Shown: one piece after another, positions 1-64,000 of the stretch
Numbering within the stretch: the first letter of the stretch is position 1
How the letters are laid out: each line of letters starts with the position of its first letter
Source: Alphaproteobacteria bacterium
GTDB taxonomy: Bacteria; Pseudomonadota; Alphaproteobacteria; Bin95
DNA length: 64,000 bases
Assembly (NCBI GenBank): GCA_963665325.3
Contig: OZ224045.1
Coordinates: 672,001-736,000, forward strand
Direction of reading: 5' to 3'
Notes under the pieces: model-generated
The model's database searches: none
What the model saw: only the letters and a program-made list of their open reading frames with translations
Told to the model about the DNA's origin: nothing
Translations under genes and position numbers: made by a program

Positions 1-437
1 AGGCGCGGCTGCTCAAGGTGCTACGCCAGAACTATCCCAATGTAACCGGCGTGGCGATGCCCAAGTCCGGCACCTGCCGGATGCATGTCTATATCGCCAT
101 GAAGGAGCCGGCGCCCGGCCAGGCGAAGAATGCCGCCGCGACCGCGCTCGGCGAGGACCTCAGCCTCAAACTGGCGGTTGTGGTGGACGACGATGTCGAT
201 ATCGCCAGCGACCGCGATGTCATGTGGGCGCTCTGCACCCGAATGCAGGCAGACGCTGACGTGGATATCCTGAAGAACTGCATGGGCGCCATCCTCGACC
301 CGTCGAACCATGACGGGCTGACGGCCAAGATGATCGTGGACGCAACCAAGCCCGCCGGAGACTTCCCGCCGCGGCATACAATCCCGGAGGCAGCTGCTGC
401 CAGGGCGAGGGAACTGGTCGCGAAATACTCGACCTGA
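1..437 (+). CDS. UbiD-family (prFMN-dependent) decarboxylase, C-terminal part; 5' end outside window
   Basis: C-terminal UbiD motifs VVVDDDVDI, DVMWAL.TR.Q...D, LDPS, KMIVDATKP. Confidence 0.85.
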   Translation, partial: ARLLKVLRQNYPNVTGVAMPKSGTCRMHVYIAMKEPAPGQAKNAAATALGEDLSLKLAVVVDDDVDIASDRDVMWALCTRMQADADVDILKNCMGAILDPSNHDGLTAKMIVDATKPAGDFPPRHTIPEAAAARARELVAKYST

Positions 438-679
438 CTGCACGCTGCCCTTCGGTCCTTGCGCTGTCCGTAGTTTCGATGACAGCGGTTTTTTGACTCG
501 CATGGCGCATGCCACCTATGGTGGCCGGGCACGTTGGCTGCGGCGCGCCTGTCACCGGGCGTACGCCTTCTAATCGGAAGCGCAGGCCTGCCGGCCGCGA
601 GCAGGCGAAATGCCGGGGCGCGTCAATAGCGATGCCAGTGCAGCGACCTGGACGAACGCCGGAAAAAAGGGAGAACGCC

Positions 680-1816
680 ATGATCCGAACATACCTTCCA
701 CGTACCGCCGTCCTGGCGGGGGCCATCGCCTTTGCGGCCGCTACGGTGCTGCTGACCGCACTACCGTCGCCCGCCAAGGCGGAATTGGAGAAAGTCATCA
801 TCCGGGTTTCGGTGGACCTGCCGCCGCCGCCGCATCCCACGGCGATCGCCATGGAGTGGTTTAAGGAACAGGTGGAATCGCAGTTCCCCGAGGGCAGCGA
901 GGTGCGGAACTTCTACGCCGGCGCCCTGTACAAGGACCCCGACGCCATGACCGCCATGACCCAGGGCAATCTGGAGATGGGCTGGCTGGTCTCCGGCAAG
1001 ACGGCTGCGACGGACATCTGGATGAGCATTATCGGCCAGCCCGGCGTGCTCACCACGGTCGCAGCCATCCACGACCTGCCGAACCAGGCCACCGGCAAGA
1101 TGCTGCTGAACCGCCTGCGCGAGAAGCACTTTATCGAGCCGTTCGGTTTCGTGGACCTCAGCTTCGCACTCGCCATTGCGGGCAAGGAGCGGCTGCTTGC
1201 GATGGACTCGTTCGAGGGCAAGAAGATCCGGACCTTCGCCGCTGCGGTGAACCCGGTGGTGTCGTCCTGGGGCGCCTCCCCGGTGGTCATGTCGTTCGGC
1301 GACGTGCCGAGCGCGCTCGAGTCCGGCGTGCTTGACGGCGTCATCACCTCCATCGGCGGGTGGCGTTCAATTACCGAGCAGACGCCGTACTACACCATCG
1401 CCGGCATCTCGACTGTGACCTTCGACAACTACTGGGTCGGCGCCAGCCAAGCTTGGTTCAACAAACTCAACGACGAGACCCAGGCAAAGATCCGCAGTCT
1501 GGTCGAGCAGGCCGTCACGTACCAGAACGAGCTCAACTGGTGCAACGACCAGTTCGCCATACGCCAGTACAAGGCCGAAAACCCCTCGGATGTCGGCATC
1601 TACTCCGCCACCCCCGAAGAGGCGAAGCCCCTGCAGGAAGCCATCGGCAACAATGTCGCCGACTACCTCAAGGAGCGGCTGCCGGCGGAAGCGCATGAGT
1701 GGGTAGACAGGTTCCTCAAGGAGGGGCGGGAAGCGTCTGCGCGTCTCGGCCCGGGCACCGACCCGGTCGAGAATATCGACTGCGCCCAGCATGAGCCGGT
1801 GCTCAAGAAGGGCTAG
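680..1816 (+). CDS. dctP: TRAP transporter substrate-binding protein
   Basis: Signal peptide after GGAGA RBS (ATG 680); motifs GKKIR and MSFGDVPSALESGVLDG; upstream of dctQ/dctM. Confidence 0.85.
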   Translation: MIRTYLPRTAVLAGAIAFAAATVLLTALPSPAKAELEKVIIRVSVDLPPPPHPTAIAMEWFKEQVESQFPEGSEVRNFYAGALYKDPDAMTAMTQGNLEMGWLVSGKTAATDIWMSIIGQPGVLTTVAAIHDLPNQATGKMLLNRLREKHFIEPFGFVDLSFALAIAGKERLLAMDSFEGKKIRTFAAAVNPVVSSWGASPVVMSFGDVPSALESGVLDGVITSIGGWRSITEQTPYYTIAGISTVTFDNYWVGASQAWFNKLNDETQAKIRSLVEQAVTYQNELNWCNDQFAIRQYKAENPSDVGIYSATPEEAKPLQEAIGNNVADYLKERLPAEAHEWVDRFLKEGREASARLGPGTDPVENIDCAQHEPVLKKG

Positions 1817-1840
1817 CCGGGACGTGCCTGCCGTGGAGAA

Positions 1841-1865
1841 CGGGGAGGCCCGGCGGGCCTCCCCG
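1841..1865 (+). terminator. GC-rich intercistronic stem-loop after dctP (mRNA stabiliser or partial terminator)
   Basis: CGGGGAGGCCC-GGC-GGGCCTCCCCG perfect 11-bp stem, no U tract. Confidence 0.6.
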
Positions 1866-1876
1866 GCCCTGCCCGC

Positions 1877-2440
1877 GTGAACCGCCTCTACTATGCCTGG
1901 CGCACGTTCCAGGAAAGGTTCGTGCAGTATGTCGCGGCGGCGCTGCTGCTAGCGCTGACGCTGTTGGCCGGGCTGGAGGTCATTCGCCGCTATATCTTCG
2001 GCGTTTCCTTCGAGTGGCAGCAGGACGCGGTTACCTTCGGCATTCTCGCCGGCGTGTACCTGTTCTTCGCGATCACGCAGAGCCGCGGAGCGCACCTGCG
2101 GGTGACGATCCTGCTGATATTGCTGCGCGAGAAGGGCGGGCGGTGGGGCCGCGTCCTCGCGGGTCTATTCGAGATCTTCGGTGCAACTGTCGGGCTCGCG
2201 TTCTGTGCATGGCTGGTGTGGTGGGGCCTCGAAGTGGCGGACCTCATGATTCTCCAGGAACGCAAGACCGAGAGCCTGGCATTCCTGCTGTGGCATTTCT
2301 TCGTCGTGTTCCTCCTCGGCATGGCATTTCTCGCGGTGAGCTACGCGTTCCAGCTTTACCACCACATTTGCACGATGGTGGGCGGAGCCGGACTTGTGGA
2401 GCGGTACGAGTCTCACACCGATGAAGGTTCGCTGCTCTAG
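1877..2440 (+). CDS. dctQ: TRAP transporter small permease
   Basis: About 4 TM segments, EVIRRYIF and HLRVTIL motifs, position between dctP and dctM. Confidence 0.85.
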   Translation: MNRLYYAWRTFQERFVQYVAAALLLALTLLAGLEVIRRYIFGVSFEWQQDAVTFGILAGVYLFFAITQSRGAHLRVTILLILLREKGGRWGRVLAGLFEIFGATVGLAFCAWLVWWGLEVADLMILQERKTESLAFLLWHFFVVFLLGMAFLAVSYAFQLYHHICTMVGGAGLVERYESHTDEGSLL

Positions 2441-2533
2441 ATGACCAACCTCGAGACTCGCGGGTCCACGGACTCGGCATGATCCACATGCGCGAGCTGC
2501 AAGGGATCGGAGGCCCTCAAGGAGCCCTGCAGG

Positions 2534-3823
2534 ATGGGTAGTCTGCTCGCCGGCGTCCTGGCCTTTCTCGGCTCGGGAGTCACCATCGGCATCGCGCTCG
2601 GCGCGGCCAGCGCGATCTACATCCTTTTCGATCCGCTGCTGGATGCGCGGGCGCTTTCCTCGGCCTTCTTCTCGTTCCTGGGCCACTACAGCCTGATGGC
2701 GGTTCCGCTGTTCATCTTCGCCGGCTTCCTCATGGAACGCACCGGCATGGTGCGACAGCTGTTCCAATTCGCCGAGGCCCTGGTGAGCTGGGTCATCGGC
2801 GGGTTCGGGTTAGCGACGGTCACCACCTGCGTGCTGTTCAGCGCCATCTCGGGCTCGAGCGTCGCCGTCGCTTCGGCCATGAGCCTCATCACGATCCCGG
2901 AGATGCGCAAACGCAATTACCCGGACTGGCTGTCGGCCGGCATCGTGGCCTCGGGCGGGGGCATCGGCCTGCTCATACCGCCGAGCCTCTCGCTCATCAT
3001 CTACGGCATCGCGACGGAAACCTCGATCGTGCGCCTGTTCATGGCCGGCATCATTCCAGGCCTGATGCTGGCGGGCGGCATGTTCATACTCATCATACTC
3101 GCCGCCTGGCGGACCAAGACACTGAGCCGCGGCCACTTTGCCTGGGGGCCGTTGGGGCGTGCGACCGTAGGGGCTCTGCCCGGGCTTGCCATGCCGGTGC
3201 TCGTGCTGGGCGGTCTTTACGGTGGGCTGTTCACACCGACCGAGGCGGCCGCGGCCGCATGCGGCTACGCCATGCTCTACGGCCTTATCTCAGGCCGCGG
3301 CGAGTTCCTGCGCAACCTGCTGCCGACGGCCGCGCGGGCCATGAACCTCAGCGCCGTGGTGTTCTTCCTGGTTGGAAGCGTCGGGATCTTCCAATTCGTC
3401 GCCGCCAACCAGGCATGGCCCCAGCAGTTGGCTCAGCTGGTCATCGAGATGCAGCTGGAGCCGCTGCCGTTCCTGTTCGGCTACATGGCGCTCCTGTTGA
3501 TGCTCGGCACCTTCCTGGACGGCATCGCCATGATCCTGCTCACCGTGCCGGTCGTCTTTCCGGTGGCCACGGCGCTCGGCATCGACCCGATCCATCTGGG
3601 CATAGTGGTCACCATGGGCGTGGAGTTGAGCGTCATCACCCCGCCGGTGGGTTTCAACCTTTACGCCGTCAGCGGCATTGCCCAGATACCCATCCAGACC
3701 GTGCTGCGCGGGGCGATGATCTTCTTTGTATCCGACTTCATCGTGACCCTCATCATCATCCTAGTGCCCGAACTGTCCACCTGGCTACCCGCCGTACTCG
3801 GCGGGGCCTCGCCCTTCGCTTAG
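2534..3823 (+). CDS. dctM: TRAP transporter large permease
   Basis: Motifs AVPLFIFAG, SAISGSSVA, GLLIPPS, FTPTEAAA, ITPPVGFNL. Confidence 0.93.
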   Translation: MGSLLAGVLAFLGSGVTIGIALGAASAIYILFDPLLDARALSSAFFSFLGHYSLMAVPLFIFAGFLMERTGMVRQLFQFAEALVSWVIGGFGLATVTTCVLFSAISGSSVAVASAMSLITIPEMRKRNYPDWLSAGIVASGGGIGLLIPPSLSLIIYGIATETSIVRLFMAGIIPGLMLAGGMFILIILAAWRTKTLSRGHFAWGPLGRATVGALPGLAMPVLVLGGLYGGLFTPTEAAAAACGYAMLYGLISGRGEFLRNLLPTAARAMNLSAVVFFLVGSVGIFQFVAANQAWPQQLAQLVIEMQLEPLPFLFGYMALLLMLGTFLDGIAMILLTVPVVFPVATALGIDPIHLGIVVTMGVELSVITPPVGFNLYAVSGIAQIPIQTVLRGAMIFFVSDFIVTLIIILVPELSTWLPAVLGGASPFA

Positions 3824-3925
3824 CTGACCAATTCCGTTCAGGACCAACGTTGCGTTACCCTGCAGTGACCTCTGGAAGCACTTGCAAAATTCTGCCGGAT
3901 GTACGATATGTTTCAGCCGATGCGT

Positions 3926-3999
3926 TGGGCGATAGTTTAGCGGCAGAACGCTGGGTTCTGGCCCCAGTAGCCCTGGTTCGAATCCAGGTCGCCCAGCCA
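3926..3999 (+). tRNA. tRNA-Gln (anticodon CTG)
   Basis: TGGGCGA/TCGCCCA acceptor stem, CTGGG-TTCTGGC-CCCAG anticodon arm, GGTTCGAATCC T arm, encoded CCA. Confidence 0.95.
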
Positions 4000-4039
4000 C
4001 ATTTCCCAGCCTCGCTACAATCCTTCCGGTGTGCCGCCA

Positions 4040-5785
4040 ATGTCCGATTACGCCGCGCCCCTCCGCGACATTCGCTTCGCCATGACCGAGATCGCCGAAC
4101 TGGACGGGGTAGTCGCCCTGCCCGGTATGGAGGAGATTTCGGTCGATCTCGTCGACGCCGTGCTGACCGAGGCGGGGCGGTTTGCGGACGAGGCGGTGGC
4201 GCCCCTCAACCGCGTCGGCGACATGCAGGGAGCTGTGCTGGAAAACGGCGTCGTGCGCACGGCGGACGGGTTCCGGGAAACCTACCGGCAGTTCTGCGAG
4301 GGCGGCTGGAACGGCGCGCCCTTCGACCCTGAATATGGCGGGCAGGGCCTTCCGTGGCTCGTGTCCACGGCGCTCACGGAGATGTGGCAATCGGCCTGCC
4401 TGTCCTTCTCGCTGGCGCCGCTGCTTACCCAGGGCGCAGTGGACCTGCTCGCGAATCACGGTTCGGATGAGCAGAAGGACGTCTTTCTGGAGAAGATGAT
4501 TTCCGGCGAATGGGCCGGCACGATGAACCTGACAGAGCCCCAAGCCGGCTCCGATGTGGGCGCGCTCGCCACCCGCGCCGTACCGACGGGGGACGGCGCC
4601 TATCGCATCAGCGGCCAGAAGATATTCATCAGCTACGGCGACCAGGATTTCACCGACAATATCGTCCACATGGTCCTTGCGCGCACACCGGATGCGCCGA
4701 AAGGTATTCGCGGCGTTTCGCTGTTCATCGTACCCAAAGTGATGGTGAACGAGGACGGCAGCCTCAGCGCGCGTAACGACCTGCGACCCGTCGGACTGGA
4801 GCACAAGCTCGGCATCCACGGCAGTCCGACCTGCGTGATGGCCTATGGCGAAGGGGACGGCGCACTCGGTACGCTCGTCGGCGAAGAGAATTGCGGCATC
4901 CAGTACATGTTCACAATGATGAACAATGCCCGGCTCGGCGTCGGATTGCAGGGTGTCGCGGTCGCCGAACGGGCCTATCAACAGGCCCGTGCATTCGCAA
5001 TGGAGCGCGTCCAGGGCAGGGATGAGTTCAGCGGCGAACGGGGACCGGTCCCGATCCTGCATCATCCGGACGTGCGGCGGATGCTGATGACCATGAAGGC
5101 CCAGATCGAGGCCATGCGTGCGCTTTGCTACTGGATCGCAGCCGCCCTCGACCGGGCCCAACGTGCGGGCGACGCGGAAGCCCAGGCACGCGTCGATCTG
5201 ATGATTCCCGTCGTCAAGGCATGGTGCAGCGACCTCGGCGTCGAAATCGCCTCGCTCGGCGTCCAGGTGCATGGCGGCATGGGCTTCATCGAAGAAACCG
5301 GCGCAGCCCAGCATATGCGCGACAGCCGTATCGCGCCGATCTATGAGGGCACCAACGGCATCCAGGCCATGGACCTCGTCGCGCGCAAGCTCGTCCGCGA
5401 CGGTGGCGAAGCGCTCCGGGCCCAGCTCGCCCTGATGCGGACGGATGCGCCCGACCGGACGCTGGCCGCAGCCATCGACGCCGTGGAGCGCGCGGCGGCG
5501 CTCATTCTCGGCCGCTTCGGCAAGGAGTTCGGCGCGGCCGCGGCTGCGGCCGTTCCGTTCTGCAACCTTCTCGGTCTTGCAACCGGCGGCTGGCTGCTCG
5601 CCAAGGGCGCGGCGGCAGCCGAGCGCCTCCTGGCGGACGGCACTGAGGACACAGAGTTCCTGGAAGCGAAACGACTGACCGCGCGTTTCTATGCCGAAAC
5701 GCTGCTGCCGCAATATGCCGGGCACCTCGCCGCTGTTGAGGCCGCTGGCGGGGCGGAGCTGGAGATGGCAGCCGAACAGTTCTGA
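4040..5785 (+). CDS. Acyl-CoA dehydrogenase (long, DmdC-like family)
   Basis: Motifs GTMNLTEPQAGSD, GQKIFIS, EHKLGIHGSPTC, QVHGGMGFIEE, IYEGTNGIQ. Confidence 0.92.
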   Translation: MSDYAAPLRDIRFAMTEIAELDGVVALPGMEEISVDLVDAVLTEAGRFADEAVAPLNRVGDMQGAVLENGVVRTADGFRETYRQFCEGGWNGAPFDPEYGGQGLPWLVSTALTEMWQSACLSFSLAPLLTQGAVDLLANHGSDEQKDVFLEKMISGEWAGTMNLTEPQAGSDVGALATRAVPTGDGAYRISGQKIFISYGDQDFTDNIVHMVLARTPDAPKGIRGVSLFIVPKVMVNEDGSLSARNDLRPVGLEHKLGIHGSPTCVMAYGEGDGALGTLVGEENCGIQYMFTMMNNARLGVGLQGVAVAERAYQQARAFAMERVQGRDEFSGERGPVPILHHPDVRRMLMTMKAQIEAMRALCYWIAAALDRAQRAGDAEAQARVDLMIPVVKAWCSDLGVEIASLGVQVHGGMGFIEETGAAQHMRDSRIAPIYEGTNGIQAMDLVARKLVRDGGEALRAQLALMRTDAPDRTLAAAIDAVERAAALILGRFGKEFGAAAAAAVPFCNLLGLATGGWLLAKGAAAAERLLADGTEDTEFLEAKRLTARFYAETLLPQYAGHLAAVEAAGGAELEMAAEQF

Positions 5786-5801
5786 CGGCGGAGGACAGCG
5801 C

Positions 5802-6512
5802 ATGACTTTTACCGCAATCGGCGCCTGCACCGACACGGGCCGGCTCGGCATCGGCATCACGACCTATTCGCTCGGCGTCGGCGGCTACTGCCCGTTTTTC
5901 GAGCGCGGCGTCGCGGCGCTCTCGACCCAGGCTTTCGCCAACCCTGCGCTCGGTCCGCTCGCTACCGCCGCGCTCAGGGAGGCGCCGGACCCGGATCGGG
6001 CATTGCGGTTGCTGGCGGAGCAAGACCCGGGTTTCGACTGGCGACAGGTCGTGATCGCGGCGGCAGATGGCCGTATCGCGGCGCATACCGGTCCTCATAC
6101 GCGGCCCTGGTCCGGCCACATTACCGGCGAGGGTTTCGCGGTCTTCGGCAATGTGCTGGCCGGCGAAGCAACGGTCCAGGCGATGGCTGCAGCATGGCGC
6201 GAGCGGGCCGGAGACGACCTGTCGGAGCGGCTGCTCAAGGCAATCGAGGCGGGGCGGGATGCAGGCGGCCAGGCGTCGCCGGACGGCACGCACCTGCCGG
6301 AACGCTCGGGAGCGCTGATCGTGCGTGGCGCGGATATCGTGGAGGACATAGACCTCAGGGTCGATCTCCATGACGACGCTGTCGGCGAACTTCGCCGCCT
6401 CTGGGAGGCTTACCGGAAATACCTGCCCTATTACGCGCTCCGCGCCCGCTCGCCCGCCGAGACGCCGCCGCAGGATGTCTGGGCGCGACAGAACGATCCC
6501 GGCAACGCATGA
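5802..6512 (+). CDS. DUF1028-family (Ntn-hydrolase-like) protein
   Basis: N-terminal MTFT, STQAFANP, RQV, AHTG, GNVL, DLRVD motifs. Confidence 0.8.
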   Translation: MTFTAIGACTDTGRLGIGITTYSLGVGGYCPFFERGVAALSTQAFANPALGPLATAALREAPDPDRALRLLAEQDPGFDWRQVVIAAADGRIAAHTGPHTRPWSGHITGEGFAVFGNVLAGEATVQAMAAAWRERAGDDLSERLLKAIEAGRDAGGQASPDGTHLPERSGALIVRGADIVEDIDLRVDLHDDAVGELRRLWEAYRKYLPYYALRARSPAETPPQDVWARQNDPGNA

Positions 6513-7645
6513 CCGGGAACGATCTTTCGCTCGACACGCTGCTCGCCCAGGGAGGACGATTCCTCGACCGGGAGACCGGCGCCGTGGTGCCGCCGATCCA
6601 TTCCGCCACGACCTATGCGCGGGACAACCGCTACGAGACAACCGGCTACACCTACAGCCGCGACGCCAACCCGACCGTCGCGCATGTGGAGGAGGTGCTG
6701 GCGGAGCTCGAAGGCGCGGAGGACGCGCTCGTCTTCTCGTCGGGAATGGCGGCGGTCTCGACCTTCTTCGACAGCCTCGGCGCGGGCGACCATGTGGTGG
6801 CGCCGCGGGTGATGTATCACGGCGCGGCGGACCTGCTACGCCGCCTGGCCGACCGGCGGGGGGTCGAAGTCAGCTTTTTCGATGCGTCGGAGCCCGGCGC
6901 GCTGGAAGCGGCAGTGCAGCCCGGCCGGACATCGGTCGTCTGGGTAGAGACATGCGTGAATCCGACCTGGGACGTGATCGACGTGCGCGCCGCTGCCGAG
7001 ATCGCGCGTGGCGCAGGAGCGGTCCTCGGCGTGGACGCTACCGCGACGCCGCCTGTGGCGCTCCGGGCGCTCGAACTCGGCGCCGACATCGTCTTTCACT
7101 CCGCCACCAAATATCTCGGCGGGCACAGCGACCTGCTGGCGGGCGTGCTCGCAACCCGGCGCGCCGACGAGCGCTGGACAGAGATAAAGTCGGCCCGCAC
7201 GCGGGCGGGCGGGGTGCTGGGGGCGTTCGAAGCATGGCTTCTGCTGCGCGGTATGCGCACCCTGCACGTGCGCTACGAGCGCCAGGCGGCGAACGCGCTG
7301 GCGATCGCGCAGCATTTCGAAGGCCATAAAGGGATCGAGGCGGTGCTGTATCCCGGCCTGGAGTCCCACGCCGGACACGAGATCGCGAAGCGGCAGATAG
7401 CGGGCAGCTTCGGCGCCATGCTTTCGCTGCTGGTCGAAGGCGGCGCGGAAGCCGCCAAAAGGGTCGCCACGCGTACCCGGCTGTTCGTGCCGGCAACATC
7501 GCTGGGCGGCGTCGAGAGCCTGATCGAGCACCGGGCGACGGTCGAGGGGCCGCTTAGCGCCGTGCCGGCGAACCTGCTCCGCCTTTCCATCGGCATCGAA
7601 CGCGCGGACGAGCTCATCGCAGACCTGGAGCAGGCCCTCGCCTGA
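6509..7645 (+). CDS. PLP-dependent transsulfuration enzyme (cystathionine gamma-synthase/lyase family)
   Basis: YSRDANPT, FSSGMAA, HSATKYLGGHSD (PLP lysine), ATSLGGVESL, LRLSIGIE. Confidence 0.92.
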   Translation: MTGNDLSLDTLLAQGGRFLDRETGAVVPPIHSATTYARDNRYETTGYTYSRDANPTVAHVEEVLAELEGAEDALVFSSGMAAVSTFFDSLGAGDHVVAPRVMYHGAADLLRRLADRRGVEVSFFDASEPGALEAAVQPGRTSVVWVETCVNPTWDVIDVRAAAEIARGAGAVLGVDATATPPVALRALELGADIVFHSATKYLGGHSDLLAGVLATRRADERWTEIKSARTRAGGVLGAFEAWLLLRGMRTLHVRYERQAANALAIAQHFEGHKGIEAVLYPGLESHAGHEIAKRQIAGSFGAMLSLLVEGGAEAAKRVATRTRLFVPATSLGGVESLIEHRATVEGPLSAVPANLLRLSIGIERADELIADLEQALA

Positions 7646-7666
7646 CGGACGGCGGGCGGACCCGGA

Positions 7667-7939
7667 TCAGCGATAGAAGTCCACACGGAAACGGACGGGG
7701 CCCACCGTTTCGACCTTGTGCGACACCTCAGGCTCCATGATTCCCGGTCTCGCAGGCGATAACTCGATTTCCTCGACTTCCGGTTCGAGGATTCGGTAGC
7801 GAAGCCGCCCTTCAATCGCCACGATCTTCCCCCATATCCCGGCCTTGGTGCTGTGGGAGCGCAAGAGGCCGGCAGGAATCGAATTTTCGGAGAATTCGGG
7901 CGTCCCCCCGTAGCGCTCGACCTTGCCGGGCGCGCTCAG
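7667..7939 (-). CDS. DUF1971 / TehB-N-like cupin protein; start uncertain (CTG 7939 or TTG 7864)
   Basis: Frame reads TPEFSENSIPAGLLRSHSTKAGIWGKIVAIEGRLRY...HKVE...FRVDFYR, the DUF1971 pattern. Confidence 0.75.
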   Translation of the reverse strand: MSAPGKVERYGGTPEFSENSIPAGLLRSHSTKAGIWGKIVAIEGRLRYRILEPEVEEIELSPARPGIMEPEVSHKVETVGPVRFRVDFYR

Positions 7940-8041
7940 GCGTTCCAGAAGCTTGTTGCCGGGGGCGTGGCAGTCAACGAAGCACTAGGCGACCTCAGGG
8001 CTATTGGCGGACGGAGATTGACGCCGAAACTCTGAACCTAG

Positions 8042-8359
8042 CTATCTAGGTTCGATGCTGTAGCGGATGGCAAGACTATCGGGTTTCACGACATCCAAAA
8101 TCGTTGCGCTGAACGCATGACCGCGAACGAGCCCTTGGGCCGTGCCGAGGAACTGCTGACCATCCCCTTCTTTGTCATACGCACGTATCCTGATCCGGCC
8201 CTTATCGCATGTTGCGCTTCCCTCAATTTTTATCATCCCCGAAATTGCCTCATACCAGCGCCAATCCTCGACCATGCACTCGCCTACGTGGTCATCGCAT
8301 GCGGCAGCCGCACCAATCGATATGAAGGCTATTGCGATAGCCAATGGGAATGTCCGCAT
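8042..8359 (-). CDS. Small secreted hypothetical protein
   Basis: GGAGG RBS, signal peptide MRTFPLAIAIAFISIGAAAA, lower GC than flanks. Confidence 0.6.
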   Translation of the reverse strand: MRTFPLAIAIAFISIGAAAACDDHVGECMVEDWRWYEAISGMIKIEGSATCDKGRIRIRAYDKEGDGQQFLGTAQGLVRGHAFSATILDVVKPDSLAIRYSIEPR

Positions 8360-8438
8360 TATACCCCTCCTTGTTGACCCTGCGTTGACCCAACACCTGG
8401 AATGGGTCAACGAAAACTCGCTAAGTCTTTGATTTCCC

Positions 8439-8514
8439 TGGTGAGCGCGGCAGGATTCGAACCTGCGACCGCCTGATTAAAAGTCAGATGCTCTACCAAC
8501 TGAGCTACGCGCCC
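8439..8514 (-). tRNA. tRNA-Lys (anticodon TTT)
   Basis: Reverse complement GGGCGCGTAGCTCAGTTGGTAGAGCATCTGACTTTTAATCAGGCGGTCGCAGGTTCGAATCCTGCCGCGCTCACCA, 76 nt. Confidence 0.96.
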
Positions 8515-8566
8515 GACCGGGTCGGCGGCGAAACTGTGCGGCGTCGGCTGCGCTGTCAAGGGCCCG

Positions 8567-9112
8567 TCAATAGACCTTGGAAGCGGCGCCGCTCTGCACC
8601 TTGCGCCCGTCCCCGAACCGCTGTTGCAGGGCTGCGATCACGCGCGGCGTGGTGAAGGGGGAGGAGTCCCCGCCCAGCGCCGCGATCTCCTTGACGAAGC
8701 GCGAAGAAATGAACTGGTGGTGTTCCGAGGCCGAGAGGAACACGGTTTCGACGTCCGGCTCCATCGTGCGGTTAAGGTTCGCCATCTGCATCTCATATTC
8801 GAAATCGGAAACGGCCCTCAGCCCCCGGAAGATCACGCTCACCCGGTGCTCGCGCGCATAGGCGACCAGGAGGCCGTCCATCAGCCGCACCTCGATCCGG
8901 TCCGCGACGACGCGGTCGCCCAGCATGGCGATCTCTTCCTCGACCATCGACCTGCGCTCTTCGGGCGCGAACAGCGGCCCCTTGCCGGCATTGTTGAACA
9001 CGCCGACGATCAGCTGGTCCACCAGCCGCGCGCCCCGGTAGATGATATCGATATGACCGTTGGTGATCGGGTCGAACGTGCCGGGATAGAGGCCGATCTT
9101 CTCGTGGTTCAC
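8567..9112 (-). CDS. coaD: Phosphopantetheine adenylyltransferase
   Basis: [32 protein letters not shown]; downstream of gyrA. Confidence 0.97.
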
Positions 9113-11805
9113 TCTTGCTCTCCTGCGCCGTTCCCGGCATCCGCGTCGCTTTCGGGCGCCCGATCCTCGTCATCCGCCTCGTCGTCCTCGTCGGCATCGG
9201 CAAGATGCGACACCTGGACGACCCGCGCGCCCTCAGGAATGTTGAAAAGGCGCACGCCTCTCGTCGGCCGACGCGCTTTCCGGATATCGGTTACGGGGCA
9301 GCGGATCAACTGGCCGCCGTCGGTCATCAGCAGAAGCTGATCCGTGTCCTCGACCGGGAAGGCGGCGACAACCTCGACCTCCTCGCCGCTGCGGGTCATC
9401 AGCTCGACGCCCTGCCCGCCCCGGCTTGTCACGCGGTAGTCGTAGGCGGAGGTGCGCTTGCCGTAGCCGTCCGAGGCGACCGACAGGATCATCTGCTCGT
9501 GTTCCTCGAGTTCGGCCGTGCGGATCATGTCCCCGATGCCGTGCTGGCTGAGATAGGTATCCCGCTCCTCGGTGCTGTCGATCATGAACCCATCGACGAC
9601 GCTCATGGAGATGACGCGGTCGTCCTCGCGTAGCGAGATGCCGCGCACGCCCGTCGATGCGCGGCTCACAAATTCCCGGACGCCCTCTGCCGGGAAGCGC
9701 AGCGCCTTGCCCTGCCGGGTCGCCAGCAGGATATGGTCGCCCGGCCCGCACGGCTTCACCCCCACCAGCACATCGCCCTCGTCCAGCTTCATCGCGATCT
9801 TGCCGCGGCGGGGAATGTTGATGAAATCCGCGAGCGTGTTGCGCCGCACATTGCCGCTCTCGGTCGCGAACATGACCGAAAGCCCGCGCCAGCTCTCCTC
9901 GTCGTCCGGCATCGCCATCACGGCGGTGATGCGGTCGCCCGCCGGCAGGGCCTCGATGACCTGCTGCATCTTGACACCGCGCCCCTGCGGCCCCGTGCGC
10001 GGCAGGCGGTGGACCTTGAGCTTGTAAACGATGCCCGAGGCCGAGAAGAACAGCAGCGGCGTGTGCGTGTGTGCGATGATGACCTGCGAGACCGCGTCCT
10101 CATAGCGGTTCGACATGCCCGAGCGCCCCTTGCCGCCGCGCCTCTGGGCCCGGTAGGTGGAGAGCTGCACGCGCCGGATATTGCCGCCCTGACTCACCGT
10201 CACGACCATGTCCTCGCGCTGGATCAGGTCTTCTTCGTCAGGGTCGATCTCGGCATCGGTCAAGGTCGACCGACGCTTGTCCGCAAAACGGTCCCGGACG
10301 CTCTGCAACTCGTCGCGGATCAGAGCGAGCAGCTTCTCCCGCGAACCCAAGATTTCCAGATAGCCCCGGATTCGCTCCGCCACCTCCTCCAGTTCCTCGG
10401 CGATCTTCTGCCGCTCGAGGCCGGTGAGCCGGTGCAGCCGCAGGTCGAGAATGGCGCGCGCCTGCGCATCGCTCAACCGGTAGCCGCCGTCCTCGAGTGC
10501 GCCTCCGGTCGTGCCGAGAAGAGCCAGTAACGGTTCCGTATCCGCTGCCGGCCATGCGCGCGCCAGCAGGTTGGCGCGCGCTTCGGCGGGATCGCCCGCC
10601 TGCCGGATGACGCGGATGATCTCGTCGATATTGGCGACCGCTACCGCAAGGCCGACCAGCACATGCGCGCGCTCCCGCGCTTTGCCGAGATCGTGGCGGG
10701 TACGCCTTGCGACCACCTCCTCGCGGAAGGCGACGAAGGCGCGGATGATGCGGTCCAGCGACAGCGTCTCGGGCCGCCCGCCGTCCAGCGCCAGCATGTT
10801 GATGCCGAAGCTGACCTGGAGTTGCGTGTGCCGGTAGAGCTGGTTCAGCAGCACGCGGTGCTCGACCCCCGGCTTGAGTTCGATGACGATGCGGATGCCG
10901 CGCCGGTCGCTCTCGTCGCGCAGCGCCTGGATGCCCTCGATCAGCTTGAGGTTCACGACCTCGCTGATGCGCTCGGTCATCCGCGCCTTGTTGACCTGGT
11001 AAGGCACCTCCGTGACGATGATCGCCTCGCGACCGTGCGGGCGCTCCTCGATCTCGGTGCGGGCGCGGAGAATGACCGTGCCGCGCCCGGTGAGATAGGC
11101 CTGCCTGATGCCTTCCCGGCCGAGCAGCACGCCTCCGGTCGGGAAGTCCGGCCCCGGCACATATTCCATCAGTTCTTCGACGGTGATCGCCGGGTTGTCG
11201 AGATAGGCGAAGCAGGCGTCGATCACCTCGCCCAGATTGTGGGTCGGGATGTTGGTGGCCATGCCGACGGCGATGCCGCCCGCTCCGTTGACCAGCAGGT
11301 TCGGGTACTGCGCCGGCAGCACGACGGGTTCCTGCTCGCTGTCGTCGTAGTTCGCCTGGAAATCGACCGTATCCTTGTCGATATCGGTCAGCAGCGCTTC
11401 CGCCGCCCGCGCCAGCCGCGCCTCGGTGTAGCGCATCGCTGCCGGGGGGTCGTTGTCCATCGAGCCGAAATTGCCCTGCCCCGCGACCAGCGGCAGGCGC
11501 ATGGAGAACGGCTGCGCCATCCTCACCATGGCGTCGTAGATCGCGCTGTCGCCGTGCGGGTGGAACTTGCCCATCACGTCGCCGACGATACGCGCCGACT
11601 TGCGGAAGGGCTGGTTCCAGCCGTAGCCGCCCTCGCGCATGGCGTAGAGGATGCGCCGGTGGACCGGCTTCAGCCCGTCGCGCACGTCCGGCAGCGCGCG
11701 CGCCACGATCACGCTCATCGCGTAATCGAGGTACGAGCGGCGCATCTCGTCTTCGAGCGCTACCGGCGCGATGTCATCCGGCTCAATGAGTGTCGTGTCG
11801 TTCAC
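9109..11805 (-). CDS. gyrA: DNA gyrase subunit A
   Basis: [28 protein letters not shown], GyrA box QRRGGKG. Confidence 0.97.
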
Positions 11806-11878
11806 GGTCTGCTAGCTGTCCGCGGAAGACGCGCCGGCTGTCCGCCGGCCCGGTCCGCATTGTGGAAATGGCGATTCA

Positions 11879-12358
11879 TCAGAACGGGATATCGTCGTCC
11901 AGGTCCTGACCCATGGGCGGAGCCGGAGCCGCCGACCTGCCGCCGCCCATCCCCCGGTCTTCATAGCCGCCGCCGTAATCCGCGCTCCGGCTCCCCGAAT
12001 CGCCGTCGCCTGCCCTGTCGAGCATCTGCAGTTCGCCGCGAAAACGCTGCAAGACCACTTCGGTCGAATAGCGGTCCTGCCCGGACTGGTCCTGCCATTT
12101 GCGCGTCTGCAGGCTGCCCTCGACATAGACCTTCGATCCCTTGCGGAGATATTGCTCGGCGATTTCCGCCACTCGCCCGAAAATGACCACCCGGTGCCAT
12201 TCCGTGCGTTCGCGCCGTTCGCCGGACTGCCGGTCGTTCCAGCTTTCCGAGGTTGCAACGGACAGATTTGCAATCTTGTCGCCGGACTGCATAGTCCGAA
12301 TCTCGGGGTCGCGGCCCAGATTTCCGACCAGAATCACCTTGTTGACGCTGCCTGCCAT
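11879..12358 (-). CDS. ssb: Single-stranded DNA-binding protein
   Basis: [19 protein letters not shown] ... DDDIPF tail. Confidence 0.98.
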
Positions 12359-12540
12359 ACCGCCGTGTCCTTACACCCGATTCGCCCCCGGAACATACAC
12401 CCCGCAGACCGCCAAAGCGACCGGCCGAGGACCGCCGCCCTGTGGAACGAATGGGTAACTTCGTCCCCCCGTCCCGCCGCTGGCAGCACCCCTTGCCGAA
12501 GGCGGCGGATAGGTCCCCGCGCCATACGTCCCACATGGAG

Positions 12541-12598
12541 TGTCATGAAGTGTCATGTTTTGTCATGCGGCCCGCCGGAAATGTCATGTTTTGTCATG
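12541..12598. repeat. Five TGTCATG heptamers, mostly at 10-bp spacing
   Basis: TGTCATG at 12541, 12551, 12561, 12582, 12592. Confidence 0.85.
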
Positions 12599-12711
12599 GT
12601 CCGCCGCGCCTCCGGTCCCGTTGCTGCCCGTCCGTATCCCGCATGCGGTTCCTCCATCGCGTTTCGTTCCAGTCCGTTCCCGCCGCCCGCGCCGAACGCG
12701 GCGAACATTGC

Positions 12712-12760
12712 GGATGGCGGCGTTGACGCCGCCGGCAGATGACGGCGTTGACGCCGCCGC
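12712..12760. repeat. Tandem duplication (25-bp period) of a hairpin-forming unit CGGCG-TTGA-CGCCGCC
   Basis: ggatggcggcgttgacgccgccg followed by agatgacggcgttgacgccgccg. Confidence 0.75.
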
Positions 12761-12969
12761 CGGCTCGCCCGCCTGGCGGGACCCTGTTTCGCGCGTATCG
12801 CGTCCGCCCGCGCCCGCCCGTCAGCGCGCGTTAGCGCCGGCGCGGCTCGCGCGCCTGATTGCGCGCGCGGGACGGAGGGCGCACTTCGCCTGTGCGTCGA
12901 ATCGGGGTCGTTCTGCGCCGGGCCGGCGCGAAGGGAAGCGATCCGCGCGGACGCCGCTCCCTCGGACCC

Positions 12970-12997
12970 ATCTTAGCATAATTTCCTGAGGGTCAAG
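12970..12997 (-). promoter_or_regulatory. Putative sigma70 promoter firing towards ssb
   Basis: Minus strand CTTGAC ... TG-C-TAAGAT with an AT-rich upstream tract (13001-13034); spacer is short (15 nt). Confidence 0.4.
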
Positions 12998-13069
12998 CTC
13001 GTTTTAGAATTATTTCAAATTTAATTGGAACAAACCGCTTCTTTCGGACTGCCGCGAGGCCGGAGCGCT

Positions 13070-14077
13070 TCAACGAAGCTGCGGCAATACCTCTGCGGCC
13101 AGGCGCGCGTTGCCGTCGGCGACCTCCACGGGATCTGCGTCCGACGAGAAGGTGACGAAAACAAGCCGGTCCAGCCCGAGTTCAATGAGCGGGCCGAGCC
13201 GGTCCACGCAATAGCCGGACGGTCCCGCAACCGCGAAGCGCTCTATGAAATCCTCGTCCACGACCGAAATGTGGCCGGCCGCGATTCGCGCGTGGTTGGG
13301 CATGTCGTAGTTGGCGCCGATATATTCGAAGATGGCGCGGTCCTTCAGACCCTCGGAATTCGCTCCGGACATGCCCGTAAAATGCGCAAAAGTGCCCACG
13401 CTTCCGCTGATTATGTGGCGCGCCCGGGCCGCATCGGGATTCGCGGTGCAGTTGATGTAGGCGCCGAAGGAAAGCTCCTCGGGGTCCAGGCCCGCGTTCT
13501 CCCGGGCGGCGCGCGCCGTTTGCATCGCGCCGGCGATCCGGTCCGGGTCGGCGCCCACGGCGAAGGTGATCCGCTCGGCATGGACCGCGGCTACCGAGAT
13601 GACCCTGGGCCCCGTTGCCGCAACGTCCACGGGGACCTTGGGCTGCCCCGTGCCGGCGATCCAGTTGTTGCGGCTTTCATAGCCGTCGATATCCACCGCT
13701 TCGCCCCGCAGATAATGCTGCACATCGCGCAGATACCGCTCGAACACCCCGACCGGGGCCGGCTGCCGACCGATATAGCCGAGCGCGGAGTCGCCGCGAC
13801 CCATCCCAAGCACGGCGCGTCCGCCGGACTCGACCTGCACGGTCACAATGGCGGAGGCGGTGACCGCCGGGTGGCGCGTGACCGGATTGGTGACACCGGG
13901 GCCGAGCATGAGCCGGTCGGTCGCGGACGCGGCAAGCGCAAGGGCGCTGTAAACGTCGCCGCTCAGGTTCTGCGTATCGGGAAAGCCCAGACCGTCCCAG
14001 CCGGCCGCCTCCGCATTGCGGGCCGTCTCCGCGGCCGTCCCGGGGACAGGAAACGCGAGATACGAAAACTCAGCCAT
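13070..14077 (-). CDS. Luciferase-like (LLM) oxidoreductase, Mer-like, possibly F420-dependent
   Basis: AEAAGWD...DTQ, LGPGVTNPVTRHPAVTA, GRAVLGMGRGDS, AATGP. Confidence 0.85.
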   Translation of the reverse strand: MAEFSYLAFPVPGTAAETARNAEAAGWDGLGFPDTQNLSGDVYSALALAASATDRLMLGPGVTNPVTRHPAVTASAIVTVQVESGGRAVLGMGRGDSALGYIGRQPAPVGVFERYLRDVQHYLRGEAVDIDGYESRNNWIAGTGQPKVPVDVAATGPRVISVAAVHAERITFAVGADPDRIAGAMQTARAARENAGLDPEELSFGAYINCTANPDAARARHIISGSVGTFAHFTGMSGANSEGLKDRAIFEYIGANYDMPNHARIAAGHISVVDEDFIERFAVAGPSGYCVDRLGPLIELGLDRLVFVTFSSDADPVEVADGNARLAAEVLPQLR

Positions 14078-14175
14078 GGCGGCGCTCCCGATAGCGGTCA
14101 ACCCGCTGGTAAATTTCAGTCGGATGCCTGTTGTAACCCGAATTCGACCCGTTGTGTGCCGGACAATCCGTCCGT

Positions 14176-14559
14176 TCAGGCTTCGGCGACCGGCCATTGC
14201 GGCGGCATGAACCCGCTGCCGTCATGAGCGCACCAGCTGTCGCTGGTCGCGAGGATCAGCTTCATCCGTTCCCTGCGCGCCGCCTCGAGCCGGTCGTGCA
14301 GCGCCCTGGAGCCGGCGAATGTTGGCGAATTGGTGCGGGTCGCCGCGCGATGCGCCTTGTCCACATAGGCGATTACCAGCCACACCATGTCGCACGCCCC
14401 GGACACCTCCGGATTGGGTTCCGGCTCCTCGGCGAGATAGAAGCCGAGGATGCGCGCGCCGAGCTGCGCCATCGGCGGCCAGACGCCTTCCCTGGAGAGG
14501 CGGCGAAACTCCTGCCAGGACCCCTTCTCGATCCAGAACCGGTGAACCATCACATGCAT
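14176..14559 (-). CDS. Small NIPSNAP-like (dimeric alpha/beta barrel) protein
   Basis: Pattern F..LSREGVWP.M..LGARILGF...VWLVIAY; GGAGG RBS. Confidence 0.55.
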   Translation of the reverse strand: MHVMVHRFWIEKGSWQEFRRLSREGVWPPMAQLGARILGFYLAEEPEPNPEVSGACDMVWLVIAYVDKAHRAATRTNSPTFAGSRALHDRLEAARRERMKLILATSDSWCAHDGSGFMPPQWPVAEA

Positions 14560-14665
14560 GTCGTCCTCCGTCCGGCGCACCCCCGTCCCGGCCTGCCGCC
14601 GAATTGCGGCGGAACCGCGCCATGGCTTCTAAGCCGGGGCCGTTCGGCCTAAAATCCCGCCTATC

Positions 14666-17524
14666 ATGACAGGCGCGTCCCAGCCCCGCCGGATCGTCGT
14701 TCGCGGCGCCCGGGAGCACAACCTGAAATCCGTCGATGTGTCGCTGCCGCGCGGCAGGCTGATCGTCGTCACCGGGCTTTCCGGTTCCGGCAAGTCGTCG
14801 CTCGCCTTCGATACCATCTACGCCGAGGGCCAGCGCCGCTATGTGGAGAGCCTCTCCGCCTATGCGCGGCAGTTCCTGGAGCTGATGCGCAAGCCCGATG
14901 TCGATTCGATAGAGGGCCTGTCGCCGGCAATCTCCATCGAGCAGAAGACAACCTCGCGCAATCCGCGCTCCACCGTCGCCACCGTCACCGAGATCTACGA
15001 CTATATGCGCCTGCTCTGGGCCAGGGTCGGCATCCCCTATTCGCCGGCGACCGGCCTGCCGATCGAAAGCCAGAGCGTTTCCCAGATGGCGGACCGGATC
15101 GCGTCCCTTCCCGAAGGCTCACGCCTGCTGCTGATGGCGCCGGTCGTGCGCGGCCGCAAGGGGGAATACCGAAAGGAACTCCGGGACTACCAGCGGCGCG
15201 GTTTCCAGAGGGTCAAGATCGACGGCGAACTTTACGACATCGAGGAAGCGCCGGCACTCGGGAAGAACTTCAAGCACGACATTTCCATCGTCGTGGACCG
15301 GATCGCCGTCCGCCCCGATCTGGGCAACCGGCTGGCGGACAGCCTGGAGACGGCGCTCAACCTCGCCGACGGCCTGGCTTCCGTCGAGGACGTGCGGACG
15401 GGCGAGAGCATTCTCTTCTCGGCGCGCTTCGCGTGCCCCGTCTCGGGCTTCACCATCGAGGAGATCGAGCCCCGCCTCTTTTCCTTCAACAACCCGGCGG
15501 GCGCCTGCCCGGCCTGCGACGGCCTCGGCAGCCGGCGCTATGTGGACGAGTCGCTCGTGGTGCCGGACGAAGGGCTCAGCATGCGGCGCGGCGCCGTCGC
15601 ACCGTGGAAAAACACCACTGCGAAATACTACCAGCAGACCTTGAGGAGCCTGGCGCGCCACTACGATGTGGAGACCGACACGCCCTGGCGCGAACTGCCG
15701 CCGGAGGTGCGCCGCGCGGTGCTCTACGGCTCGGGGAACGAGCCGGTGACCATGGCCTACAATGACGGCCTGCGGAACTACAAGGTCACCAAGCCGTTCG
15801 AGGGCGTCATCCGCAACCTGGAACGGCGCCTCCGGGAAACCGACAGCGCCTGGGTGCGAGAGGAACTGTCGAAATACCTGGCCTCCCGGCCCTGCGAGAC
15901 ATGCGACGGCAAGCGGCTCCGGCCCGAAGCCCTCGCCGTCAGGATCGACAACCGCGACATTTCCGACATCGCCGCGCTTTCCATCGGCGAGGCCGGCCGC
16001 TGGTTCGCCCGGCTGGAAGACGCGCTGACGGCGAAGCAGCGCGAGATCGCCGACCGCATCCTGCGCGAAATCAACGACCGGCTGGGGTTCCTGAACGATG
16101 TCGGGCTCGAATACCTCTCCCTCGACCGGGCGTCCGGCACACTGTCCGGCGGGGAGAGCCAGCGCATCCGGCTTGCCTCGCAGATCGGCTCCGGCCTGAC
16201 TGGCGTACTCTATGTGCTCGACGAGCCCTCCATCGGCCTGCACCAGCGGGACAATGACCGGCTGCTGGCGACGCTCCGCCGCCTGCGCGACCTCGACAAT
16301 ACGGTCATCGTGGTCGAGCATGACGAGGAGGCGATCCGCAGCGCCGACTACCTGGTAGACATGGGCCCCGGCGCCGGCGTGCATGGCGGCCATGTCGTGG
16401 CCGAGGGCCTGCCCGAAGAAGTGGTCACACATGGAGACGGGCTGACGGCGCAGTATCTCACCGGGCGGCGGCGCATCGAGATTCCGCACTGGCGGCGGCC
16501 GGGCAACGGCCACAAGCTCACCGTCAGGGGCGCAAGCGGCCATAATCTCCAGGAAATCGATGCCGCCTTCCCGCTCGGCGTCTTCGCCTGCGTCACCGGC
16601 GTTTCCGGCGGCGGCAAGTCCACCCTGGTCGTCGAGACGCTCTACAAGGCGTTGGCCAGGCATCTTCATGGCGCGCGCGGCGCGGCCGCCCCGCATGACG
16701 GGATCGAGGGCGCCGATCTCGTGGACAAGGTCATCGACATCGACCAGTCGCCGATCGGGCGCACGCCGCGCTCGAACCCGGCCACCTATACCGGCGCGTT
16801 CACGCCGATACGGGACTGGTTCACCGGCCTGCCGGAAGCAAAAGCGCGCGGCTACAAGGCCGGACGATTCTCCTTCAACGTCAAGGGCGGGCGCTGCGAA
16901 ACCTGCCAGGGCGACGGCGTCATCAAGATCGAGATGCACTTCCTGCCGGACGTCTATGTCGAGTGCGAGACATGCAGAGGCCGGCGGTACAACCGTGAGA
17001 CGCTGGAGGTGCGCTTCCGTGGCCGGTCCATCGCCGATGTGCTGGACCTCACGGTCGAGGAAGGCGTCGAGATCTTCCGGGCGGTGCCGGCGGTTTACAA
17101 CAAGCTCGAGACGCTGCGCCGGGTCGGCCTCGGCTACATCAAGATCGGCCAGCAGGCGACCACGCTTTCCGGCGGCGAAGCGCAGCGCGTCAAGCTGGCC
17201 AAGGAGCTCTCCCGGCGCTCGACCGGACGCACACTCTACATTCTTGACGAACCGACCACCGGCCTGCATTTCGAGGATGTGCGCAAGCTGCTGGAAGTGC
17301 TGCACGCGCTCGTGGACGCCGGCAACACGGTGATCGTCATCGAACACAATCTGGAAGTCATCAAGACGGCGGACTGGATCGTCGATCTAGGCCCCGAGGG
17401 CGGCGCCGGCGGCGGGCGCATCGTCGCCGCCGGCACGCCGGAAGATGTGGCCGACGCGACAGAGAGCCACACCGCGCGCTACCTCGCCGCCTCCCTCGGC
17501 CGGGCGGAGCGGCTGGCGGGATAG
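14666..17524 (+). CDS. uvrA: Excinuclease ABC subunit A
   Basis: GAREHNLK, two Walker A motifs ([16 protein letters not shown]), LSGGE signatures, Zn fingers. Confidence 0.98.
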
Positions 17525-17527
17525 CGG

Positions 17528-18280
17528 TCAGCGGCGCAGCGCCACCAACGACAATTGGCGACCGTAGTCGGGTTCGCCCTTCAGGCAGGCGCGGCGGTAG
17601 CTGAAGAAGCGTTCGGCCTCGGCGCAGGTGTCCGCATCGGCAACCGACACCGCCGCCAGTCCCGCCCGCTCCAGCCGCGCCGCGACATATCCCGCGAGGT
17701 CGAAACGGGAATGGCCGGCGCGCTCGGCCGCGACGAACCAGCGCCCGTTGTCCGGGTCCGCCGCTTCGAACTCAACGCGGAATTCCGGGCCCACCTCGTA
17801 GGATGCCTGCCCGATGCAGGGGCCGACAGCGGCGACCGTCCGGCCTGCCCGCGCGCCGAGCCGCTCCATCCGCTCCAGCACCGCTTCGGCGATGCCGGCG
17901 AGGGCGCCCCGCCAACCGGCATGGGCGGCCCCGACCACGCCCGCCTCAGCGTCCGCAAACAGCACGGGCGCGCAATCCGCCGCCAATATGCCGAGCGCGA
18001 GGCCCGGACGGTCGGTCGCCATGCCGTCCGCCCTGAGCCCCTTCGGCGGCTCGGTCAGGGTCGCGGCCTCGGCGCCGTGGACCTGGTAGAGCGTCGCCAG
18101 ACGGTCCGCACCGACCGCGGCCAGCGCACGGCGCCGGTTTTCGCTCACCGCATCCCGGTCGTCGCCGGAGCCGAAACCGCAGTTGAGGCCGGCATAGAGG
18201 CCCGTGCTGACGCCTCCCTTGCGTCCCAGAAAGGCGTGGGCAACGCCGTCGACCCCCGATATTGCGTCCCCTTCCATCAT
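17528..18280 (-). CDS. pgeF: YfiH/PgeF-family purine nucleoside phosphorylase / peptidoglycan editing factor
   Basis: QVHG, ADCAPVL, AHAGWRG, GPCI, FFSYRR motifs. Confidence 0.9.
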   Translation of the reverse strand: MMEGDAISGVDGVAHAFLGRKGGVSTGLYAGLNCGFGSGDDRDAVSENRRRALAAVGADRLATLYQVHGAEAATLTEPPKGLRADGMATDRPGLALGILAADCAPVLFADAEAGVVGAAHAGWRGALAGIAEAVLERMERLGARAGRTVAAVGPCIGQASYEVGPEFRVEFEAADPDNGRWFVAAERAGHSRFDLAGYVAARLERAGLAAVSVADADTCAEAERFFSYRRACLKGEPDYGRQLSLVALRR

Positions 18281-19284
18281 CCCCCTTCCCCGTCGAGAAA
18301 CCCTGCGGGCGCCGCCGCGCCGGCCGGACCGAAGGCCAGCACCCGGAACAGCCTGCCCATCGCGTCCCCGCCTGTCAGCCGGGCCAGCGCGGCCTCCTGG
18401 CCGCCGAGCTGTGCGGCGCGGGCTTCGATGCCGAGGCGCTTCAGCCAATCGCCTTGCGGCACCGGCCCCCAGACTGCCGCGCCTGCCTCGCGTCCGGCGC
18501 GCGCCAGCGCCGCAAAATCCACATGCGCGCTCATATCCGCTTCGCCCGGCCGCGACAACGGATCGACCGGCGCGTGCGCGCTAACCGCCTGCACGGTCGG
18601 CTGGCGCGGCGGCTCGACATAGCCGTAATCGATGGCAATGCCGTAACCGGAGCGAGCGGCCAGCGTCGCGGCCATGCCGGTCGCGGCCGGGGAAACTTCC
18701 GCCATATCGCCGTCCTCGCCGCTTCCGGCACGGCGCAGCGCCGGACCCGCGACGAAGCGGAAGCCGCTGCCGTCGCAGTCCACCAGCCGCTCGTGCCAGC
18801 ATCCGTTCACTCTCAGGAACTGGCGGACCGGCAGGGCGTCGAAGAACTCGTTGGCAATCCAGATCGCCGGCCCTTCCGGAACGGTCTCGACCCTGTCGTG
18901 CCAGACGGCGTCGAAGCCGTGGGCCCGCTGCAGGGAACGAAGCGCCGGCGAGGGCTCGACCAGATGCACGTCGGGACGGAATGCCGGCTGCAGCCGCGCG
19001 GCGCGGAGCGCGTCGGCCATCAGCACGCCGCGACCCGGACCGAGCTCCACCAGCCGGACAACCGCCGGCCGCCCTAGCCGCTCCCAGGCATCCACGCACC
19101 AGAGCCCCACGATCTCGCCGAACATCTGGCTGATCTCGGGCGCCGTGATGAAGTCGCCGCCGCGCCCGAACGGATCGCGGCCGGCATAGTAGGCGGCGTT
19201 GTTCAGCGCCATATATTCAGCGAACGGCATGGGCCCGTCGCGCTCGATACGCCTGGCAAGGCGGATTGCCAGGCTGCCGCTCAC
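18277..19284 (-). CDS. SAM-dependent methyltransferase, MidA/NDUFAF7 family
   Basis: GDFITAPEISQMFGE, VELGPGRG, ANEFFDALP, IDYGY; GTG overlaps the lgt stop. Confidence 0.9.
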   Translation of the reverse strand: MSGSLAIRLARRIERDGPMPFAEYMALNNAAYYAGRDPFGRGGDFITAPEISQMFGEIVGLWCVDAWERLGRPAVVRLVELGPGRGVLMADALRAARLQPAFRPDVHLVEPSPALRSLQRAHGFDAVWHDRVETVPEGPAIWIANEFFDALPVRQFLRVNGCWHERLVDCDGSGFRFVAGPALRRAGSGEDGDMAEVSPAATGMAATLAARSGYGIAIDYGYVEPPRQPTVQAVSAHAPVDPLSRPGEADMSAHVDFAALARAGREAGAAVWGPVPQGDWLKRLGIEARAAQLGGQEAALARLTGGDAMGRLFRVLAFGPAGAAAPAGFLDGEGG

Positions 19285-20072
19285 TGACGGCGGACCAGCA
19301 GAAAGAGCCCGGCTGCGATCAACGGCAGGCAAAGCAGCTGCCCCATCGTGACCGGCCCCAGGATGAACCCCAGATGCGCATCCGGCTCGCGGAAGAACTC
19401 GGCAAAGGACCGCGCGAGCCCGTAACCGAGAAAGAAGGTGCCCGCCAGCAGGCCGGGCTTCGCGCGCACCCGTTCCCGCCACGCCAGCACCAGCATGACG
19501 AGGCCGAGAGCCAGGCCTTCCAGTGCCGCTTCGTAGAGCTGGCTCGGGTGTCGGGGCAACTGCGCCGGATCGGAGGGAAAGACCATCGCCCAGGAAACAT
19601 CGGACGCCCTGCCGTAGAGCTCGCCGTTCACGAAGTTTGCAAGCCGGCCGAGGAACAGTCCCAGGGGACAAACCGCAGCCACGATATCCCCGACACGCAG
19701 GAACGGCAGCTTGTGGCGCCGCGCGAAGAGGAAACTCACCAGCACGACGCCGGCCAGCCCGCCGTGGAACGACATGCCGCCCTGCCAGAGGAACAGCACC
19801 TCATCCGGGTTCAACAGGTAATAGCCGGGCTTGTAGAACAGGACATAGCCGAGCCGCCCCCCGGCCACCACGCCCAGCACCATCCAGGCGAGCAGATCGT
19901 CCACCCGGTCAGCGCGCATGAGATAGGGCGGCAGCACGGCGAGCCGGCGCGCAAGCCGCCATCCGACGATCAGGCCGACGAGATAGGCAAGCGCATACCA
20001 GCGTATCGCCAGCGGCCCGAGCTCGACCGCAACCGGGTCGATGACCGGGAACGGGACGACAGGAAGTATCAC
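19281..20072 (-). CDS. lgt: Prolipoprotein diacylglyceryl transferase
   Basis: IRWYALAY, GGRLGYVLFY, GGMSFHGG, LGRLANFVNGELYGR, RHPSQLYE. Confidence 0.97.
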   Translation of the reverse strand: MILPVVPFPVIDPVAVELGPLAIRWYALAYLVGLIVGWRLARRLAVLPPYLMRADRVDDLLAWMVLGVVAGGRLGYVLFYKPGYYLLNPDEVLFLWQGGMSFHGGLAGVVLVSFLFARRHKLPFLRVGDIVAAVCPLGLFLGRLANFVNGELYGRASDVSWAMVFPSDPAQLPRHPSQLYEAALEGLALGLVMLVLAWRERVRAKPGLLAGTFFLGYGLARSFAEFFREPDAHLGFILGPVTMGQLLCLPLIAAGLFLLVRRQ

Positions 20073-20181
20073 GGCCGGGGGTTCGCCGGTTCCAACCGGC
20101 TGGCACGATCTCCCGTGACAAGCATCATTTCATGGCCCATCCTGTCGGCGCGGTCGAGAAGCTATGCCCGGAGTCGGACCC

Positions 20182-20439
20182 ATGCAAACCGGAAAGCGTG
20201 TTCTGGACGATCTGGCCCGCGTGGCCTCGGGGGCCGCCGGCGCGGCAGGCGCCGTGCGCGACGAGATGGAGTCGATGGTTCGCGACCGTATGCAGAGCCT
20301 GCTCGACTCGATGGACCTGGTGCGGCGCGAGGACTTCGAAGCCGTGCAGGAAATGGCGCAGAACGCGCGCATGGAGCAGGAACGGCTCGAAGCGCGCGTG
20401 GCCGCCCTGGAGGCCCGGCTGGCAGAAACCGGCAAGTGA
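20182..20439 (+). CDS. UbiK/BMFP-family coiled-coil accessory factor
   Basis: LDDLAR...MDLVRREDFEAV...LEARVAALE; divergent from lgt. Confidence 0.85.
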   Translation: MQTGKRVLDDLARVASGAAGAAGAVRDEMESMVRDRMQSLLDSMDLVRREDFEAVQEMAQNARMEQERLEARVAALEARLAETGK

Positions 20440-21464
20440 GCGAGATCGTCGTCGAGTATCCCTATGACGAGCCGCCGCCGGAGGGCGCGGCGCGTCAGGT
20501 AGCCGACGGGATCTGGTGGGTGCGAATGCCGCTGCCCTTCGTTCTCGACCACATCAACCTCTACCTGCTGGAAGACGGGGACGGTTGGACCGTCGTCGAT
20601 TGCGGGCTGAACAAGGACGGTGTGCGGGACATCTGGGAGACGCTGATCCGCACGCTGCTCGCCGGACGGCCGATCCGCCGCGTTATCGTCACGCATTTCC
20701 ATCCCGACCATATGGGCTTGGCCCAGTGGCTGCTGACGCGCTTCCCCGAGGCCGAGCTCTGGATGAGCCTGTCGGAGTGGCTCTGGTCGCATTTCGCGTT
20801 CGACGCGCGCGAGCGCAACATGGAAGAAATGCTGCGCTTCTGGCGGCGCAACGGCATGGCGACTTCGACGGTCGACGCCATGCGCGGGCGGGGCAATTTC
20901 TACGCCCAGAACGTGGTCCGGCCTCCCATCGTCTATCGCCGTATCCAGCATGGCGACCGCATCCGCATCGGCGAGCGCGAGTGGCAGGCGATCATCGGTT
21001 CCGGCCATTCGCCGGAGCATGTCTGCCTCGCCTGCCCGGAGTCGAAGCTGCTGATTGCCGGCGACCAGGTGCTGCCGCGCATCACGACCAATGTGTCGGT
21101 GCATTTCGTCGAGCCCGACGGCGATCCGCTGCAGCATTTCCTGGACAGCACCCGCGCCTTCGCCCACCTGCCCGACGACACCTTCACGCTCTGCAGCCAC
21201 GACCGGCCGTTCTACGGCCTGCACGAGCGCCTCGCGCAGTTGCGCGACCACCACCAGGTTCGGCTCGACGATGGCTGCGAAGCCTTGTCGGAACCGCAAC
21301 ACGCCATCGACCTGCTGCCGGTCTTCTTCCACCGCCCGCTCGACCTGCACCAGCAGTCCTTCGCCATCGGCGAGGCGATCGCGCATCTGCACAATCTCTG
21401 GCACGCGGGCCGCGTCGGACGCGAGCGAAGCGCGGACGACGTCTTCCGCTTCGTTCGGGCATGA
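20436..21464 (+). CDS. MBL-fold metallo-hydrolase
   Basis: LPFVLDHINLYL, THFHPDHMG, GHSPEH, GDQVLPRIT; GTGA overlap with upstream gene. Confidence 0.9.
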   Translation: MSEIVVEYPYDEPPPEGAARQVADGIWWVRMPLPFVLDHINLYLLEDGDGWTVVDCGLNKDGVRDIWETLIRTLLAGRPIRRVIVTHFHPDHMGLAQWLLTRFPEAELWMSLSEWLWSHFAFDARERNMEEMLRFWRRNGMATSTVDAMRGRGNFYAQNVVRPPIVYRRIQHGDRIRIGEREWQAIIGSGHSPEHVCLACPESKLLIAGDQVLPRITTNVSVHFVEPDGDPLQHFLDSTRAFAHLPDDTFTLCSHDRPFYGLHERLAQLRDHHQVRLDDGCEALSEPQHAIDLLPVFFHRPLDLHQQSFAIGEAIAHLHNLWHAGRVGRERSADDVFRFVRA

Positions 21465-23083
21465 CCGAGGAGCGGGAAACCCTCTCCGCGCTGCTGGAAC
21501 GCGTCGCGGAGGAAGCGGGAGGAGAGCCGGCGCTCGTCTATGGCGGCGAAACCTGGAGCTATGCCGACCTGCTCGACCGGTCGCGCCGGGCAGCGTCCGC
21601 ATTGGCCGGGCTCGGCATCGGGCGCGGCGACAAGGTCGCGCTCTGGCTGCCGAACGTGCCGGCCTGGCTCGCGCTCTATCTCGCGCTCGGACGCCTTGGC
21701 GCCGTGGCCGTCGCGGTCAACACGCGCTTCCGGGCGCTGGAGGTTGCGGACATCCTGTCGCGTTCCGGCGCGAAGGCGCTCGCCATGTGGCCGGGCTTCA
21801 AGGACATCGACTTCGCCGGCCTGCTCGCGGAGATCGGGGAGGAGCCGCTCGCCGGGCTTGAGCGGGTGCTGGTTTATGACGAGGGCGAGGCGCCGGTTCC
21901 CGAACGGGTAGCCGGCAGGCCGGCAACCGCGGCGAGAGCGCTGTTCGAGGCGCCGCCGCTGGCCGAGGACCGCGCCACGCCCGCCGACCCCTGCAACATC
22001 TTCACCACCTCCGGCACCACCTCGAAACCCAAGTTTGTGCTGCACGGACAGGAGCCGGTGACGCGCCATGCCCGCGACTGCGTTTCCGCCTTCGGCTGGG
22101 ATCGGCCGGGCGCGGTCAGCTACCAGGCGACGCCGGTCTGCGGAGTGTTCGGCTTCTCAACCATGATGGCGACGCTCGCGGCCGGCGCGCCGAATGTGCT
22201 TGCGCCGCTGTTCACGCCGGGCGAGGCCGCAGACGCGGTGCGCCGCCACAGGGTCACCCATTTCATGGGCACGGACGACATGTATGCCGGGATGCTGGCC
22301 TTGCGGGAGGAGCCCGAACCCTTCCCCAGCCTGCGCCTCTGCGGCTATGCGCTTTTCAACCCGACCCTTGAGGATTTCGAGACGAAGACGCTGGCGCGCG
22401 GCGTGCCGCTGATCGGGCTCTACGGCATGAGTGAGGTGGGGGCGCTGATGGCTGTCCAGAAGATCGATGCGCCGCTGGAGGACCGGCTGGCCGGCGGCGG
22501 CTATCCCGTGGCGCCCGAGGCCGTCGTGCGGGTGCGCAATGTCGAGACGGGAGAGCTTTGCCCGCCGGGGGTGTCGGGCGAGGTCGAGATGCGCTGCCCG
22601 AGCCTGTTCCTGCGCTACGAGGGCAACCCGGAAGCCACGGCTGCGGCGATGACCGAAGACGGCTTCCTGCGCACCGGGGACGCCGGCCGCATGCGCGCCG
22701 ACGGCAGCTTCGTCTATGAGGCGCGCATGGGCGACACGCTGCGCCTCGCGGGATTCCTGACGGCCCCGAGCGAAATCGAGGCGCATGTCGAAACGCATCC
22801 CTCGGTTGCCGGCTGCCAGGTCGTCGGCGTCGCGACGCCGCGCGGTCCGCGCGCCTTCGCCTTCGTGCGCCCGGCGGATGACTCCTACGACGAAACGGCG
22901 CTTCTAGGCTGGTGCCGCGAGACCATGGCCAATTACAAGGTCCCCGTCCGGGCCGCCCCCATCGACGCCTTCCCCGTCACCCACAGCGCCAACGGCACCA
23001 AGATCCAGAAAGCCGAACTTCGCCGCATGGCCGAGGCCTTGGAAGCAGATGCGGCGTCGGTGCGGAGTGCGGCGGCATTGTGA
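21461..23083 (+). CDS. AMP-binding acyl-CoA synthetase
   Basis: FTTSGTTSKPK, YGMSE, FLRTGD, GTKIQK. Confidence 0.9.
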   Translation: MTEERETLSALLERVAEEAGGEPALVYGGETWSYADLLDRSRRAASALAGLGIGRGDKVALWLPNVPAWLALYLALGRLGAVAVAVNTRFRALEVADILSRSGAKALAMWPGFKDIDFAGLLAEIGEEPLAGLERVLVYDEGEAPVPERVAGRPATAARALFEAPPLAEDRATPADPCNIFTTSGTTSKPKFVLHGQEPVTRHARDCVSAFGWDRPGAVSYQATPVCGVFGFSTMMATLAAGAPNVLAPLFTPGEAADAVRRHRVTHFMGTDDMYAGMLALREEPEPFPSLRLCGYALFNPTLEDFETKTLARGVPLIGLYGMSEVGALMAVQKIDAPLEDRLAGGGYPVAPEAVVRVRNVETGELCPPGVSGEVEMRCPSLFLRYEGNPEATAAAMTEDGFLRTGDAGRMRADGSFVYEARMGDTLRLAGFLTAPSEIEAHVETHPSVAGCQVVGVATPRGPRAFAFVRPADDSYDETALLGWCRETMANYKVPVRAAPIDAFPVTHSANGTKIQKAELRRMAEALEADAASVRSAAAL

Positions 23084-23165
23084 GCAGAGGGCCGGGTAAC
23101 AGTTTCGATCCGGCCTGAACTCATTTGAAGTTCGCTAAGGGAACGCTCGCGGCCAATTCCACTCG

Positions 23166-23438
23166 TCATGCAGCTCTCGTGCTTTCGCGCAATCTTGCCT
23201 GCGCCAGGTCCCAGGACGCCTGCCTCCGCATCCAGAAACCCGCATTGCTCCAGCCGATCCGCTCCAGAGACAGCGCCATCGACGGCGAAATGCCCGAATG
23301 GCCATTGAGCAGGCGCGAAAGGGTGTGTCGCGCCACACCCAGCTGTCCGGCGGCATAGGTCACCGTCCATCCCATTTCCTCGATGCTATCGCGAATCGTC
23401 TCTCCCGGATGGGACGGGTTCAGCATTGCGTCGGTCAT
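23166..23438 (-). CDS. higA: HigA antitoxin (HTH-XRE)
   Basis: NPSHPGE, LSRLLNG, SPSMAL, FWMRRQASWDL. Confidence 0.92.
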   Translation of the reverse strand: MTDAMLNPSHPGETIRDSIEEMGWTVTYAAGQLGVARHTLSRLLNGHSGISPSMALSLERIGWSNAGFWMRRQASWDLAQARLRESTRAA

Positions 23439-23450
23439 TGGCTTCTCTCC

Positions 23451-23735
23451 CTAGTGGTAAACGACCAGGTCGATATCGACGGCCTCACCTTCAGCGAAGC
23501 GACAGGTGACACGCCAGTTGCCGGACACACGGATGCTCCACTGGCCCCGCCTGTCGCCCTTCAGCGCGTGGAGACGGTATCCGGGCAGGTCTATATCCTC
23601 CGGTTGGCGCGCGTCGGCGAGATCCGACAGGATACGTCGAAGCCTCGAGACGAGAGGCCCGGGCAACCGGCGGGCGTCGTCCCGCTCGAAGAAAGACTGC
23701 AACCCTTTGTGTCGAAACTTCACGCCACCAGACAC
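23451..23735 (-). CDS. higB: HigB (RelE-family) toxin; start uncertain
   Basis: FRHKGL, LPGYRLHALKG, WSIRVSGNWR.T..F, VDIDLVVYH; toxin-first order. Confidence 0.88.
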   Translation of the reverse strand: MSGGVKFRHKGLQSFFERDDARRLPGPLVSRLRRILSDLADARQPEDIDLPGYRLHALKGDRRGQWSIRVSGNWRVTCRFAEGEAVDIDLVVYH

Positions 23736-23932
23736 TTGAAAGTCGCTTCGGATCGTACCGTGTACGGACACACGTAGCAACTAATTCGTCATGGACTCCG
23801 CTTTTGGTGTTTATCCTCCGTTGCATTTGCTAAAGGCGTGCTGGCCTGAACTTGAGCGCCACTTAATCGGCAAAATTGGAGTCCGTTGCCGTTTCCGTGC
23901 AGACTGCCCGCATCGATAACGGAGACGGACGA

Positions 23933-25381
23933 GTGACAGGCTGGCGTGACGCCCTTCCTTCCGACGGCCTGCTTGCGGTGGTCAAGCGGGACTGCCCGAC
24001 CTGCGTCCTCGTGGCGCCGGTACTGGCGGAATTGGCGGCGTCGGGAGCCGTGGCGGTCACGCAGGACGATCCTGCATTTCCGGAGGGCGTGGCCCCCCGG
24101 CATGACGGCGATCTCGAACTCTCCTACCGGCTAGACATCGAGACGGTGCCGACGCTGATCCGGTTCAGCGACGGCAGGGAAGCCGAGCGCGCGATCGGCT
24201 GGAACAAGGCCGAGTGGCAGGCGCTGACGGGCCGTGCCGACCTTGGCGAGGACCTGCCGGAGAACCAGCCCGGATGCGGATCGCTTTCGGTCGAGTTCGG
24301 GATGCCGGAGAGGCTGGCGGTGCGGTTCGGCGACATCCCGCTTGCCGCGCGGCAGATCGTCGTGGAGGACCATGACGACCCGATGGAGGCGGCCTTCGAC
24401 CGGGGCTGGACCGACGGCCTGCCGATCGTGCCGCCGACCGACCTGCGCGTTGCCCGGATGCTGGCCGGCACGACGCGGGCGGCCGACGAGGTCATCGGGG
24501 AAATCCCGCCCAATCTCGCGCCCTGCACCGTAGAGAAGGCGGCCATCAACGCCGTCATGGCCGGCTGCCGGCCCGAATATTTCCCGACTGTCCTGGCGGC
24601 GGTCGAAGCCGCGCTGATACCCGGCTTCTCCATGCACGGCCTGCTCTGCACGACCCATTTCGCCGGGCCGGTGATCGTCGTGAACGGCCCCGTTGCGCGG
24701 CGCATCGGCATGAACTGGAGCCTGAACGCGCTCGGCCAGGGCAACCGCGCCAACGCGACCATCGGCCGGGCCTTCCAGCTCATCGTCCGCAATGTCGGCG
24801 GCGGCCGGCCGGGCGAGATCGACCGTGCGATGCAGGGCAATCCCGGCAAATACACCTTCTGCTTCGCCGAGGACGAGACCGACCCGGACTGGACGCCGCT
24901 TTCCGTTTCGCGCGGCATCCGGCCGAGCGCGTCCGCCGTCACCCTCTTCCACGGCGAGGGCGTGAGCGGCTTCGTGGACCAGAAGAGCCGGACGGCGGAG
25001 GAGCTGACCACCTCGCTCGCGCAATATCTCTGGCATGTGAACCACCCGAAGCTCTGCGAGTTCGGCGGGGCGCTGCTGGTGCTCTCGCCGGAGCATTACC
25101 TCATCTACAAGGCCGAAGGCTGGGGCCGCAGCGAAATCCACGCGGCCCTCTGGACCGCCCTGAAACGGCCGGGAAGCGAAGTCGTGCGCGGCGCGGGCGG
25201 TCTTGCCGAGGGGATGGAACCCGGACGGGAGAACGAGGTCATCGACAAGTTCCGCGAGCCCACCTTCCTGATCGCCCGCGCGGGCGGGCCGGCTGGCCTG
25301 TTCTCGGCGGTCATCGGCGGGTGGACCGGAATGCGGATGACCGGCGAAGTCGATCCTGTAACGAAGGAGATCGGTACATGA
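23933..25381 (+). CDS. Thioredoxin-like domain (CPTC) fused to an uncharacterised GWTDGLP domain; UGSC partner
   Basis: KRDCPTC, ETVPTLI (cis-Pro loop), PGCGS, then GWTDGLPIVPPT, NAVMAGCRPEY, NATIGRA; stop overlaps the next ATG. Confidence 0.8.
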   Translation: MTGWRDALPSDGLLAVVKRDCPTCVLVAPVLAELAASGAVAVTQDDPAFPEGVAPRHDGDLELSYRLDIETVPTLIRFSDGREAERAIGWNKAEWQALTGRADLGEDLPENQPGCGSLSVEFGMPERLAVRFGDIPLAARQIVVEDHDDPMEAAFDRGWTDGLPIVPPTDLRVARMLAGTTRAADEVIGEIPPNLAPCTVEKAAINAVMAGCRPEYFPTVLAAVEAALIPGFSMHGLLCTTHFAGPVIVVNGPVARRIGMNWSLNALGQGNRANATIGRAFQLIVRNVGGGRPGEIDRAMQGNPGKYTFCFAEDETDPDWTPLSVSRGIRPSASAVTLFHGEGVSGFVDQKSRTAEELTTSLAQYLWHVNHPKLCEFGGALLVLSPEHYLIYKAEGWGRSEIHAALWTALKRPGSEVVRGAGGLAEGMEPGRENEVIDKFREPTFLIARAGGPAGLFSAVIGGWTGMRMTGEVDPVTKEIGT

Positions 25382-25902
25382 CGGAACCCTATGCGATGAG
25401 AGACCCGACGGCGGAGACGGAGCCGGCGATGCGCCAGCCCGTCGTTCCGCCGACGAGTCTCGACGGGCTCACCATCGGCCTGCTTTCCATCGGCAAGGAG
25501 CGCTCGGTGGAATTTCTCGACTCCGTCGAGGATCAGCTGACAGCGCAGGGCCTGAACGTGCTGCGCTTCGCGAAGCCGACGCACACCAAGCCCGCGCCCC
25601 GCGGCGTCATCCAGGACCTCGTGGAGCGCTGCGACATCGTTGTCGAAGGGCTTGCGGACTGAGGCTCGTGCACGTCGTGCAGTTTGCATGACATGAGCGA
25701 GCTCGACCGCCTGGGAATGCCCGGCTGCGCGATAGCGACCGTCGAGTTTCGGGATGCCGCAGCCGCGCAGGCTGACGCCATGGGCGTGCGTCCGGCCGTG
25801 GTGTTCGTGGACCACCCGATCCAGAACCGGACGCCCGACGAGCTGGCGGACATCGCCGAGCGCGCCATTGCGCCCATTCTGGCCGCAATCCGGAGCGGGT
25901 AG
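25378..25902 (+). CDS. UGSC-family selenoprotein, 174 aa, Sec95 (TGA 25660-25662 recoded)
   Basis: ORFs 25321-25662 and 25684-25902 are in the same frame, joined as LAD-TGA-GSCTSCSLHD; SECIS-like hairpin follows. Confidence 0.88.
25664..25698 (+). promoter_or_regulatory. Putative bacterial SECIS element
   Basis: GCTCGT/ATGAGC lower stem, GTCGTGCA/TGCATGAC upper stem, GTT apical loop 19 nt after UGA. Confidence 0.7.
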
Positions 25903-26109
25903 CAGCGCGGCAACAGCCGGGGCTACCGGGCGATGAAGCTGCGATGCATCCGGAGTCCCTCCGAACGGCGCATTTCGGTGTAGAACGCAGCCCCCGACGC
26001 CTGGGTTTCGACGGTCATGCGTTCCGGCATGTTTCGGCTTGAGGCCTGGGCGCTCCCTACGCCGTCGATTCCCGTCGCCGCTGCCCGCGATTCAGGCTGA
26101 CATGCCTCT

Positions 26110-29100
26110 CTACCAACGAAGAGACAACGTAACGGCGGCCCCGTATCCGGTATCGCCCCGTTCGTATTCGGAGCGCGTAGCGGAGATCGAGAACCCGAGA
26201 TCGCCATGCCCCGAGGGAGCCTTCCGGCGGGTGCGCCAGCCGAGCGTGTAGTCCCGCCTGGACCCGGACAGGCCGATCCCGACATAGGGCACGCCGGTCA
26301 GTCGTCCGCCCAGCGCCGGCAGCCCGTACCCCGCCTCAGCCGTTATTCGACCGCTCGAGTCGGGTGCGTTGCGCCGGGAAAGCTCCGTGACACTGGTAGC
26401 GGCGAACAGCGAGTCGGTTCCCCGGTTCGCCGCGGCGCCTGCCGACGAGGTCAACGACAGCGCGAGTCCACGCTCCGAAGACGGCGCCGGATCGAAGCGC
26501 ACGGACCCTGACATGCCCCAGTCCCGGAACCCGCGCGCTTCGTGCGAAACAAGGCGACGGGCATTCAGTTCTGCCGAAATTCCGCGCGCCGTGTCGGTCC
26601 AGCCGATGCCGCCGCCGACCTCCAGGCCGAACCCAGTCTCTGCATCCCCTCCGTCGTGGCGAACCCCGATGGAGAGCTTCGGGACAAGAGACCGCCCTTC
26701 GCCGTCCGAGAAGGGCCGTTCGCCCTCCAGCGCCAGCCGCATCCGCGTAACCTCTCCCTCGCTCGCCGCCAGGTTTCCGTTCGCAACCGAGCGAACTGCC
26801 TTCGAAGACGTGCGAACCCAGAAGGCGTCGGACTTGAGCGAAAGCGCGAACCCGTCGGTATCGGGCGCTGCCACCAGGGTCTTGACCGCGCCGAGCGCCC
26901 CGAGCGTCAGGTTGATATCCGTGCGTATGGGCGCACCGGCTTCTTCCGTGAGCGTGAAGTAGCCGGCACCGGCGCCGGCGAGGCCCCACAGAGATGCCGT
27001 ATCGTCCACACGCAAGCGGGCATAAGGGTAGATGCCCATCATCAGGCTGCGGACCTTGCCGCGCGCTTGAGGAGACGCCCGGGGACCGGTGTAGGCGAAC
27101 GTGCCTCGGCCCTGGCTGTGCGCGATCGCCGCGCCCAGGGTCATCCGCCCCCAGTCGCTGTCCGCCGCGATGAGGCCCGTTGTCACGTCGCCGTCCATGC
27201 GGACATCTTCGACCTGAGCGTCGAAGCGATCTGCGGCGCCGCGTCCCCAGAGCGAGAACACCGGGCCGTCCCCGGGCTCGGAAGAAGAAAGGTGAAACGA
27301 GGTACCTGGCGGAAGACCGGAACTTCTATTGTGCCGCGCTCTCTGTTCGTCGCTTGGCAGCTGAAGGCGCTCGGCGGCCGAGATGTAAGTCGTTTCCAGC
27401 CTGACGTCTGCCGTTGCGTCCAACATGGACACGCCGCCGACCGTCGCGTGGCGCCGCGGTTCCTCTTCCAGGCGCGTGCCTACCGCTTCGACGATCTGCT
27501 GCGCGATCGTCCGCCCGAACCTGACGAGCCATGCCCCCGGGAGCGCATCGCGGTCGTTCGAGATAACTCCTGTCGCTGCCGCTCTCCCGATACGGGCGTT
27601 CTGCGCGTCCGACAACAGAAACGCGAAGGTCTCTTCACCCTCGTCCTTGGCGTCCCTCAGCAAGGGCACGGACACGGTCTTCTCGACCTCGCCAGCGGCG
27701 AAGACGAGCGTTCCCTCGGTCCGTTCATAGTCCTCGCCCGCCTTGGCCGACCGGTCCGCCGTCGTGTAGTTGACCGAAACGGTGCGGGTGGAGCTGCGGC
27801 TCAGCAGGACATTGAAGTCGACGGCCGGGTCGCTGCGTTCTTCCGCCCGCCCGTCCTCGACGGACAGTATGGGCAGTTTCAGCACCGTCGTCGTCGCTTC
27901 GCTCAGGGCGCCGGGGCCGACCCTGTTGACCGCCCGCACCTGGAAGGTGTGTTCCTGTCCGTCGGCGAGCCCGCCCACCGTCCTGGTCAAGTCCGCCCCG
28001 GCGGAGTCCCAAAGCGTCTCGTCAGGCACGGTGTCGCCTTCAGCATAGCGATATCGATATTCAACGATCGGTGCTCCGCCGTCGCTTTCCGGCGGTTCCC
28101 AGCTTATCGTTACCTCGCCATCTCCAGGCACCGCAGACAGATCCTTGGGCGCGCCCGGAACTGTTACCGGCGTCGTGGTCGTCGAAGCCGGTTCGCTCGC
28201 ACCGACGTCGTTCACCGCACGCACCTCGAAGGCGTATTCCGCACCGTTCGTCAGGCCGCCGACCGTGATCGTCAGAACCAAATCGACAGAAGTCCAGCCG
28301 GTCGTATCCGGAACCGAAGCGCCTTCGGCGTATCGGTATTCGTAGCGCGTGATCGCAGAGCCGCCGTCATCTGCTGGCGCTTCCCATGCCAGCACGACCT
28401 CGCCGTCGCCCGGCGTCGCCGCAAGGTTCCGCGGCAGGCCCGGCGCAGCAACTGGCGTCGTGGTCGCCGAAGCCGGTTCGCTCGCGCCGACGTCGTTCAC
28501 CGCACGCACCTCAAAGACGTATTTCGTGCCATTAGTCAGGCTCCCGACCGTGACTGTCAGCGCCGTCCCGGCGGAGGTCCAGCCCGTCACATCCGGAACC
28601 GACGAACCGGCCGCGTGGCGGTACTCATACTCCGTGACCGCAGAGCCGCCATCGCCCGCCGGCGCCGTCCAGGCGAGCACGACCTCGCCGTCGCCCGGCG
28701 TCACCACAAGAGTCTGCGGCGCATCCGGCACTGTTGCCGCCAGCATAGCCGTAGCCGCAACCGCAGCGCCCAGCCCCACATCGTTTACTGCGCGAACCTC
28801 GAAAACGTATTCCGCGCCATTGTCGAGACCGTCCACCGTGACTGTCAGCGCTGTCCCGGCGGAGGTCCAGCCCGTCACGTCCGGAACCGACGAACCGGCC
28901 GCATGGCGGTACTCATACTCCGTGACCGCTGAGCCGCCATTGCTTGCCGGCGCCGTCCATGCGAGTACGACCTCGCCGTCGCCCGGCGTCGCCACAAGGC
29001 TCTGCGGCGCATCCGGTACCGTTGCCGCCAGCATGGCCGTAGCCGCAACCGCAGCGCCCGACCCCACATCGTTTATTGCGCGAACCTCGAAAGCGTATTC

Positions 29101-30613
29101 CGCGCCATTGTCGAGACCGTCCACCGTGACTGTCAGCGCCGTCCCGGCAGACGTCCAGACGGTCGTATCCGGAACCGACGAACCGGCCGCATGGCGGTAC
29201 TCATACTCCGTGACCGCAGAGCCGCCATCGCCCGCCGGCGCCGCCCATCCGAGCACGACCTCGCCGTCGCCCGGCGTCGCCACAAGGCTCTGCGGCGCAT
29301 CCGGAACTGTTGCCGCCAGCATAGCCGTAGCCGCAACCGCAGCGCCCGACCCCGCATCGTTGACTGCGCGAACCTCGAAAGCGTATTCCGCGCCATTGTC
29401 GAGACCGTCCACCGTGACTGTCAGCGCCGTCCCGGCAGACGTCCAGACGGTCGTATCCGGAACCGACGAACCGGCCGCATGACGGTATTCATACTTCGTG
29501 ACCGCTGAGCTGCCGTTGCTTGCCGGCGCCGCCCATCCGAGCACGACCTCGCCGTCGCCCGGCGTCGCCACAAGGCTCTGCGGCGCATCCGGCACTGTTG
29601 CCGCCAGCATAGCCGTAGCCGCAACCGCAGCGCCCGACCCCGCATCGTTGACTGCGCGAACCTCGAAAGCGTATTCCGCGCCATTGTCGAGACCGTCCAC
29701 CGTGACTGTCAGCGCTGTCCCGGCAGACGTCCAGACGGCCGTATCCGGAACCGACGAACCGGCCGCATGGCGGTACTCATACTCAGTGACCGCTGAGCCG
29801 CCATTGCTTGCCGGCGCCGTCCATGCGAGCACGACCTCGCCATCGCCTGGCGTCACCACAAGAGTCTGCGGCGCATCCGGCACTGTTGCCGCCAGCATGG
29901 CCGTAGCCGCAACCACAGCGCCCGGCCCCGCATCGTTGACTGCGCGAACCTCGAAAGCGTATTCCGCGCCATTGTCGAGACCGTCCACCGTGACCGTCAG
30001 CGCTGTCCCGGCGGAGGTCCAGCCCGTCACGTCCGGAACCGACGAACCGGCCGCATGACGGTACTCATACTCCGTGACCGCTGAGCCGCCATCTTCCGCC
30101 GGCGCCGTCCATGCGAGCACGACCTCGCCATCGCCCGGCGTCGCCACAAGGCTCTGCGGCGCAAACGGTACCGTTGCCGCCGGCGACCCCATCCCGGTAA
30201 CCGCAGCGCCCGGCCCGACACCGTTCACTGCGCGAACCTCGAACGTGTAGGTCGTGCTGTTGGTCAGGCTGCCCACCGTGACCGCCCGTGCCTCACCAAC
30301 CGGTGTCCACACCGTCGCTTGCGGCACGGACGCGCCCGCGGCGTGTCGGTATTCGTAACCGGAGACAGGTTCGCCGCCATTGCTCACAGGCGCATCCCAT
30401 GTCAGCACCAGCTCGGCGTTGCCAGGCGTCACAGAAAGGTTGCGAGGCGCGTCCGGAACAGTCGCCGCGGCATCCGGCACAGCCGTCCCGACAGCCGCAG
30501 CGCCCGGTCCCACATCGTTAACCGCACGTACCTCGAACGCATAGGCCGTGCCGTTAGTCAGGCTGCCCACCGTGACCGTCAGCGCCGTTCCGGCGGAGGT
30601 CCAGCCCGTCACG
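26110..30613 (-). pseudogene. C-terminal part of a giant FN3-repeat autotransporter adhesin (about 10 FN3, Calx-beta, beta-barrel), separated from its 5' part by a transposon
   Basis: Repeated W.AP...GGS..YEYR...FEVRAVN units; Calx-beta motif; barrel with RHDGGDAETGFG and terminal W. Confidence 0.88.
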
Positions 30614-30765
30614 TCCGGTGAGCGGGCGCAGGCTTTCAGCGGCGATCAGGGGCTGATCGGCTCGGATTAATCGAGGTTTTGGATTGGGTGCCCCCCGGCG
30701 ATCTTGCAAGAAGGCCGCCGGAGGGCTTGTCTCGGTGACAGTGACATCAACCTGAGACGGCCCCA

Positions 30766-31380
30766 ATGTCGCACAAGCTGTTCCGGCACTCCAATCTCTC
30801 CAACGCCCGGGTTTGGGATTTTCTGAAGCAGGTCGACGCGGCCGAGGCGGAGGCGTGCCGGGCGGCGGGTTGCCCGCGCTGCGGCGGCGCGCTTCACAGC
30901 GCGAGCTACCCGCGCAAGCCGCACGGTCTGGCGGCGAATCTTCGGAACGACGTTCGGCGCTTCAGCCTGTGCTGTTCGGTGTGCCGACGCCGCGTGAAGC
31001 CGCCGTCGGTGCGTTTCTTCGGCAGGCGCTTTTACGTCGGGGCGCTGTTCCTTGTGGTGAGTGCGCTGGCTGTGGCCGGCGGCGCGCGGTTGCAGACGAT
31101 CGCGCGGCGGTGCGGGGTTCCGGCCTCGACGCTGAAGCGCTGGCGGCGCTGGTGGCTGGAAGCCTTCCCGCTGACCCGGGAGTGGCAGGCGAGACGGGGC
31201 GAGCTGGCGGCGCCGCCCGAAGAGGCGCCGCTGCGCCGGCTGCTGCGCATCATGCGGGGCCGTGGCTTCCGCTCGCGGCTGCTGCGGAGCCTGGTCTGGC
31301 TGATGCCGTGGACCGGCTTTTGCGCGCTCGGCGCAGGTCCGGCTTCGCCCGCAGAAAGCGTTTCTATGATGCACGGATAG
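30766..31380 (+). CDS. Transposon ORF1: Zn-ribbon plus HTH protein (DUF6431-like)
   Basis: CPRC...CCSVC, then HTH-like LQTIARRCGVPASTLKRW. Confidence 0.7.
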   Translation: MSHKLFRHSNLSNARVWDFLKQVDAAEAEACRAAGCPRCGGALHSASYPRKPHGLAANLRNDVRRFSLCCSVCRRRVKPPSVRFFGRRFYVGALFLVVSALAVAGGARLQTIARRCGVPASTLKRWRRWWLEAFPLTREWQARRGELAAPPEEAPLRRLLRIMRGRGFRSRLLRSLVWLMPWTGFCALGAGPASPAESVSMMHG

Positions 31381-31428
31381 GGCACCGCATCATCGGCACC
31401 TCCACGAAGCAGCGAGGGGGATGCCGGA

Positions 31429-32904
31429 ATGAACAGCAACGACGGGAGCGAGCGTCGCGACCGGTGGGCGCGGTTGCGCTTCGCGGTGGTCGGGCCGCTT
31501 CTGGCCTCGCCGCCGCCGGCGGGGCGGCTGCACGCCGAGCTTGAGCGGCTTGCCGAACGCGAGTGGGATCACCCGTCCGGCAAGGGCCGGGTGCGCTTCG
31601 CGGTGTCCACGATCGAGCGCTGGTACTACCAGGCGCGGGCGGCGGACAACGATCCGGTGGGGGCGCTCAAGCGGCGCCCGCGCGCCGATGCCGGGCGCCC
31701 GCGCGCGATGTCGCCGACGCTGATCGAGGCGCTGCACGAGCAGTACCGGGCGCATCCGTCGTGGTCGGCGCAGCTTCATCACGAGAATCTGGCCGCGCGG
31801 GTCGAGGCCGATCCCGAGCTCGGCCCGATACCGTCCTACGCGACGCTGACCCGGGCGATGCGGGCTCGCGGGCTGGTACGCAAGCGCCGGCGCAAGTGGC
31901 ATGAGAGCGAGGCCAGGCCGGCGGTCGAAGCCCGCGAGGTATTGAGCTACGAGGTCTCGCGCTCTCACGCCCTGTGGCACGCCGACATGCACAGCGCCAA
32001 GCGTCGCGTGCTGACCGCCTCGGGCGAGTGGAAGACGCCGATCCTGCTCGGCTTCCTCGACGACCACTCGCGCCTCGGCTGCCACCTTCAGTGGTACCTC
32101 GCCGAGACCGCCGAGGTGTTCGTCCACGGCCTTTGCCAGGCCTTCATGAAGCGCGGTCTGCCGAGGTCCCTGCTGACCGACAACGGCGCGGCGATGACCG
32201 CGGGCGAGGTCGAGGAGGGGTTGCACCGGCTCGGCATCGCGGGGGTCACGACGCTCGCTTACAGCCCCCATCAGAACGGCAAGATCGAGTCGTTCTGGGG
32301 CACGGTCGAATCGCGCCTGATGGCTCAGCTCGAAGGCGTCGACGCGCTTACCTTGAAGATGCTCAACGACGCCACCATCGCCTGGCTGGAGCAGGACTAT
32401 CACCGCCGCAAGCACCGCGAGCTCGGCATGACGCCGCATCAACGCCTGGCCGGGAGCGTCGACGCGTCGAGATCCTGCCCCGGCTCGGCCGAGCTCAAGG
32501 CGGCCTTCCGCATCACCAGGAAGCGCACGCTCAGGCGCTCGGACGGCACCGTCTCGGTCGAGGGCATCCGCTACCAGGTGCCACAGCCGTGGCGCCACCT
32601 GCGCGAGGCCTGGATCCGTTACGCGCGCTGGAACCTCGCCAGCGTCGATCTGATCGACGGTCGAGGCGGCGAGCGCCTGTGCACGCTGTACCCCCTCGAC
32701 AAGCGCGGCAACGCCGATGGCGTGCGCCGTCCCGCCGGCCCCGGCGGCAACGATGGCAATGGCGGCGCGGGGACGGGGGAACTTCCGCCGCTGCTCAAGG
32801 GCATGCTCGACGCCCAGGCCGCAACCGGCCTGCCGCCGGCCTGGCTGCCCCATGACAAGACGCCCGGTCCGGGCGAGGACGAAGATCGGGGAGATGCGCC
32901 ATGA
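31429..32904 (+). CDS. DDE transposase/integrase (rve core, Mu/TnsB-like C-terminal domain)
   Basis: WHAD, LDDHSR, LTDNG, NGKIESF catalytic motifs; N-terminal HTH (STIERWY); DGTVSVEGIRYQVP. Confidence 0.92.
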   Translation: MNSNDGSERRDRWARLRFAVVGPLLASPPPAGRLHAELERLAEREWDHPSGKGRVRFAVSTIERWYYQARAADNDPVGALKRRPRADAGRPRAMSPTLIEALHEQYRAHPSWSAQLHHENLAARVEADPELGPIPSYATLTRAMRARGLVRKRRRKWHESEARPAVEAREVLSYEVSRSHALWHADMHSAKRRVLTASGEWKTPILLGFLDDHSRLGCHLQWYLAETAEVFVHGLCQAFMKRGLPRSLLTDNGAAMTAGEVEEGLHRLGIAGVTTLAYSPHQNGKIESFWGTVESRLMAQLEGVDALTLKMLNDATIAWLEQDYHRRKHRELGMTPHQRLAGSVDASRSCPGSAELKAAFRITRKRTLRRSDGTVSVEGIRYQVPQPWRHLREAWIRYARWNLASVDLIDGRGGERLCTLYPLDKRGNADGVRRPAGPGGNDGNGGAGTGELPPLLKGMLDAQAATGLPPAWLPHDKTPGPGEDEDRGDAP

Positions 32905-33734
32905 ACCGGGAACTGCTCACCTTCTACGGGCTCAAGTGGAACCCCTTCGCCACCGACCTGCCGGTCGACAGTCTCATGGCGACGCCTGCCGTCGACAGCT
33001 TCTGCCTCAGGATCGAGCGCCACCTGGTGCGCCAGGGCGGCTTCGCCTTGATCGCCGGCGAGCCCGGCGCCGGAAAGAGTGTGGCGTTGCGCCTGCTCGC
33101 CGACCGTCTCGGCCGCTGCGAGGGGCTCAGCATCGCCGCCATCACCCATCCCTCCTCCCGGCTGTCCGACTTCTACCGCGAGATCGGCGAGATGTTCGGC
33201 GTCGACCTGATGTACAACAACCGCTGGGCCAGCTTCAAAAGCCTGCGCGAGCGCTGGCTCGCCCATGTCGACGATACCCGCATGCGCCCCGTCGTGCTCG
33301 TCGACGAGGCCCAGGAGCTGCTGCCCTCGGTGTTCTCCGAGATCCGCCTGCTGGCTTCGACCGACTTCGACTCGCGCGCCATCCTCTCGGTCGTCCTCGC
33401 CGGCGACACGCGCCTGCTCGACAAGCTCCGCCAGCCCGATCTGCAGCCCATCGCCTCGCGCATCCGCCAGCGCCTGGTCATGACCAAGGCCGAGGCCGGC
33501 GACCTCGCGGCCCTGCTCGACCATCTGATCGAGCAGGCCGGCAATCCCGGCCTCATGACCGCGGGCCTCAAGGACACCCTGGTCGCCCATGCCGACGGCA
33601 ACCCGCGGGCGCTCACCGTCATGGCCGACGCCCTGCTCGCCGCCGCCGCCGAGAAGGAGCGCGAGGTCCTCGACGAGAAGCTCTTCATCGAGACCCTGGG
33701 CGAACCCGCCAAGCCGAGGAGGGCGCGGCGGTGA
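32901..33734 (+). CDS. ExeA/TnsC/MuB-like AAA+ ATPase (transposition helper)
   Basis: FYGLKWNPF, Walker A GEPGAGKS, Walker B VLVDEAQ, LAG, GNPR; ATGA coupling to the transposase. Confidence 0.88.
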   Translation: MNRELLTFYGLKWNPFATDLPVDSLMATPAVDSFCLRIERHLVRQGGFALIAGEPGAGKSVALRLLADRLGRCEGLSIAAITHPSSRLSDFYREIGEMFGVDLMYNNRWASFKSLRERWLAHVDDTRMRPVVLVDEAQELLPSVFSEIRLLASTDFDSRAILSVVLAGDTRLLDKLRQPDLQPIASRIRQRLVMTKAEAGDLAALLDHLIEQAGNPGLMTAGLKDTLVAHADGNPRALTVMADALLAAAAEKEREVLDEKLFIETLGEPAKPRRARR

Positions 33735-34729
33735 AGGGCTTCCCGACACGGGCGCCGGCGGAGCTCGAAGAGCGCCCCCAGGCGCGCCGCTGGATGGTCG
33801 AGGCGTTGTGGTCCGAGCAGGGCGTCGGCATCGTCGGCGGCGAGCCCAAGTGCGGCAAATCCTTCCTCGCACTCGACATCGCCGTCGCGGTCGCCGCCGG
33901 CGTCCCCTGCCTGCGCCACTTCCGTCCCGCCGCAAGCGGCCCCGTGCTGCTGTTCGCCGCCGAGGACGCCGGCCATATCGTGCGCGCACGCCTCCAGGGC
34001 ATCGCAAAGGCGGCAGGCACCGCGTTCGAGACCCTCGACATCGCCGTCATCGACGTGCCCACGCTGCGTCTCGACCATCGCGCCGATCGCCAGCGCCTGG
34101 TCGAGACGGTGGAGCGCGTCTCACCCCGCCTCGTCGTCCTCGACCCCCTCGTGCGCCTGCACGGCGTCGACGAAAATACCGTCGCCGAGGTCGCCCCCAT
34201 GCTGGGCTTCCTGCGCGACATACAGCGCCGCTTCGAAACCGCCGTCCTCCTCGTCCATCACGCACGAAAGAGCGGCGGCTCCCGGCCCGGGCAGGCGCTG
34301 CGCGGCAGCAGCGAACTTCACGCCTGGGGCGATTCGAATCTGTACCTGCGCCGGCGAGACCGCCAGATCCTCATGACCGTCGAGCATCGCGACGCCCCTG
34401 GCCTCGAAGACCTCGAGATCGAACTCGCCGACGACGACGAGCGCCCCGCCCTGCGGTTGCGCGAGACGCCGGAAGACCAGGCGCCGGAGCCGGATACCCC
34501 CGAACGGCGCATCCTGCAGGCCCTCGCCGACGCCGACGCGCCGCTCTCCCAGCGCCGGATCCGCGAGCGCGCGGCAACCCGGCCCGCAACCGTCGCCGAG
34601 GCGCTGCACAGGCTCGTCCGCGAAGGACGCGTCGAGCGCGCATCCGAAGGCGGATACCGCCTCGCCGCCCTCAACGGCAACGACCGCAGGGACACGTTAC
34701 CGAAAACCGTTACCGCCTCGAACCCCTAG
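33731..34729 (+). CDS. RepA-like (AAA_25 / SF4) helicase-ATPase with C-terminal winged HTH, 332 aa
   Basis: GGEPKCGKS, AAED, VVLDPL, DEN, LVHHARK, RGSS; wHTH PLSQRRIRE...VAEALHRLVREGRV; GTGA coupling. Confidence 0.82.
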   Translation: MKGFPTRAPAELEERPQARRWMVEALWSEQGVGIVGGEPKCGKSFLALDIAVAVAAGVPCLRHFRPAASGPVLLFAAEDAGHIVRARLQGIAKAAGTAFETLDIAVIDVPTLRLDHRADRQRLVETVERVSPRLVVLDPLVRLHGVDENTVAEVAPMLGFLRDIQRRFETAVLLVHHARKSGGSRPGQALRGSSELHAWGDSNLYLRRRDRQILMTVEHRDAPGLEDLEIELADDDERPALRLRETPEDQAPEPDTPERRILQALADADAPLSQRRIRERAATRPATVAEALHRLVREGRVERASEGGYRLAALNGNDRRDTLPKTVTASNP

Positions 34730-34756
34730 GGAGAGAGGGTAACGGTAACGGGTAAC
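34695..34756. repeat. Iteron-like array: 2x GTTACC facing 3x GGTAAC around the palindrome CCCTAGGG
   Basis: CGTTACCG at 34695 and 34708; CCCTAGGG 34724-34731; GGTAAC at 34738, 34744, 34751. Confidence 0.8.
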
Positions 34757-35002
34757 ACCGCTCCCATTGTCACACTGCGTAAAGCGGCCGGCCCGTGGCC
34801 GGAAGCTTGCTTACGGCCATGGATGCACTCCGTCGGAGGGACGGCGGCGGGTCACCCGAAGGGCCGGAGCGCAGCGCAGGAGCCGCGAAGCGGCTTGACG
34901 CGCCGACGGCCGTCCGACACCCCCGCCGTCACGCCCGGCCCGACGCCTGAAAACCATCGAACAACGTGACCATCCCGCCATCAGATACCGAGAGCACACT
35001 CA

Positions 35003-38000
35003 TCCGGAACCGACGAACCGGCCGCGTGGCGGTATTCATACTCCGTGACCGCTGAGCCGCCATCGTCTGCCGGCGCCGTCCATGCGAGCACGACCTCGCC
35101 GTCGCCCGGCGTCGCCACAAGGGTCTGCGGCGCAAACGGTACCGTTGCCGCCGGCGACCCCATCCCGGTAACTGCAGCGCCCGGCCCGACATTGTTCACT
35201 GCGCGAACCTCGAAGGCGTATTCCGTGCCGTTGGTCAGGCTGTCCACCGTTGCTGTCAGGCTCGTCCCGGCCGATTGCCAGGCCGTCTCATCGGGAACCG
35301 CTTCGCCCTCGGCATGTCGGTATTCGTAGCCCGTGACCGCAGAGCCGCCATTGCTGGACGGCGCCTGCCAGGTCAGCACTACTTCGCCGTTGCCCGGCGT
35401 TGCCACGAGGCTCTGCGGCAGGCCCGGCACCGTCGCGGGCGTCGCCGACATTGCGGCGGCCTCGCTCTCGCCTTCAGCGTTCACCGCACGCACCTCGAAG
35501 GCGTAATCCGTGCCGTTGGTCAGGCTGTCCACCGTCGCCGTCAGGCCCGTCCCGGCCGATTGCCAGGCCGTCTCATCGGGAACCGACGCGCCTTCCGCGT
35601 GGCGGTATTCGTATTCCGTGACCGCAGAGCCGCCATTGCTGGCCGGTGCCTGCCAGGTCAGCACTACTTCGCCGTCGCCCGGCGTCGTCGAGAAATTCTG
35701 CGGCGGGCCCGGCACCGTCGCCGGCGTCGCCGTCGCCGCGGCGGGCTTGCCCTCGCCTTCAGCGTTCACCGCGCGCACCTCGAAGGCGTATTCCGTGCCG
35801 TTGGTCAGGCTGTCCACTGTCGCCGTCAGGCTCGTCCCGGCCGATTGCCAGGCCGTCTCATCGGGAACCGACGCGCCCTCGGCATGGCGGTATTCATACT
35901 CCGTGACCGCAGAGCCGCCATTGCTTGCCGGCGCCTGCCAGGTCAGCACTACTTCGCCGTTGCCCGGCGTCGCCACAAGGCTCTGCGGCACACTCGGCAC
36001 CGTTGCAGGCGTCGCCGACTTTGCGGCGGCCCCGCCCTCGCCTTCAGCGTTCACCGCGCGCACCTCGAAGGCGTATTCCGTGCCGTTGGTCAGGCTGTCC
36101 ACCGTCGCTGTCAGGCTCGTCCCGGCCGATTGCCAGGCCGTCTCATCGGGAACCGCTTCGCCCTCGGCATGGCGGTATTCGTAGCCCGTGACCGCAGAAC
36201 CGCCATTGCTGGCCGGAGCCTGCCAGGTCAGCACGACCTCGCCGTCGCCCGGAGTGGCCGCCAGATTCTGGGGCACAGACGGAACCTTCGGCTGGACTGC
36301 CGGCGTTGCCGCCGCTGTAGCGGCCTCGCCCTCGCCTTCAGCGTTCATCGCGCGCACCTCGAAGGCGTATTCCGTGCCGTTGGTCAGGCTGTCCACCGTT
36401 GCCGTCAGGCTCGTCCCGGCCGATTGCCAGGCCGTTTCATCGGGAACCGACGCGCCCTCGGCATGGCGGTATTCGTAGCCCGTGACCGCAGAGCCGCCAT
36501 TGCTGGCCGGAGCCTGCCAGGTCAGCACGACCTCGCCGTCGCCCGGAGTGGCCGCCAGATTCTGGGGCACAGACGGAACCGTCGGCTGGACTGCCGGCGT
36601 TGCCGCCGCTGTAGCGGCCTCGCCCTCGCCTTCAGCGTTCATCGCGCGCACCTCGAAGGCGTATTCCGTGCCGTTGGTCAGGCTGTCCACCGTTGCCGTC
36701 AGGCTCGTCCCGGCCGATTGCCAGGCCGTTTCATCGGGAACCGACGCGCCCTCGGCATGGCGGTATTCGTAGCCCGTGACCGCAGAGCCGCCATTGCTGG
36801 CCGGAGCCTGCCAGGTCAGCACGACCTCGCCGTCGCCCGGCATTGCCGCGAGGCTCTGCGGCACAGACGGAACCGTCGGCTGGACTGCCGGCGTTGCCGC
36901 CGCTGTAGCGGCCTCGCCCTCGCCTTCATTGTTCACCGCGCGCACCTCGAAGGCGTATTCCGTGCCGTTGGTCAGGCTGTCCACCGTCGCTGTCAGGCTC
37001 GTCCCGGCCGATTGCCAGGCCGTCTCATCGGGAACCGACGCGCCCTCAGCGTGGCGGTATTCGTAGCCCGTGACCGCAGAGCCGCCATTGCTGGCCGGCG
37101 CCTGCCAGGTCAGCACTACTTCGCCGTCGCCCGGCGTTGCCGCGAGGCTCTGCGGCAGGCCCGGCACCGTCACCGGCGTCGCCGTAGCCGTAGCGGCCTC
37201 GCCCTCGCCTTCAGCGTTCACCGCGCGCACCTCGAAGGCGTATTCCGTGCCGTTGGTCAGGCTGTCCACCGTCGCCGTCAGGCTCGTTCCGGCCGATTGC
37301 CAGGCCGTCTCATCGGGAACCGACGCGCCCTCAGCGTGGCGGTATTCGTATTCCGTCACCGCAGAGCCGCCATTGCTGGCCGGCGCCTGCCAGGTCAGCA
37401 CGACCTCGCCGTCGCCCGGCGTTGCCGCGAGGCTCTGCGGCACAGACGGAACCGTCGGCTGGACTGCCGGCGTTGTCGTCGCGGTAGCAGGCTCGCTGCC
37501 GCCAACGACATTCACCGCCCGCACCTCGAAGGTGTATTCCGTGCCGTTGGTCAGGCCGCGGCGCGTGACGTGCGTTCTCTTGCCGGTGGATAGCCAGGCC
37601 GCTTCAGCGGGCACCGAGGCGCCCTCGGCCAACCGGTATTCATAGTCGATGACCGCAGAACCGCCGTTACTCGACGGCACCTTCCAAGTAAGGGTCACCT
37701 GGCCGTCGGCCGGCGTCGTCGAGAGGTTCTGCGGCGGACCCGGTACGGTCGCCGGCGTCGCCGTCGCCGCGGCGGGATCGCTCTCGCCTTCAGCGTTCAC
37801 CGCGCGCACCTCGAAGGCGTATTCCGTGCCGTTGGTCAGGCTGTTCACCGTCGCTGTCAGGCTTGTCCCGGCGGACTGCCAGGCCGTCTCATCAGGAACC
37901 GACGCGCCTTCTGCGTGGCGGTATTCGTATTCCGTGACCGCAGAACCGCCATTGCTGGCCGGCGCCTGCCAGGTCAGCACTACTTCGCCGTCGCCCGGAG

Positions 38001-41000
38001 TGGCCGCCAGATTCTGGGGCACAGACGGAACCGTCGGCTGGGCTGCCGGCGTCACCGTAGCCGTGGCGGCCCCGCCCTCGCCTTCAGCGTTCACCGCGCG
38101 CACCTCGAAGGCATATTCCGTGCCGTTGGTCAGGCTGTCCACCGTCGCTGTCAGGCCCGTCCCGGCGGACTGCCAGGCCGTTTCATCGGGAACCGCTTCG
38201 CCCTCGGCATGGCGGTATTCATACTCCGTGACCGCAGAGCCGCCATTGCTGGCCGGAGCCTGCCAGGTCAGCACGACCTCGCCGTCGCTCGGCGTCGTCG
38301 AGAAATTCTGAGGCGGGCCCGGTACGGTCGCCGGCGTCGCCGCCGTCGTCGCCGCCTCGCCCGCGGTGGCATTGCTGACCGCTCGCACCTCGAACGCATA
38401 TGCCGTGCCGTTGGTCAGATCGGACACGGTGAGCGTCGTCACGAGCCCCACCGGGGTCCATGTCGTATCGCCCGGCACACTCGCGCCTTCGGCATGGCGC
38501 ACGTCGTAACGCGCGATATCGGCGCCGCCGTCATCCGCCGGCGCCTGCCACCGCAGCTCAACCCCGCCGTCGGCCGGCGTCGCCATCAGGTTTCGCGGCG
38601 CGGACGGGGGAAGACCCGGCGTCGCCTGGATTTGCGCTGCCGGCCCGTCCCCCTGGGCGTTCACCGCCCGCACCTCGAAGCTGTAGAGCGTCCCGTTGGT
38701 CAGGAACCGGAAAGCGCCGGTAGTACGGAGTCCCGTCGAAATCCAGCGCGTGCTTGCGGGAACCGAGGCGCCTTCGGCGTTGCGCATCTGGTAGTGCCGG
38801 ACATTGGACCCGCCATCGTCTGCCGGCGCCGACCAGCGCAGGACGATCCCGCCGTCTTCCGCCGCCGCGACGACTTCCTGAGGAACGGAGGGCAAGGTCA
38901 GCGGTCCCGCTGTCGCGCTGGCGGGCGCGCCCCCGCCGGCATCGCTCACCGCGCGCACCTCGAAGGCATAGGTCGTGCCCTCGGTCAGGCTGCCTATGGT
39001 CGCCGTCAGATCGGTTCCGGCGGAGATCCAGTCCCTTTCCGCAGGCACCGAGGTGCCCTCGGCGTGGCGGTACTCATACTCCGAGATCGCCGAGGTGCCG
39101 GGATCCGCCGGCGCTTCCCAGGCCAGCGTCACTTCACCGTCGCCCGGCGTCGCGGACAAGTTCTGCGGCGCCGACGGCGCGCTGTCATTGTCCCCGATCG
39201 TGACCGTCATGAGGCAGCCGTCGGCACCGCAAACGGTCGTCCCGTCCGCCTCGCGAATCTGCGCCCATGGGGGGAACCCGGGCGCCCTAATCAGCCTGAC
39301 CGACAGGTTTTCGTCGTCCTCGTCGAGGGCGTCGTCGACGATGGAGAGCGCAACCGTCTTGCGGGCCTGCCAGATACCGCCGACCTCGGAAAAGTCCTCC
39401 GGTTCGATGCGAACTGTGATCGACAGGGTTGCGTAGTCTGCCCCAAACTTTGCGCCCCCGGTCACCGTCTTCGTCGACACCGACACCTCGAAGACTTCGC
39501 TCGGACGGCCGCCGCCCGACTCGACCTCTGCGACGATCGCCACGCTGGTCTCGCTCGCGCCTTCCGCAAATCTATAGGCCGCCTTTTCCGGGCGGGCGGT
39601 GATCGTGGGATGGCGCACCGGCGTCGCCGTCGCCGTCGCCGCAGCGCCCGCGCCGACATCGTTCACCGCCCTCACCTCGAAGGCATAAGCCGTACCGTCG
39701 GTCAGGCTGCTGACTCTTCTGGGCAGAACGTTCGCGATCGATTGCCAGGCCGTTTCGGACGGCACCGTGGCGCCCTCTGCGTAGCGATATTCGTAGCGGT
39801 CAATCGCGGTACTGCCGGAATCCGACGGCGCTTCCCACTCCAGCGTCACCGCGCCGTGGCTCGCCGTCGCCGTCAGGTTTCGCGGCGCGGACGGGGGAAA
39901 GCCGGGCGTCGCCTGGATTTGCGCTGCCGGCCCGTCCCCCTGGGCGTTCACCGCCCGCACCTCGAAGCTGTAGAGCGTCCCGTTGGTCAGGAACCGGAAA
40001 GCGCCGGTAGTGCTGGGTCCCGTCGAAATCCAGCGCGTGCTTGCGGGAACCGAGGCGCCTTCGGCGTTGCGCATCTGGTAGTGCCGGACATTGGACCCGC
40101 CATCGTCCGCCGGCGCCGACCATCGCAGGACGACCCCGCCGTCTTCCGCCGCCGCGACGACATCTTGAGGAACGGAGGGCAAGGTCAGCGGTCCCGCTGT
40201 CGCGCTGGCGGGCGCGCCCCCGCCGGCGTCGCTCACCGCGCGCACCTCGAAGGCATAGGTCGTGCCCTCGGTCAGGCTGCCTATGGTCGCCGTCAGATCG
40301 GTTCCGGCGGAGATCCAGTCCCTTTTCTCGGGTACCGAGGTGCCCTCGGCGTGGCGGTACTCATACTCCGAGATCGCGGAAGTCCCGCTGTCCGCCGGCG
40401 CTTCCCAGGCGAGCGTCACCGCACCGTCTTCCGGCGTCGCCGTAAAGTTCTGCGGCTCCGACGGCGCGCTGTCATTGTCCCCGATCGTAACCGTCATGAG
40501 GCAGACGCCAGAACCGCAAACGGTCGTCCCGTCCGCCTCGCGAATCTGCGCCCATGGGGGGAACCCGGGCGCCATCTCCAGCGTGACCGTCAGGTTCTCG
40601 TCGTCCTCGTCGAGGGCGTCGTCGACGATGGAGAGCGCAACCGTCTTGCGGGCCTGCCAGACACCGCCGACCTTGGAAAAATCCTTCGGTTCGATGCCGA
40701 CCGGAGCCGCCACAGCACCGAAGTCTGCGGGGGACTTTGCGCCTCCGGTCACCTCCTTCGTCGACACCGACACATAGAAGGTCTCACTCGGGCGGCCGCC
40801 GTCCGACTCGACCTCTGCGACGATCGCCACGCTGGTCTCGCTCGCGCCTTCGACGAAATTATAGGCCGCCTTTTCCGGGCGGGCGGTGACCGTGGGTTGG
40901 TGCACCGGCGTCGCCGTCGCCGTCGCCGCAGCGCCCGCGCCGACAGCATTCGCCGCCCGCACCTCGAAGGCATGGGCCGTGCCGTTGGTCAGGCCGCTGA

Positions 41001-43521
41001 CTCTTCTGAACAGAACGTTCGCGATCGATTGCCAGGCCGTTTCGGACGGCACCGTGGCGCCCTCTGCGTAGCGGTATTCGTAGCGGTCAATCGCGGTACT
41101 GCCCGGAGCCGCCGGCGCTTCCCAGTCCAGCCTCACCTCCCCGTGGCTCGCCGCCGCCGTCAGGTTCCGCGGTGCGGACGGGGGAAAGCCGGGCGTCGCC
41201 TGGATTTGCGCTGCCGGCCCCTCTCCATCGGCGTTCACCGCCCGCACCTCGAAGCTGTAGAGCGTCCCGTTGGTCAGGAACCGGAAAGCGCCGGTAGTAC
41301 TGGGTCCCGTCGAAATCCAGCGCGTGCTTGCGGGAACCGAGGCGCCTTCGGCATTGCGCATCTCGTAGTACCGGACATTGGACCCGCCGCTGTTCCTCGG
41401 TGCCGACCATCGCAGGACGACCCCGCCGTCTTCCGTCGTGGCAGAGACATCTTGAGGAGCGGACAGCGGACCGTCGTTGTCCTCGATCGTGACCGTCATG
41501 ACGCAACCGCCCGAAGCGCAGGCGGTCGTCCCGTCCGCCTCGCGGAAGCGCACCCACGGGGGTACCCCGGGCGCCGCCAGGACGTTCATCTGGAATTCCT
41601 CGTCGGCCTCGACGGCGCTGTCGTCGACGATGGAGAGCGCGACCGACTTCCGGGCCTGCCAGATGCCGTCAACCTCGGAATAATCCTCCGGCTCGACGTC
41701 GAACATGATCGACAGGTTTTCGACGTCTGCGGAGAGCGTCGCGCCACCGGTAACAGCAGAAGTGATCACCGCCATACGGAAGGCCGCGCTCGGACGGTCG
41801 CCGCCTTGCTCTCCCTGCGCGACAATCGCGACGCTGGCCCCGCTCGCGCCTTCCGCAAATCTGTAGGCCGCCTTTTCCGGGCGGGCGGTGACCGTGGGAT
41901 GGCTCACAGGCGTCGCCGTCGCCGTTGCCGCATCGCCCACGCCGACACCGTTCACCGCCCTCACCTCGAAGGCGTAGGCCGTACCGCTGGTCAGGTCGTC
42001 GACTATTCTGGACGGATCCCTGCCGTTCGATCGCCAGGCCGTCTCGGAAGGCACCGCGGCGCCCTCGGCGTAGCGGTATTCGTAGTCCGTAATCGCGGTA
42101 CTGCCCGGAGCCGCCGGCGCTTCCCACTCCAGCGTCACCTGCCCGTGACTAGCCTTCGCCGTCAGGTTCCGCGGCGCGGACGGGGGAAAGCCGGGCGTCG
42201 CCTGGATCTGCGCTACCGTCCCCTCTCCCTGCGCGTTCACCGCGCGCACCTCGAAGCTGTAGAGCACACCGTTGGTCAACTGCCGAAAAGCTCCCGTAGT
42301 GGCGATCCCCGTCGAAATCCAGGGCCTGTCCTCGGGAACCGAGGCGCCTTCGGCGCGGCGCATCTGGTAGTGCAGGATTCTGGAGCCGCCATCGTGCGCC
42401 GGCGCCGACCATCGCAGGACGACCGCGCCGTCTTCCGGTGTCGCCGTCAGGCTTTGCGGCGCAGACGGTCGACCCGGCGTCGCCTGGATCTGCGCTACCG
42501 GCCCCTCTCCCTGCGCGTTCACCGCCCGCACCTCGAAGCTGTAGAGCACACCGTTGGTCAGCGAACGGAAAACGACCGCAGTGGTGGACCCCGCCCAACT
42601 CCAGGGCCTGTCCTCGGGAACCGAGGCGCCTTCGGCGTAGCGTATCTGGTAGTGCAGGACTCTGGAGCTGCCTTCATCCGCCGGCGCCGACCATTGCAGG
42701 ACGACCGCGCTGTCTTCCGGTGTCGCCGTCAGGCTTTGCGGCGCAGACGGTTGACCCGGCGTTGCCTGGATCCGCGCTGCCGGCCCCTCTCCCCGGGCGC
42801 TCACCGCCCGCACCTCGAAGCTGTAGCGCGTCCCGTTGGTCAATTGCGGGAAAGCCCTCGACGTGAGGGTCCCGTTCGATATCCAGGGCGTACCCTCGGG
42901 AACCGAGGTGCCTTCGGCGCTGCGCACCTCGTAGCGCAGCAGGATAGTGGAGCCGCCATCGTCCGCCGGCGCCGACCAGCGCAGGACGACCCCGCTGTCG
43001 TCCGCCGTTGCCGTCAGGCTTTGCGGTGCGGACGGGGGAAGACCGGGCGTCGCCTGGAGTTGCGCCGCCGGCCCTGCTCCCTGGGCGTTCACCGCCCGCA
43101 CCTCGAAGCTGTAGCGCGTCCCGTTGGTCAGCTGCGGGAAAGCGAACGACGTGAAGGTCCCGGTCCGAATCCAGGGCGTACCCTCGGGAACCGAGGCGCC
43201 TTCGGCGCTGCGCACCTCGTAGCGCAGGATAGTGGAGCCGCCATTGTCCGCCGGCGCCGACCATCGCAGGACGACCCCGCCGTTGTCCACCGTCGCGGAG
43301 ACGTTCTGCAGCGCACCCGGGGGGCCCGGCTCACTCTGGCGCGCAACGGGCGGGTCGGACGGATTGCTCGCCTGCGCAGCGGCGGCCGGCAGAAAAACCG
43401 ATGCGACGCCGAATATGGCAGCCCAGCGTCGGACAAACCGGACCGACGCGCAAAGAAACCCGGTCGGCCCGGAACGAAAATTGTTTCGAATGGCGCTCGA
43501 CCAGCCGGAAGTCGTACCCAT
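35003..43521 (-). pseudogene. N-terminal part of the giant FN3-repeat adhesin (signal peptide, about 24 FN3, 3 Calx-beta-like domains), truncated by the transposon
   Basis: Extended signal peptide ending AAAAQA; 24 FEVRA motifs; three IVDD...E.DE...VTI.DND domains; frame runs into the transposon and stops at 34981. Confidence 0.88.
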
Positions 43522-43605
43522 GTGAAGACCCCAAGAATTGGAGGATTAGGGTCTTCGAACTAGAGACAGAACTTCTCATCTGGAAATGCCTATAAAGGAA
43601 TTCTC

Positions 43606-43620
43606 ATGCAGGAATTGCAT
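43606..43620. promoter_or_regulatory. Putative LysR-type binding site (T-N11-A dyad)
   Basis: ATGCA-GGAAT-TGCAT in the AT-rich divergent intergenic region, 85 bp upstream of the adhesin ATG. Confidence 0.55.
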
Positions 43621-43840
43621 AAAGTAAAAATTCGATACAATGAAAGATTTGGAACCGTTTGCTGGCAATCAAAGAAAAACTAATCGAGCACAGAAGTTAT
43701 TGTTATCGACATCGGACATGATCACGAGTTTGTGTTCACATTCAAACAAATTAGATAGTCACATGCTTAAATGTCCTAGCCAGATGACCTACATAAATGT
43801 CACAAACCCTCTTCCGAACTGCCGAAGGAGAGAATCCGGT

Positions 43841-44791
43841 ATGTTCGAAAAACGTAGCGACCTGATGAAGTTCCTCACCGTCGCTGAAACGGGCACGGTT
43901 CTCGGTGCGGCGGACCGGATCGCAATGACGCAACCGGCCTTGTCGCGCGCCATCTCCCGGCTCGAGACATCGTTCGGCGGACAACTGTTCGAACGGCTCC
44001 CGACGGGCGTCCGCCTGACGGAATTCGGCGCCACGGTCGCCGAGCAGGCCCGCCACATCCTGCGCGAGATCGAAACTGCCGAAGGAAGGGTCAGGTCGGC
44101 ACTGTCAGGCCATTCCAGCGGCCTGCGGATCACGGCGGGTCCGACATGGATGCAGACGATCCTGCCTGAGGCCATCGCGAGGTTTCACGATGCCTTTCCC
44201 GATGTCGAGCTGAGACTGCATGCCATGACGTTCCTCGAAGGGACCCGGCTGCTCATAAACGGTGAAAGCGACCTCCATTGCGGCCGTATCGACACCGAAC
44301 GGCACCTGCCTGCATTCCTTAGACGCGAAAGCTTCCTCAACATGAGGTCGAGCATCGTTGCCCGCTCCGATCATCCGCTTCATTCCGGCAAGGTGGCGTG
44401 TGACGACCTGGTCGAGTGGCCCTGGATCGATTGCGAAGCTTCTGCGAGGACGCAGGATGACGAGGAGCAGTCGCCCCTTGCCGAGCTTTTTGACGAGCTG
44501 TTTGCCAGAACCCGGAAACGGGTTCGCACCGTCGTCCGCGCCGGGCCCGCAGGCCTGGCGCTCATGGGCATGGGTCCTTACTTGTCCAGGCTCCCGGTCA
44601 CTTTCCTCGACAGGCTTCCCGGACTCAGCCTCAAGCCGCTGCCGCTCGAATTCGGCACGGCCGCGTTTCGCGCCGGCATCGTTTCGCGCGTTTCAGCCTG
44701 GGACTTTTCCGCTTTCCGGTATTTCGCCGAAACCGTCCGCGAAGTGGCGCGCGGTCAGCGAACCCACCTGCGGGCCATCGCCGCCACCTAG
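43841..44791 (+). CDS. LysR-family transcriptional regulator
   Basis: FLTVAETGTV..AA..IAMTQPALSRAI..LE...G..LFER...GV.LT. Confidence 0.92.
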   Translation: MFEKRSDLMKFLTVAETGTVLGAADRIAMTQPALSRAISRLETSFGGQLFERLPTGVRLTEFGATVAEQARHILREIETAEGRVRSALSGHSSGLRITAGPTWMQTILPEAIARFHDAFPDVELRLHAMTFLEGTRLLINGESDLHCGRIDTERHLPAFLRRESFLNMRSSIVARSDHPLHSGKVACDDLVEWPWIDCEASARTQDDEEQSPLAELFDELFARTRKRVRTVVRAGPAGLALMGMGPYLSRLPVTFLDRLPGLSLKPLPLEFGTAAFRAGIVSRVSAWDFSAFRYFAETVREVARGQRTHLRAIAAT

Positions 44792-44802
44792 CCCGCGGAG
44801 CG

Positions 44803-45582
44803 TCAGCGGGCGGGCGACAGGCCTTCTTTCCGGTAAAACAGCCGCATCGCAACCGCCGACACGGCATAGCAGACGACGAGGAATGGTCCGGCAGGCAGGT
44901 CGGCGGCGGCCGATATCAGTATGGCCGCGACCGCGGCCGCTGCACCGCTCGCGAAGGCGCGCCAATGGACGTAGCCCTTGCCGGCGCGCGCCGCGAGAGC
45001 CGGCAGGATAAGGCTCGCAAACACCACATAGACACCGACCAGCTGCATCGATGCCGTGATGACCAGGGCGAACAGGACGAAGAAGCCGGCGCCGGCGCGG
45101 AGACGCGGAACGAGGAGCCAGAGCGCGGCGAAGAGACCGTATATCGGCAGAAAGGCCGCAATGTCGTCCCAGGTCACGAACAGGAGTTGACCGGAAAGCA
45201 CGTGGCGCAGCTCCTCGCCGCCATGCGGGTCGTCGGCAAGCGCCAGCAGGGCTATGGACGCTGCAACGATGAAGCTGCTGCCTATGACGGCTTCCTGCTC
45301 CTGCGGCGACTTGCGCTCGATCCAGCGGAAGAACAGCGCAATGGCGATGCCGGCGGTGAAGGCCACCCCCTGGGCCACGATCCAGTTCGGTTCCTCCAGC
45401 CAGACACCGAGCAGAATGACGGCCAGCCCGACTACCTGGGCGGTCGCCAGGTCGATGAACACGATCCCGCGCTTGAGAACCTCGATCCCGAGCGGCGCGT
45501 GCGCCGCCGTGACGACCAGCCCGACAACGAGGCCCGGCGCCACGATGTCGAACAGGTCAAGACCGATCTCGGGCCTCCTCAA
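44803..45582 (-). CDS. Metal ABC-3-type permease (ZnuB-like); start uncertain
   Basis: HAPLGIEVLKRGIVFIDLA.AQ, QEAVIG, LSGQLLFV, LVGVYVVFASLILPA. Confidence 0.85.
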   Translation of the reverse strand: MRRPEIGLDLFDIVAPGLVVGLVVTAAHAPLGIEVLKRGIVFIDLATAQVVGLAVILLGVWLEEPNWIVAQGVAFTAGIAIALFFRWIERKSPQEQEAVIGSSFIVAASIALLALADDPHGGEELRHVLSGQLLFVTWDDIAAFLPIYGLFAALWLLVPRLRAGAGFFVLFALVITASMQLVGVYVVFASLILPALAARAGKGYVHWRAFASGAAAAVAAILISAAADLPAGPFLVVCYAVSAVAMRLFYRKEGLSPAR

Positions 45583-46468
45583 GCAAGGCCAGCGTGCTGT
45601 CGAACAATGAGAACAGGTCGCCCGCCTCCGGGCTGCCGCCGACCGTGAAAGGAAGCTCGGCGACCGGAATGCCCGTCTTCCCGGAAAGCCACTCGGAAGC
45701 GTCCTCGGGTTCGAAGGGCGCGCGGACAATGGCCCTGGCGCCGCTGTTTCGCACCAGTTCAAGAACTTCGACGAGATGCGACGCGGTCGGCGGAATGCCC
45801 GAAACCCGCTCCAGTACCGCAACCCGCTCCAATTCGGCCCAGCGCAGCAGATAGACCCAGGCCTTGTGATGGACGACCACCTTCATGCCGCGCAGCTTCT
45901 CCGTCCGCTCCCGCCAGCCGGCCACGGCGTCGGCCCAGCGGGCCTCAAAGGACGCCAGGCGTTGCCGGTAGGCTTCCGCCCGGTCCGGGTCGATTTGCTC
46001 CAGCCGCTCCGTCAGCAACCGTGCGAGGACGGCGATGTTCCCCGGGTCGAGATGGACATGCGGATTTCCGCCCGGGTGAATGTCTCCCAGGCTGCGGTCC
46101 AGGACTTCGGGCCGTTCCAGGACCTCGACATGGTCTGCCGCCATGATGTGCCCCGGCTGGCCCGGCTGCACGATGCGCCCCGCACCTCTCTGCATTAGGA
46201 CCGGCAGCCAGCCGACTTCGAGGTCCGCGCCGGAACAGAACAGTATTTTCGCGCGGCGCACCTTTGCGATCAGGCTGGGGCGGGCGCGTATGTAGTGCGC
46301 GTCCTGGCCGCCATGGGTCGCCGAATGGACAACGACGTCCTCGCCACCGATTTCCTCCGCCAGCGCCGCCCATTCCGGCTCGCAGGCGAGAATCCGGACC
46401 TGCGCATCCGCCATCGCCGGCGACAGCAATGCGGCCGCCAGCGCGGCCGCCAGCGCCGTTCTCCTCAT
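45557..46468 (-). CDS. Metal ABC substrate-binding protein (ZnuA-like)
   Basis: Signal peptide, QDAHYI, GDIHPGGNPHVHLDP, VVHHKAW, GIPPT..HL. Confidence 0.9.
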   Translation of the reverse strand: MRRTALAAALAAALLSPAMADAQVRILACEPEWAALAEEIGGEDVVVHSATHGGQDAHYIRARPSLIAKVRRAKILFCSGADLEVGWLPVLMQRGAGRIVQPGQPGHIMAADHVEVLERPEVLDRSLGDIHPGGNPHVHLDPGNIAVLARLLTERLEQIDPDRAEAYRQRLASFEARWADAVAGWRERTEKLRGMKVVVHHKAWVYLLRWAELERVAVLERVSGIPPTASHLVEVLELVRNSGARAIVRAPFEPEDASEWLSGKTGIPVAELPFTVGGSPEAGDLFSLFDSTLALLEEARDRS

Positions 46469-46482
46469 CTTGCCCTCCCGGT

Positions 46483-47952
46483 TCAGAAGCTGTGGGCGCC
46501 GTGGGCGCCGAGGCTCATGACATATTGCAGGATGAACTGGTCGTCGCGTTCGTCGCCGAAGGATTTGCGGTTGTACTGGAACCGGACCCGCCCGAACTCG
46601 CTGTTAGTCCAGTCGAGCATGGCGCTGACCGTGGAGAGGTTATGGTCCAGCTCCGCGTCGTCAGGCGGCGAGAGGCGCGCATAGCGAAGCCCGGCCCGCC
46701 AGCGAGGCATGAACTTGTAGACCGCCTGCGCATACCAGCCGCTGGCGTCGCCATTCAGGCGCTCGGTCTCCGACTCGGTATGGCAGATTTCATGCTCGTG
46801 CGGGTTTCCCTGTTCGTCTTCTTCTTCGCAGTGTTGCTCTTCCAGGGTGTACAACCCCTTTTCGCTGCGGCGGAAATACTCGCCCTGGAGGATCAGCTCC
46901 CTGTCCCGCGCATTGCCGGTCGGCGCGTAGGTGTAGCGGAAATCGACGCCGAAGAGCCGCGTGTCGCCCGTGAACGAGCCGTTGGAGAAATACTCGGCGT
47001 GGGCATGCTCCTCCTCTTCCTCGCCTTCTTCCCCTTCCTCATGCGCATGCTCCTCCTCTTCATGCGCATGGGCGTCGCCTCCCGTCCGGTCGCGGGACTC
47101 CCCGTCCAGCATGTAAGCGCCGACCCGTAATGCGGAATTGGCGGTCAGGTCGCCGCCCAGCCGCGCATAGACGGACCGGGCGTCGCGGCCCGTCTCGGAA
47201 CCTCCGAAGGGCGTGTCACCGCCACGGAAGATGCCGCCCCCGACCTCCTTGTAGAGGTCGCCCGGAAGCACGATGGAAACTTCTGCGCCGTCGTCATTGT
47301 AGGCGCCGTCCAGGAATGCCCTGTAGGGAAGCGGACGGTCACTGAAATCGTCGCCGTGGGCATGCAGCTCGTTCAGGTAGCCAAATGTCCAGAGCGCACG
47401 GCCCGCCTTGAGCCGGAAGCCGTCCGGCATACCCGAACCGGGCAGGGTCTGGATATAGGCTTCCTCCAGCTCGACCTCGGTCGGCTCGCCCGCATGCACG
47501 CCGAGCCCGAGCGTAAGGGCCCCCCGGAACTTGTCGTCGATATTGCCCGACATGGCGATCTCGCTATGGCCGAGGGCGAGCCCCTCATCCGGACGCTCTG
47601 ACTCGTGGCCGAGCTGGAAACCCGGAAGCCCGGAGCCGTCTTCGGAGTATTCCGAGAACATGCCGTTCAGAACGATGCCGATGGCCGGATTGAAGCTGTT
47701 GTCGCCGGTCCGCATGGACGGCCGCGAGGCCGGGGCGGTTTTCTGTTCGGCGGCCGGGGCCTTGGCCTTCATCCCGGCGAGTTGGGCCTCCAGCGCCGCA
47801 ATGCGCTTTTCGTAATCCTGCTTCAGTGCGTCGATCTGCGCGGCCAGTTGCTCTGCCGTGGGCGGCCCCGACTGCGCCTCGGCCGCCGAAACGGCGAACA
47901 AGACCGGCAACCCGATGGCCGCCAACCGCACAAATCCCAAAAGTCCGCGCAT
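46483..47952 (-). CDS. Zinc-regulated outer-membrane beta-barrel with His/Glu-rich loops
   Basis: Signal peptide plus coiled coil, FNPAIGIVLNG, FGYLNELHAH, HAHEEEEHAHEE loop, SEFGRVRFQY, C-terminal LGAHGAHSF. Confidence 0.82.
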   Translation of the reverse strand: MRGLLGFVRLAAIGLPVLFAVSAAEAQSGPPTAEQLAAQIDALKQDYEKRIAALEAQLAGMKAKAPAAEQKTAPASRPSMRTGDNSFNPAIGIVLNGMFSEYSEDGSGLPGFQLGHESERPDEGLALGHSEIAMSGNIDDKFRGALTLGLGVHAGEPTEVELEEAYIQTLPGSGMPDGFRLKAGRALWTFGYLNELHAHGDDFSDRPLPYRAFLDGAYNDDGAEVSIVLPGDLYKEVGGGIFRGGDTPFGGSETGRDARSVYARLGGDLTANSALRVGAYMLDGESRDRTGGDAHAHEEEEHAHEEGEEGEEEEEHAHAEYFSNGSFTGDTRLFGVDFRYTYAPTGNARDRELILQGEYFRRSEKGLYTLEEQHCEEEDEQGNPHEHEICHTESETERLNGDASGWYAQAVYKFMPRWRAGLRYARLSPPDDAELDHNLSTVSAMLDWTNSEFGRVRFQYNRKSFGDERDDQFILQYVMSLGAHGAHSF

Positions 47953-48002
47953 AGATACCCCTCCGACGACCCTCCCATGCAGCGAGGTCTCGTCATTCGT
48001 CT

Positions 48003-48043
48003 AGATCGTTACTGTATTACATAATGATACAAGATAACATTTC
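48003..48043 (-). promoter_or_regulatory. Tandem overlapping Zur boxes
   Basis: Minus strand GAAATGTTATCTTGTATCATTAT and ATTATGTAATACAGTAACGATCT resemble the proteobacterial Zur consensus GAAATGTTATA-N-TATAACATTTC; directly upstream of the Zn uptake operon. Confidence 0.78.
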
Positions 48044-48085
48044 AAGCAAGAAGCGGCCGGGTTCGCCGGGCAGCCGGCGGCGCGA

Positions 48086-50239
48086 CTATGCGAGCGCTGC
48101 GGCGCGGACGGCGTCGGGCGTGAAAGGGATCCTTCGGAGCCGTAGTCCCGTCGCGGCATGGACGGCGTTGGCGATTGCCGCTGCGGTGGGGCCGGCCGTG
48201 GCCTCCCCGGCGCCGAGGAACGGCTGCCGGCCCGGGTCGATCAGGACGGTCTCGAACGCGGGCACATTGTCGAAGCCCAGGATCGGATAGGAGTCCCAGT
48301 CCCGGCTGGCAATGCCGTCCCGGTCGAAGGCCACCGCTTCGTGGAGGGTCCAGCTCGCGGCCTGAACGACCCCGCCTTCGAGCTGCGCGGCAAGGCCGGC
48401 CCGGTCGACGATCTCGCCTGCATCGGCGGCGATAACGCAGCGCTCCAGCCGGATTTCGCCGGCGTCGGAAACCGCGACTTCCATGACGACGGCGGCATAG
48501 GCGGCGCTGTTCTTATATTGCGCGAATCCGATCCCGCGTCCCCGGCCTTCGGGGCAGTCGGCGCCCGAAGGGTCCAGGCGCTCCGCCGCCGCTTCGATGA
48601 CCGCCCGGCCGCGCGGGTCCGGCAGATGGCTGAGGCGGAAGGAAACGGGATCGCTGCCCGCTTCCCCGGCAAGCTCGTCCATGAAGGACTCGATGGCGAA
48701 GACGTTCGCATAGGCGCCCAGCGACCGGAGGGACGAAACCCGGAGCGGCATGTCCCGGACCAGGTGCTTGACCAGGCGCTTCTCCGGCAGATCGTAGAGC
48801 GGGTCCAGATTGCGGTGGATGCCCATCTGGCGCCCCATCGCCGGGCCCATAATGGGCGGTTCCAACGGCTCGGCGAGGAACCGGGTCGAAAGCAGGCGGG
48901 CTGCGCCCATCTTGCCCGGACCCGGGCGGGGCCGCATGGAATAGGTGTCGCTGTATGTCTCGTGCGACCAGGCGGCGATTCTGCCCTCGCCGTCCAGGCT
49001 CGCGCGGAGATCCATCGACGCGCAGGACCCGTAAGGCTCCCACGCATGCTCGTCCTCGCGCGTCCATTTCAGCAAGACCGGGGCGCCGGGAAGCGCGCGG
49101 GCGATGAGGGCGGCGTCGAAGGCTGCATCGTCGGCGCCGTTATGGCCGTAGCAGCCGGAGCCCGGCGCGTGAACGACGCGGACCGCCTCGGGTGTCATGC
49201 CGAACGCCTCGGCCAGCGCGGCGCGCAGGACATAGACGCCCTGGCTGTGGGTGTGGACGGTCAACAGGCCGCCGGCAAACGCCGCCACCGCCGCCGAAGG
49301 GCCGAGCGAGGCGTGCATCTGGTAGGGCCGCTCGTAGCGCGCCTCCAGCGTCGCAACCGCATCGGCCGGCGGAGGGGCCGGCGGCGGCACCGGCGCCTCG
49401 ACCGGCGTACCATCGACGACCGGAAGGCTCACCCTCTCATTGGCGCGCAGGCATTCGTAGATGTCGCGGGTCTCCAGCCCGCCGCCCAAGTCCCACGACG
49501 CAGCAGCGCTGAGGCGTTCGGCCGCCCTGACCGCCGCATACTCGTCGACCGCGGCAACGGCGAGGAAGCTGCCGTCCCGCACGATCCGGACGCCCTCCGC
49601 AGCAAGGTGCTCGATTACGGCTTCGTCCAGAGCCGTCAGCCGCGCGTGGTAGTGCGGCGGACGCACCAGCCGCGCATGCAGCATGCCCGGCAGGCTCATG
49701 TCGTGGAGGAAATACGGCCGCCCCCGGACCAGCGCCTCCATCCCACGCGCCATCGCGGCGGTCCCGACTTGACGCAGGGCCTCGCGCGGCCTGAGCGGCG
49801 CATCCGGATCGACGGCGATGCCGAAGGGCCTGCCGGCGGCAAGCTCCCAATAGCTCGTCTTCCGGTTGGTGGCGCGCGAGTGGATCGTACCGTCGTCCAC
49901 TTCCAGCGCGGCGATATCGACTTCCAGAATCCCGGCGGCGCGCTCCAGCAATTGCCGCCGCGCCGTCGCCGCCGCCAGGCGGACCGCATTGCCGGTCTGG
50001 GCCATCGACTGGCTGCCAGAGGTGAAACCTTCGTCCGGCGAGGAACCGGTTTCGATCCGCGCGACCTTGACCCTGCCGGGGTCGATGTCGAGCTCATCCG
50101 CGGCCAGCAGGGCGACCGCCGTGGAGATGCGCTGGCCGATATCGACCTTGCCGCTGCAGACGACAACCGTTCCGTCAGCGTCGAAGACGAGCCAGTCGTC
50201 GAGCGCCGGGTTGGCCTCCAGGCTCGGGTTAGCCGCCAT
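48086..50239 (-). CDS. Xanthine-oxidase-family molybdopterin-binding subunit (nicotinate dehydrogenase / isoquinoline oxidoreductase-like)
   Basis: SGKVDIGQ, DEGFTSGS, YQMHASLGP, THSQG, GSGCYGHNGADD, LRSLGA, QLEGG, LGAGE. Confidence 0.88.
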   Translation of the reverse strand: MAANPSLEANPALDDWLVFDADGTVVVCSGKVDIGQRISTAVALLAADELDIDPGRVKVARIETGSSPDEGFTSGSQSMAQTGNAVRLAAATARRQLLERAAGILEVDIAALEVDDGTIHSRATNRKTSYWELAAGRPFGIAVDPDAPLRPREALRQVGTAAMARGMEALVRGRPYFLHDMSLPGMLHARLVRPPHYHARLTALDEAVIEHLAAEGVRIVRDGSFLAVAAVDEYAAVRAAERLSAAASWDLGGGLETRDIYECLRANERVSLPVVDGTPVEAPVPPPAPPPADAVATLEARYERPYQMHASLGPSAAVAAFAGGLLTVHTHSQGVYVLRAALAEAFGMTPEAVRVVHAPGSGCYGHNGADDAAFDAALIARALPGAPVLLKWTREDEHAWEPYGSCASMDLRASLDGEGRIAAWSHETYSDTYSMRPRPGPGKMGAARLLSTRFLAEPLEPPIMGPAMGRQMGIHRNLDPLYDLPEKRLVKHLVRDMPLRVSSLRSLGAYANVFAIESFMDELAGEAGSDPVSFRLSHLPDPRGRAVIEAAAERLDPSGADCPEGRGRGIGFAQYKNSAAYAAVVMEVAVSDAGEIRLERCVIAADAGEIVDRAGLAAQLEGGVVQAASWTLHEAVAFDRDGIASRDWDSYPILGFDNVPAFETVLIDPGRQPFLGAGEATAGPTAAAIANAVHAATGLRLRRIPFTPDAVRAAALA

Positions 50240-50702
50240 CGGCTGCCTCGGCGATAAGCCGGTCCACCGCCCTCAACACGTCGGCATGCGCGCCGCAGCG
50301 GCAGAGATGGCCCTCAAGCGCCTCGACCGCTCCTCGCCGGTCCGGGCGCTCCGCCGCCTGCAAGTAAGCCGTCAGCGCAACGATCAGCCCGGTCGTGCAA
50401 TAGCCGCATTGCGCGGCGCCCGTTTCGAGGAAGGCGCGCTGCACCGGGTTGAGGCCCCCGCCCTTCGCCAGGCCCTCGACCGTCGTGATCGCGCATCCCT
50501 CGAATTCGGACACGGCCCGAACGCAGCTCAATATCTTTTCGCCATCGACGATCACGGCGCAGGCCCCGCACTGCTCCAGTCCGCAGCCGAGCTTCGCGCC
50601 GACAAGGCCCAGCCGATTGCGCAGCACATAGATCAGCGGCGTTGCGGGGTCCGCCTCGACCTCGCGGACCGCGCCGTTGATGTTAAGAACGATAGCGCTC
50701 AT
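50229..50702 (-). CDS. (2Fe-2S)-binding small subunit of the molybdo-hydroxylase
   Basis: GAKLGCGLEQCGAC, ITTVEGL, QCGYCT, LCRCG. Confidence 0.92.
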   Translation of the reverse strand: MSAIVLNINGAVREVEADPATPLIYVLRNRLGLVGAKLGCGLEQCGACAVIVDGEKILSCVRAVSEFEGCAITTVEGLAKGGGLNPVQRAFLETGAAQCGYCTTGLIVALTAYLQAAERPDRRGAVEALEGHLCRCGAHADVLRAVDRLIAEAADGG

Positions 50703-50722
50703 TTGCGAACCGCGGCGGCAGT

Positions 50723-52027
50723 TCACCGCGGCCGGGCAAGCTCGTCCAGACCGCCGGTGAATTCCTTGCTGGTAAGCATGTCCGGGAGCAGCGAGGCAAG
50801 CCAGTCCGGATCGACCGACACGGCATTCCGCTCCAGCGAAGGCATGCTGCGCTCCGCCAGCGCCTGCCAGTCGCCGGCCATCCGCCATCCGGCGAGCAGG
50901 TCCGCGCGGGGTTCGCCGCCAAGGGCGCGCACGAGGAAGTCCGTGAAGTTGACGACCGGCGGCCCTTGCGCCTCGGCTCCAGCGGACAATTGCGCGTGGC
51001 AGCCGTGGTAGAGCGACACCAGCGCATCCACCTTCTTCTCTTCCGCCAGGGCGTAGGTCGCCTTGCGGCGCTCCGCCTTCAGGCCCGGAGACCGGTCCTG
51101 GCCCGAGCCGCCGCAGGTATATCCGGACTCCCAGGCGATGCCCGCGATATCGAGGCCCGGAACGCCGCCCAGCAGCCGCGCGACATTCTCGCCGAGGTCG
51201 GCCATTCCCTCATGGGCGTGGAGGAGCACCCGCATCGGCACTTCCGTCGTGTAGAGGTCCTGCAACCGCTCGCTTTTCTCGACCAGGAAGCGGGTCACAT
51301 GCTCGAAGGCGAAAGCCGCCTCCCCATACCCTTCTACCGTTTCCCCCAGGTGAAGCTGGCATGACGGGCACCAGCTCAACACCCGCTCCGGCTCGAACTC
51401 CCCGAACCGCCTGAGCGTTCCGTCGGTGACCCGCCCGCCGGCGTCCGTCTCGCCTTCCCATTTGGTGTGGATGATGCCGCAGCAGGCCGCCGGACCGCCG
51501 AGAACCTCGTAATCGACCCCGACTGCATCCAGCACATACATCGCATTGAACAGCAGATGCGGCGTGCGCACGGCATTGCAGCCGACATAGAAGACCACCG
51601 GGACGGACCGCGGCTTCGGCGGTTGCAGCAGCCTCGCCAGGTCGGCCGGCGCAAGCTGCATCGCCGCCATCAGGCGGATAGCGCGCGCCATCTTGCGGAA
51701 GAGCTGCGGCGTATCGCTGTGGGCTTCCGCCGACTTGCTGGCGGCGAGCATCACCATATTGCGCGGGTTGACGCCTTCGGGACAGGCGGGAATGCACTCG
51801 CCGCAGCCGTTGCACTGGTGCACCCATGCGCCCGCCGGCCCCTCCAGCCTGCCGCCGTCCCGCAACACCTGTAGGACGCTGCCCGCGACCGCCCCCGGGT
51901 CCGCCTCGGAAATCCCCGCATGGGGCACGACGGGACAGGCCTCGACGCAGGCCCCGCAGCTTGTGCAGGCCGAGACGATGTCCTCCGCCCGCGCGGCCAT
52001 GAACGATGTCAGTGTCCCGTCCGGCAT
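50723..52027 (-). CDS. 2x[4Fe-4S] plus CCG-domain Fe-S oxidoreductase (HdrD/GlpC-like)
   Basis: CTSCGACVEACP, CNGCGECIPACP, YVGC, ACCG, WCPSC, TCGG, YHGC. Confidence 0.85.
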   Translation of the reverse strand: MPDGTLTSFMAARAEDIVSACTSCGACVEACPVVPHAGISEADPGAVAGSVLQVLRDGGRLEGPAGAWVHQCNGCGECIPACPEGVNPRNMVMLAASKSAEAHSDTPQLFRKMARAIRLMAAMQLAPADLARLLQPPKPRSVPVVFYVGCNAVRTPHLLFNAMYVLDAVGVDYEVLGGPAACCGIIHTKWEGETDAGGRVTDGTLRRFGEFEPERVLSWCPSCQLHLGETVEGYGEAAFAFEHVTRFLVEKSERLQDLYTTEVPMRVLLHAHEGMADLGENVARLLGGVPGLDIAGIAWESGYTCGGSGQDRSPGLKAERRKATYALAEEKKVDALVSLYHGCHAQLSAGAEAQGPPVVNFTDFLVRALGGEPRADLLAGWRMAGDWQALAERSMPSLERNAVSVDPDWLASLLPDMLTSKEFTGGLDELARPR

Positions 52028-52037
52028 CGAAGCCTCC

Positions 52038-52433
52038 TCAGGCGGCGTCTCCCATGTCGAACACCGCCTCGATCTCGACAAGCATTTCCGGCAGCGCCAG
52101 CCGGCTGACCTCCACGAGCGTGCTGCCCGGCCGGCCCGTGAAGTGGCCCCGCCACACGTCCGCATGTTCGCTGAACCGGTCGATGTCGGTCGTGTACATG
52201 GTGATCTTCACCATGTCCTCCCAACTGGCGCCCGCATTCTCCAGCACGACAGCCATATTGGCGAAGCAGACTTCCATCTGGCGGCGCATGTCGCCCACAC
52301 CGTCGATGCTGCCGTCGCCCTTCCGGGCCGTGATGCCGGAGGTGAACAGCAGGGAGCCGGTCGCCACGACGCCTTGGGCGAAGGGAATGCTCCTGTGCCA
52401 GGGCTTGTCGACCTCGATATGGCGACGGGACAT
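52038..52433 (-). CDS. RidA/YjgF-family protein
   Basis: FAQGV, LFTSG, VKITMY, RPGSTLVEVSRL, LVEIEA. Confidence 0.88.
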   Translation of the reverse strand: MSRRHIEVDKPWHRSIPFAQGVVATGSLLFTSGITARKGDGSIDGVGDMRRQMEVCFANMAVVLENAGASWEDMVKITMYTTDIDRFSEHADVWRGHFTGRPGSTLVEVSRLALPEMLVEIEAVFDMGDAA

Positions 52434-52453
52434 TGCGCAATCGCCCTCCCCGA

Positions 52454-53491
52454 TCAGGCAGCGGCCTCGGCCACCATGCGAATCGCCTCGGGCGTCGCGC
52501 CCGTCAGCGCGATGCCGGCGACGCGGCCGGCGGCGATCGCGTCCTTCCACGCGCCGAGCCGGTCGCGGATGCGGGCCTTGTCGCCGAGCAGCGCGACGCC
52601 GTCCACCAGCTCGTCCGGCAGCGCGGCGCTCGCTTCCTTGCGCTGGCCGGAGAGGAACAGGTCCTGCACCTTGCGCGCCTCGCCCTCGTAGCCCATGCGG
52701 GCGACATAGTCGTTGTAGAAGTTCTTGTCGCGCGCGCCCATGCCGCCGACATAGAAGGCAAGATGGTCGCGCACGGGGGCGCGGCAGGCCTCCAGGTCGT
52801 CGCCGACGCGGACCGGCACGAAGGGCACGACCTCGAAATCCCCCGCCGTCTTGCCATTGCCCGCTATGGCAAGGCCTTCGGCAATCGGCTCCGCGAAGAC
52901 ATCGCTCTCCGGGTCCATAAAGACCGGGATCACGCCGTCGGCCACTTCCGCCGCGGTACGCACGCCGGCCGGCGTGATCGCAGCGGTATAGATCTTCAGG
53001 TCCGGGTCGGGATGCAGAATGGTCTTGAGCGGCTTGCCGAGCCCGGTGGCGCCCGCCCCGTGATAGGGGATGTCGTAATGCTCGCCGTGATGCTCCAGCA
53101 CGCCTTCGCGCTTCAGGATCTGGCGGATGATCGAGATATATTCGCGGGTGCGCGCCAGCGGCTTGCCGAACGGCACGCCGTGCCAGCCCTCGATCACCTG
53201 CGGCCCCGACGGGCCGATGCCGAGCACGAAACGCCCGCCGGACATCTCCTGAAGCGTCATGGAGGTCATGGCCGCGAGTGCCGGCGAGCGCGACTGCATC
53301 TGGATGATGGCCGTGCCCACCTTGATGCGCGAGGTCTGGGCAAGGAGCCAGGCGGCGGGCGAGATCGCATCGGTGCCCCAGGCCTCCGAAGTCCAGCACA
53401 TCTCGTAGCCGAGGCGCTCGGCCTCCTGCACGAGCGCTACCTTGTCGGCCATGTCGCCGCCGCTATAGCCGAGCGTGATGCCGAGCCGCAT
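52454..53491 (-). CDS. LLM-class oxidoreductase, probably F420-dependent
   Basis: AERLGY..CWTSEAWGTDA, RSPALAAMT, LGIGPSGPQVIEGWHG, FYVGGMGARDKNFYN. Confidence 0.88.
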   Translation of the reverse strand: MRLGITLGYSGGDMADKVALVQEAERLGYEMCWTSEAWGTDAISPAAWLLAQTSRIKVGTAIIQMQSRSPALAAMTSMTLQEMSGGRFVLGIGPSGPQVIEGWHGVPFGKPLARTREYISIIRQILKREGVLEHHGEHYDIPYHGAGATGLGKPLKTILHPDPDLKIYTAAITPAGVRTAAEVADGVIPVFMDPESDVFAEPIAEGLAIAGNGKTAGDFEVVPFVPVRVGDDLEACRAPVRDHLAFYVGGMGARDKNFYNDYVARMGYEGEARKVQDLFLSGQRKEASAALPDELVDGVALLGDKARIRDRLGAWKDAIAAGRVAGIALTGATPEAIRMVAEAAA

Positions 53492-53581
53492 CGTCCTTCT
53501 CCCCCAAAATCGTCGCCGGGGACCTTAGCGGCAAACCGCCTTCCCGGCTATCCTTGCCCATCCGAAACGGGGGACAGCGGC

Positions 53582-54313
53582 ATGGCCAGCGAACGGGAAC
53601 GGGCAAGCGCGGCCGGGAGGCGGCCCATCGGCAATGCGGAGGTGGCGCAGCGCCATTGGGAGGGCTTCGAGGGCAGCGTCCTCACGGGGCCGAGAACGGT
53701 CGTGGAGCCAGTAGACCCGGATCGGGACGCCGCCGACATCTACGCCATCGGGATCGAAGGCGAGGAGCCGGACCGCATCTGGGATTATCTCGGCTACGGC
53801 CCGTTTGCCGGTGTGGACGCTGTGCGCGACTGGCTCGCCGGCTGCGCCGCTTCGACCGACCCGCTCTTCATGGTCTATCGCGACCGGACCACCGGCCGTC
53901 CCGGCGGCATGGGCAGCTTCATGGAGATCAGGCAGGCCGCCGGTGTGGGCGAGATCGGCAATATCTGGTTCGGCCGCGCCTGGCAGCGCGACATCCGCGC
54001 GACCGAGGTGCTCTCGATGATGATGCACCATGTGCTGGAGACGCGCGGCTACCGGCGGCTCGAATGGAAGTGCAATGCGCTGAACGCCGGCTCGCGCTCC
54101 GCCGCGCTCCGCCTCGGTTTCCGCTATGAGGGCCTCTTCCTCAACCACCTGATCGTCAAGGGCCTGAGCCGCGACACGGCCTGGTTCTCGCTGACGGACG
54201 AAGAATGGCCCCCCGTCCGCGAAGCCCATGCCCAATGGTTCGCGCCGGAGAATTTCGACGCCGACGGAAGGCAGAAGACCTCGCTCAGCGAGCTTACGCG
54301 GGCGCTTTGGTAA
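53582..54313 (+). CDS. GNAT-family N-acetyltransferase (RimJ/RimL-like)
   Basis: WDYLGYGPF, EIGNIWF, GYRRLEWKCNALN, RDTAWFS. Confidence 0.9.
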   Translation: MASERERASAAGRRPIGNAEVAQRHWEGFEGSVLTGPRTVVEPVDPDRDAADIYAIGIEGEEPDRIWDYLGYGPFAGVDAVRDWLAGCAASTDPLFMVYRDRTTGRPGGMGSFMEIRQAAGVGEIGNIWFGRAWQRDIRATEVLSMMMHHVLETRGYRRLEWKCNALNAGSRSAALRLGFRYEGLFLNHLIVKGLSRDTAWFSLTDEEWPPVREAHAQWFAPENFDADGRQKTSLSELTRALW

Positions 54314-54325
54314 GACGGGTGCTCG

Positions 54326-56206
54326 CTACTCCTCCGGGTGGAAGTGGTCGTAGAGACGTTTTGCGACCGTTTTCGAGATGCCAGGCACGGCCAACAGGTC
54401 TTCGAAGCCGGCGCCCTCGACGCCGCGCGCCGAGCCGAAATGGTGCAGGAGCGCGCGCTTTCTCGCCGCGCCGATGCCGGCTACCTCGTCGAGAGGCGAT
54501 TGCCGGACGGCCTTTGCGCGGCGGGCCCTGTGGGTGCCGATGGCGAAACGGTGCGCCTCGTCCCGCAGGCGTTGCAGGAAGTGCAGCGCCGGGTCGTGTT
54601 GCGGCAGGGAGAAGGGCGGCTTCTCTGCCGTGAAGAAGCGCTCGCGCCCGGCATTGCGGTCCGGCCCCTTGGCAATGGCGGCGAGCGGCATGTCCTCGAT
54701 GCCGAGCTCGGCGAGCACGCTCTGCGCGGAGGAAAGCTGCCCCGCGCCGCCGTCCACCAGCACGAGGTCCGGCCATGAGCCGCCGACGCGCTCCGGGTCC
54801 TCCTTCAGCGCACGCGAGAACCGCCGGCGCAGCACCTCGCGCATCATGGCGAAGTCGTCGCCGGGTGCGGCGTCGCCCTTGATATTGAACTTGCGATAGG
54901 CGTTGCGGACCGGACCCTCCGGCCCCGCGACGATCATGCCGCCGACCGCGTTCCGGCCCTGGATATGGCTGTTGTCGTAAACCTCGATCCGCTCCGGCGG
55001 GCCTTCCAGGTCGAACAGCTCGGCCACACGCTGGAGCAGGTCGCGCTGCGTGGCGTTCTCGGCGGACCTGCGCGTCAACGCATCGCGGGCGTTGGCGAGC
55101 GCATGATTGACGAGCTTGCGCTTGGCCCCGCGCACCGGCCAGCGCAGGTCGATCCGCCGCCCGGCCTTGAGGCTCAGCGCTTCGGCAAGCAGCGCGTCTT
55201 CGGCAGGGCGGGCGCTCAGCAGGATGCGGCGCGGCGGCGGCTTGTTGCTGTAGAACTGGCCCACGAATGCCGCAAGAAACTGCGCCGGGTCGTAATGGCG
55301 GCTGCCGGCCGGGAAGTAGGCGCGGTTGCCGAAATTCTGCCCGGCGCGGAAGAAAAACACCTGTATGCAGGCCTGCCCGCCGTCGAAATGGGCGGCGATC
55401 ACATCGGCGTCGCCGACGCCCTCCACATTAATGTCCTGATGCGCCTGGACGCGGGTCAGCGCCCGGATACGGTCGCGGTAAACCGCCGCCGTCTCGAACT
55501 CCAGCGCGTCGCTCGCGGCCTGCATGCGTTCGGAAAACGCCTGCTGGACGGTCTGGCTCTGACCAGAGAGGAAGGCGCGCGCCTCCGCGATGGCCGCCTC
55601 ATAGTCCTCCGATGACACGCGCCCGACGCAGGGCGCCGAACAGCGCTTGATCTGGTGGAGCAGGCAGGGCCGCGTGCGGCTGCGGAACACCGCGTCGGAG
55701 CAGGACCTGAGCAGGAAGGCGCGCTGGAGCGCGGTCAAGGTCCGGTTCACTGCGCCCGCCGAGGCAAAGGGGCCGAAATACTCGCCCGGCCGCGAGCGCG
55801 CGCCGCGATGCTTGAGGATGCGCGGCCATTCGTGGTCCCGCGCGATCAGGATATGGGGGAAGCTCTTGTCGTCCCGCAGCAGCACGTTGTAGCGGGGGCG
55901 CAGTTCCTTGATGAGGTTGATCTCGAGGAGCAGCGCCTCGACCTCGGTATGCGTGGTTACCACCTCCATGGAGGCGGTTTCGGAGATCATGCGGCGGATG
56001 CGGTAAGGCTGGTTGTCGGGCCGGACATAAGCCATGACGCGACGGCGCAGCGAGCGCGCCTTGCCGACATAAAGCACCTGTCCGCGGCCGTCGATCATGC
56101 GATAGACGCCCGGCGTCAGCGGCATGACGCGCAGATGCCGGCGGATCGCCTCGACGCCCCCGGCTAACCGCTGCGGCGCCTCCAGTTCGGCCTGTTCTTC
56201 CGCCAT
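54326..56206 (-). CDS. uvrC: Excinuclease ABC subunit C
   Basis: GVYRM...YVGKA (GIY-YIG), [28 protein letters not shown], HhH C-terminus. Confidence 0.97.
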
Positions 56207-56210
56207 GCGC

Positions 56211-57155
56211 CTATCCCGCGCCGGCTGACGGTACATACTCCACGGCAACATAAACGCCATAGACGGCGAGGAACAGCAGCCCCGCCGGACGCCCGAACCG
56301 GCCCCGGTACATCAGCCAGGAGACGAGCGCGATCGTCGCGGCCAGCATCACCCAGACGGCGAGATCGAGAAGGCGTCCGGGAATATCGAGCGGGTGGACG
56401 GTCGCCACCACGCCGCCGATGGCAAGCAGGTTGAAGATATTGGCGCCCAGCACATTGCCGACGGCGACCTCGGGATGACGCCGGTAGGCGGAGACGACCG
56501 CCGTGGCGAGCTCCGGCAGCGAGGTACCGACGGCCACGACGGTGACGCCAATCACCGCCTCCGACACGCCGATCGTGCGGGCGAGGCCGATAGCACCCTC
56601 GACCAGCAGGTTCGACCCGCCGATGACGCAGCCGAGGCCGATGGCGAGCGTGCCGAGCACCATCCAGAGCGGCTTGTCCGTCGCCGCCTCCTCGACTTCG
56701 GGCGCGCCGTGCCCTCTTCGGGCGCGCCGGTAGGAGATCGCGGTGAAAGCCGCAAGGCAGACCAGAAGCAGCGCACCGTCGAATACGCTAAGGCTTCCTG
56801 TCAGCGCGAGCGCCAGGAACATCAGCGTCACGCCGATGACCGCGCAGCCCTCGAAACGGACCTCGCGCGGCTCGACCGCCAGCGGATAGACGCAGGCCGC
56901 CGCGCCCAGGATCAGCAAAAGGTTGCAGATATTGCTGCCGACGATGTTGCCGATGGCGATTCCGGGCGCGCCCCGGAACGCCGCCTCGAGGCTGACGAAC
57001 AGCTCCGGCATGGTGGTGCAATAGGCGACCACGGTAAGCCCGACGATCAGCGGCGAGACGCCGAGACGCGCTGCAAGCTGCACCGCGCCGCGCACGAGAA
57101 ATTCCGCCCCGCCGAGGAGAAGCACGAAGCCGCCGAGCAGTTGCAGGTAGATCAT
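56211..57155 (-). CDS. Calcium/sodium antiporter (YrbG family)
   Basis: Two alpha repeats: TTMPEL...GNIVGSNI and GTSLPEL...GNVLGANI. Confidence 0.92.
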
Positions 57156-57577
57156 GAAGGTTCCAATCGCGGACTGCCGCTCATCGGTGTCGGTCCGGAA
57201 CCGGCGGCCGCGGCAAGGTCCCGGTCGAAGGTGACGATATCCCGCACGCCTCGCCTGCGGCAGCTCGCCAGATAGCATAGATCCCTGGCTTGGAGGTCCG
57301 GGTGCTCGTCGCGAAGGCGTCTGGCCAGCAGGACATCCGCTTCCTCCAAGGGCCAGACCTCCACGCCCGCGCGCGAGGCAAGGTCGAGAGCCAAGTCGAA
57401 GGCCGCGAGTCGGCCACGGGGCAGATAGGCATGGGCCAGTTCCTGGAGAACTTCAGCCGAGGTGCACAGCGCCGCGCCGTCCCGATGCGCCTCAATGAAG
57501 AACTGCCGCGCAGCAGGTTTCAGCGGGTGCGGGCGCCCGACCGCATACATGAAGACATTGGTATCGACGAAGATCAG
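57152..57577 (-). CDS. vapC: VapC-type PIN-domain toxin; probable CTG start
   Basis: Frame reads (L)IFVDTNVFMYAVG..., SAEVLQE, ARD, TFD; CTGA overlap with the antitoxin stop. Confidence 0.82.
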   Translation of the reverse strand: MIFVDTNVFMYAVGRPHPLKPAARQFFIEAHRDGAALCTSAEVLQELAHAYLPRGRLAAFDLALDLASRAGVEVWPLEEADVLLARRLRDEHPDLQARDLCYLASCRRRGVRDIVTFDRDLAAAAGSGPTPMSGSPRLEPS

Positions 57578-57849
57578 GTTCCGCTCTCTCCGCCGGCCCT
57601 GGAAGCGGCTATGACGTCCAGATGTTCATCCCAGTCGGGCTCGGTCTCCGGTCCATCACCGGAATCGCACGCGCGGAAGAATGCCTCCACCTCGTCCTGC
57701 GACGCGAATCGCCGGCTTCTACGGCTGTCCTCCAGCCGGGCGCGGGCTGCGGCTCTCAGCCACGCGCTGAAGGTCATGCCCTCCCGGCGCGCCTGGTCGG
57801 CGAACCGCTCCCGCTCGTCATCCGGGATGAGCAACTGGACCCTCGCCAC
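57574..57849 (-). CDS. Ribbon-helix-helix-type antitoxin
   Basis: RVQLLIPDDERERF...ARREGMTFSAWLR; AGGAG RBS; directly upstream of the PIN toxin. Confidence 0.75.
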   Translation of the reverse strand: MARVQLLIPDDERERFADQARREGMTFSAWLRAAARARLEDSRRSRRFASQDEVEAFFRACDSGDGPETEPDWDEHLDVIAASRAGGESGT

Positions 57850-57872
57850 GGCGCCCACTCCTGCCTCCGTGT

Positions 57873-57893
57873 ATGTGTATGCAATATACACAT
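57873..57893. promoter_or_regulatory. Putative TA autoregulatory operator
   Basis: Perfect inverted repeat ATGTGTAT-GCAAT-ATACACAT just upstream of the antitoxin. Confidence 0.6.
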
Positions 57894-58013
57894 CGTCACG
57901 CTTGCTTCAATGCGAAAGGGGCAGCCGGCCGGCGGCCAGCACGATTTCCCCTGCCGAACAGCTTCCCGACCGGCTATTTGTGACCGGCCCCGATAACAGG
58001 AAGGACACCGACG

Positions 58014-58949
58014 ATGAGCTTGCCGCTGGACGACCGGACGCGCTACGGCCTGATGACCCGCCTGCCGACGCCGGAGCTTGCCCGCAAGACGGTCGCACTC
58101 CTGGACCGGCTGGAATTCGACTCGATCTGGGTCGGCGACCATCTGGCCTTCACCTCGCCGATCCTCGATCCGTTCGTGCAACTGTCCTATGCGGCTGCCC
58201 TCTCGCCCCGCCTCACCGTCGGAACCGCGGTCTATCTGCTGCCCATGCGCCATCCTGCGGGTGTGGCGAAACAGGCCGCCTCGCTGGACCATCTGGCGGA
58301 AGGCCGCTTCATCTTCGGCATCGGAGTCGGCGGCGAGTTTCCGCCCGAATGGGAGCTTGCCGGCGTGCCGCACAGCGAGCGCGGCGCGCGCATGACCGAG
58401 TCCATCGAAGTGCTGCGGAAACTCTGGGCCGGCGAACCGGTCGCCCACGAGGGACAGTTCTTCCCCTTCTCCGAAATACATATGCAACCGGCATCCTTTC
58501 GGGCGGGCGGGCCGCCGATCTGGTGCGGCGGGCGCCAGCCGGCCGCGTTCCGCCGCGCGGGCCGGATGGCGGACGGCTACATGTCCTACGTCATCACGCC
58601 GGAGATGTTCTCCAATGCGCTCGACACCATCTCGGCGGCGGCGGAGGAGGCGGGCCGCGAGATCGAGGCCTTCGGCACCTCACACCTGCTGTTCTGCTGC
58701 ATCGACGAGACTTACGAGAAGGCGCTGGACCGGGCGGCGGAACTGCTCTCGAAGCGCTATGCGATGGACTTCCGCAGGCCGGCCCAGCGCTATGCGGCGC
58801 TCGGCACGCCCGCTGACATCGCAGAGAAGATCGGGGCCTTCCACGAGGCGGGCGTGCGCCATTTCAATCTCGACTTCATCGGCGACCAGCCCATGCGCAT
58901 CGAAGGCCTGCACCGCTTCGCCGAGGAAGTGCGCCCGCTCATCGCCTGA
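58014..58949 (+). CDS. LLM-class flavin/F420-dependent oxidoreductase
   Basis: FDSIWVGDH, LPMRHP..VAKQ.ASLD.L..GRFIFGIG.G, PPIWCGG. Confidence 0.88.
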   Translation: MSLPLDDRTRYGLMTRLPTPELARKTVALLDRLEFDSIWVGDHLAFTSPILDPFVQLSYAAALSPRLTVGTAVYLLPMRHPAGVAKQAASLDHLAEGRFIFGIGVGGEFPPEWELAGVPHSERGARMTESIEVLRKLWAGEPVAHEGQFFPFSEIHMQPASFRAGGPPIWCGGRQPAAFRRAGRMADGYMSYVITPEMFSNALDTISAAAEEAGREIEAFGTSHLLFCCIDETYEKALDRAAELLSKRYAMDFRRPAQRYAALGTPADIAEKIGAFHEAGVRHFNLDFIGDQPMRIEGLHRFAEEVRPLIA

Positions 58950-59763
58950 GCGCGGCGGCGGCCTCCCGCGTCGCACGCTGTCCGTCCGCAACAGCCTCGG
59001 CCAGCGAACCGGCGCGGCGAACGGCACCCGCCGTAAAGACGCCCTCCCCCTCCAGCGCGGTCACAGGCTCCAGGCCGATGAAGACGAACACGCCCGAGAC
59101 CTCCAGCCGCCGCCCGTCGGCGAGCGTCACACCATCGACGCCGCTCTCTCCGTCGATGGACGCCACCTCGCTGTTCCAATGGAAGCTGAACTTCGGGTCG
59201 GCCGCCGCCCGTGCGCCATAGCCCGGCCGCGCCGAAAGCCGGCTGCCCCTCACGACCATCGCAATCGAGCGCGCGTAGCCCGCAAGGTGCAGCGCCTCCT
59301 GCAACGCCGCATCGCCCCCGCCTACTACCGCCACATCGGCATCCCTGAAGAACCCGGCGTCGCAGAAGGCGCATTGCGACACCCCCCGCCCGGTCAGCGC
59401 TTCCTCGCCCGGCACGTCCAGCCGGCGGAGCCGGGCGCCGGTCGCCGCCACGACCGCCTTCACCCGGTAGCGTCCGCCGCCGGCCGTCTCGACCATCCGC
59501 CGCCGGCCCTGCGCGCGGACGGCCTCCACATGCTCATCGAGGAAACGCACACCGGCTTCCGCCAGCCGGTCCTTCCAGCCGAAAGCCAATTCCGCGCCGC
59601 CGACAGACGCAGGCCAGCCGTCGAGCGCACCCACATTGGCGACGAGCCCGCCATAGAGCCCGGACTCGAACAGCGCGACCGCGAGCCCCTGCGAAACCGC
59701 CTCGTCCGCCGCCGCGAGTCCCGCCACCCCGCCGCCGACCACCGCCAGATCGAGCGGCCTCAT
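58939..59763 (-). CDS. Compact thioredoxin-reductase-like flavoprotein, 274 aa
   Basis: VVGGGVAGL, ATGA, GRGVSQCAFCD, VVGGGDAALQEA, GVFVFIG; ATGA coupling to the upstream gene. Confidence 0.82.
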   Translation of the reverse strand: MRPLDLAVVGGGVAGLAAADEAVSQGLAVALFESGLYGGLVANVGALDGWPASVGGAELAFGWKDRLAEAGVRFLDEHVEAVRAQGRRRMVETAGGGRYRVKAVVAATGARLRRLDVPGEEALTGRGVSQCAFCDAGFFRDADVAVVGGGDAALQEALHLAGYARSIAMVVRGSRLSARPGYGARAAADPKFSFHWNSEVASIDGESGVDGVTLADGRRLEVSGVFVFIGLEPVTALEGEGVFTAGAVRRAGSLAEAVADGQRATREAAAALRR

Positions 59764-60905
59764 GCGCCGATTTCCCTGACGATGCAGCAGGGCGGGAAAC
59801 CCCAGGACGGGAACCAGGCGCATTGCGGGATCGGGATGTCGCCGCCCGCCACGATCAGCACGATGTCTTCCGGCCGCGCGACAGCGGGCACCGCATCCTG
59901 CCCCGCCGTCCACTCCGGCCAGCGCTCGACGCCGATGAGACGCGTGCGCAGCCAGAGCTTGTCAAAATCGGCGCGCGGCATCCGTCCCCGCCGCCAGAGC
60001 GCCTCCTTCACGTCCGCCTTCGACCAGCCCTGACTTGCCAGCTCCTGCGCGACAAAAGGCGCCATCACGACCGCCGCCTTGCCCTCCCAGGCCATGTTGA
60101 AGGACGAGGCGGCGGAGCCCATCACGCTCGCAAGATCGTCCAGCCCGCCGGTCACATTGATCGCCGTCTCCGCCCGCATCATCGCCAACACATTCTCGCC
60201 GCCCAGTTCCTCATGCAGCGGCTCCCAGGGGTTGGCCGCGGCGTTCTCGGCCAGCACCATGGTATAGCGCCCCGGCTGGCCGAGCCCGGCGAAGGATACG
60301 GCCTCCGGCCAGCCGCCGCCGATATTGTTCATCACGAACCTGACCGCGCGCCCGATGGCGGCATTGGCCTGCCAGCCCGGCCCCAGCATTCCGAAGCCGG
60401 CATTCACCTCCAGCCGTTCGACGACCGGCCCGCTCAGCAGGATGAGCGGCGCCACATTCTCATCCGTGGTCTGCACACCCCGCAGGTTGAAGGCGGGGTC
60501 GGCCAGCGCCTCCACGGCAGCCAGAACCACCGGGAAATGCTCCGGCGCGCAGCCCGCCATGACGGCATTGGCGGCCACGCGCTCGACCGTCGCCACGCCC
60601 TTCAGCGGATCGAGCTCGCCCAGGCTTTCGTTGCGCCCGCGCCCGCCGGCGCGCAGCATGGCGTCCACCCGGTCGAGCGTCGGCGGCAGGATGGGCAGGC
60701 CATCGGTCCAGCCGCGCCGGTAGTAAAGCGCGCTCGCGTCGCCGTCCCGCAACACCTCCACCCGCTGACGGGGGAAACGCCCGGCCTCCGTCAGCCGGGC
60801 GGTCATGCCCTTCTCGCGCGCCCTCTGGACGAGGGTGTCATCGATCCACGCCCCGTTCGCCCGCTGGCCCGCAGGTATCAGCAGCCAGAGCGCCTCTCCG
60901 CTCAT
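59760..60905 (-). CDS. Stand-alone GWTDGLP-domain protein (UGSC partner paralogue)
   Basis: GWTDGLPILPPT, ANAVMAGCAPE, NAAIGRA, GQPGRYT..AE shared with the 23933 and 61743 genes. Confidence 0.8.
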   Translation of the reverse strand: MSGEALWLLIPAGQRANGAWIDDTLVQRAREKGMTARLTEAGRFPRQRVEVLRDGDASALYYRRGWTDGLPILPPTLDRVDAMLRAGGRGRNESLGELDPLKGVATVERVAANAVMAGCAPEHFPVVLAAVEALADPAFNLRGVQTTDENVAPLILLSGPVVERLEVNAGFGMLGPGWQANAAIGRAVRFVMNNIGGGWPEAVSFAGLGQPGRYTMVLAENAAANPWEPLHEELGGENVLAMMRAETAINVTGGLDDLASVMGSAASSFNMAWEGKAAVVMAPFVAQELASQGWSKADVKEALWRRGRMPRADFDKLWLRTRLIGVERWPEWTAGQDAVPAVARPEDIVLIVAGGDIPIPQCAWFPSWGFPPCCIVREIGA

Positions 60906-60954
60906 GTCGTCATTCCTCTACGGGCTGCCTCCGCTTCTGCTTCCGGACCGAGGA

Positions 60955-61338
60955 TCAGAGAACTCGCGCGACATCTGTCCGCACAAAGTCCGTTCCAACG
61001 TGCAGCAAGGGGCAATCATGTGTCTTCGCGATCTCATAAGCGAAGCAGTCGCCGAAGTTCAGACTGGCCGGATGAACGCCTTTACCCCATTGCGCATAGC
61101 AGTCGGCGACACGCCGTGCCACAGCCGGAGAGACGCTGATAATCTCAAACTCGAGCCCATCGACAAGCTCTGCCATTTCCTCGCCGAGACCTCGCCTTTC
61201 GGCCACGATGAGCGCTTCAGCTACCGTTACGGCAGAAATCAGGAGACGGTCGTTCGCCGCGAGAGCATCCGTACAGGCGGCAGCCTCCGGCTCACCCTGC
61301 AGAATCGCCATGAGCGCGGACGTATCGACCGCGATCAA
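60955..61338 (-). CDS. vapC: VapC PIN-domain toxin
   Basis: MIAVDTSAL, LNFGDCFAY, GTDF..TD. Confidence 0.92.
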   Translation of the reverse strand: MIAVDTSALMAILQGEPEAAACTDALAANDRLLISAVTVAEALIVAERRGLGEEMAELVDGLEFEIISVSPAVARRVADCYAQWGKGVHPASLNFGDCFAYEIAKTHDCPLLHVGTDFVRTDVARVL

Positions 61339-61661
61339 TTCGGCAATCCGTCCTCGTCATAGAGGAAGTCCTGACTGCGGGCCGCATCGGAGTCTGTGGC
61401 CCGTTCGCCTGCTTCCCCGAGTTCGTAAAGCGTGCGTAGCGGTTCGCCGCGAACTTTGGAAAGTTCAGCCATCCGCTTGCGAGCGGCAGCCTGCACCGCA
61501 GCAATCACGGCGCGCCGTTTATCTGCATCGGGCCGTCGCCGCACGGGAGCCAGCCTGACGGTCGCCTGACCGTGACGAGTCAGCACAACCTCTTCGCCCG
61601 CCTCTGCGCGGCGTACGAGTTCGGTCAATTGCCCCTTCGCCTCGGTGACGGAAACCCGCAT
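61335..61661 (-). CDS. Phd/YefM-family antitoxin
   Basis: MRVSVTEAKGQLTELVRRAEAGEEVVLTRHG...SQDFLYDEDGLP. Confidence 0.9.
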   Translation of the reverse strand: MRVSVTEAKGQLTELVRRAEAGEEVVLTRHGQATVRLAPVRRRPDADKRRAVIAAVQAAARKRMAELSKVRGEPLRTLYELGEAGERATDSDAARSQDFLYDEDGLPN

Positions 61662-61695
61662 CGGCCTGCTTCCCAGAACGCATACCGGCTCAGCC

Positions 61696-61719
61696 GGATT
61701 ATGGTCCATACCATAGTCC
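61696..61719. promoter_or_regulatory. Putative TA operator palindrome
   Basis: GGATTATGGT-CCAT-ACCATAGTCC (1 mismatch) upstream of the phd gene. Confidence 0.6.
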
Positions 61720-61742
61720 GTTTCAGGGACAAGAGCAAATCT

Positions 61743-63467
61743 TCAGCCAGCAGCCGCCAGTCTGGCCTCCCAGTCCGCCGGCAGCTCGATCTCCCGGGTC
61801 ACGGGGAAGCCGAGAATGCCGTTGTGCGAGAACACATAGGCATTGGTGCGCAGCGGGTCGCCCGCCACCGCAATCCCGAAATCGTCGGGCTCGCATACGA
61901 TGGGCACCATCCGGTCCGGGTCGTCCGATTCGGCGAAGACCTCGGGCGCCTTGCCGAGCGCCACGAGCTCCGTCAGCGAGCGGTGGCCGGGCACCAGGTT
62001 GGTCCAGCCCGAGATATATTGCTCGAACTTCCGGGCCGGCATCCGCGCATGCTCGTACAACCAGTCGCGCATGTCGTCCTTGGAGAGCCCCGAACCCGCG
62101 ATGGTCTCGGCCAGGATCGGCGAGAGCACCAGCAGCGGGCGGTAGGTGCCGGTCGCCATGCCGACGGTGAACACCAGCTCCCAGCCGGACTGCTTGACCA
62201 GCGCATCCGCGAGATAGGGCAGCATCTCTTCCGCCCGGCGCCCGAAAACGGAAGTGATGACATCGCCGCCGGTATAGCGGGAGATTGTGACGGCGTTCGC
62301 CCCTTCCGGCAGGCCCATGTCGGCCGCCGTGTTCGGCCAGCCGATGCGCCTGAGCACATCCTCGTTCTCGGCAAGCGCCACCCGCCAGGTATTGCCGAAT
62401 GTACCCTTGTCCGTCTCATGCGGGATGAAGCCCGCGACATTGCGCAGGTAGAGCCGCCAGAAGCGCCCGATGGAGGTGTTGGCCTGGAAACCGTCCCTGA
62501 GCGCACCCTGCTCGCAGTTGAAATCGAGCGCCTTCGCGATCGGGCCGTTGACCGTAATCAGCGTTTCCGCCCCCGGCGTGTTGCCGGAATGCTCGACGCC
62601 GTATTCCGGGTCGGCCATCGCCTCGGCGAGCGCCACCAGCACCGGCATGTATTCCGGCCGGCAGCCGGCCATGACGCCGTTCGCCGCCACATTCCAGACT
62701 GTCGATGCCCGGTTGTCGGGCGGGACCTTGCCGAGCACCGTGTCGCCCGGCCGGTCCGAGAAGGCGAGGAACCGCTCGATCTTCTCCACCGAAGGCGGCA
62801 CCACCGGCAGCCCGTCGGACCAGCGGTTCTCGTAGAAGAGGCGGTTCACCTCCTCGAAGCTTCCCTCGAACACGATGTCGCGCGCCTCGGGTTCGACCGT
62901 CTCTACCGCCTCGACCGGCGGCTCGGTCAGGTTCGCGATGACAGCGTCCAGCGTCTCGCCCAGCACATTGGAGCGGAGCTCGTTATCGGTTTGCGTATCG
63001 ACATGGCCGGCCACCGGCGCCAGCGGCAGGTTTGGCATCCCCAGCCCCACAGCCGTGGTGCCCGCCTGGCCGACAAAGCCCTCGCAGACCAGCGATGAGG
63101 ACGGCACGCCCGCCGCTTCGGCCACTGCGCTCACCCGCAACACGGCGGGAGTGCAGGAGCCTCAGCAGCCCATCCCGGAGATGATGGCGTCGGCCTTGAG
63201 TTCCTTCAGCCGGTCCGGCAGCGAGGCGATGATCTCGCGCTCCTCGTCGCCGTGGGTCGAGCCGAAGACGTCATAGCCGATGAAATCGACGCCGGGATAG
63301 CGCTCGGACAGCCCGTCCGCCAGCATCGGGAAGATCTCGTCGCCCCGGAACAGGTAGTCCCAGAGAAAGGCGACGCGCTTGCCCTCCAGGTTATCGAGGC
63401 GCGGCGCCAGCGCCTGCAGCGCCTGCGCCTTCTCGCCCCGGGGCCAGACGACGGCATAGTCGGCCAT
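61743..63467 (-). CDS. UGSC selenoprotein domain fused to a GWTDGLP-type domain, 574 aa, Sec102 (TGA 63164-63162 recoded)
   Basis: ORFs 63162-63467 and 61743-63143 are in the same frame, joined as GMGC-TGA-GSCTPAVLR; SECIS-like hairpin follows; later RWSDGLPVVPPS, NGVMAGCRPEY. Confidence 0.88.
63120..63161 (-). promoter_or_regulatory. Putative bacterial SECIS element
   Basis: Minus strand GGC/GCC, CTGC/GCAG, CTC/GAG, GT bulge, CCGC/GCGG, loop CGTGTT 17 nt after UGA. Confidence 0.72.
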
Positions 63468-63546
63468 GGGTTCCTTCTCCCGCTTGAATTGCAGTCGCGG
63501 CGAGGCTGCGACCGGGGGCCTCCCGCGTCAAGGGGCGCGGGATGTC

Positions 63547-64000
63547 CTACGCGAATGGCAGCAGCACGATCGAACCTGTGGTGCGCCGTTCTTCCAGCGC
63601 GCGGTGGACCTCGGCCGCCTCTCGCAGCGGATAACGGTTGCGGACGGTGGCAGGCACCGCGCCCGACGACATGACGTCGAACAGCTCCTTCGCCGAAGCG
63701 ACCAGATCCTCGCGCTTCTCCATGTAGTGCATGATCGCCGGGCGGGTGACGAACAGCGAGCCGCGCGCGCCCAGCTCCACGACATCGACCGGGTCCGGCG
63801 CGCCCGAGGCATGGCCGTAGCACGCCAGCATGCCGAGCGGGCGCAGGCAGTCGAGCGAGCGGGTGAAGGTGTCCTTGCCGATGCTCTCATAGACCACCGG
63901 GCAGCCCTTGCCTTCGGTCACCTCCATCACCAGCGGCACGAAATCCTCGCGTGAATAGATCGCGACATGGTCGGCGCCGTGTGCCTTCGCCAGTTCCGCC
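63547..64000 (-). CDS. qor: NADPH:quinone oxidoreductase (zeta-crystallin family), C-terminal part; 5' end outside window
   Basis: VVYESIGKDTF..SLDCL, YGHASG, GSLFVTRP, AH/VH.ALE.R.TTGS.VL. Confidence 0.88.
   Translation of the reverse strand, partial: AELAKAHGADHVAIYSREDFVPLVMEVTEGKGCPVVYESIGKDTFTRSLDCLRPLGMLACYGHASGAPDPVDVVELGARGSLFVTRPAIMHYMEKREDLVASAKELFDVMSSGAVPATVRNRYPLREAAEVHRALEERRTTGSIVLLPFA

Follow-up and report, generated by a model that had tools for sequence, protein, structure and literature searches.

Within the window, by which we mean the whole 64,000-nt stretch of DNA that was analysed, there are two loci in which a UGSC selenoprotein domain is encoded together with a domain that we call X. 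Locus A lies on the plus strand, and its first gene encodes a thioredoxin (Trx) domain fused to X (Trx-X; 23876-25381, 501 aa, from the open reading frame and its translation). The start is uncertain, lying either at TTG 23876 or at the in-frame GTG 23933, which is where the original prediction had placed it. The N-terminal domain has a thioredoxin fold with CPTC at residues 40-43 (cysteine codons 23993-23995 and 24002-24004), and X begins at approximately residue 165 (about 24369-25378), with its invariant AGC cysteine at 24566-24568 as located by the alignment of X sequences. The N-terminal 155 aa gave 45 matches in the PDB at E <= 1, all of them thioredoxins (best E = 4.9e-4), and the CPTC aligns onto their active-site CxxC. 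The score for TIGR01068 was 19.2 bits against a cut-off of 96.8, and Trx-X is thus below the thioredoxin equivalog level. A paralogue with 54% identity is found in the same genome at C3:669424-670797.

The stop codon of Trx-X (TGA 25379-25381) overlaps the start codon of the following gene (ATG 25378-25380) within an ATGA, with GGAG 8 nt 5' of the ATG. This second gene (25378-25902, plus strand) encodes a stand-alone UGSC selenoprotein, of 174 aa when TGA is read as selenocysteine (Sec, U). The Sec codon is TGA 25660-25662, giving U95 in the sequence GLAD-U-GSC-TSC. The protein matches the Pfam UGSC family PF24696 across the TGA, with E = 1.6e-35 and 123.2 bits (cut-off 25), and scores 120.8 bits with NF041046, slightly short of the cut-off of 125. 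Locus A is thus organized as had been proposed, with a Trx(CPTC)-X protein translationally coupled to a UGSC selenoprotein. The locus has a fused thioredoxin, and no thioredoxin reductase (TrxR).

The genes of locus B are all on the minus strand. The UGSC-X fusion (61743-63467) is 574 aa in length when TGA is read as U, and comprises a UGSC domain (about 62925-63452) with its Sec codon at 63162-63164 (U102, in GMGC-U-GSC-TPA), and an X domain (about 61746-62885) with the AGC cysteine at 62661-62663. It matches PF24696 with E = 3.8e-27 and 95.9 bits (cut-off 25), and scores 40.7 bits with NF041046 (cut-off 125). The AlphaFold2 model of the fusion is a single confident unit (pLDDT 92.0, pTM 0.91). 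A stand-alone X paralogue, X' (59760-60905, 381 aa, AGC cysteine 60549-60551), is modelled with similar statistics (pLDDT 90.2, pTM 0.91). Between the fusion and X' there lies a vapBC toxin-antitoxin cassette (60955-61709, minus strand), made up of an antitoxin (61335-61709) and the PIN-domain toxin VapC (60955-61338; PF01850, E = 1.6e-17); this pair was absent from the earlier description of the locus. In orthologous loci the fusion and X' are separated by about 20-100 nt. In a contig from an RNA library that is ~92% identical, position 60896 is joined to 61742, with 12 other letters replacing 845 nt.

The last gene of locus B encodes a TrxR-like flavoprotein (58939-59763, minus strand, 274 aa) with the redox motif CAFC. 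Its ATG overlaps the TGA of X' in an ATGA, indicating translational coupling. The protein matches Pyr_redox_2 with E = 1.6e-27, and also Pyr_redox_3 and Pyr_redox. Both cysteines of CAFC, C131 and C134, are invariant among 46 sequences, and a profile of the family aligns over its full length with solved thioredoxin reductases (best E = 3.8e-87). The score for TIGR01292 is 183.3 bits, short of the 343.45 of the TrxB equivalog, so that judged by sequence the flavoprotein is a divergent paralogue and not a true TrxB. In the present lineage it is ~30 residues shorter than in orthologues (273-274 aa vs 300-305 aa). Another TrxR homologue of the same genome lies at C4:167787-168509. The predicted gene content of UGSC-X fusion, X paralogue and TrxR-like flavoprotein is borne out by the reading frames and by the PF24696 and Pyr_redox_2 matches. 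Locus B has a TrxR-like enzyme and no thioredoxin, and the flavoprotein may therefore reduce UGSC or X directly.

Both UGSC frames of the window cross an in-frame TGA at U-G-S-C, and we have considered whether these are true stop codons, with the UGSC halves being separate small reading frames or pseudogenes and no selenoprotein being made. Gene callers do split or shorten UGSC genes, and the orthologues of the UGSC-X fusion are mostly annotated as proteins of 464-469 aa beginning 3' of the TGA. Yet the family profile runs on across the codon. All six UGSC matches in this genome have one in-frame TGA, as do 61 of 66 in a sample of 301 genomes of the class (exactly one each), and the remaining five have no stop within the match. 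Full-length cysteine forms account for 12 of the 120 fusion orthologues listed, and cysteine is found at the Sec column in 21 of 25 rows of full-length fusions (alignment A3), among them the fusion of the window, whose Sec was entered as C. Moreover, genes for tRNA-Sec, selA, selB and selD are all present in the genome with scores above cut-off, and there are hairpins after the UGA. In locus A a SECIS-like hairpin (25674-25692, plus strand) begins 14 nt past the UGA, with an 8-bp stem GUCGUGCA/UGCAUGAC and a GUU loop, and the 63-nt ViennaRNA fold from the UGA has z = -2.0. A short hairpin at the same offset is found in four of the six genomic UGSC genes (ViennaRNA, 63 nt from the UGA), two of which share an identical 8-bp stem; the UGSC gene at C3:670815 has a weaker hairpin after its UGA. 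In the fusion gene a candidate hairpin (63134-63149, minus strand; CCCGC/CGUGUU/GCGGG) was identified by eye 13 nt past the UGA, and is not the minimum-energy fold of its 63-nt stretch (z = -0.33). No Rfam family was matched by these hairpins. We regard true stops as scarcely credible; the UGSC genes of both loci are, from their sequences, real selenoprotein genes.

X occurs three times in the window, as had been noted, with a pairwise identity of 33-34%. The copies share the motifs W[T/S]DGLP..PP, N.VMAGC.PE and AN..IGR and an invariant E. The AGC cysteine is conserved across the family (61 of 62 sequences in one set and all 48 in another), and one Arg and one Glu are each present in all 62. 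A second cysteine, in YTxC, is found in 58 of 62 members and is missing from X' and from the window's fusion, so that thiol chemistry may differ between module types. No Pfam family recurs among the 62 members scanned. While 17 families were matched at E <= 5, none was matched in more than two members, and the first member had no match at all. Nor was there an NCBIfam match or a sequence relative in the PDB, and none of more than 4160 homologues of X' carries a Pfam domain or a name. By sequence comparison X is therefore an unannotated family, in agreement with the original prediction.

X is modelled as a two-domain alpha/beta protein of ~340 residues. The best Foldseek match is class I fumarate hydratase, with E = 4.3e-4 but a TM score of only 0.18-0.21 and an rmsd of 17 Å. 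By VIA the best Z is 5.4, confined to the C-terminal 120 residues, and the match to class I fumarate hydratase (Z = 5.2) spans just 79 residues, all of them in the C-terminal domain. Weak echoes (Z 3.4-5.2) comprise this enzyme, PrpD/IDS epimerase and maleate isomerase. These values are too low to carry meaning, and the modelled X is without a clear fold match. Since there is no informative fold relative, the idea that X binds substrate is drawn solely from its size and conservation.

UGSC is modelled as a Rossmann-like parallel alpha/beta domain and not as a thioredoxin fold, the fold match being generic only. Neither UGSC protein of the window matches PF07355 (GRDB) directly at E <= 0.01. 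On comparing profiles with hhalign, 27 UGSC sequences aligned with 14 selenoproteins matching PF07355 over 98 columns, with a probability of 85.4 and E = 5.8e-6, and the Sec columns of the two coincided. As controls, reversal gave E = 0.5 and ten column shuffles gave E >= 0.075. The PF07355 set consists of alphaproteobacterial 'PrdB-like' proteins rather than the characterized clostridial enzymes, and the PF07355-family protein of the same genome has no sequence relative in the PDB. The suggested likeness of UGSC to Grd proteins thus has a counterpart in the profiles, in that UGSC appears to resemble, remotely, the Sec region of GrdB/PrdB-family proteins.

The genome contains six copies of UGSC and seven of X. 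Every UGSC is fused to X or adjoins it, and the seventh X is the X' of locus B, an association far beyond chance. In the class sample X was found in 32 genomes and UGSC in 33, and every genome with X also has UGSC. The match in the sole UGSC-only genome lies 335 nt from a contig end. An X on the same strand lies within 215 nt of 60 of the 66 UGSC matches, with X preceding UGSC in 35 cases and following it in 25. In a sample of 251 genomes of the phylum the two occur in the same four genomes. As far as gene content can tell, X and UGSC are near-obligately linked, and the linkage of the two that had been proposed is upheld across genomes.

Fusions were surveyed in 35 representatives of the X family. 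Of those 511-563 aa in length, 13 of 15 have a complete or almost complete UGSC domain at the N terminus. A further nine of the 35 begin within UGSC just past the Sec position, and two have at their end a UGSC that is truncated at Sec, leaving its N-terminal half. Two carry the catalytic domain of ferredoxin:thioredoxin reductase (FTR; PF02943). In nine no family was seen (four of 709-741 aa, four of 451-469 aa, and P0219 of 551 aa). The fusion partners of X are UGSC, in either order, thioredoxin and the FTR catalytic subunit.

The proposed linkage of X to thioredoxin and TrxR also stands. Among 50 loci that were fetched, 20 have X joined to a thioredoxin domain in one protein, and ten others, mostly two-X modules, have a TrxR-like homologue; in the remaining 20 neither was seen. 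TrxR-like genes lie within 300 nt in three of five loci of the type [UGSC-X][X'] and are present in four of five of the type [UGSC][X][X''], and orthologues of the flavoprotein share contigs with orthologues of X' and UGSC-X. By these comparisons two-X modules have a conserved TrxR-like neighbour. These data bear on whether the enzyme might be redox neutral (an isomerase, racemase, lyase or transferase), with Sec and the AGC cysteine acting as nucleophile or acid/base, and thioredoxin or TrxR merely keeping both reduced. The faint fold resemblances of X are to hydro-lyases and isomerases, and the 20 loci where no dedicated reductant gene was seen would fit. However, those fold matches are below a meaningful level, and X has been joined, by fusion or coupling, to thioredoxin, TrxR-like and FTR catalytic proteins on repeated and independent occasions. 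Three different electron-delivery modules on X argue for a stoichiometric supply of electrons, and we consider redox-neutral chemistry quite unlikely.

It had also been suggested that there may be paralogues for different substrates, and the multiple X/UGSC paralogues are found in different metabolic neighbourhoods. TRAP or TTT transporters adjoin five of seven loci with orthologues of the window's fusion, and other neighbours of the modules include Amidohydro_2, enoyl-CoA hydratase, CoA transferase, AMP-binding ligase and luciferase-like oxidoreductases. Taken as raw families, the neighbours are heterogeneous around simple [X][UGSC] modules. Such genes suggest, as the sole indication, that the substrates are imported carboxylic or CoA-activated acids. 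They also bear on a role as a general antioxidant or thiol-repair system (a peroxidase, sulfoxide or disulfide reductase, or protein repair enzyme), where an oxidant would oxidize Sec and Trx/TrxR would then regenerate it, in the manner of Prx/AhpF or Msr systems. U-x-x-C, a fused thioredoxin and an AhpF/TrxR-like partner do make up the parts list of Trx-dependent antioxidant enzymes, and reviews group UGSC among the redox proteins whose function is unknown (PMC13188914, PMC2398784). However, six to seven paralogous modules in one genome beside differing catabolic genes and solute transporters are better accounted for by substrate diversification than by housekeeping defence, and the large conserved X is unlike known peroxidase or Msr folds among the matches listed. 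An antioxidant role therefore seems improbable to us.

The reading that we prefer, and think probable, is that X/UGSC is a modular selenoenzyme fed by thioredoxin or TrxR, of which both loci are versions. Its conserved core consists of X, with an invariant cysteine in N-A-V-M-A-G-C and the invariant Arg and Glu, and of Rossmann-like UGSC, with Sec in U-x-x-C where a beta strand ends and a helix starts. In locus A the two are made separately, from translationally coupled genes, and in locus B they form a single polypeptide. We infer that the parts assemble physically and that electrons flow towards the selenium with net reduction, in Grd-like reductase or lyase chemistry on a substrate of the class suggested above. 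X would hold a small organic substrate, and the UGSC selenolate would either attack it or be oxidized by it. A selenenylsulfide could then form with the cysteine three residues on or with the AGC cysteine of X, and be re-reduced by a thiol relay that would differ with module type. In locus A the relay would be the X-fused thioredoxin domain, presumably supplied by the housekeeping TrxR and NADPH, and in locus B the dedicated TrxR-like flavoprotein acting on the UGSC-X/X' pair, probably as a heteromer. The two loci had been put forward as one system, but they are instead two separate module types, and because locus A lacks a TrxR and locus B a thioredoxin, the literal TrxR to Trx to Sec chain that had been envisaged is encoded in neither.

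The wiring of UGSC and X to thioredoxin-type donors points to a widespread selenium-dependent reductase. A bolder version, which we offer as tentative, is that X/UGSC constitutes a large and previously unrecognized class of such reductases in aerobic marine, soil and symbiont bacteria, where a catalytic X of new fold would bind an imported organic acid and the GrdB-like Sec domain would reductively break a C-N, C-S or C-O bond, with NADPH electrons arriving via a fused thioredoxin or a private TrxR. If that were true, the multiple paralogues within a genome would represent one enzyme family diversified by substrate, and the rank of UGSC among the most abundant environmental selenoproteins would be explained.

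These proteins may be compared with known systems. The UGSC parts of both loci match the models of the UGSC family (PF24696/NF041046), with U-G-S-C on an in-frame TGA. A fusion of UGSC with "Unknown_1" has been in print since 2008 (Zhang and Gladyshev, GOS selenoproteome, PMC2398784). The passages available of the literature searched give neither a function nor an obligate partner for the family, and they describe a 'likely Trx-like fold' where our model is Rossmann-like. As in low-Mr TrxR and AhpF, the flavoprotein of locus B has a CxxC redox pair and is a full-length homologue of solved TrxRs, and the N-terminal domain of locus A has the thioredoxin fold with CxxC; both differ from true TrxR and Trx in lying far below the equivalog cut-offs. 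A functional parallel to our reading is the substrate-specific selenoprotein B of glycine/sarcosine/betaine reductase (GrdB, with its proprotein GrdE) and of D-proline reductase (PrdB, with PrdA), for which the UxxCxxC motif of GrdB, the link to thioredoxin and the homology of PrdB and GrdB are described in PMC13188914. Unlike in that system, the partner here is X, which shows no recurrent match to any Pfam family (0 of 62) and hence none to the GrdE/PrdA pyruvoyl proprotein family, and X/UGSC is hosted by high-GC bacteria of aerobic type that have numerous paralogous modules. The two are alike in carrying Sec in U-x-x-C(-x-x-C) where a strand meets a helix in an alpha/beta domain. As in Grd and Prd, the selenoprotein of X/UGSC would have a larger partner on the substrate side and would draw its reducing power from the thioredoxin system.

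Within the window there are two loci that encode the selenoprotein UGSC together with an unannotated partner domain that we call X. In locus A, on the forward strand, an ORF of 501 amino acids (23876-25381) opens with a thioredoxin-like stretch containing the motif CPTC and continues into X over about 335 residues; the start originally placed at 23933 is an in-frame GTG within this ORF. The TGA stop of this Trx-X gene overlaps the ATG of the UGSC gene that follows, as ATGA at 25378-25381, with GGAG lying 8 nt upstream. The stand-alone UGSC protein (25378-25902, forward strand, 174 amino acids) has the motif GLAD-U-GSC-TSC when its TGA is read as selenocysteine (Sec). Locus B lies on the reverse strand, and its first gene encodes a UGSC-X fusion of 574 amino acids (63467-61743), again with TGA read as Sec, in which the UGSC domain (GMGC-U-GSC) is followed by X. 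A stand-alone X paralogue, X', has 381 amino acids (60905-59760, reverse strand), and its stop is overlapped by the ATG of a TrxR-like flavoprotein of 274 amino acids with a CAFC motif (59763-58939, reverse strand). The fusion and X' are separated by an antitoxin/VapC pair (61709-60955, reverse strand) that is absent from the original prediction. Both UGSC parts match Pfam PF24696, with E = 1.6e-35 for locus A and 3.8e-27 for the fusion, and both match NCBIfam NF041046. On alignment, identity among the three X copies is 33-34%, and the motifs by which X was first recognized are common to all of them.

UGSC has been listed since 2007-2008 among the most abundant selenoproteins of aquatic metagenomes, and is one of the major families in GOS, with 255 selenoprotein sequences and 21 Cys sequences (PMC2398784, 2008); a 'UGSC/Unknown_1' fusion, whose second part may be X, is listed there too. 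It has been described as a 'selenoprotein of unknown function' in a 2007 paper that reports a UGSC gene in Hyphomonas neptunium (PMC1976440), and its functions as ones that 'remain largely uncharacterized' (PMC9312934, 2022; PMC13188914, 2026). Our searches of the literature outside subscription journals yielded nothing on UGSC beyond catalogues and reviews, and in them we found no published obligate partner of UGSC and no published link to TrxR.

The complete genome to which the window belongs contains seven copies of X by tblastn. X lies behind UGSC in two fusions (C1:259964-261526 and locus B). Trx-X precedes UGSC in locus A and at C3:669424-671312, X precedes UGSC at C3:1239986-1241559, and at C1:963593-966102 the order is X, a vapBC-like pair and UGSC. 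X' of locus B is the seventh copy. Among 301 genomes of the class, X is present in 32 and UGSC in 33; all 32 genomes with X hold UGSC. In the sole genome with UGSC alone, the match lies 335 nt from a contig end. A same-strand X match was found within 215 nt of 60 of the 66 UGSC matches. The six exceptions comprise two fusions, whose own X fell outside the six candidates scored per genome and was seen by other searches, one pair interrupted by vapBC, two matches at contig ends and one other match. In a sample of 251 genomes from the phylum, the same four genomes carry X and UGSC, and the two are adjacent. At the level of genes, X and UGSC are one unit.

The unit recurs in three arrangements. 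One is [X or Trx-X][UGSC]; another, that of locus B, is [UGSC-X][X']; and the third is [UGSC][X][short X''], where X'' is a short X copy found in other genomes. The gene-level observation in the two loci of the window is confirmed, and is firmer than when first made. The linkage of UGSC, X, Trx and TrxR stands, resting on fusion, adjacency and co-occurrence; the proposal of a single system spread over both loci does not. We have dropped the reading of loci A and B as one pathway. They are two distinct module types, each of which recurs alone in other genomes.

The genome has six matches to PF24696, each with exactly one in-frame TGA. A tRNA-Sec was identified by Aragorn. The contig of the window carries selD and, some 9-12 kb beyond the end of the window, selA and selB; all three score above curated cut-offs. 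When the 63 nt after each UGA were folded, a short hairpin beginning about 14 nt downstream was found in four of the six UGSC genes. The stem is identical in two of these, and in a third it departs from them by one compensated pair. At C3:670815 the hairpin is weaker, and in the locus B fusion there is a candidate only, which differs from the minimum-energy fold of its 63 nt. An Rfam scan of the window returned two tRNAs only, with no match to a SECIS family. Judged from sequence, the UGA codons of the UGSC genes are Sec codons.

The selD match (C1:979117-980004, locus L016) lies within an open frame of 730 amino acids, and SelD of this genome is probably fused to another domain; NADH-dehydrogenase-SelD fusions have been described in GOS (PMC2398784). 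The genome also encodes selenoproteins of PF07355, the Pfam family GRDB of the Sec subunits GrdB and PrdB of glycine/betaine and D-proline reductases, at C1:281706-281924, C4:442400-442840 and C4:88247-88645 (loci L023, L024 and L025), where the in-frame TGA falls within (V-P-V or A-A-N)-U-P-x-C. With these and its six UGSC genes, the genome is selenoprotein-rich. In a locus from another genome of the class (L035, G025:C2:2977001-2987000), a UGSC-X fusion is followed by a gene of the AIR-synthase family (SelD-like fold), a TrxR-like gene and selA, placing the UGSC-X module inside a selenium-utilization gene cluster.

X is a large family that matches no named domain. More than 4160 homologues of X' were found at E ≤ 0.001 among 8000 candidates scored, and a comparison with 1.84 billion cluster representatives gave 4528 matches at E ≤ 0.001 and 954 at E ≤ 1e-30. 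Among the matches listed, none of 120 X' homologues has a Pfam domain and the only name given is 'hypothetical protein'. No Pfam match recurs at E ≤ 5 across 62 aligned members, and a profile of these finds nothing in the PDB at E ≤ 10, bearing out the original view of X as an unannotated domain. A search of the ESM Atlas returned clusters of the X family only, none informatively named. An AlphaFold2 model from the 62-member alignment has two domains (pLDDT 90.2, pTM 0.91). Its best Foldseek match is class I fumarate hydratase (E = 4.3e-4, TM 0.18-0.21, rmsd 17 Å) and its best VIA-align match covers 77 residues of the C-terminal domain (Z = 5.4). Both matches are weak and partial, and we therefore assign no fold to X.

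The cysteine in the X motif N-A-V-M-A-G-C (the AGC cysteine) is present in 61 of 62 stand-alone-type and all 48 fusion-type sequences, and one Arg and one Glu are kept in 62 of 62. A second cysteine, in Y-T-x-C, is found in 58 of the 62 and in 17 of the 48 fusion-type sequences; its place is taken by Val in X' and by Ala in the fusion of the window.

Fusions provide further connections. In a Pfam scan of 35 X-family representatives, 13 of the 15 proteins of 511-563 amino acids open with a complete or almost complete UGSC domain. Nine others begin inside the UGSC model just past the Sec position, as gene calls truncated at TGA, and two have the reverse order, ending in the first half of UGSC where they are cut at the Sec position. 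PF02943, the catalytic domain of ferredoxin:thioredoxin reductase, is found in two. Nine have no family match; four of these, of about 710-740 amino acids, align with X over two or three separate stretches. In the locus A protein, the N-terminal 155 residues have 45 PDB matches, all thioredoxins (best E = 4.9e-4), with CPTC lying on the active-site pair, and a Trx domain of this type is fused to X in 20 of 50 loci fetched from class genomes.

A homologue of the TrxR-like protein is present in ten other loci of the 50. It lies less than 300 nt away in three of five [UGSC-X][X'] loci; a fourth has a partial match at a distance of 4 kb. Among the [UGSC][X][X''] loci it is found in four of five. 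Its orthologues are on the same contigs as those of X' and the fusion. The family profile matches low-Mr thioredoxin reductases in the PDB over its full length (E = 3.8e-87), and the window protein scores well under the TrxB equivalog cut-off. By sequence comparison the family is a true relative of the low-Mr thioredoxin reductases. Within the lineage of the window the TrxR-like proteins have 273-274 amino acids (13 listed clusters, 12 at 81-91% identity and one at 63%), and more distant orthologues have 300-305; about 30 residues are absent from the former, shortly before the C-terminal motif G-x-F-x-A-G-A-V. Judging by the Trx and PF02943 fusions and the TrxR-like neighbors, each module tends to come with a reductant input of its own.

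The six modules of the genome adjoin different genes. Locus A adjoins an AMP-binding ligase, locus B and the C1:26x k module adjoin luciferase-like oxidoreductases, and enoyl-CoA hydratases lie beside three loci; further neighbors are SDRs, an amidohydrolase, an enolase-superfamily enzyme and hydantoinase B. In other genomes the modules have 263 ORFs within 3 kb, called by a simple ORF caller that sometimes picked antisense frames, and we scanned 119 (90 + 29) of them. Of 23 loci, 5 have TRAP transporter genes as neighbors and one more has TctA; one or the other is found at five of the seven loci with orthologues of the window's fusion. Amidohydro_2 occurs in three loci, and eight simple [X][UGSC] loci have heterogeneous neighbors. 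These observations hint at imported organic acids as substrates of UGSC/X, the transporter and CoA themes being leads from raw counts.

Four RNA-labelled runs, from libraries that may hold DNA, gave assembled contigs of relatives 92-99% identical to 58900-63500. Contigs 92-97% identical from three runs of three studies cover much of the fusion gene, which is not proof of transcription, and some extend more than 100 nt to either side of its Sec codon; only the covered stretches are informative here. In one contig of 1030 nt (about 92% identical), X' (up to 60896) runs straight into the end of the fusion (from 61742), and 845 nt of the window are replaced by 12 other letters. In a close relative, therefore, the fusion and X' are adjacent and the vapBC cassette is absent, which makes the insertion recent. 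From run X3, the contigs match the vapC/antitoxin stretch 60936-61458 alone (96-100% identity) within the 4.6 kb compared; this cassette, or one almost identical to it, is thus present in another sample without the genes that flank it here.

Other toxin-antitoxin pairs lie in or next to the UGSC/X modules. The vapBC-like pair between X and UGSC on C1 lies at about 964.1-964.9 k (L020 8139-8890, reverse strand), a higBA pair is found just upstream of locus A (23166-23780, reverse strand) and a PIN/antitoxin pair next to locus B (57152-57891, reverse strand). Directly downstream of locus A is an ORF of 1500 amino acids (26110-30612, reverse strand) with about ten near-identical repeats of about 95 residues (TPGDGEVVLAWTAPA..GGSAVTEYEYRHAAGSSVPD). 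In translation its C-terminal region resembles an autotransporter or outer-membrane domain.

The UGSC-X fusion was modeled from 48 sequences (pLDDT 92.0, pTM 0.91). The UGSC part (residues 28-187) is a parallel three-layer α/β domain that matches many Rossmann- or flavodoxin-like chains with Z = 9-11.4, and the Sec is placed between the strand 94-100 and the helix 105-118. The 'likely Trx-like fold' suggested in 2008 (PMC2398784) is at odds with this model. Searching UGSC against PDB sequences gave nothing usable, the best match being CobE at E = 0.12. In the 25 rows covering the Sec column of the fusion alignment there are 21 Cys (including the Sec of the window written as C), two Ser and two Ile.

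GrdB has a UxxCxxC motif, GrdA is reduced by Trx, and PrdB is homologous to GrdB (PMC13188914). We compared 27 UGSC sequences with 14 PF07355 selenoproteins from class genomes (motif V-P-V-U-P-x-C in the genome of the window) using hhalign, which aligned 98 columns with the Sec columns superposed (Prob 85.4, E = 5.8e-6). The reversed alignment gave E = 0.5 and ten column shuffles E ≥ 0.075. The window UGSC proteins have no direct match to PF07355, and a PDB search with a PF07355-family protein of the genome found no solved GrdB or PrdB. The profile comparison is evidence for remote homology between UGSC and GRDB, not for family membership, and it gives measurable sequence support to the Grd/Prd-like analogy originally drawn.

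Our assessment is that UGSC/X is probably a selenoenzyme driven by the thioredoxin system. We infer its reaction, its substrate, a physical complex and the geometry of Sec relative to the AGC cysteine. UGSC now has a defined partner, electron donors and module types, so that its function becomes a question that can be tested at the bench. The genome of the window is a good test case, being complete and holding six UGSC and seven X genes in both main architectures, with selAB close by. If the Grd/Prd-like reading is true, the selenium-dependent reductive chemistry known for anaerobic fermenters of amino acids would be common among aerobic heterotrophs too. Set beside GrdB and PrdB, the Sec domain of UGSC appears GrdB-like, and its putative catalytic partner X is instead unrelated and unannotated.

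Follow-up and report, generated by a model that had tools for sequence, protein, structure and literature searches.

A multicopy Tn6049-family transposon that carries a RepA-like helicase gene and a palindromic repeat array

Introduction

Phage Mu, which needs restart proteins of its host, is to our knowledge the only case in which the recruitment of a replisome by a replicative or copy-out transposon is known in detail. Mu, Tn7, Tn5053 and Tn552-type systems pair a DDE transposase (MuA or TnsB) with an AAA+ regulator (MuB, TnsC or TniB), and we know of none that encodes a helicase. The IS21 family also couples a DDE transposase, IstA, to an AAA+ helper, IstB, which is a paralogue of the helicase loader DnaC. 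Casposons, which are self-synthesizing transposons, and TnGBS elements, which are ICEs with a DDE transposase and plasmid-like replication, do bring their own replication proteins. They are large elements with different integrases or transposases, and what they encode is a DNA polymerase or an entire plasmid/ICE replicon.

Closest to the element described here is Tn6049, found in Cupriavidus metallidurans CH34, P. aeruginosa pHS87a and Paraburkholderia plasmids. The available parts of two reports describe it as a multi-copy element with 4-bp direct repeats (PMC2864759, PMC4739549), with 12 copies in C. metallidurans CH34 (PMC2864759). Our literature search found no mechanistic study of Tn6049; it is a named but uncharacterised transposon whose proteins match three of the four genes analysed below.

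Element boundaries and genomic copies

The window, a 64,000-nucleotide stretch of an alphaproteobacterial genome (GCA_963665325.3 OZ224045.1:672001-736000), contains a Tn6049-family transposon that is IS-like and has been amplified recently (Table 1). On the plus strand its two junctions read ...GTCACGTCCGG / TGAGCGGGCGCAGG... and ...GAGAGCACACTCA / TCCGGAACC..., which places TCCGG at 30614-30618 and 35003-35007 and the element itself at 30619-35002. The ends were confirmed independently by BLAST against the element's own genome, in which all 24 copies align from base 1 to base 4384, and contigs from other public runs end exactly at 30619 and 35002. An earlier sequence-only reading had proposed the same boundaries, TG...CA ends, TCCGG duplication and interrupted gene, all of which are borne out by the junction sequence and the 24-copy alignment. 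The inverted repeats TGAGCGGGCGC and TGAGTGTGCTC, which it had called imperfect, are identical at 8 of 11 positions. Its 5-bp duplication is correct for the window copy but not as a strict rule for the element, since over the 24 copies the duplication measures 5 bp in ten, 4 bp in eight and 6 bp in two, and is absent from four.

The host gene split by the insertion encodes a product that appears, by eye, fibronectin-III-like. The residues flanking the insertion (…SVPD / VTGWTSAG…) form a repeat unit that recurs many times in the same two ORFs.

Table 1. Features of the transposon and its insertion site (coordinates of the window)
Feature	Position	Strand	Remarks
Transposon	30619-35002	+	4,384 bp, TG...CA ends; 1 of 24 genomic copies
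Left target-site duplication	30614-30618	n/a	TCCGG; from the sequence
Right target-site duplication	35003-35007	n/a	TCCGG; from the sequence
Left terminal inverted repeat	30619-30629	+	TGAGCGGGCGC; family consensus TGAGCG.GCGC
Right terminal inverted repeat	34992-35002	-	TGAGTGTGCTC (reverse complement)
Interrupted host gene	26110-43521	-	Pieces 34981-43521 and 26110-30612; giant repeat-rich surface protein
orf1	30766-31380	+	204 aa; CxxC...CCxxC zinc-ribbon-like motif and HTH_23
tnpA	31429-32904	+	491 aa; rve-type DDE transposase with N-terminal HTH domains and C-terminal beta-rich domain
AAA_22 ATPase gene	32901-33734	+	277 aa; ExeA/GspA-like, MuB-like; AAA_22 72.6 bits
AAA_25 gene	33731-34729	+	332 aa; RepA-like ATPase with C-terminal winged helix; AAA_25 124.7 bits
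Palindromic repeat array spanning the stop codon of AAA_25	34696-34756	+	Predicted winged-helix binding/loading site
Conserved structured block	34791-34918	+	About 130 nt; hairpin and branched domain

A BLAST search with the 4,384-bp element for further genomic copies, which the sequence-only reading had suggested, brought the number to 24. They are 99.98-100% identical and spread over all five contigs: 21 are identical at 4,384 bp, two have a 1-nt deletion and one is interrupted by 2,070 bp of unrelated inserted DNA. The element is an active jumping gene with 24 copies, belonging to a family, Tn6049, that has been little studied, and the genome of one relative holds at least 28 copies. In two genomes, pairs of copies on different contigs have exchanged flanks. 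Such exchanges are consistent with a replicative mode of transposition, but homologous recombination between copies explains them equally well.

Transposition genes and relationship to known families

Domain matches support the four co-directional genes and their sizes as first read from the sequence, and the coupling of the last three is evident from 4-nt overlaps between tnpA and the AAA_22 gene (ATGA) and between the AAA_22 and AAA_25 genes (GTGA, the latter starting with GTG). The first three genes follow the order of Tn6049 (Zn-ribbon/HTH ORF, DDE transposase, 277-aa 'GspA'/ExeA-like ATPase) on the same strand, with identities of 40% for orf1, which is a homologue of the 181-aa 'transposase' ORF of Tn6049, 51% for TnpA (over 468 aa) and 52% for the AAA_22 ATPase. 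Moreover, Tn6049 TnpA falls inside the TnpA tree of the family, and the ends of the two elements are related: TGAGCGGGCGCA and TGTGCaTaAGCA both start with TG and agree at 7 of 12 positions. The two elements differ downstream of the ATPase gene. Tn6049, at 3.5 kb, has there an unrelated 71-aa ORF (orf4) and a plain hairpin, whereas the 4,384-bp window element has the AAA_25 gene, the repeat array and the structured block, none of which is present in Tn6049. The three-gene backbone is of a type that already bears a name.

In orf1, C36, C39 and C73 are invariant and C69/C70 and H44 nearly so. Its predicted structure gave no significant PDB fold match (best E 1.2) and no detectable TniQ fold; the protein is presumably an end- or target-binding accessory factor. 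TnpA matches phrog_310 (E 2.4e-40) and the ATPase matches phrog_296, 'DNA transposition protein' (E 1.4e-23), both families of Mu-type phages. The TnpA model has a beta-rich domain at residues 361-420 and a catalytic core with pLDDT below 50; its best fold matches are weak (TnsB, E 1.6e-3; MuA, E 0.02), and Pfam Mu-transpos_C is detected in only 1 of 17 family members (E 0.0016).

The element resembles Mu, Tn7, Tn5053 and Tn552-type systems in combining a DDE transposase with an AAA+ regulator, in its TG...CA ends and in its commonest duplication of 5 bp. It differs from them in the 4-6-bp range of duplications and in having no match to TniQ/TnsD; domain searches of its four genes also detected no TnsA-like or resolvase gene, which is consistent with a replicative mode. 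As in IS21, a DDE transposase is paired with an AAA+ helper, the ends are of the TG...CA type and the duplications are short and variable. Membership in that family was nevertheless rejected, as TnpA reaches 45.1 bits with the IS21 model NF033546 (cut-off 160) and the ATPase matches AAA_22 and not IstB_IS21 (NF038214 / PF01695). IS481 was likewise rejected: TnpA scores 123.9 bits against an NCBIfam cut-off of 224, and the element has four genes, not the single gene of such an IS.

The AAA_25 protein

The fourth gene encodes a protein with canonical Walker A (GGEPKCGKS), Walker B (VVLDP), HHARK and RGSS motifs. In the PDB it matches a single protein, the RepA helicase of RSF1010 (1G8Y; profile E 7.4e-12), a RecA-fold ring helicase to which Walker A, the AED motif, Walker B, HHxxK and RGSS all align in the RepA order. 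Its PHROG matches are primase/helicase families, and the winged helix is recognized as HTH_IclR (22.9 bits, cut-off 22). Close relatives of the protein form 489 clusters at 50% identity in public data. Among 95 homologues, Walker B is kept in 95, HHxxK in 87 and RGSS in 94. On the other hand, in 50 of the 95, all outside the clade of the window element, Walker A has the form GGEPKCCKS, in which the glycine preceding the lysine is substituted; this makes it doubtful that AAA_25 proteins universally act as ATP-driven helicases.

One relative, 42% identical, has a DnaB N-terminal domain. Five-gene relatives encode an additional DUF3991+Toprim protein in which the catalytic E and DxD are invariant; no such partner was found in the window's genome. 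In its C-terminal DNA-binding domain, the repeats directly 3' of the gene and the primase-like partner in relatives, the module resembles small replicons. It differs from RSF1010 RepA and small replicons in lying inside a 4.4-kb DDE transposon, in having no AT-rich element and in that no autonomous form was observed.

The repeat array and the structured block

The array has a left arm GTTACC-GAAAAC-CGTTACC, a loop with TAG and a right arm GGGTAAC-GGTAAC-GGGTAAC. The palindrome, built of 3+3 hexamer repeats, is present beside AAA_25 whatever the transposon type, and it is absent from Tn6049, which has no AAA_25. A strict array pattern was found in 38 of 87 loci, against 10 matches in 1.09 Mb of background, while the best 18-nt inverted repeat scored at least 15 in 36 of 85 loci and in 0 of 85 control windows. 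Arm types agree in 40 of 44 cases. Winged-helix residue 285 varies with the hexamer, being Pro with GGTAAC (5/5), often Asn with GGGAAC (12/18) and neither in 25 GGAAAC elements; these contrasts comprise only 4 and 2 independent pairs, and a sign test is not significant. There is no AT-rich stretch at 34690-35002, and since the palindrome loop is not AT-rich either, an obvious unwinding element is missing.

Beside the array lies either the block of about 130 nt, as in the window element, or the DUF3991-Toprim primase-like gene, as in relatives. The block is 84-92% identical in nucleotide sequence to its counterparts in relatives and in an unrelated transposon type. It has no Rfam match and was not found in the Toprim-bearing relatives compared.

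Conservation of the helicase gene

The sequence-only reading had taken the helicase for a core module. When transposase homologues were collected, as it had proposed, an intact AAA_25 gene was found directly after the AAA_22 gene in 68 of 80 TnpA-found loci (63-92% identity, 16 assemblies), and all close relatives have retained the helicase; the remaining 12 loci are cut by a contig end, a further insertion or a rearrangement. Conversely, a transposition ATPase lies directly upstream in all 76 informative metagenome loci that a search with AAA_25 retrieved (52-81% identity), 71 being of the AAA_22 type and 5 true IS21 IstB; four further loci were too short to classify. Some true IS21-family metagenome elements thus carry an AAA_25 gene (53-56% identical) and the array in the same position, a correction to the earlier view that IS21 has no such helicase as a core gene. 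No AAA_25 relative above 30.5% identity was present in 72,556 plasmids, and our literature search found no paper that connects a helicase of this kind with elements of the Mu, Tn7, IS21 or Tn6049 type.

AAA_25 evolves under purifying selection, with dN/dS of 0.22-0.37 compared to 0.24-0.34 for TnpA, and its tree gives the same major groups as the TnpA tree, the two being broadly co-phyletic. Together with the 68 of 80 loci and the conserved 3' array, this supports a conserved module rather than sporadic cargo. The Tn6049 clade, which has no AAA_25, is nested in the TnpA tree among lineages that bear the gene, although AAA_25-less lineages are under-sampled there because the metagenome loci were selected by AAA_25. 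Tn6049 also indicates that the helicase is not indispensable for transposition of its kind; since it reached 12 copies in C. metallidurans without one, according to the available part of PMC2864759, the module is dispensable for this backbone.

A possible role in the element's own replication

Family-wide comparison of loci shows conservation of a self-contained module: the AAA_25-winged helix protein, the palindrome and either the block or the Toprim gene. The carriage of a helicase together with a repeat array suggests that the element helps to copy its own DNA. The explanation we favour, tentatively, is a Tn6049-family transposon with a built-in helicase and origin-like module that may serve its own replication. 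By homology, the DDE transposase, the MuB/TnsC-like AAA_22 ATPase and the Zn-ribbon/HTH protein would carry out transposition with 4-6-bp duplications. The winged helix would bind the array, about 250-300 bp from the right end, and thereby load the AAA_25 helicase on the element's DNA; if so, the transposon would supply part of the replication machinery that copies it. The substrate replicated might be the strand-transfer (Shapiro) intermediate or a copy-out intermediate, and an own helicase would replace sole reliance on the host restart primosome.

With less confidence still, we consider it possible that these elements represent an undescribed, widespread class of DDE 'transposon-replicons' with their own initiator-helicase, an origin-like palindrome and, in part, a Toprim primase. 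Such a class would span Tn6049-like, IS481-like and IS21-like backbones, and its members would build a fork on their own DNA, be it a strand-transfer intermediate or a copied-out circle, bypassing the host restart primosome. As the helper in some of these elements is IstB, the DnaC paralogue, the helper ATPase may hand over to, or load, the helicase of the element. Compared with casposons and TnGBS, the window element is insertion-sequence sized and brings only a helicase, with or without a primase.

Is a plasmid-like stage conceivable? An excised or copied-out circle could replicate autonomously for a time, with AAA_25 as initiator-helicase and the array as origin, which would raise the dose of transposition substrate or aid horizontal spread. 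Small replicons such as SaPI rep-ori and phage P4 alpha likewise have an initiator-helicase gene with its repeats directly behind it, the closest structure solved is that of a plasmid replication helicase, and relatives have a primase-like gene. Moreover, the module stands beside three unrelated transposase types, which fits a function on element DNA and not in one transpososome, and IS21, whose relatives carry the module, is proposed in the available part of PMC11208146 to transpose by copy-out/paste-in. We nevertheless regard this as unlikely, as the element lacks an AT-rich unwinding region as well as genes for partition or copy control. A junction of right end to left end is absent from its own genome and all collected loci, the circle joint (35002 to 30619) is not among the joints listed for four public runs (contigs only), terminal overlaps occur in 0 of 91 contig-sized loci, and no head-to-tail junction or circular contig was seen in the genome, the collected loci or the public-run contigs; these negatives are weak, because contigs drop rare forms.

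About equally improbable, in our view, is that AAA_25 acts as a DNA-binding regulator or target selector, for example as a factor for copy number or immunity that binds close to the right end, or as a TnsE-like fork-sensing selector. A winged helix with a cognate site near one end does resemble end-binding regulators, and the non-canonical Walker A in 50 of 95 homologues would fit, yet the other motifs are nearly always kept and align to RepA, and the Toprim and DnaB_N associations have no obvious place in a pure regulator. The niche of target selector appears open, as none is reported for IS21 and Mu-like systems in the available part of PMC10293859. On contig 1, 12 of 14 copies are co-oriented with the local gene majority, which could reflect fork-oriented targeting. 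However, this bias is weak, GC skew resolved no replichores, dnaA lies inside a '+' region, and the 24 insertion sites reveal no evident specificity beyond GC-rich 4-6-mers.

That the module is a selfish passenger (a mini-replicon remnant or an addiction or defence cassette) on DDE-plus-ATPase transposons, with no role in movement, is very unlikely: lateral moves have occurred, AAA_25 genes of Type B (TnpA 29% identical) and of IS21-type elements nesting within Tn6049-type clades, and Tn6049 manages without the module, but AAA_25 lay outside a transposon in 0 of 76 informative loci, its position and strand are constant (in the window its start overlaps the ATPase stop), it is co-phyletic with TnpA over the family under selection as strong as that on the transposition genes, and no toxin-like or defence-like partner gene accompanies it.

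A family of IS-sized elements that brings a helicase together with its cognate DNA site, and in some members a primase, as the favoured replication module would imply, would be a natural experiment on replisome recruitment. Because the system is compact, with four genes in 4.4 kb, self-primed transposon replication becomes directly testable, and the same compactness suits the question whether ATPases of the MuB or IstB type can work with a helicase. In addition, the family is abundant and drives genome rearrangement, splitting large genes and exchanging flanks between replicons. Its parts are currently annotated only as 'IS481 family transposase' and 'AAA family ATPase', the former being the RefSeq name of Tn6049 TnpA itself.

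Boundaries, genes and insertion site of the element

On the + strand, the left junction passes from ...CACGTCCGG to TGAGCGGGCGC and the right junction from ...GAGCACACTCA to TCCGGAACC. The element therefore occupies 30619–35002 (4,384 bp), starting with TG and ending with CA. Its terminal repeats agree at 8 of 11 positions, and TCCGG flanks it on both sides. The sequence-only reading had described a TG...CA element with four co-directional genes, the last three of them coupled, and this description was confirmed: the tnpA, AAA_22 and AAA_25 genes follow one another with successive 4-nt overlaps. Scans of the element revealed no promoter-like site, and terminator-like sites were not above shuffles; an Rfam search of 30500–35100 at E up to 1 gave no family match. 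A repeat search inside a single element was uninformative, and the array and the ends were recognised only via relatives.

Features of the element (+ strand)
Feature	Position	Size	Remark
orf1		204 aa	first of four co-directional genes
tnpA		491 aa	second gene
AAA_22 ATPase gene		277 aa	third gene
AAA_25 ATPase gene		332 aa	fourth gene; C-terminal winged helix
Repeat palindrome	34696–34756		spans the AAA_25 stop codon
Structured block	34791–34918	~130 nt	

The element splits the − strand gene of a very large repeat protein (ORFs 34981–43521 and 26110–30612), and the residues on either side of the insertion continue a repeat unit that recurs throughout this gene. The host gene encodes a giant tandem-repeat surface protein of ~4,340 aa over the two pieces, with dozens of ~95-aa units. 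The 1,500-aa piece ends in what resembles an autotransporter-type C-terminus, and on the other strand the repeats give rise to long spurious ORFs.

A Tn6049-like backbone

By Pfam and NCBIfam, TnpA is an rve-type DDE transposase that scores below every family cut-off (IS481, 123.9 bits versus 224; IS21, 45.1 versus 160). The AAA_22 ATPase shows ExeA-like similarity (TIGR03015, below cut-off). Among PHROGs, TnpA matches Mu-type transposase (E = 2.4e-40) and AAA_22 a 'DNA transposition protein' (E = 1.4e-23). The structural model of TnpA is poor (pLDDT 54.2, core <50), so that its TnsB/MuA fold matches are hints only, and the mediocre model of orf1 (pLDDT 65.7) had no significant fold match in PDB and speaks neither for nor against a TniQ-like role.

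The best transposase matches in a plasmid collection (~50% identity) are on Cupriavidus, Pseudomonas and Paraburkholderia plasmids. The pMOL30 locus, which is Tn6049, encodes in order a 181-aa 'transposase', an 'IS481 family transposase', a 277-aa 'AAA family ATPase' and a 71-aa hypothetical protein. The first three are 40, 51 and 52% identical to orf1, TnpA and the AAA_22 protein, respectively; unlike the window element, Tn6049 is without an AAA_25 gene. One report describes Tn6049 as a 3.5-kb element with 12 copies in CH34, every copy with the 'gspA' ATPase gene (PMC2864759), and another assigns the pHS87a copy imperfect repeats of 12 bp, TGTGCaTaAGCA, and direct repeats of 4 bp (PMC4739549); we also located these ends. 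The further Tn6049 literature that we read mentions the element merely as an insertion or marker. Our element belongs to Tn6049, a named but uncharacterised family, as a new form of that family. As to whether the architecture is already described, the three-gene backbone is that of a named transposon type, and the helicase gene is not in Tn6049.

Copies in the genome

The element is an active multi-copy transposon. The possibility of other copies in the genome was borne out, as the element's own genome (5.58 Mb, five contigs) contains 24 copies that match from the first to the last base: 21 are identical, two have a 1-nt deletion and one is interrupted by a 2,070-bp insertion of unrelated DNA. 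Contigs 1–5 (C1–C5) carry 14, 2, 4, 3 and 1 copies, respectively. Ten copies are flanked by a duplication of 5 bp, eight by one of 4 bp, two by one of 6 bp and four by none; of the 28 scorable copies in a relative, 15 have 5 bp, 11 have 4 bp, one has 3 bp and one has none. Since both genomes display the same mix, a variable 4–6 bp duplication is a trait of the family. The 5-bp duplication reported earlier thus stands for the window copy but is not fixed.

Two of the four duplication-less copies, C2:25283–29666 and C4:930514–934897, have exchanged flanks (CGACC/ACGG). A second flank-swapped pair lies on two contigs of a relative genome (loci L065 and L066; GGGG/GAAGG). The swapped flanks point to replicon fusion or exchange via the element, and the data are compatible both with a cointegrate and with homologous recombination.

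Seven copies, none inserted within another, are found within 120 kb, 5–30 kb apart, at C1:1982775–2101890, a stretch with an unusually strong GC skew of about +0.10; this cluster may represent local hopping or an insertion-tolerant island. The insertion that splits one copy (C1:2290873–2292942) has a 4-bp duplication and sits at element position 4108–4111, inside the array/block region. Short degraded fragments, 79–86% identical (C1:446362–446548, C1:452255–452348, C5:368816–368938 and C2:183624–183746), correspond to the left end, the tail of AAA_25, the block region and a portion of the AAA_22 gene and are remnants of an older related element. Many IstB-like ATPase fragments (22.8–45 bits) on several contigs show that this genome also has multiple copies of IS21-family elements.

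In a class-wide sample, the transposase was present in 3 of 400 other genomes, always on short contigs without context. The same query had no transposase match in a genome of the same genus (G312) and one of the same family (G172).

The fourth protein resembles a replicative helicase

Against solved structures, the sole match of the AAA_25 protein is the RSF1010 RepA hexameric helicase (E = 2.4e-8 with the single sequence and 7.4e-12 with the family profile), in an alignment that spans Walker A, the AED motif, Walker B, HHxxK and RGSS. Its PHROG matches are primase/helicase families, and a DnaB N-terminal domain is present in one 42%-identical relative. The C-terminal 75 residues correspond to a winged helix (HTH_IclR, 22.9 bits versus 22).

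Among 95 homologues, Walker B is conserved in all 95, RGSS in 94 and HHxxK in 87. Walker A is canonical in 44 and reads GGEPKCCKS in 50, all of the latter in a large metagenome clade (L106–L180) and none in the window's clade. The replacement by Cys of the Gly preceding Lys is clade-wide and unusual for a P-loop ATPase.

The helicase-like gene as a conserved module

The proposal, initially made from the single locus, that the helicase-like gene represents a conserved module rather than cargo is well supported by gene neighborhoods, trees and dN/dS. A transposase scan with one genome per species yielded 483 confirmed stretches. We kept the best 80 (63–92% identity), from 16 assemblies labelled as several phyla, although binning errors may account for some labels, which rest on short MAG contigs. 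Within these best 80, the order orf1-tnpA-AAA_22 is kept in every locus, and an intact AAA_25 gene directly follows AAA_22 in 68; the remaining 12 are cut by a contig end, a further insertion or a rearrangement. A metagenome scan with AAA_25 produced 80 loci (52–81% identity), four of them too short upstream to judge. A transposition ATPase gene lies directly upstream of AAA_25 in all 76 informative loci (71 of the AAA_22 type, five of the IstB type).

When the transposase tree is rooted on a distant type, Tn6049 groups with a Paraburkholderia relative in a single clade nested among lineages that carry AAA_25, favoring AAA_25 loss in Tn6049, with the limit that the metagenome rows had been chosen by AAA_25. 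The AAA_25 tree has the same major groups. Pairwise dN/dS is 0.22–0.37 for AAA_25, 0.24–0.34 for TnpA and 0.15–0.48 for the AAA_22 gene. AAA_25 has many close relatives: each of the best 120 clusters (90% identity) is at least 72% identical to it, and at E ≤1e-30 we detected 489 clusters (50% identity). None of 72,556 plasmids encodes an AAA_25 relative above 30.5% identity.

At L050:9773–12448, an IS66-like element (three ORFs, 8-bp duplication) is inserted in the AAA_25 gene. In two other genomes (L018 and L076–L080), the break in the gene falls at almost this position (residue 157–160), which may be a recurrent target site of another IS.

The module on other transposon types

In one relative's genome we identified a second transposon type (L061 228–4607 and L048), with a transposase 29% and an ATPase 28% identical to those of the window and with different ends (TGTTGT...). 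Its transposase has a Mu-transpos_C domain above cut-off. Its right-hand 1.27 kb, including AAA_25, is 80% identical in nucleotide sequence to the co-resident window-type element. In metagenome elements of this second type (L101 and L104), the AAA_25 genes are nested inside the window clade.

Five metagenome loci have an AAA_25 gene, 53–56% identical, behind a genuine IS21 pair (in L116, IstA 247 bits versus a cut-off of 160 and IstB 217.6 versus 200). In IS21-type carriers, a small ORF between IstB and AAA_25 (L116:3269–3427, L139:2944–3027 and L114:219–350) is 46–51% identical to the 71-aa orf4 of Tn6049, and Tn6049 may retain a piece of a former orf4-AAA_25 module. No paper in our literature search reports a helicase gene of this kind in elements of the Tn6049, IS21, Mu or Tn7 type. 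According to a 2023 survey, IS21 is unreported with a target selector (PMC10293859).

Repeat array, structured block and primase-like gene

The right arm of the window palindrome reads GGGTAAC-GGTAAC-GGGTAAC, and the left arm has two matching GTTACC units. Retention of this 3′ array, a point raised by the sequence-only reading, extends beyond the window's own type: related arrays (GGGAAC, GGAAAC, GGAAGC or GGAACC units) lie 3′ of AAA_25 on every transposon type. The strict three-unit pattern is present in 38 of 87 loci, versus 10 matches in the other 1.09 Mb of these loci. No consensus emerged from RNAalifold on unanchored hairpin windows, owing to left arms that are out of register, and the array was instead judged locus by locus, by inverted-repeat score and by counts of arm types. 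Near the stop codon, the best 18-nt inverted repeat has at least 15 matches in 36 of 85 loci, versus 0 of 85 control windows inside the gene, and arm types agree in 40 of the 44 loci in which both can be typed. Tn6049 and its Paraburkholderia relative have ordinary hairpins at this position.

Winged-helix residue 285 was compared with the variable base of the unit. It is Pro with GGTAAC (5/5), Asn with GGGAAC (12/18) and neither in GGAAAC elements (n = 25); the phylogenetically independent contrasts number only two and four, none opposite, too few for significance. The AAA_25 tree row L061 is the window-type copy of that locus, not the second-type one; it was disregarded and dropped from this comparison.

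The structured block is shared by the window, part of its clade and the second transposon type (84–92% nucleotide identity). The consensus fold of 10 sequences has 48 pairs, 96.3% paired. Seven pairs are changed on both sides, versus 3.2 ± 1.0 in shuffles (0/500 as high) and at most two in slid controls, with the G·U pairs lying on the sense strand. Five-gene relatives (5.16–5.19 kb; L021, L026, L087, L089 and L102) encode after the array a 287–306-aa protein with DUF3991 and Toprim both above cut-off and with invariant Toprim E and DxD. The four of them compared (L021, L026, L087 and L089) have no match to the block; the window's own genome has no DUF3991 + Toprim protein.

Possible role in replication

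By homology, the DDE transposase and the AAA_22 regulator would insert the element with 4–6 bp staggered cuts, and orf1 may be an accessory DNA-binding protein. The anatomy of the module suggests that AAA_25 could bind the palindrome via its winged helix and act as a helicase on element DNA, with priming provided by a primase or the structured block. In this way, the transposon would help to replicate itself as it transposes. Such a replication function of the AAA_25 module is plausible and testable.

The main alternative is that the element may replicate as an excised circle, and our observations speak neither for nor against it: no right-to-left-end joint is among those listed for the contigs of four public runs, abutted ends looked for loosely in the own genome and the loci gave chance matches only, and none of 91 contig-sized loci has the terminal overlaps of a circular contig. 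These negatives are weak, as the 24 public runs exist as contigs only and contigs drop rare forms. In run X1, a joint that 'skips 4389' may come from a paralogous, uninterrupted repeat unit in the host gene rather than from an empty site. Element contigs of X1 have a depth of ~580–670 versus 20 for a flank contig, depth not being equal to copy number. Contigs of RNA library X17 (~90–95% identical to the window) span the junction of AAA_22 and AAA_25 as well as a portion of the structured block, and may stem from transcription or from DNA carry-over.

Alternatively, the AAA_25 protein may be a regulator or target selector. In line with this are the non-canonical Walker A in half of its homologues and the fact that Tn6049 thrives without the gene. 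The copies also tend to share the orientation of the genes around them (12 of 14 on contig 1), a tendency we treat as weak because GC skew resolved no replichores in the own genome and left only a crude gene-strand proxy.

Returning to replication during transposition, a replicative or copy-out mode is compatible with, without being proved by, the lack of a TnsA-like nuclease or resolvase in the element, the identical high-copy burst and the flank-swapped copies.
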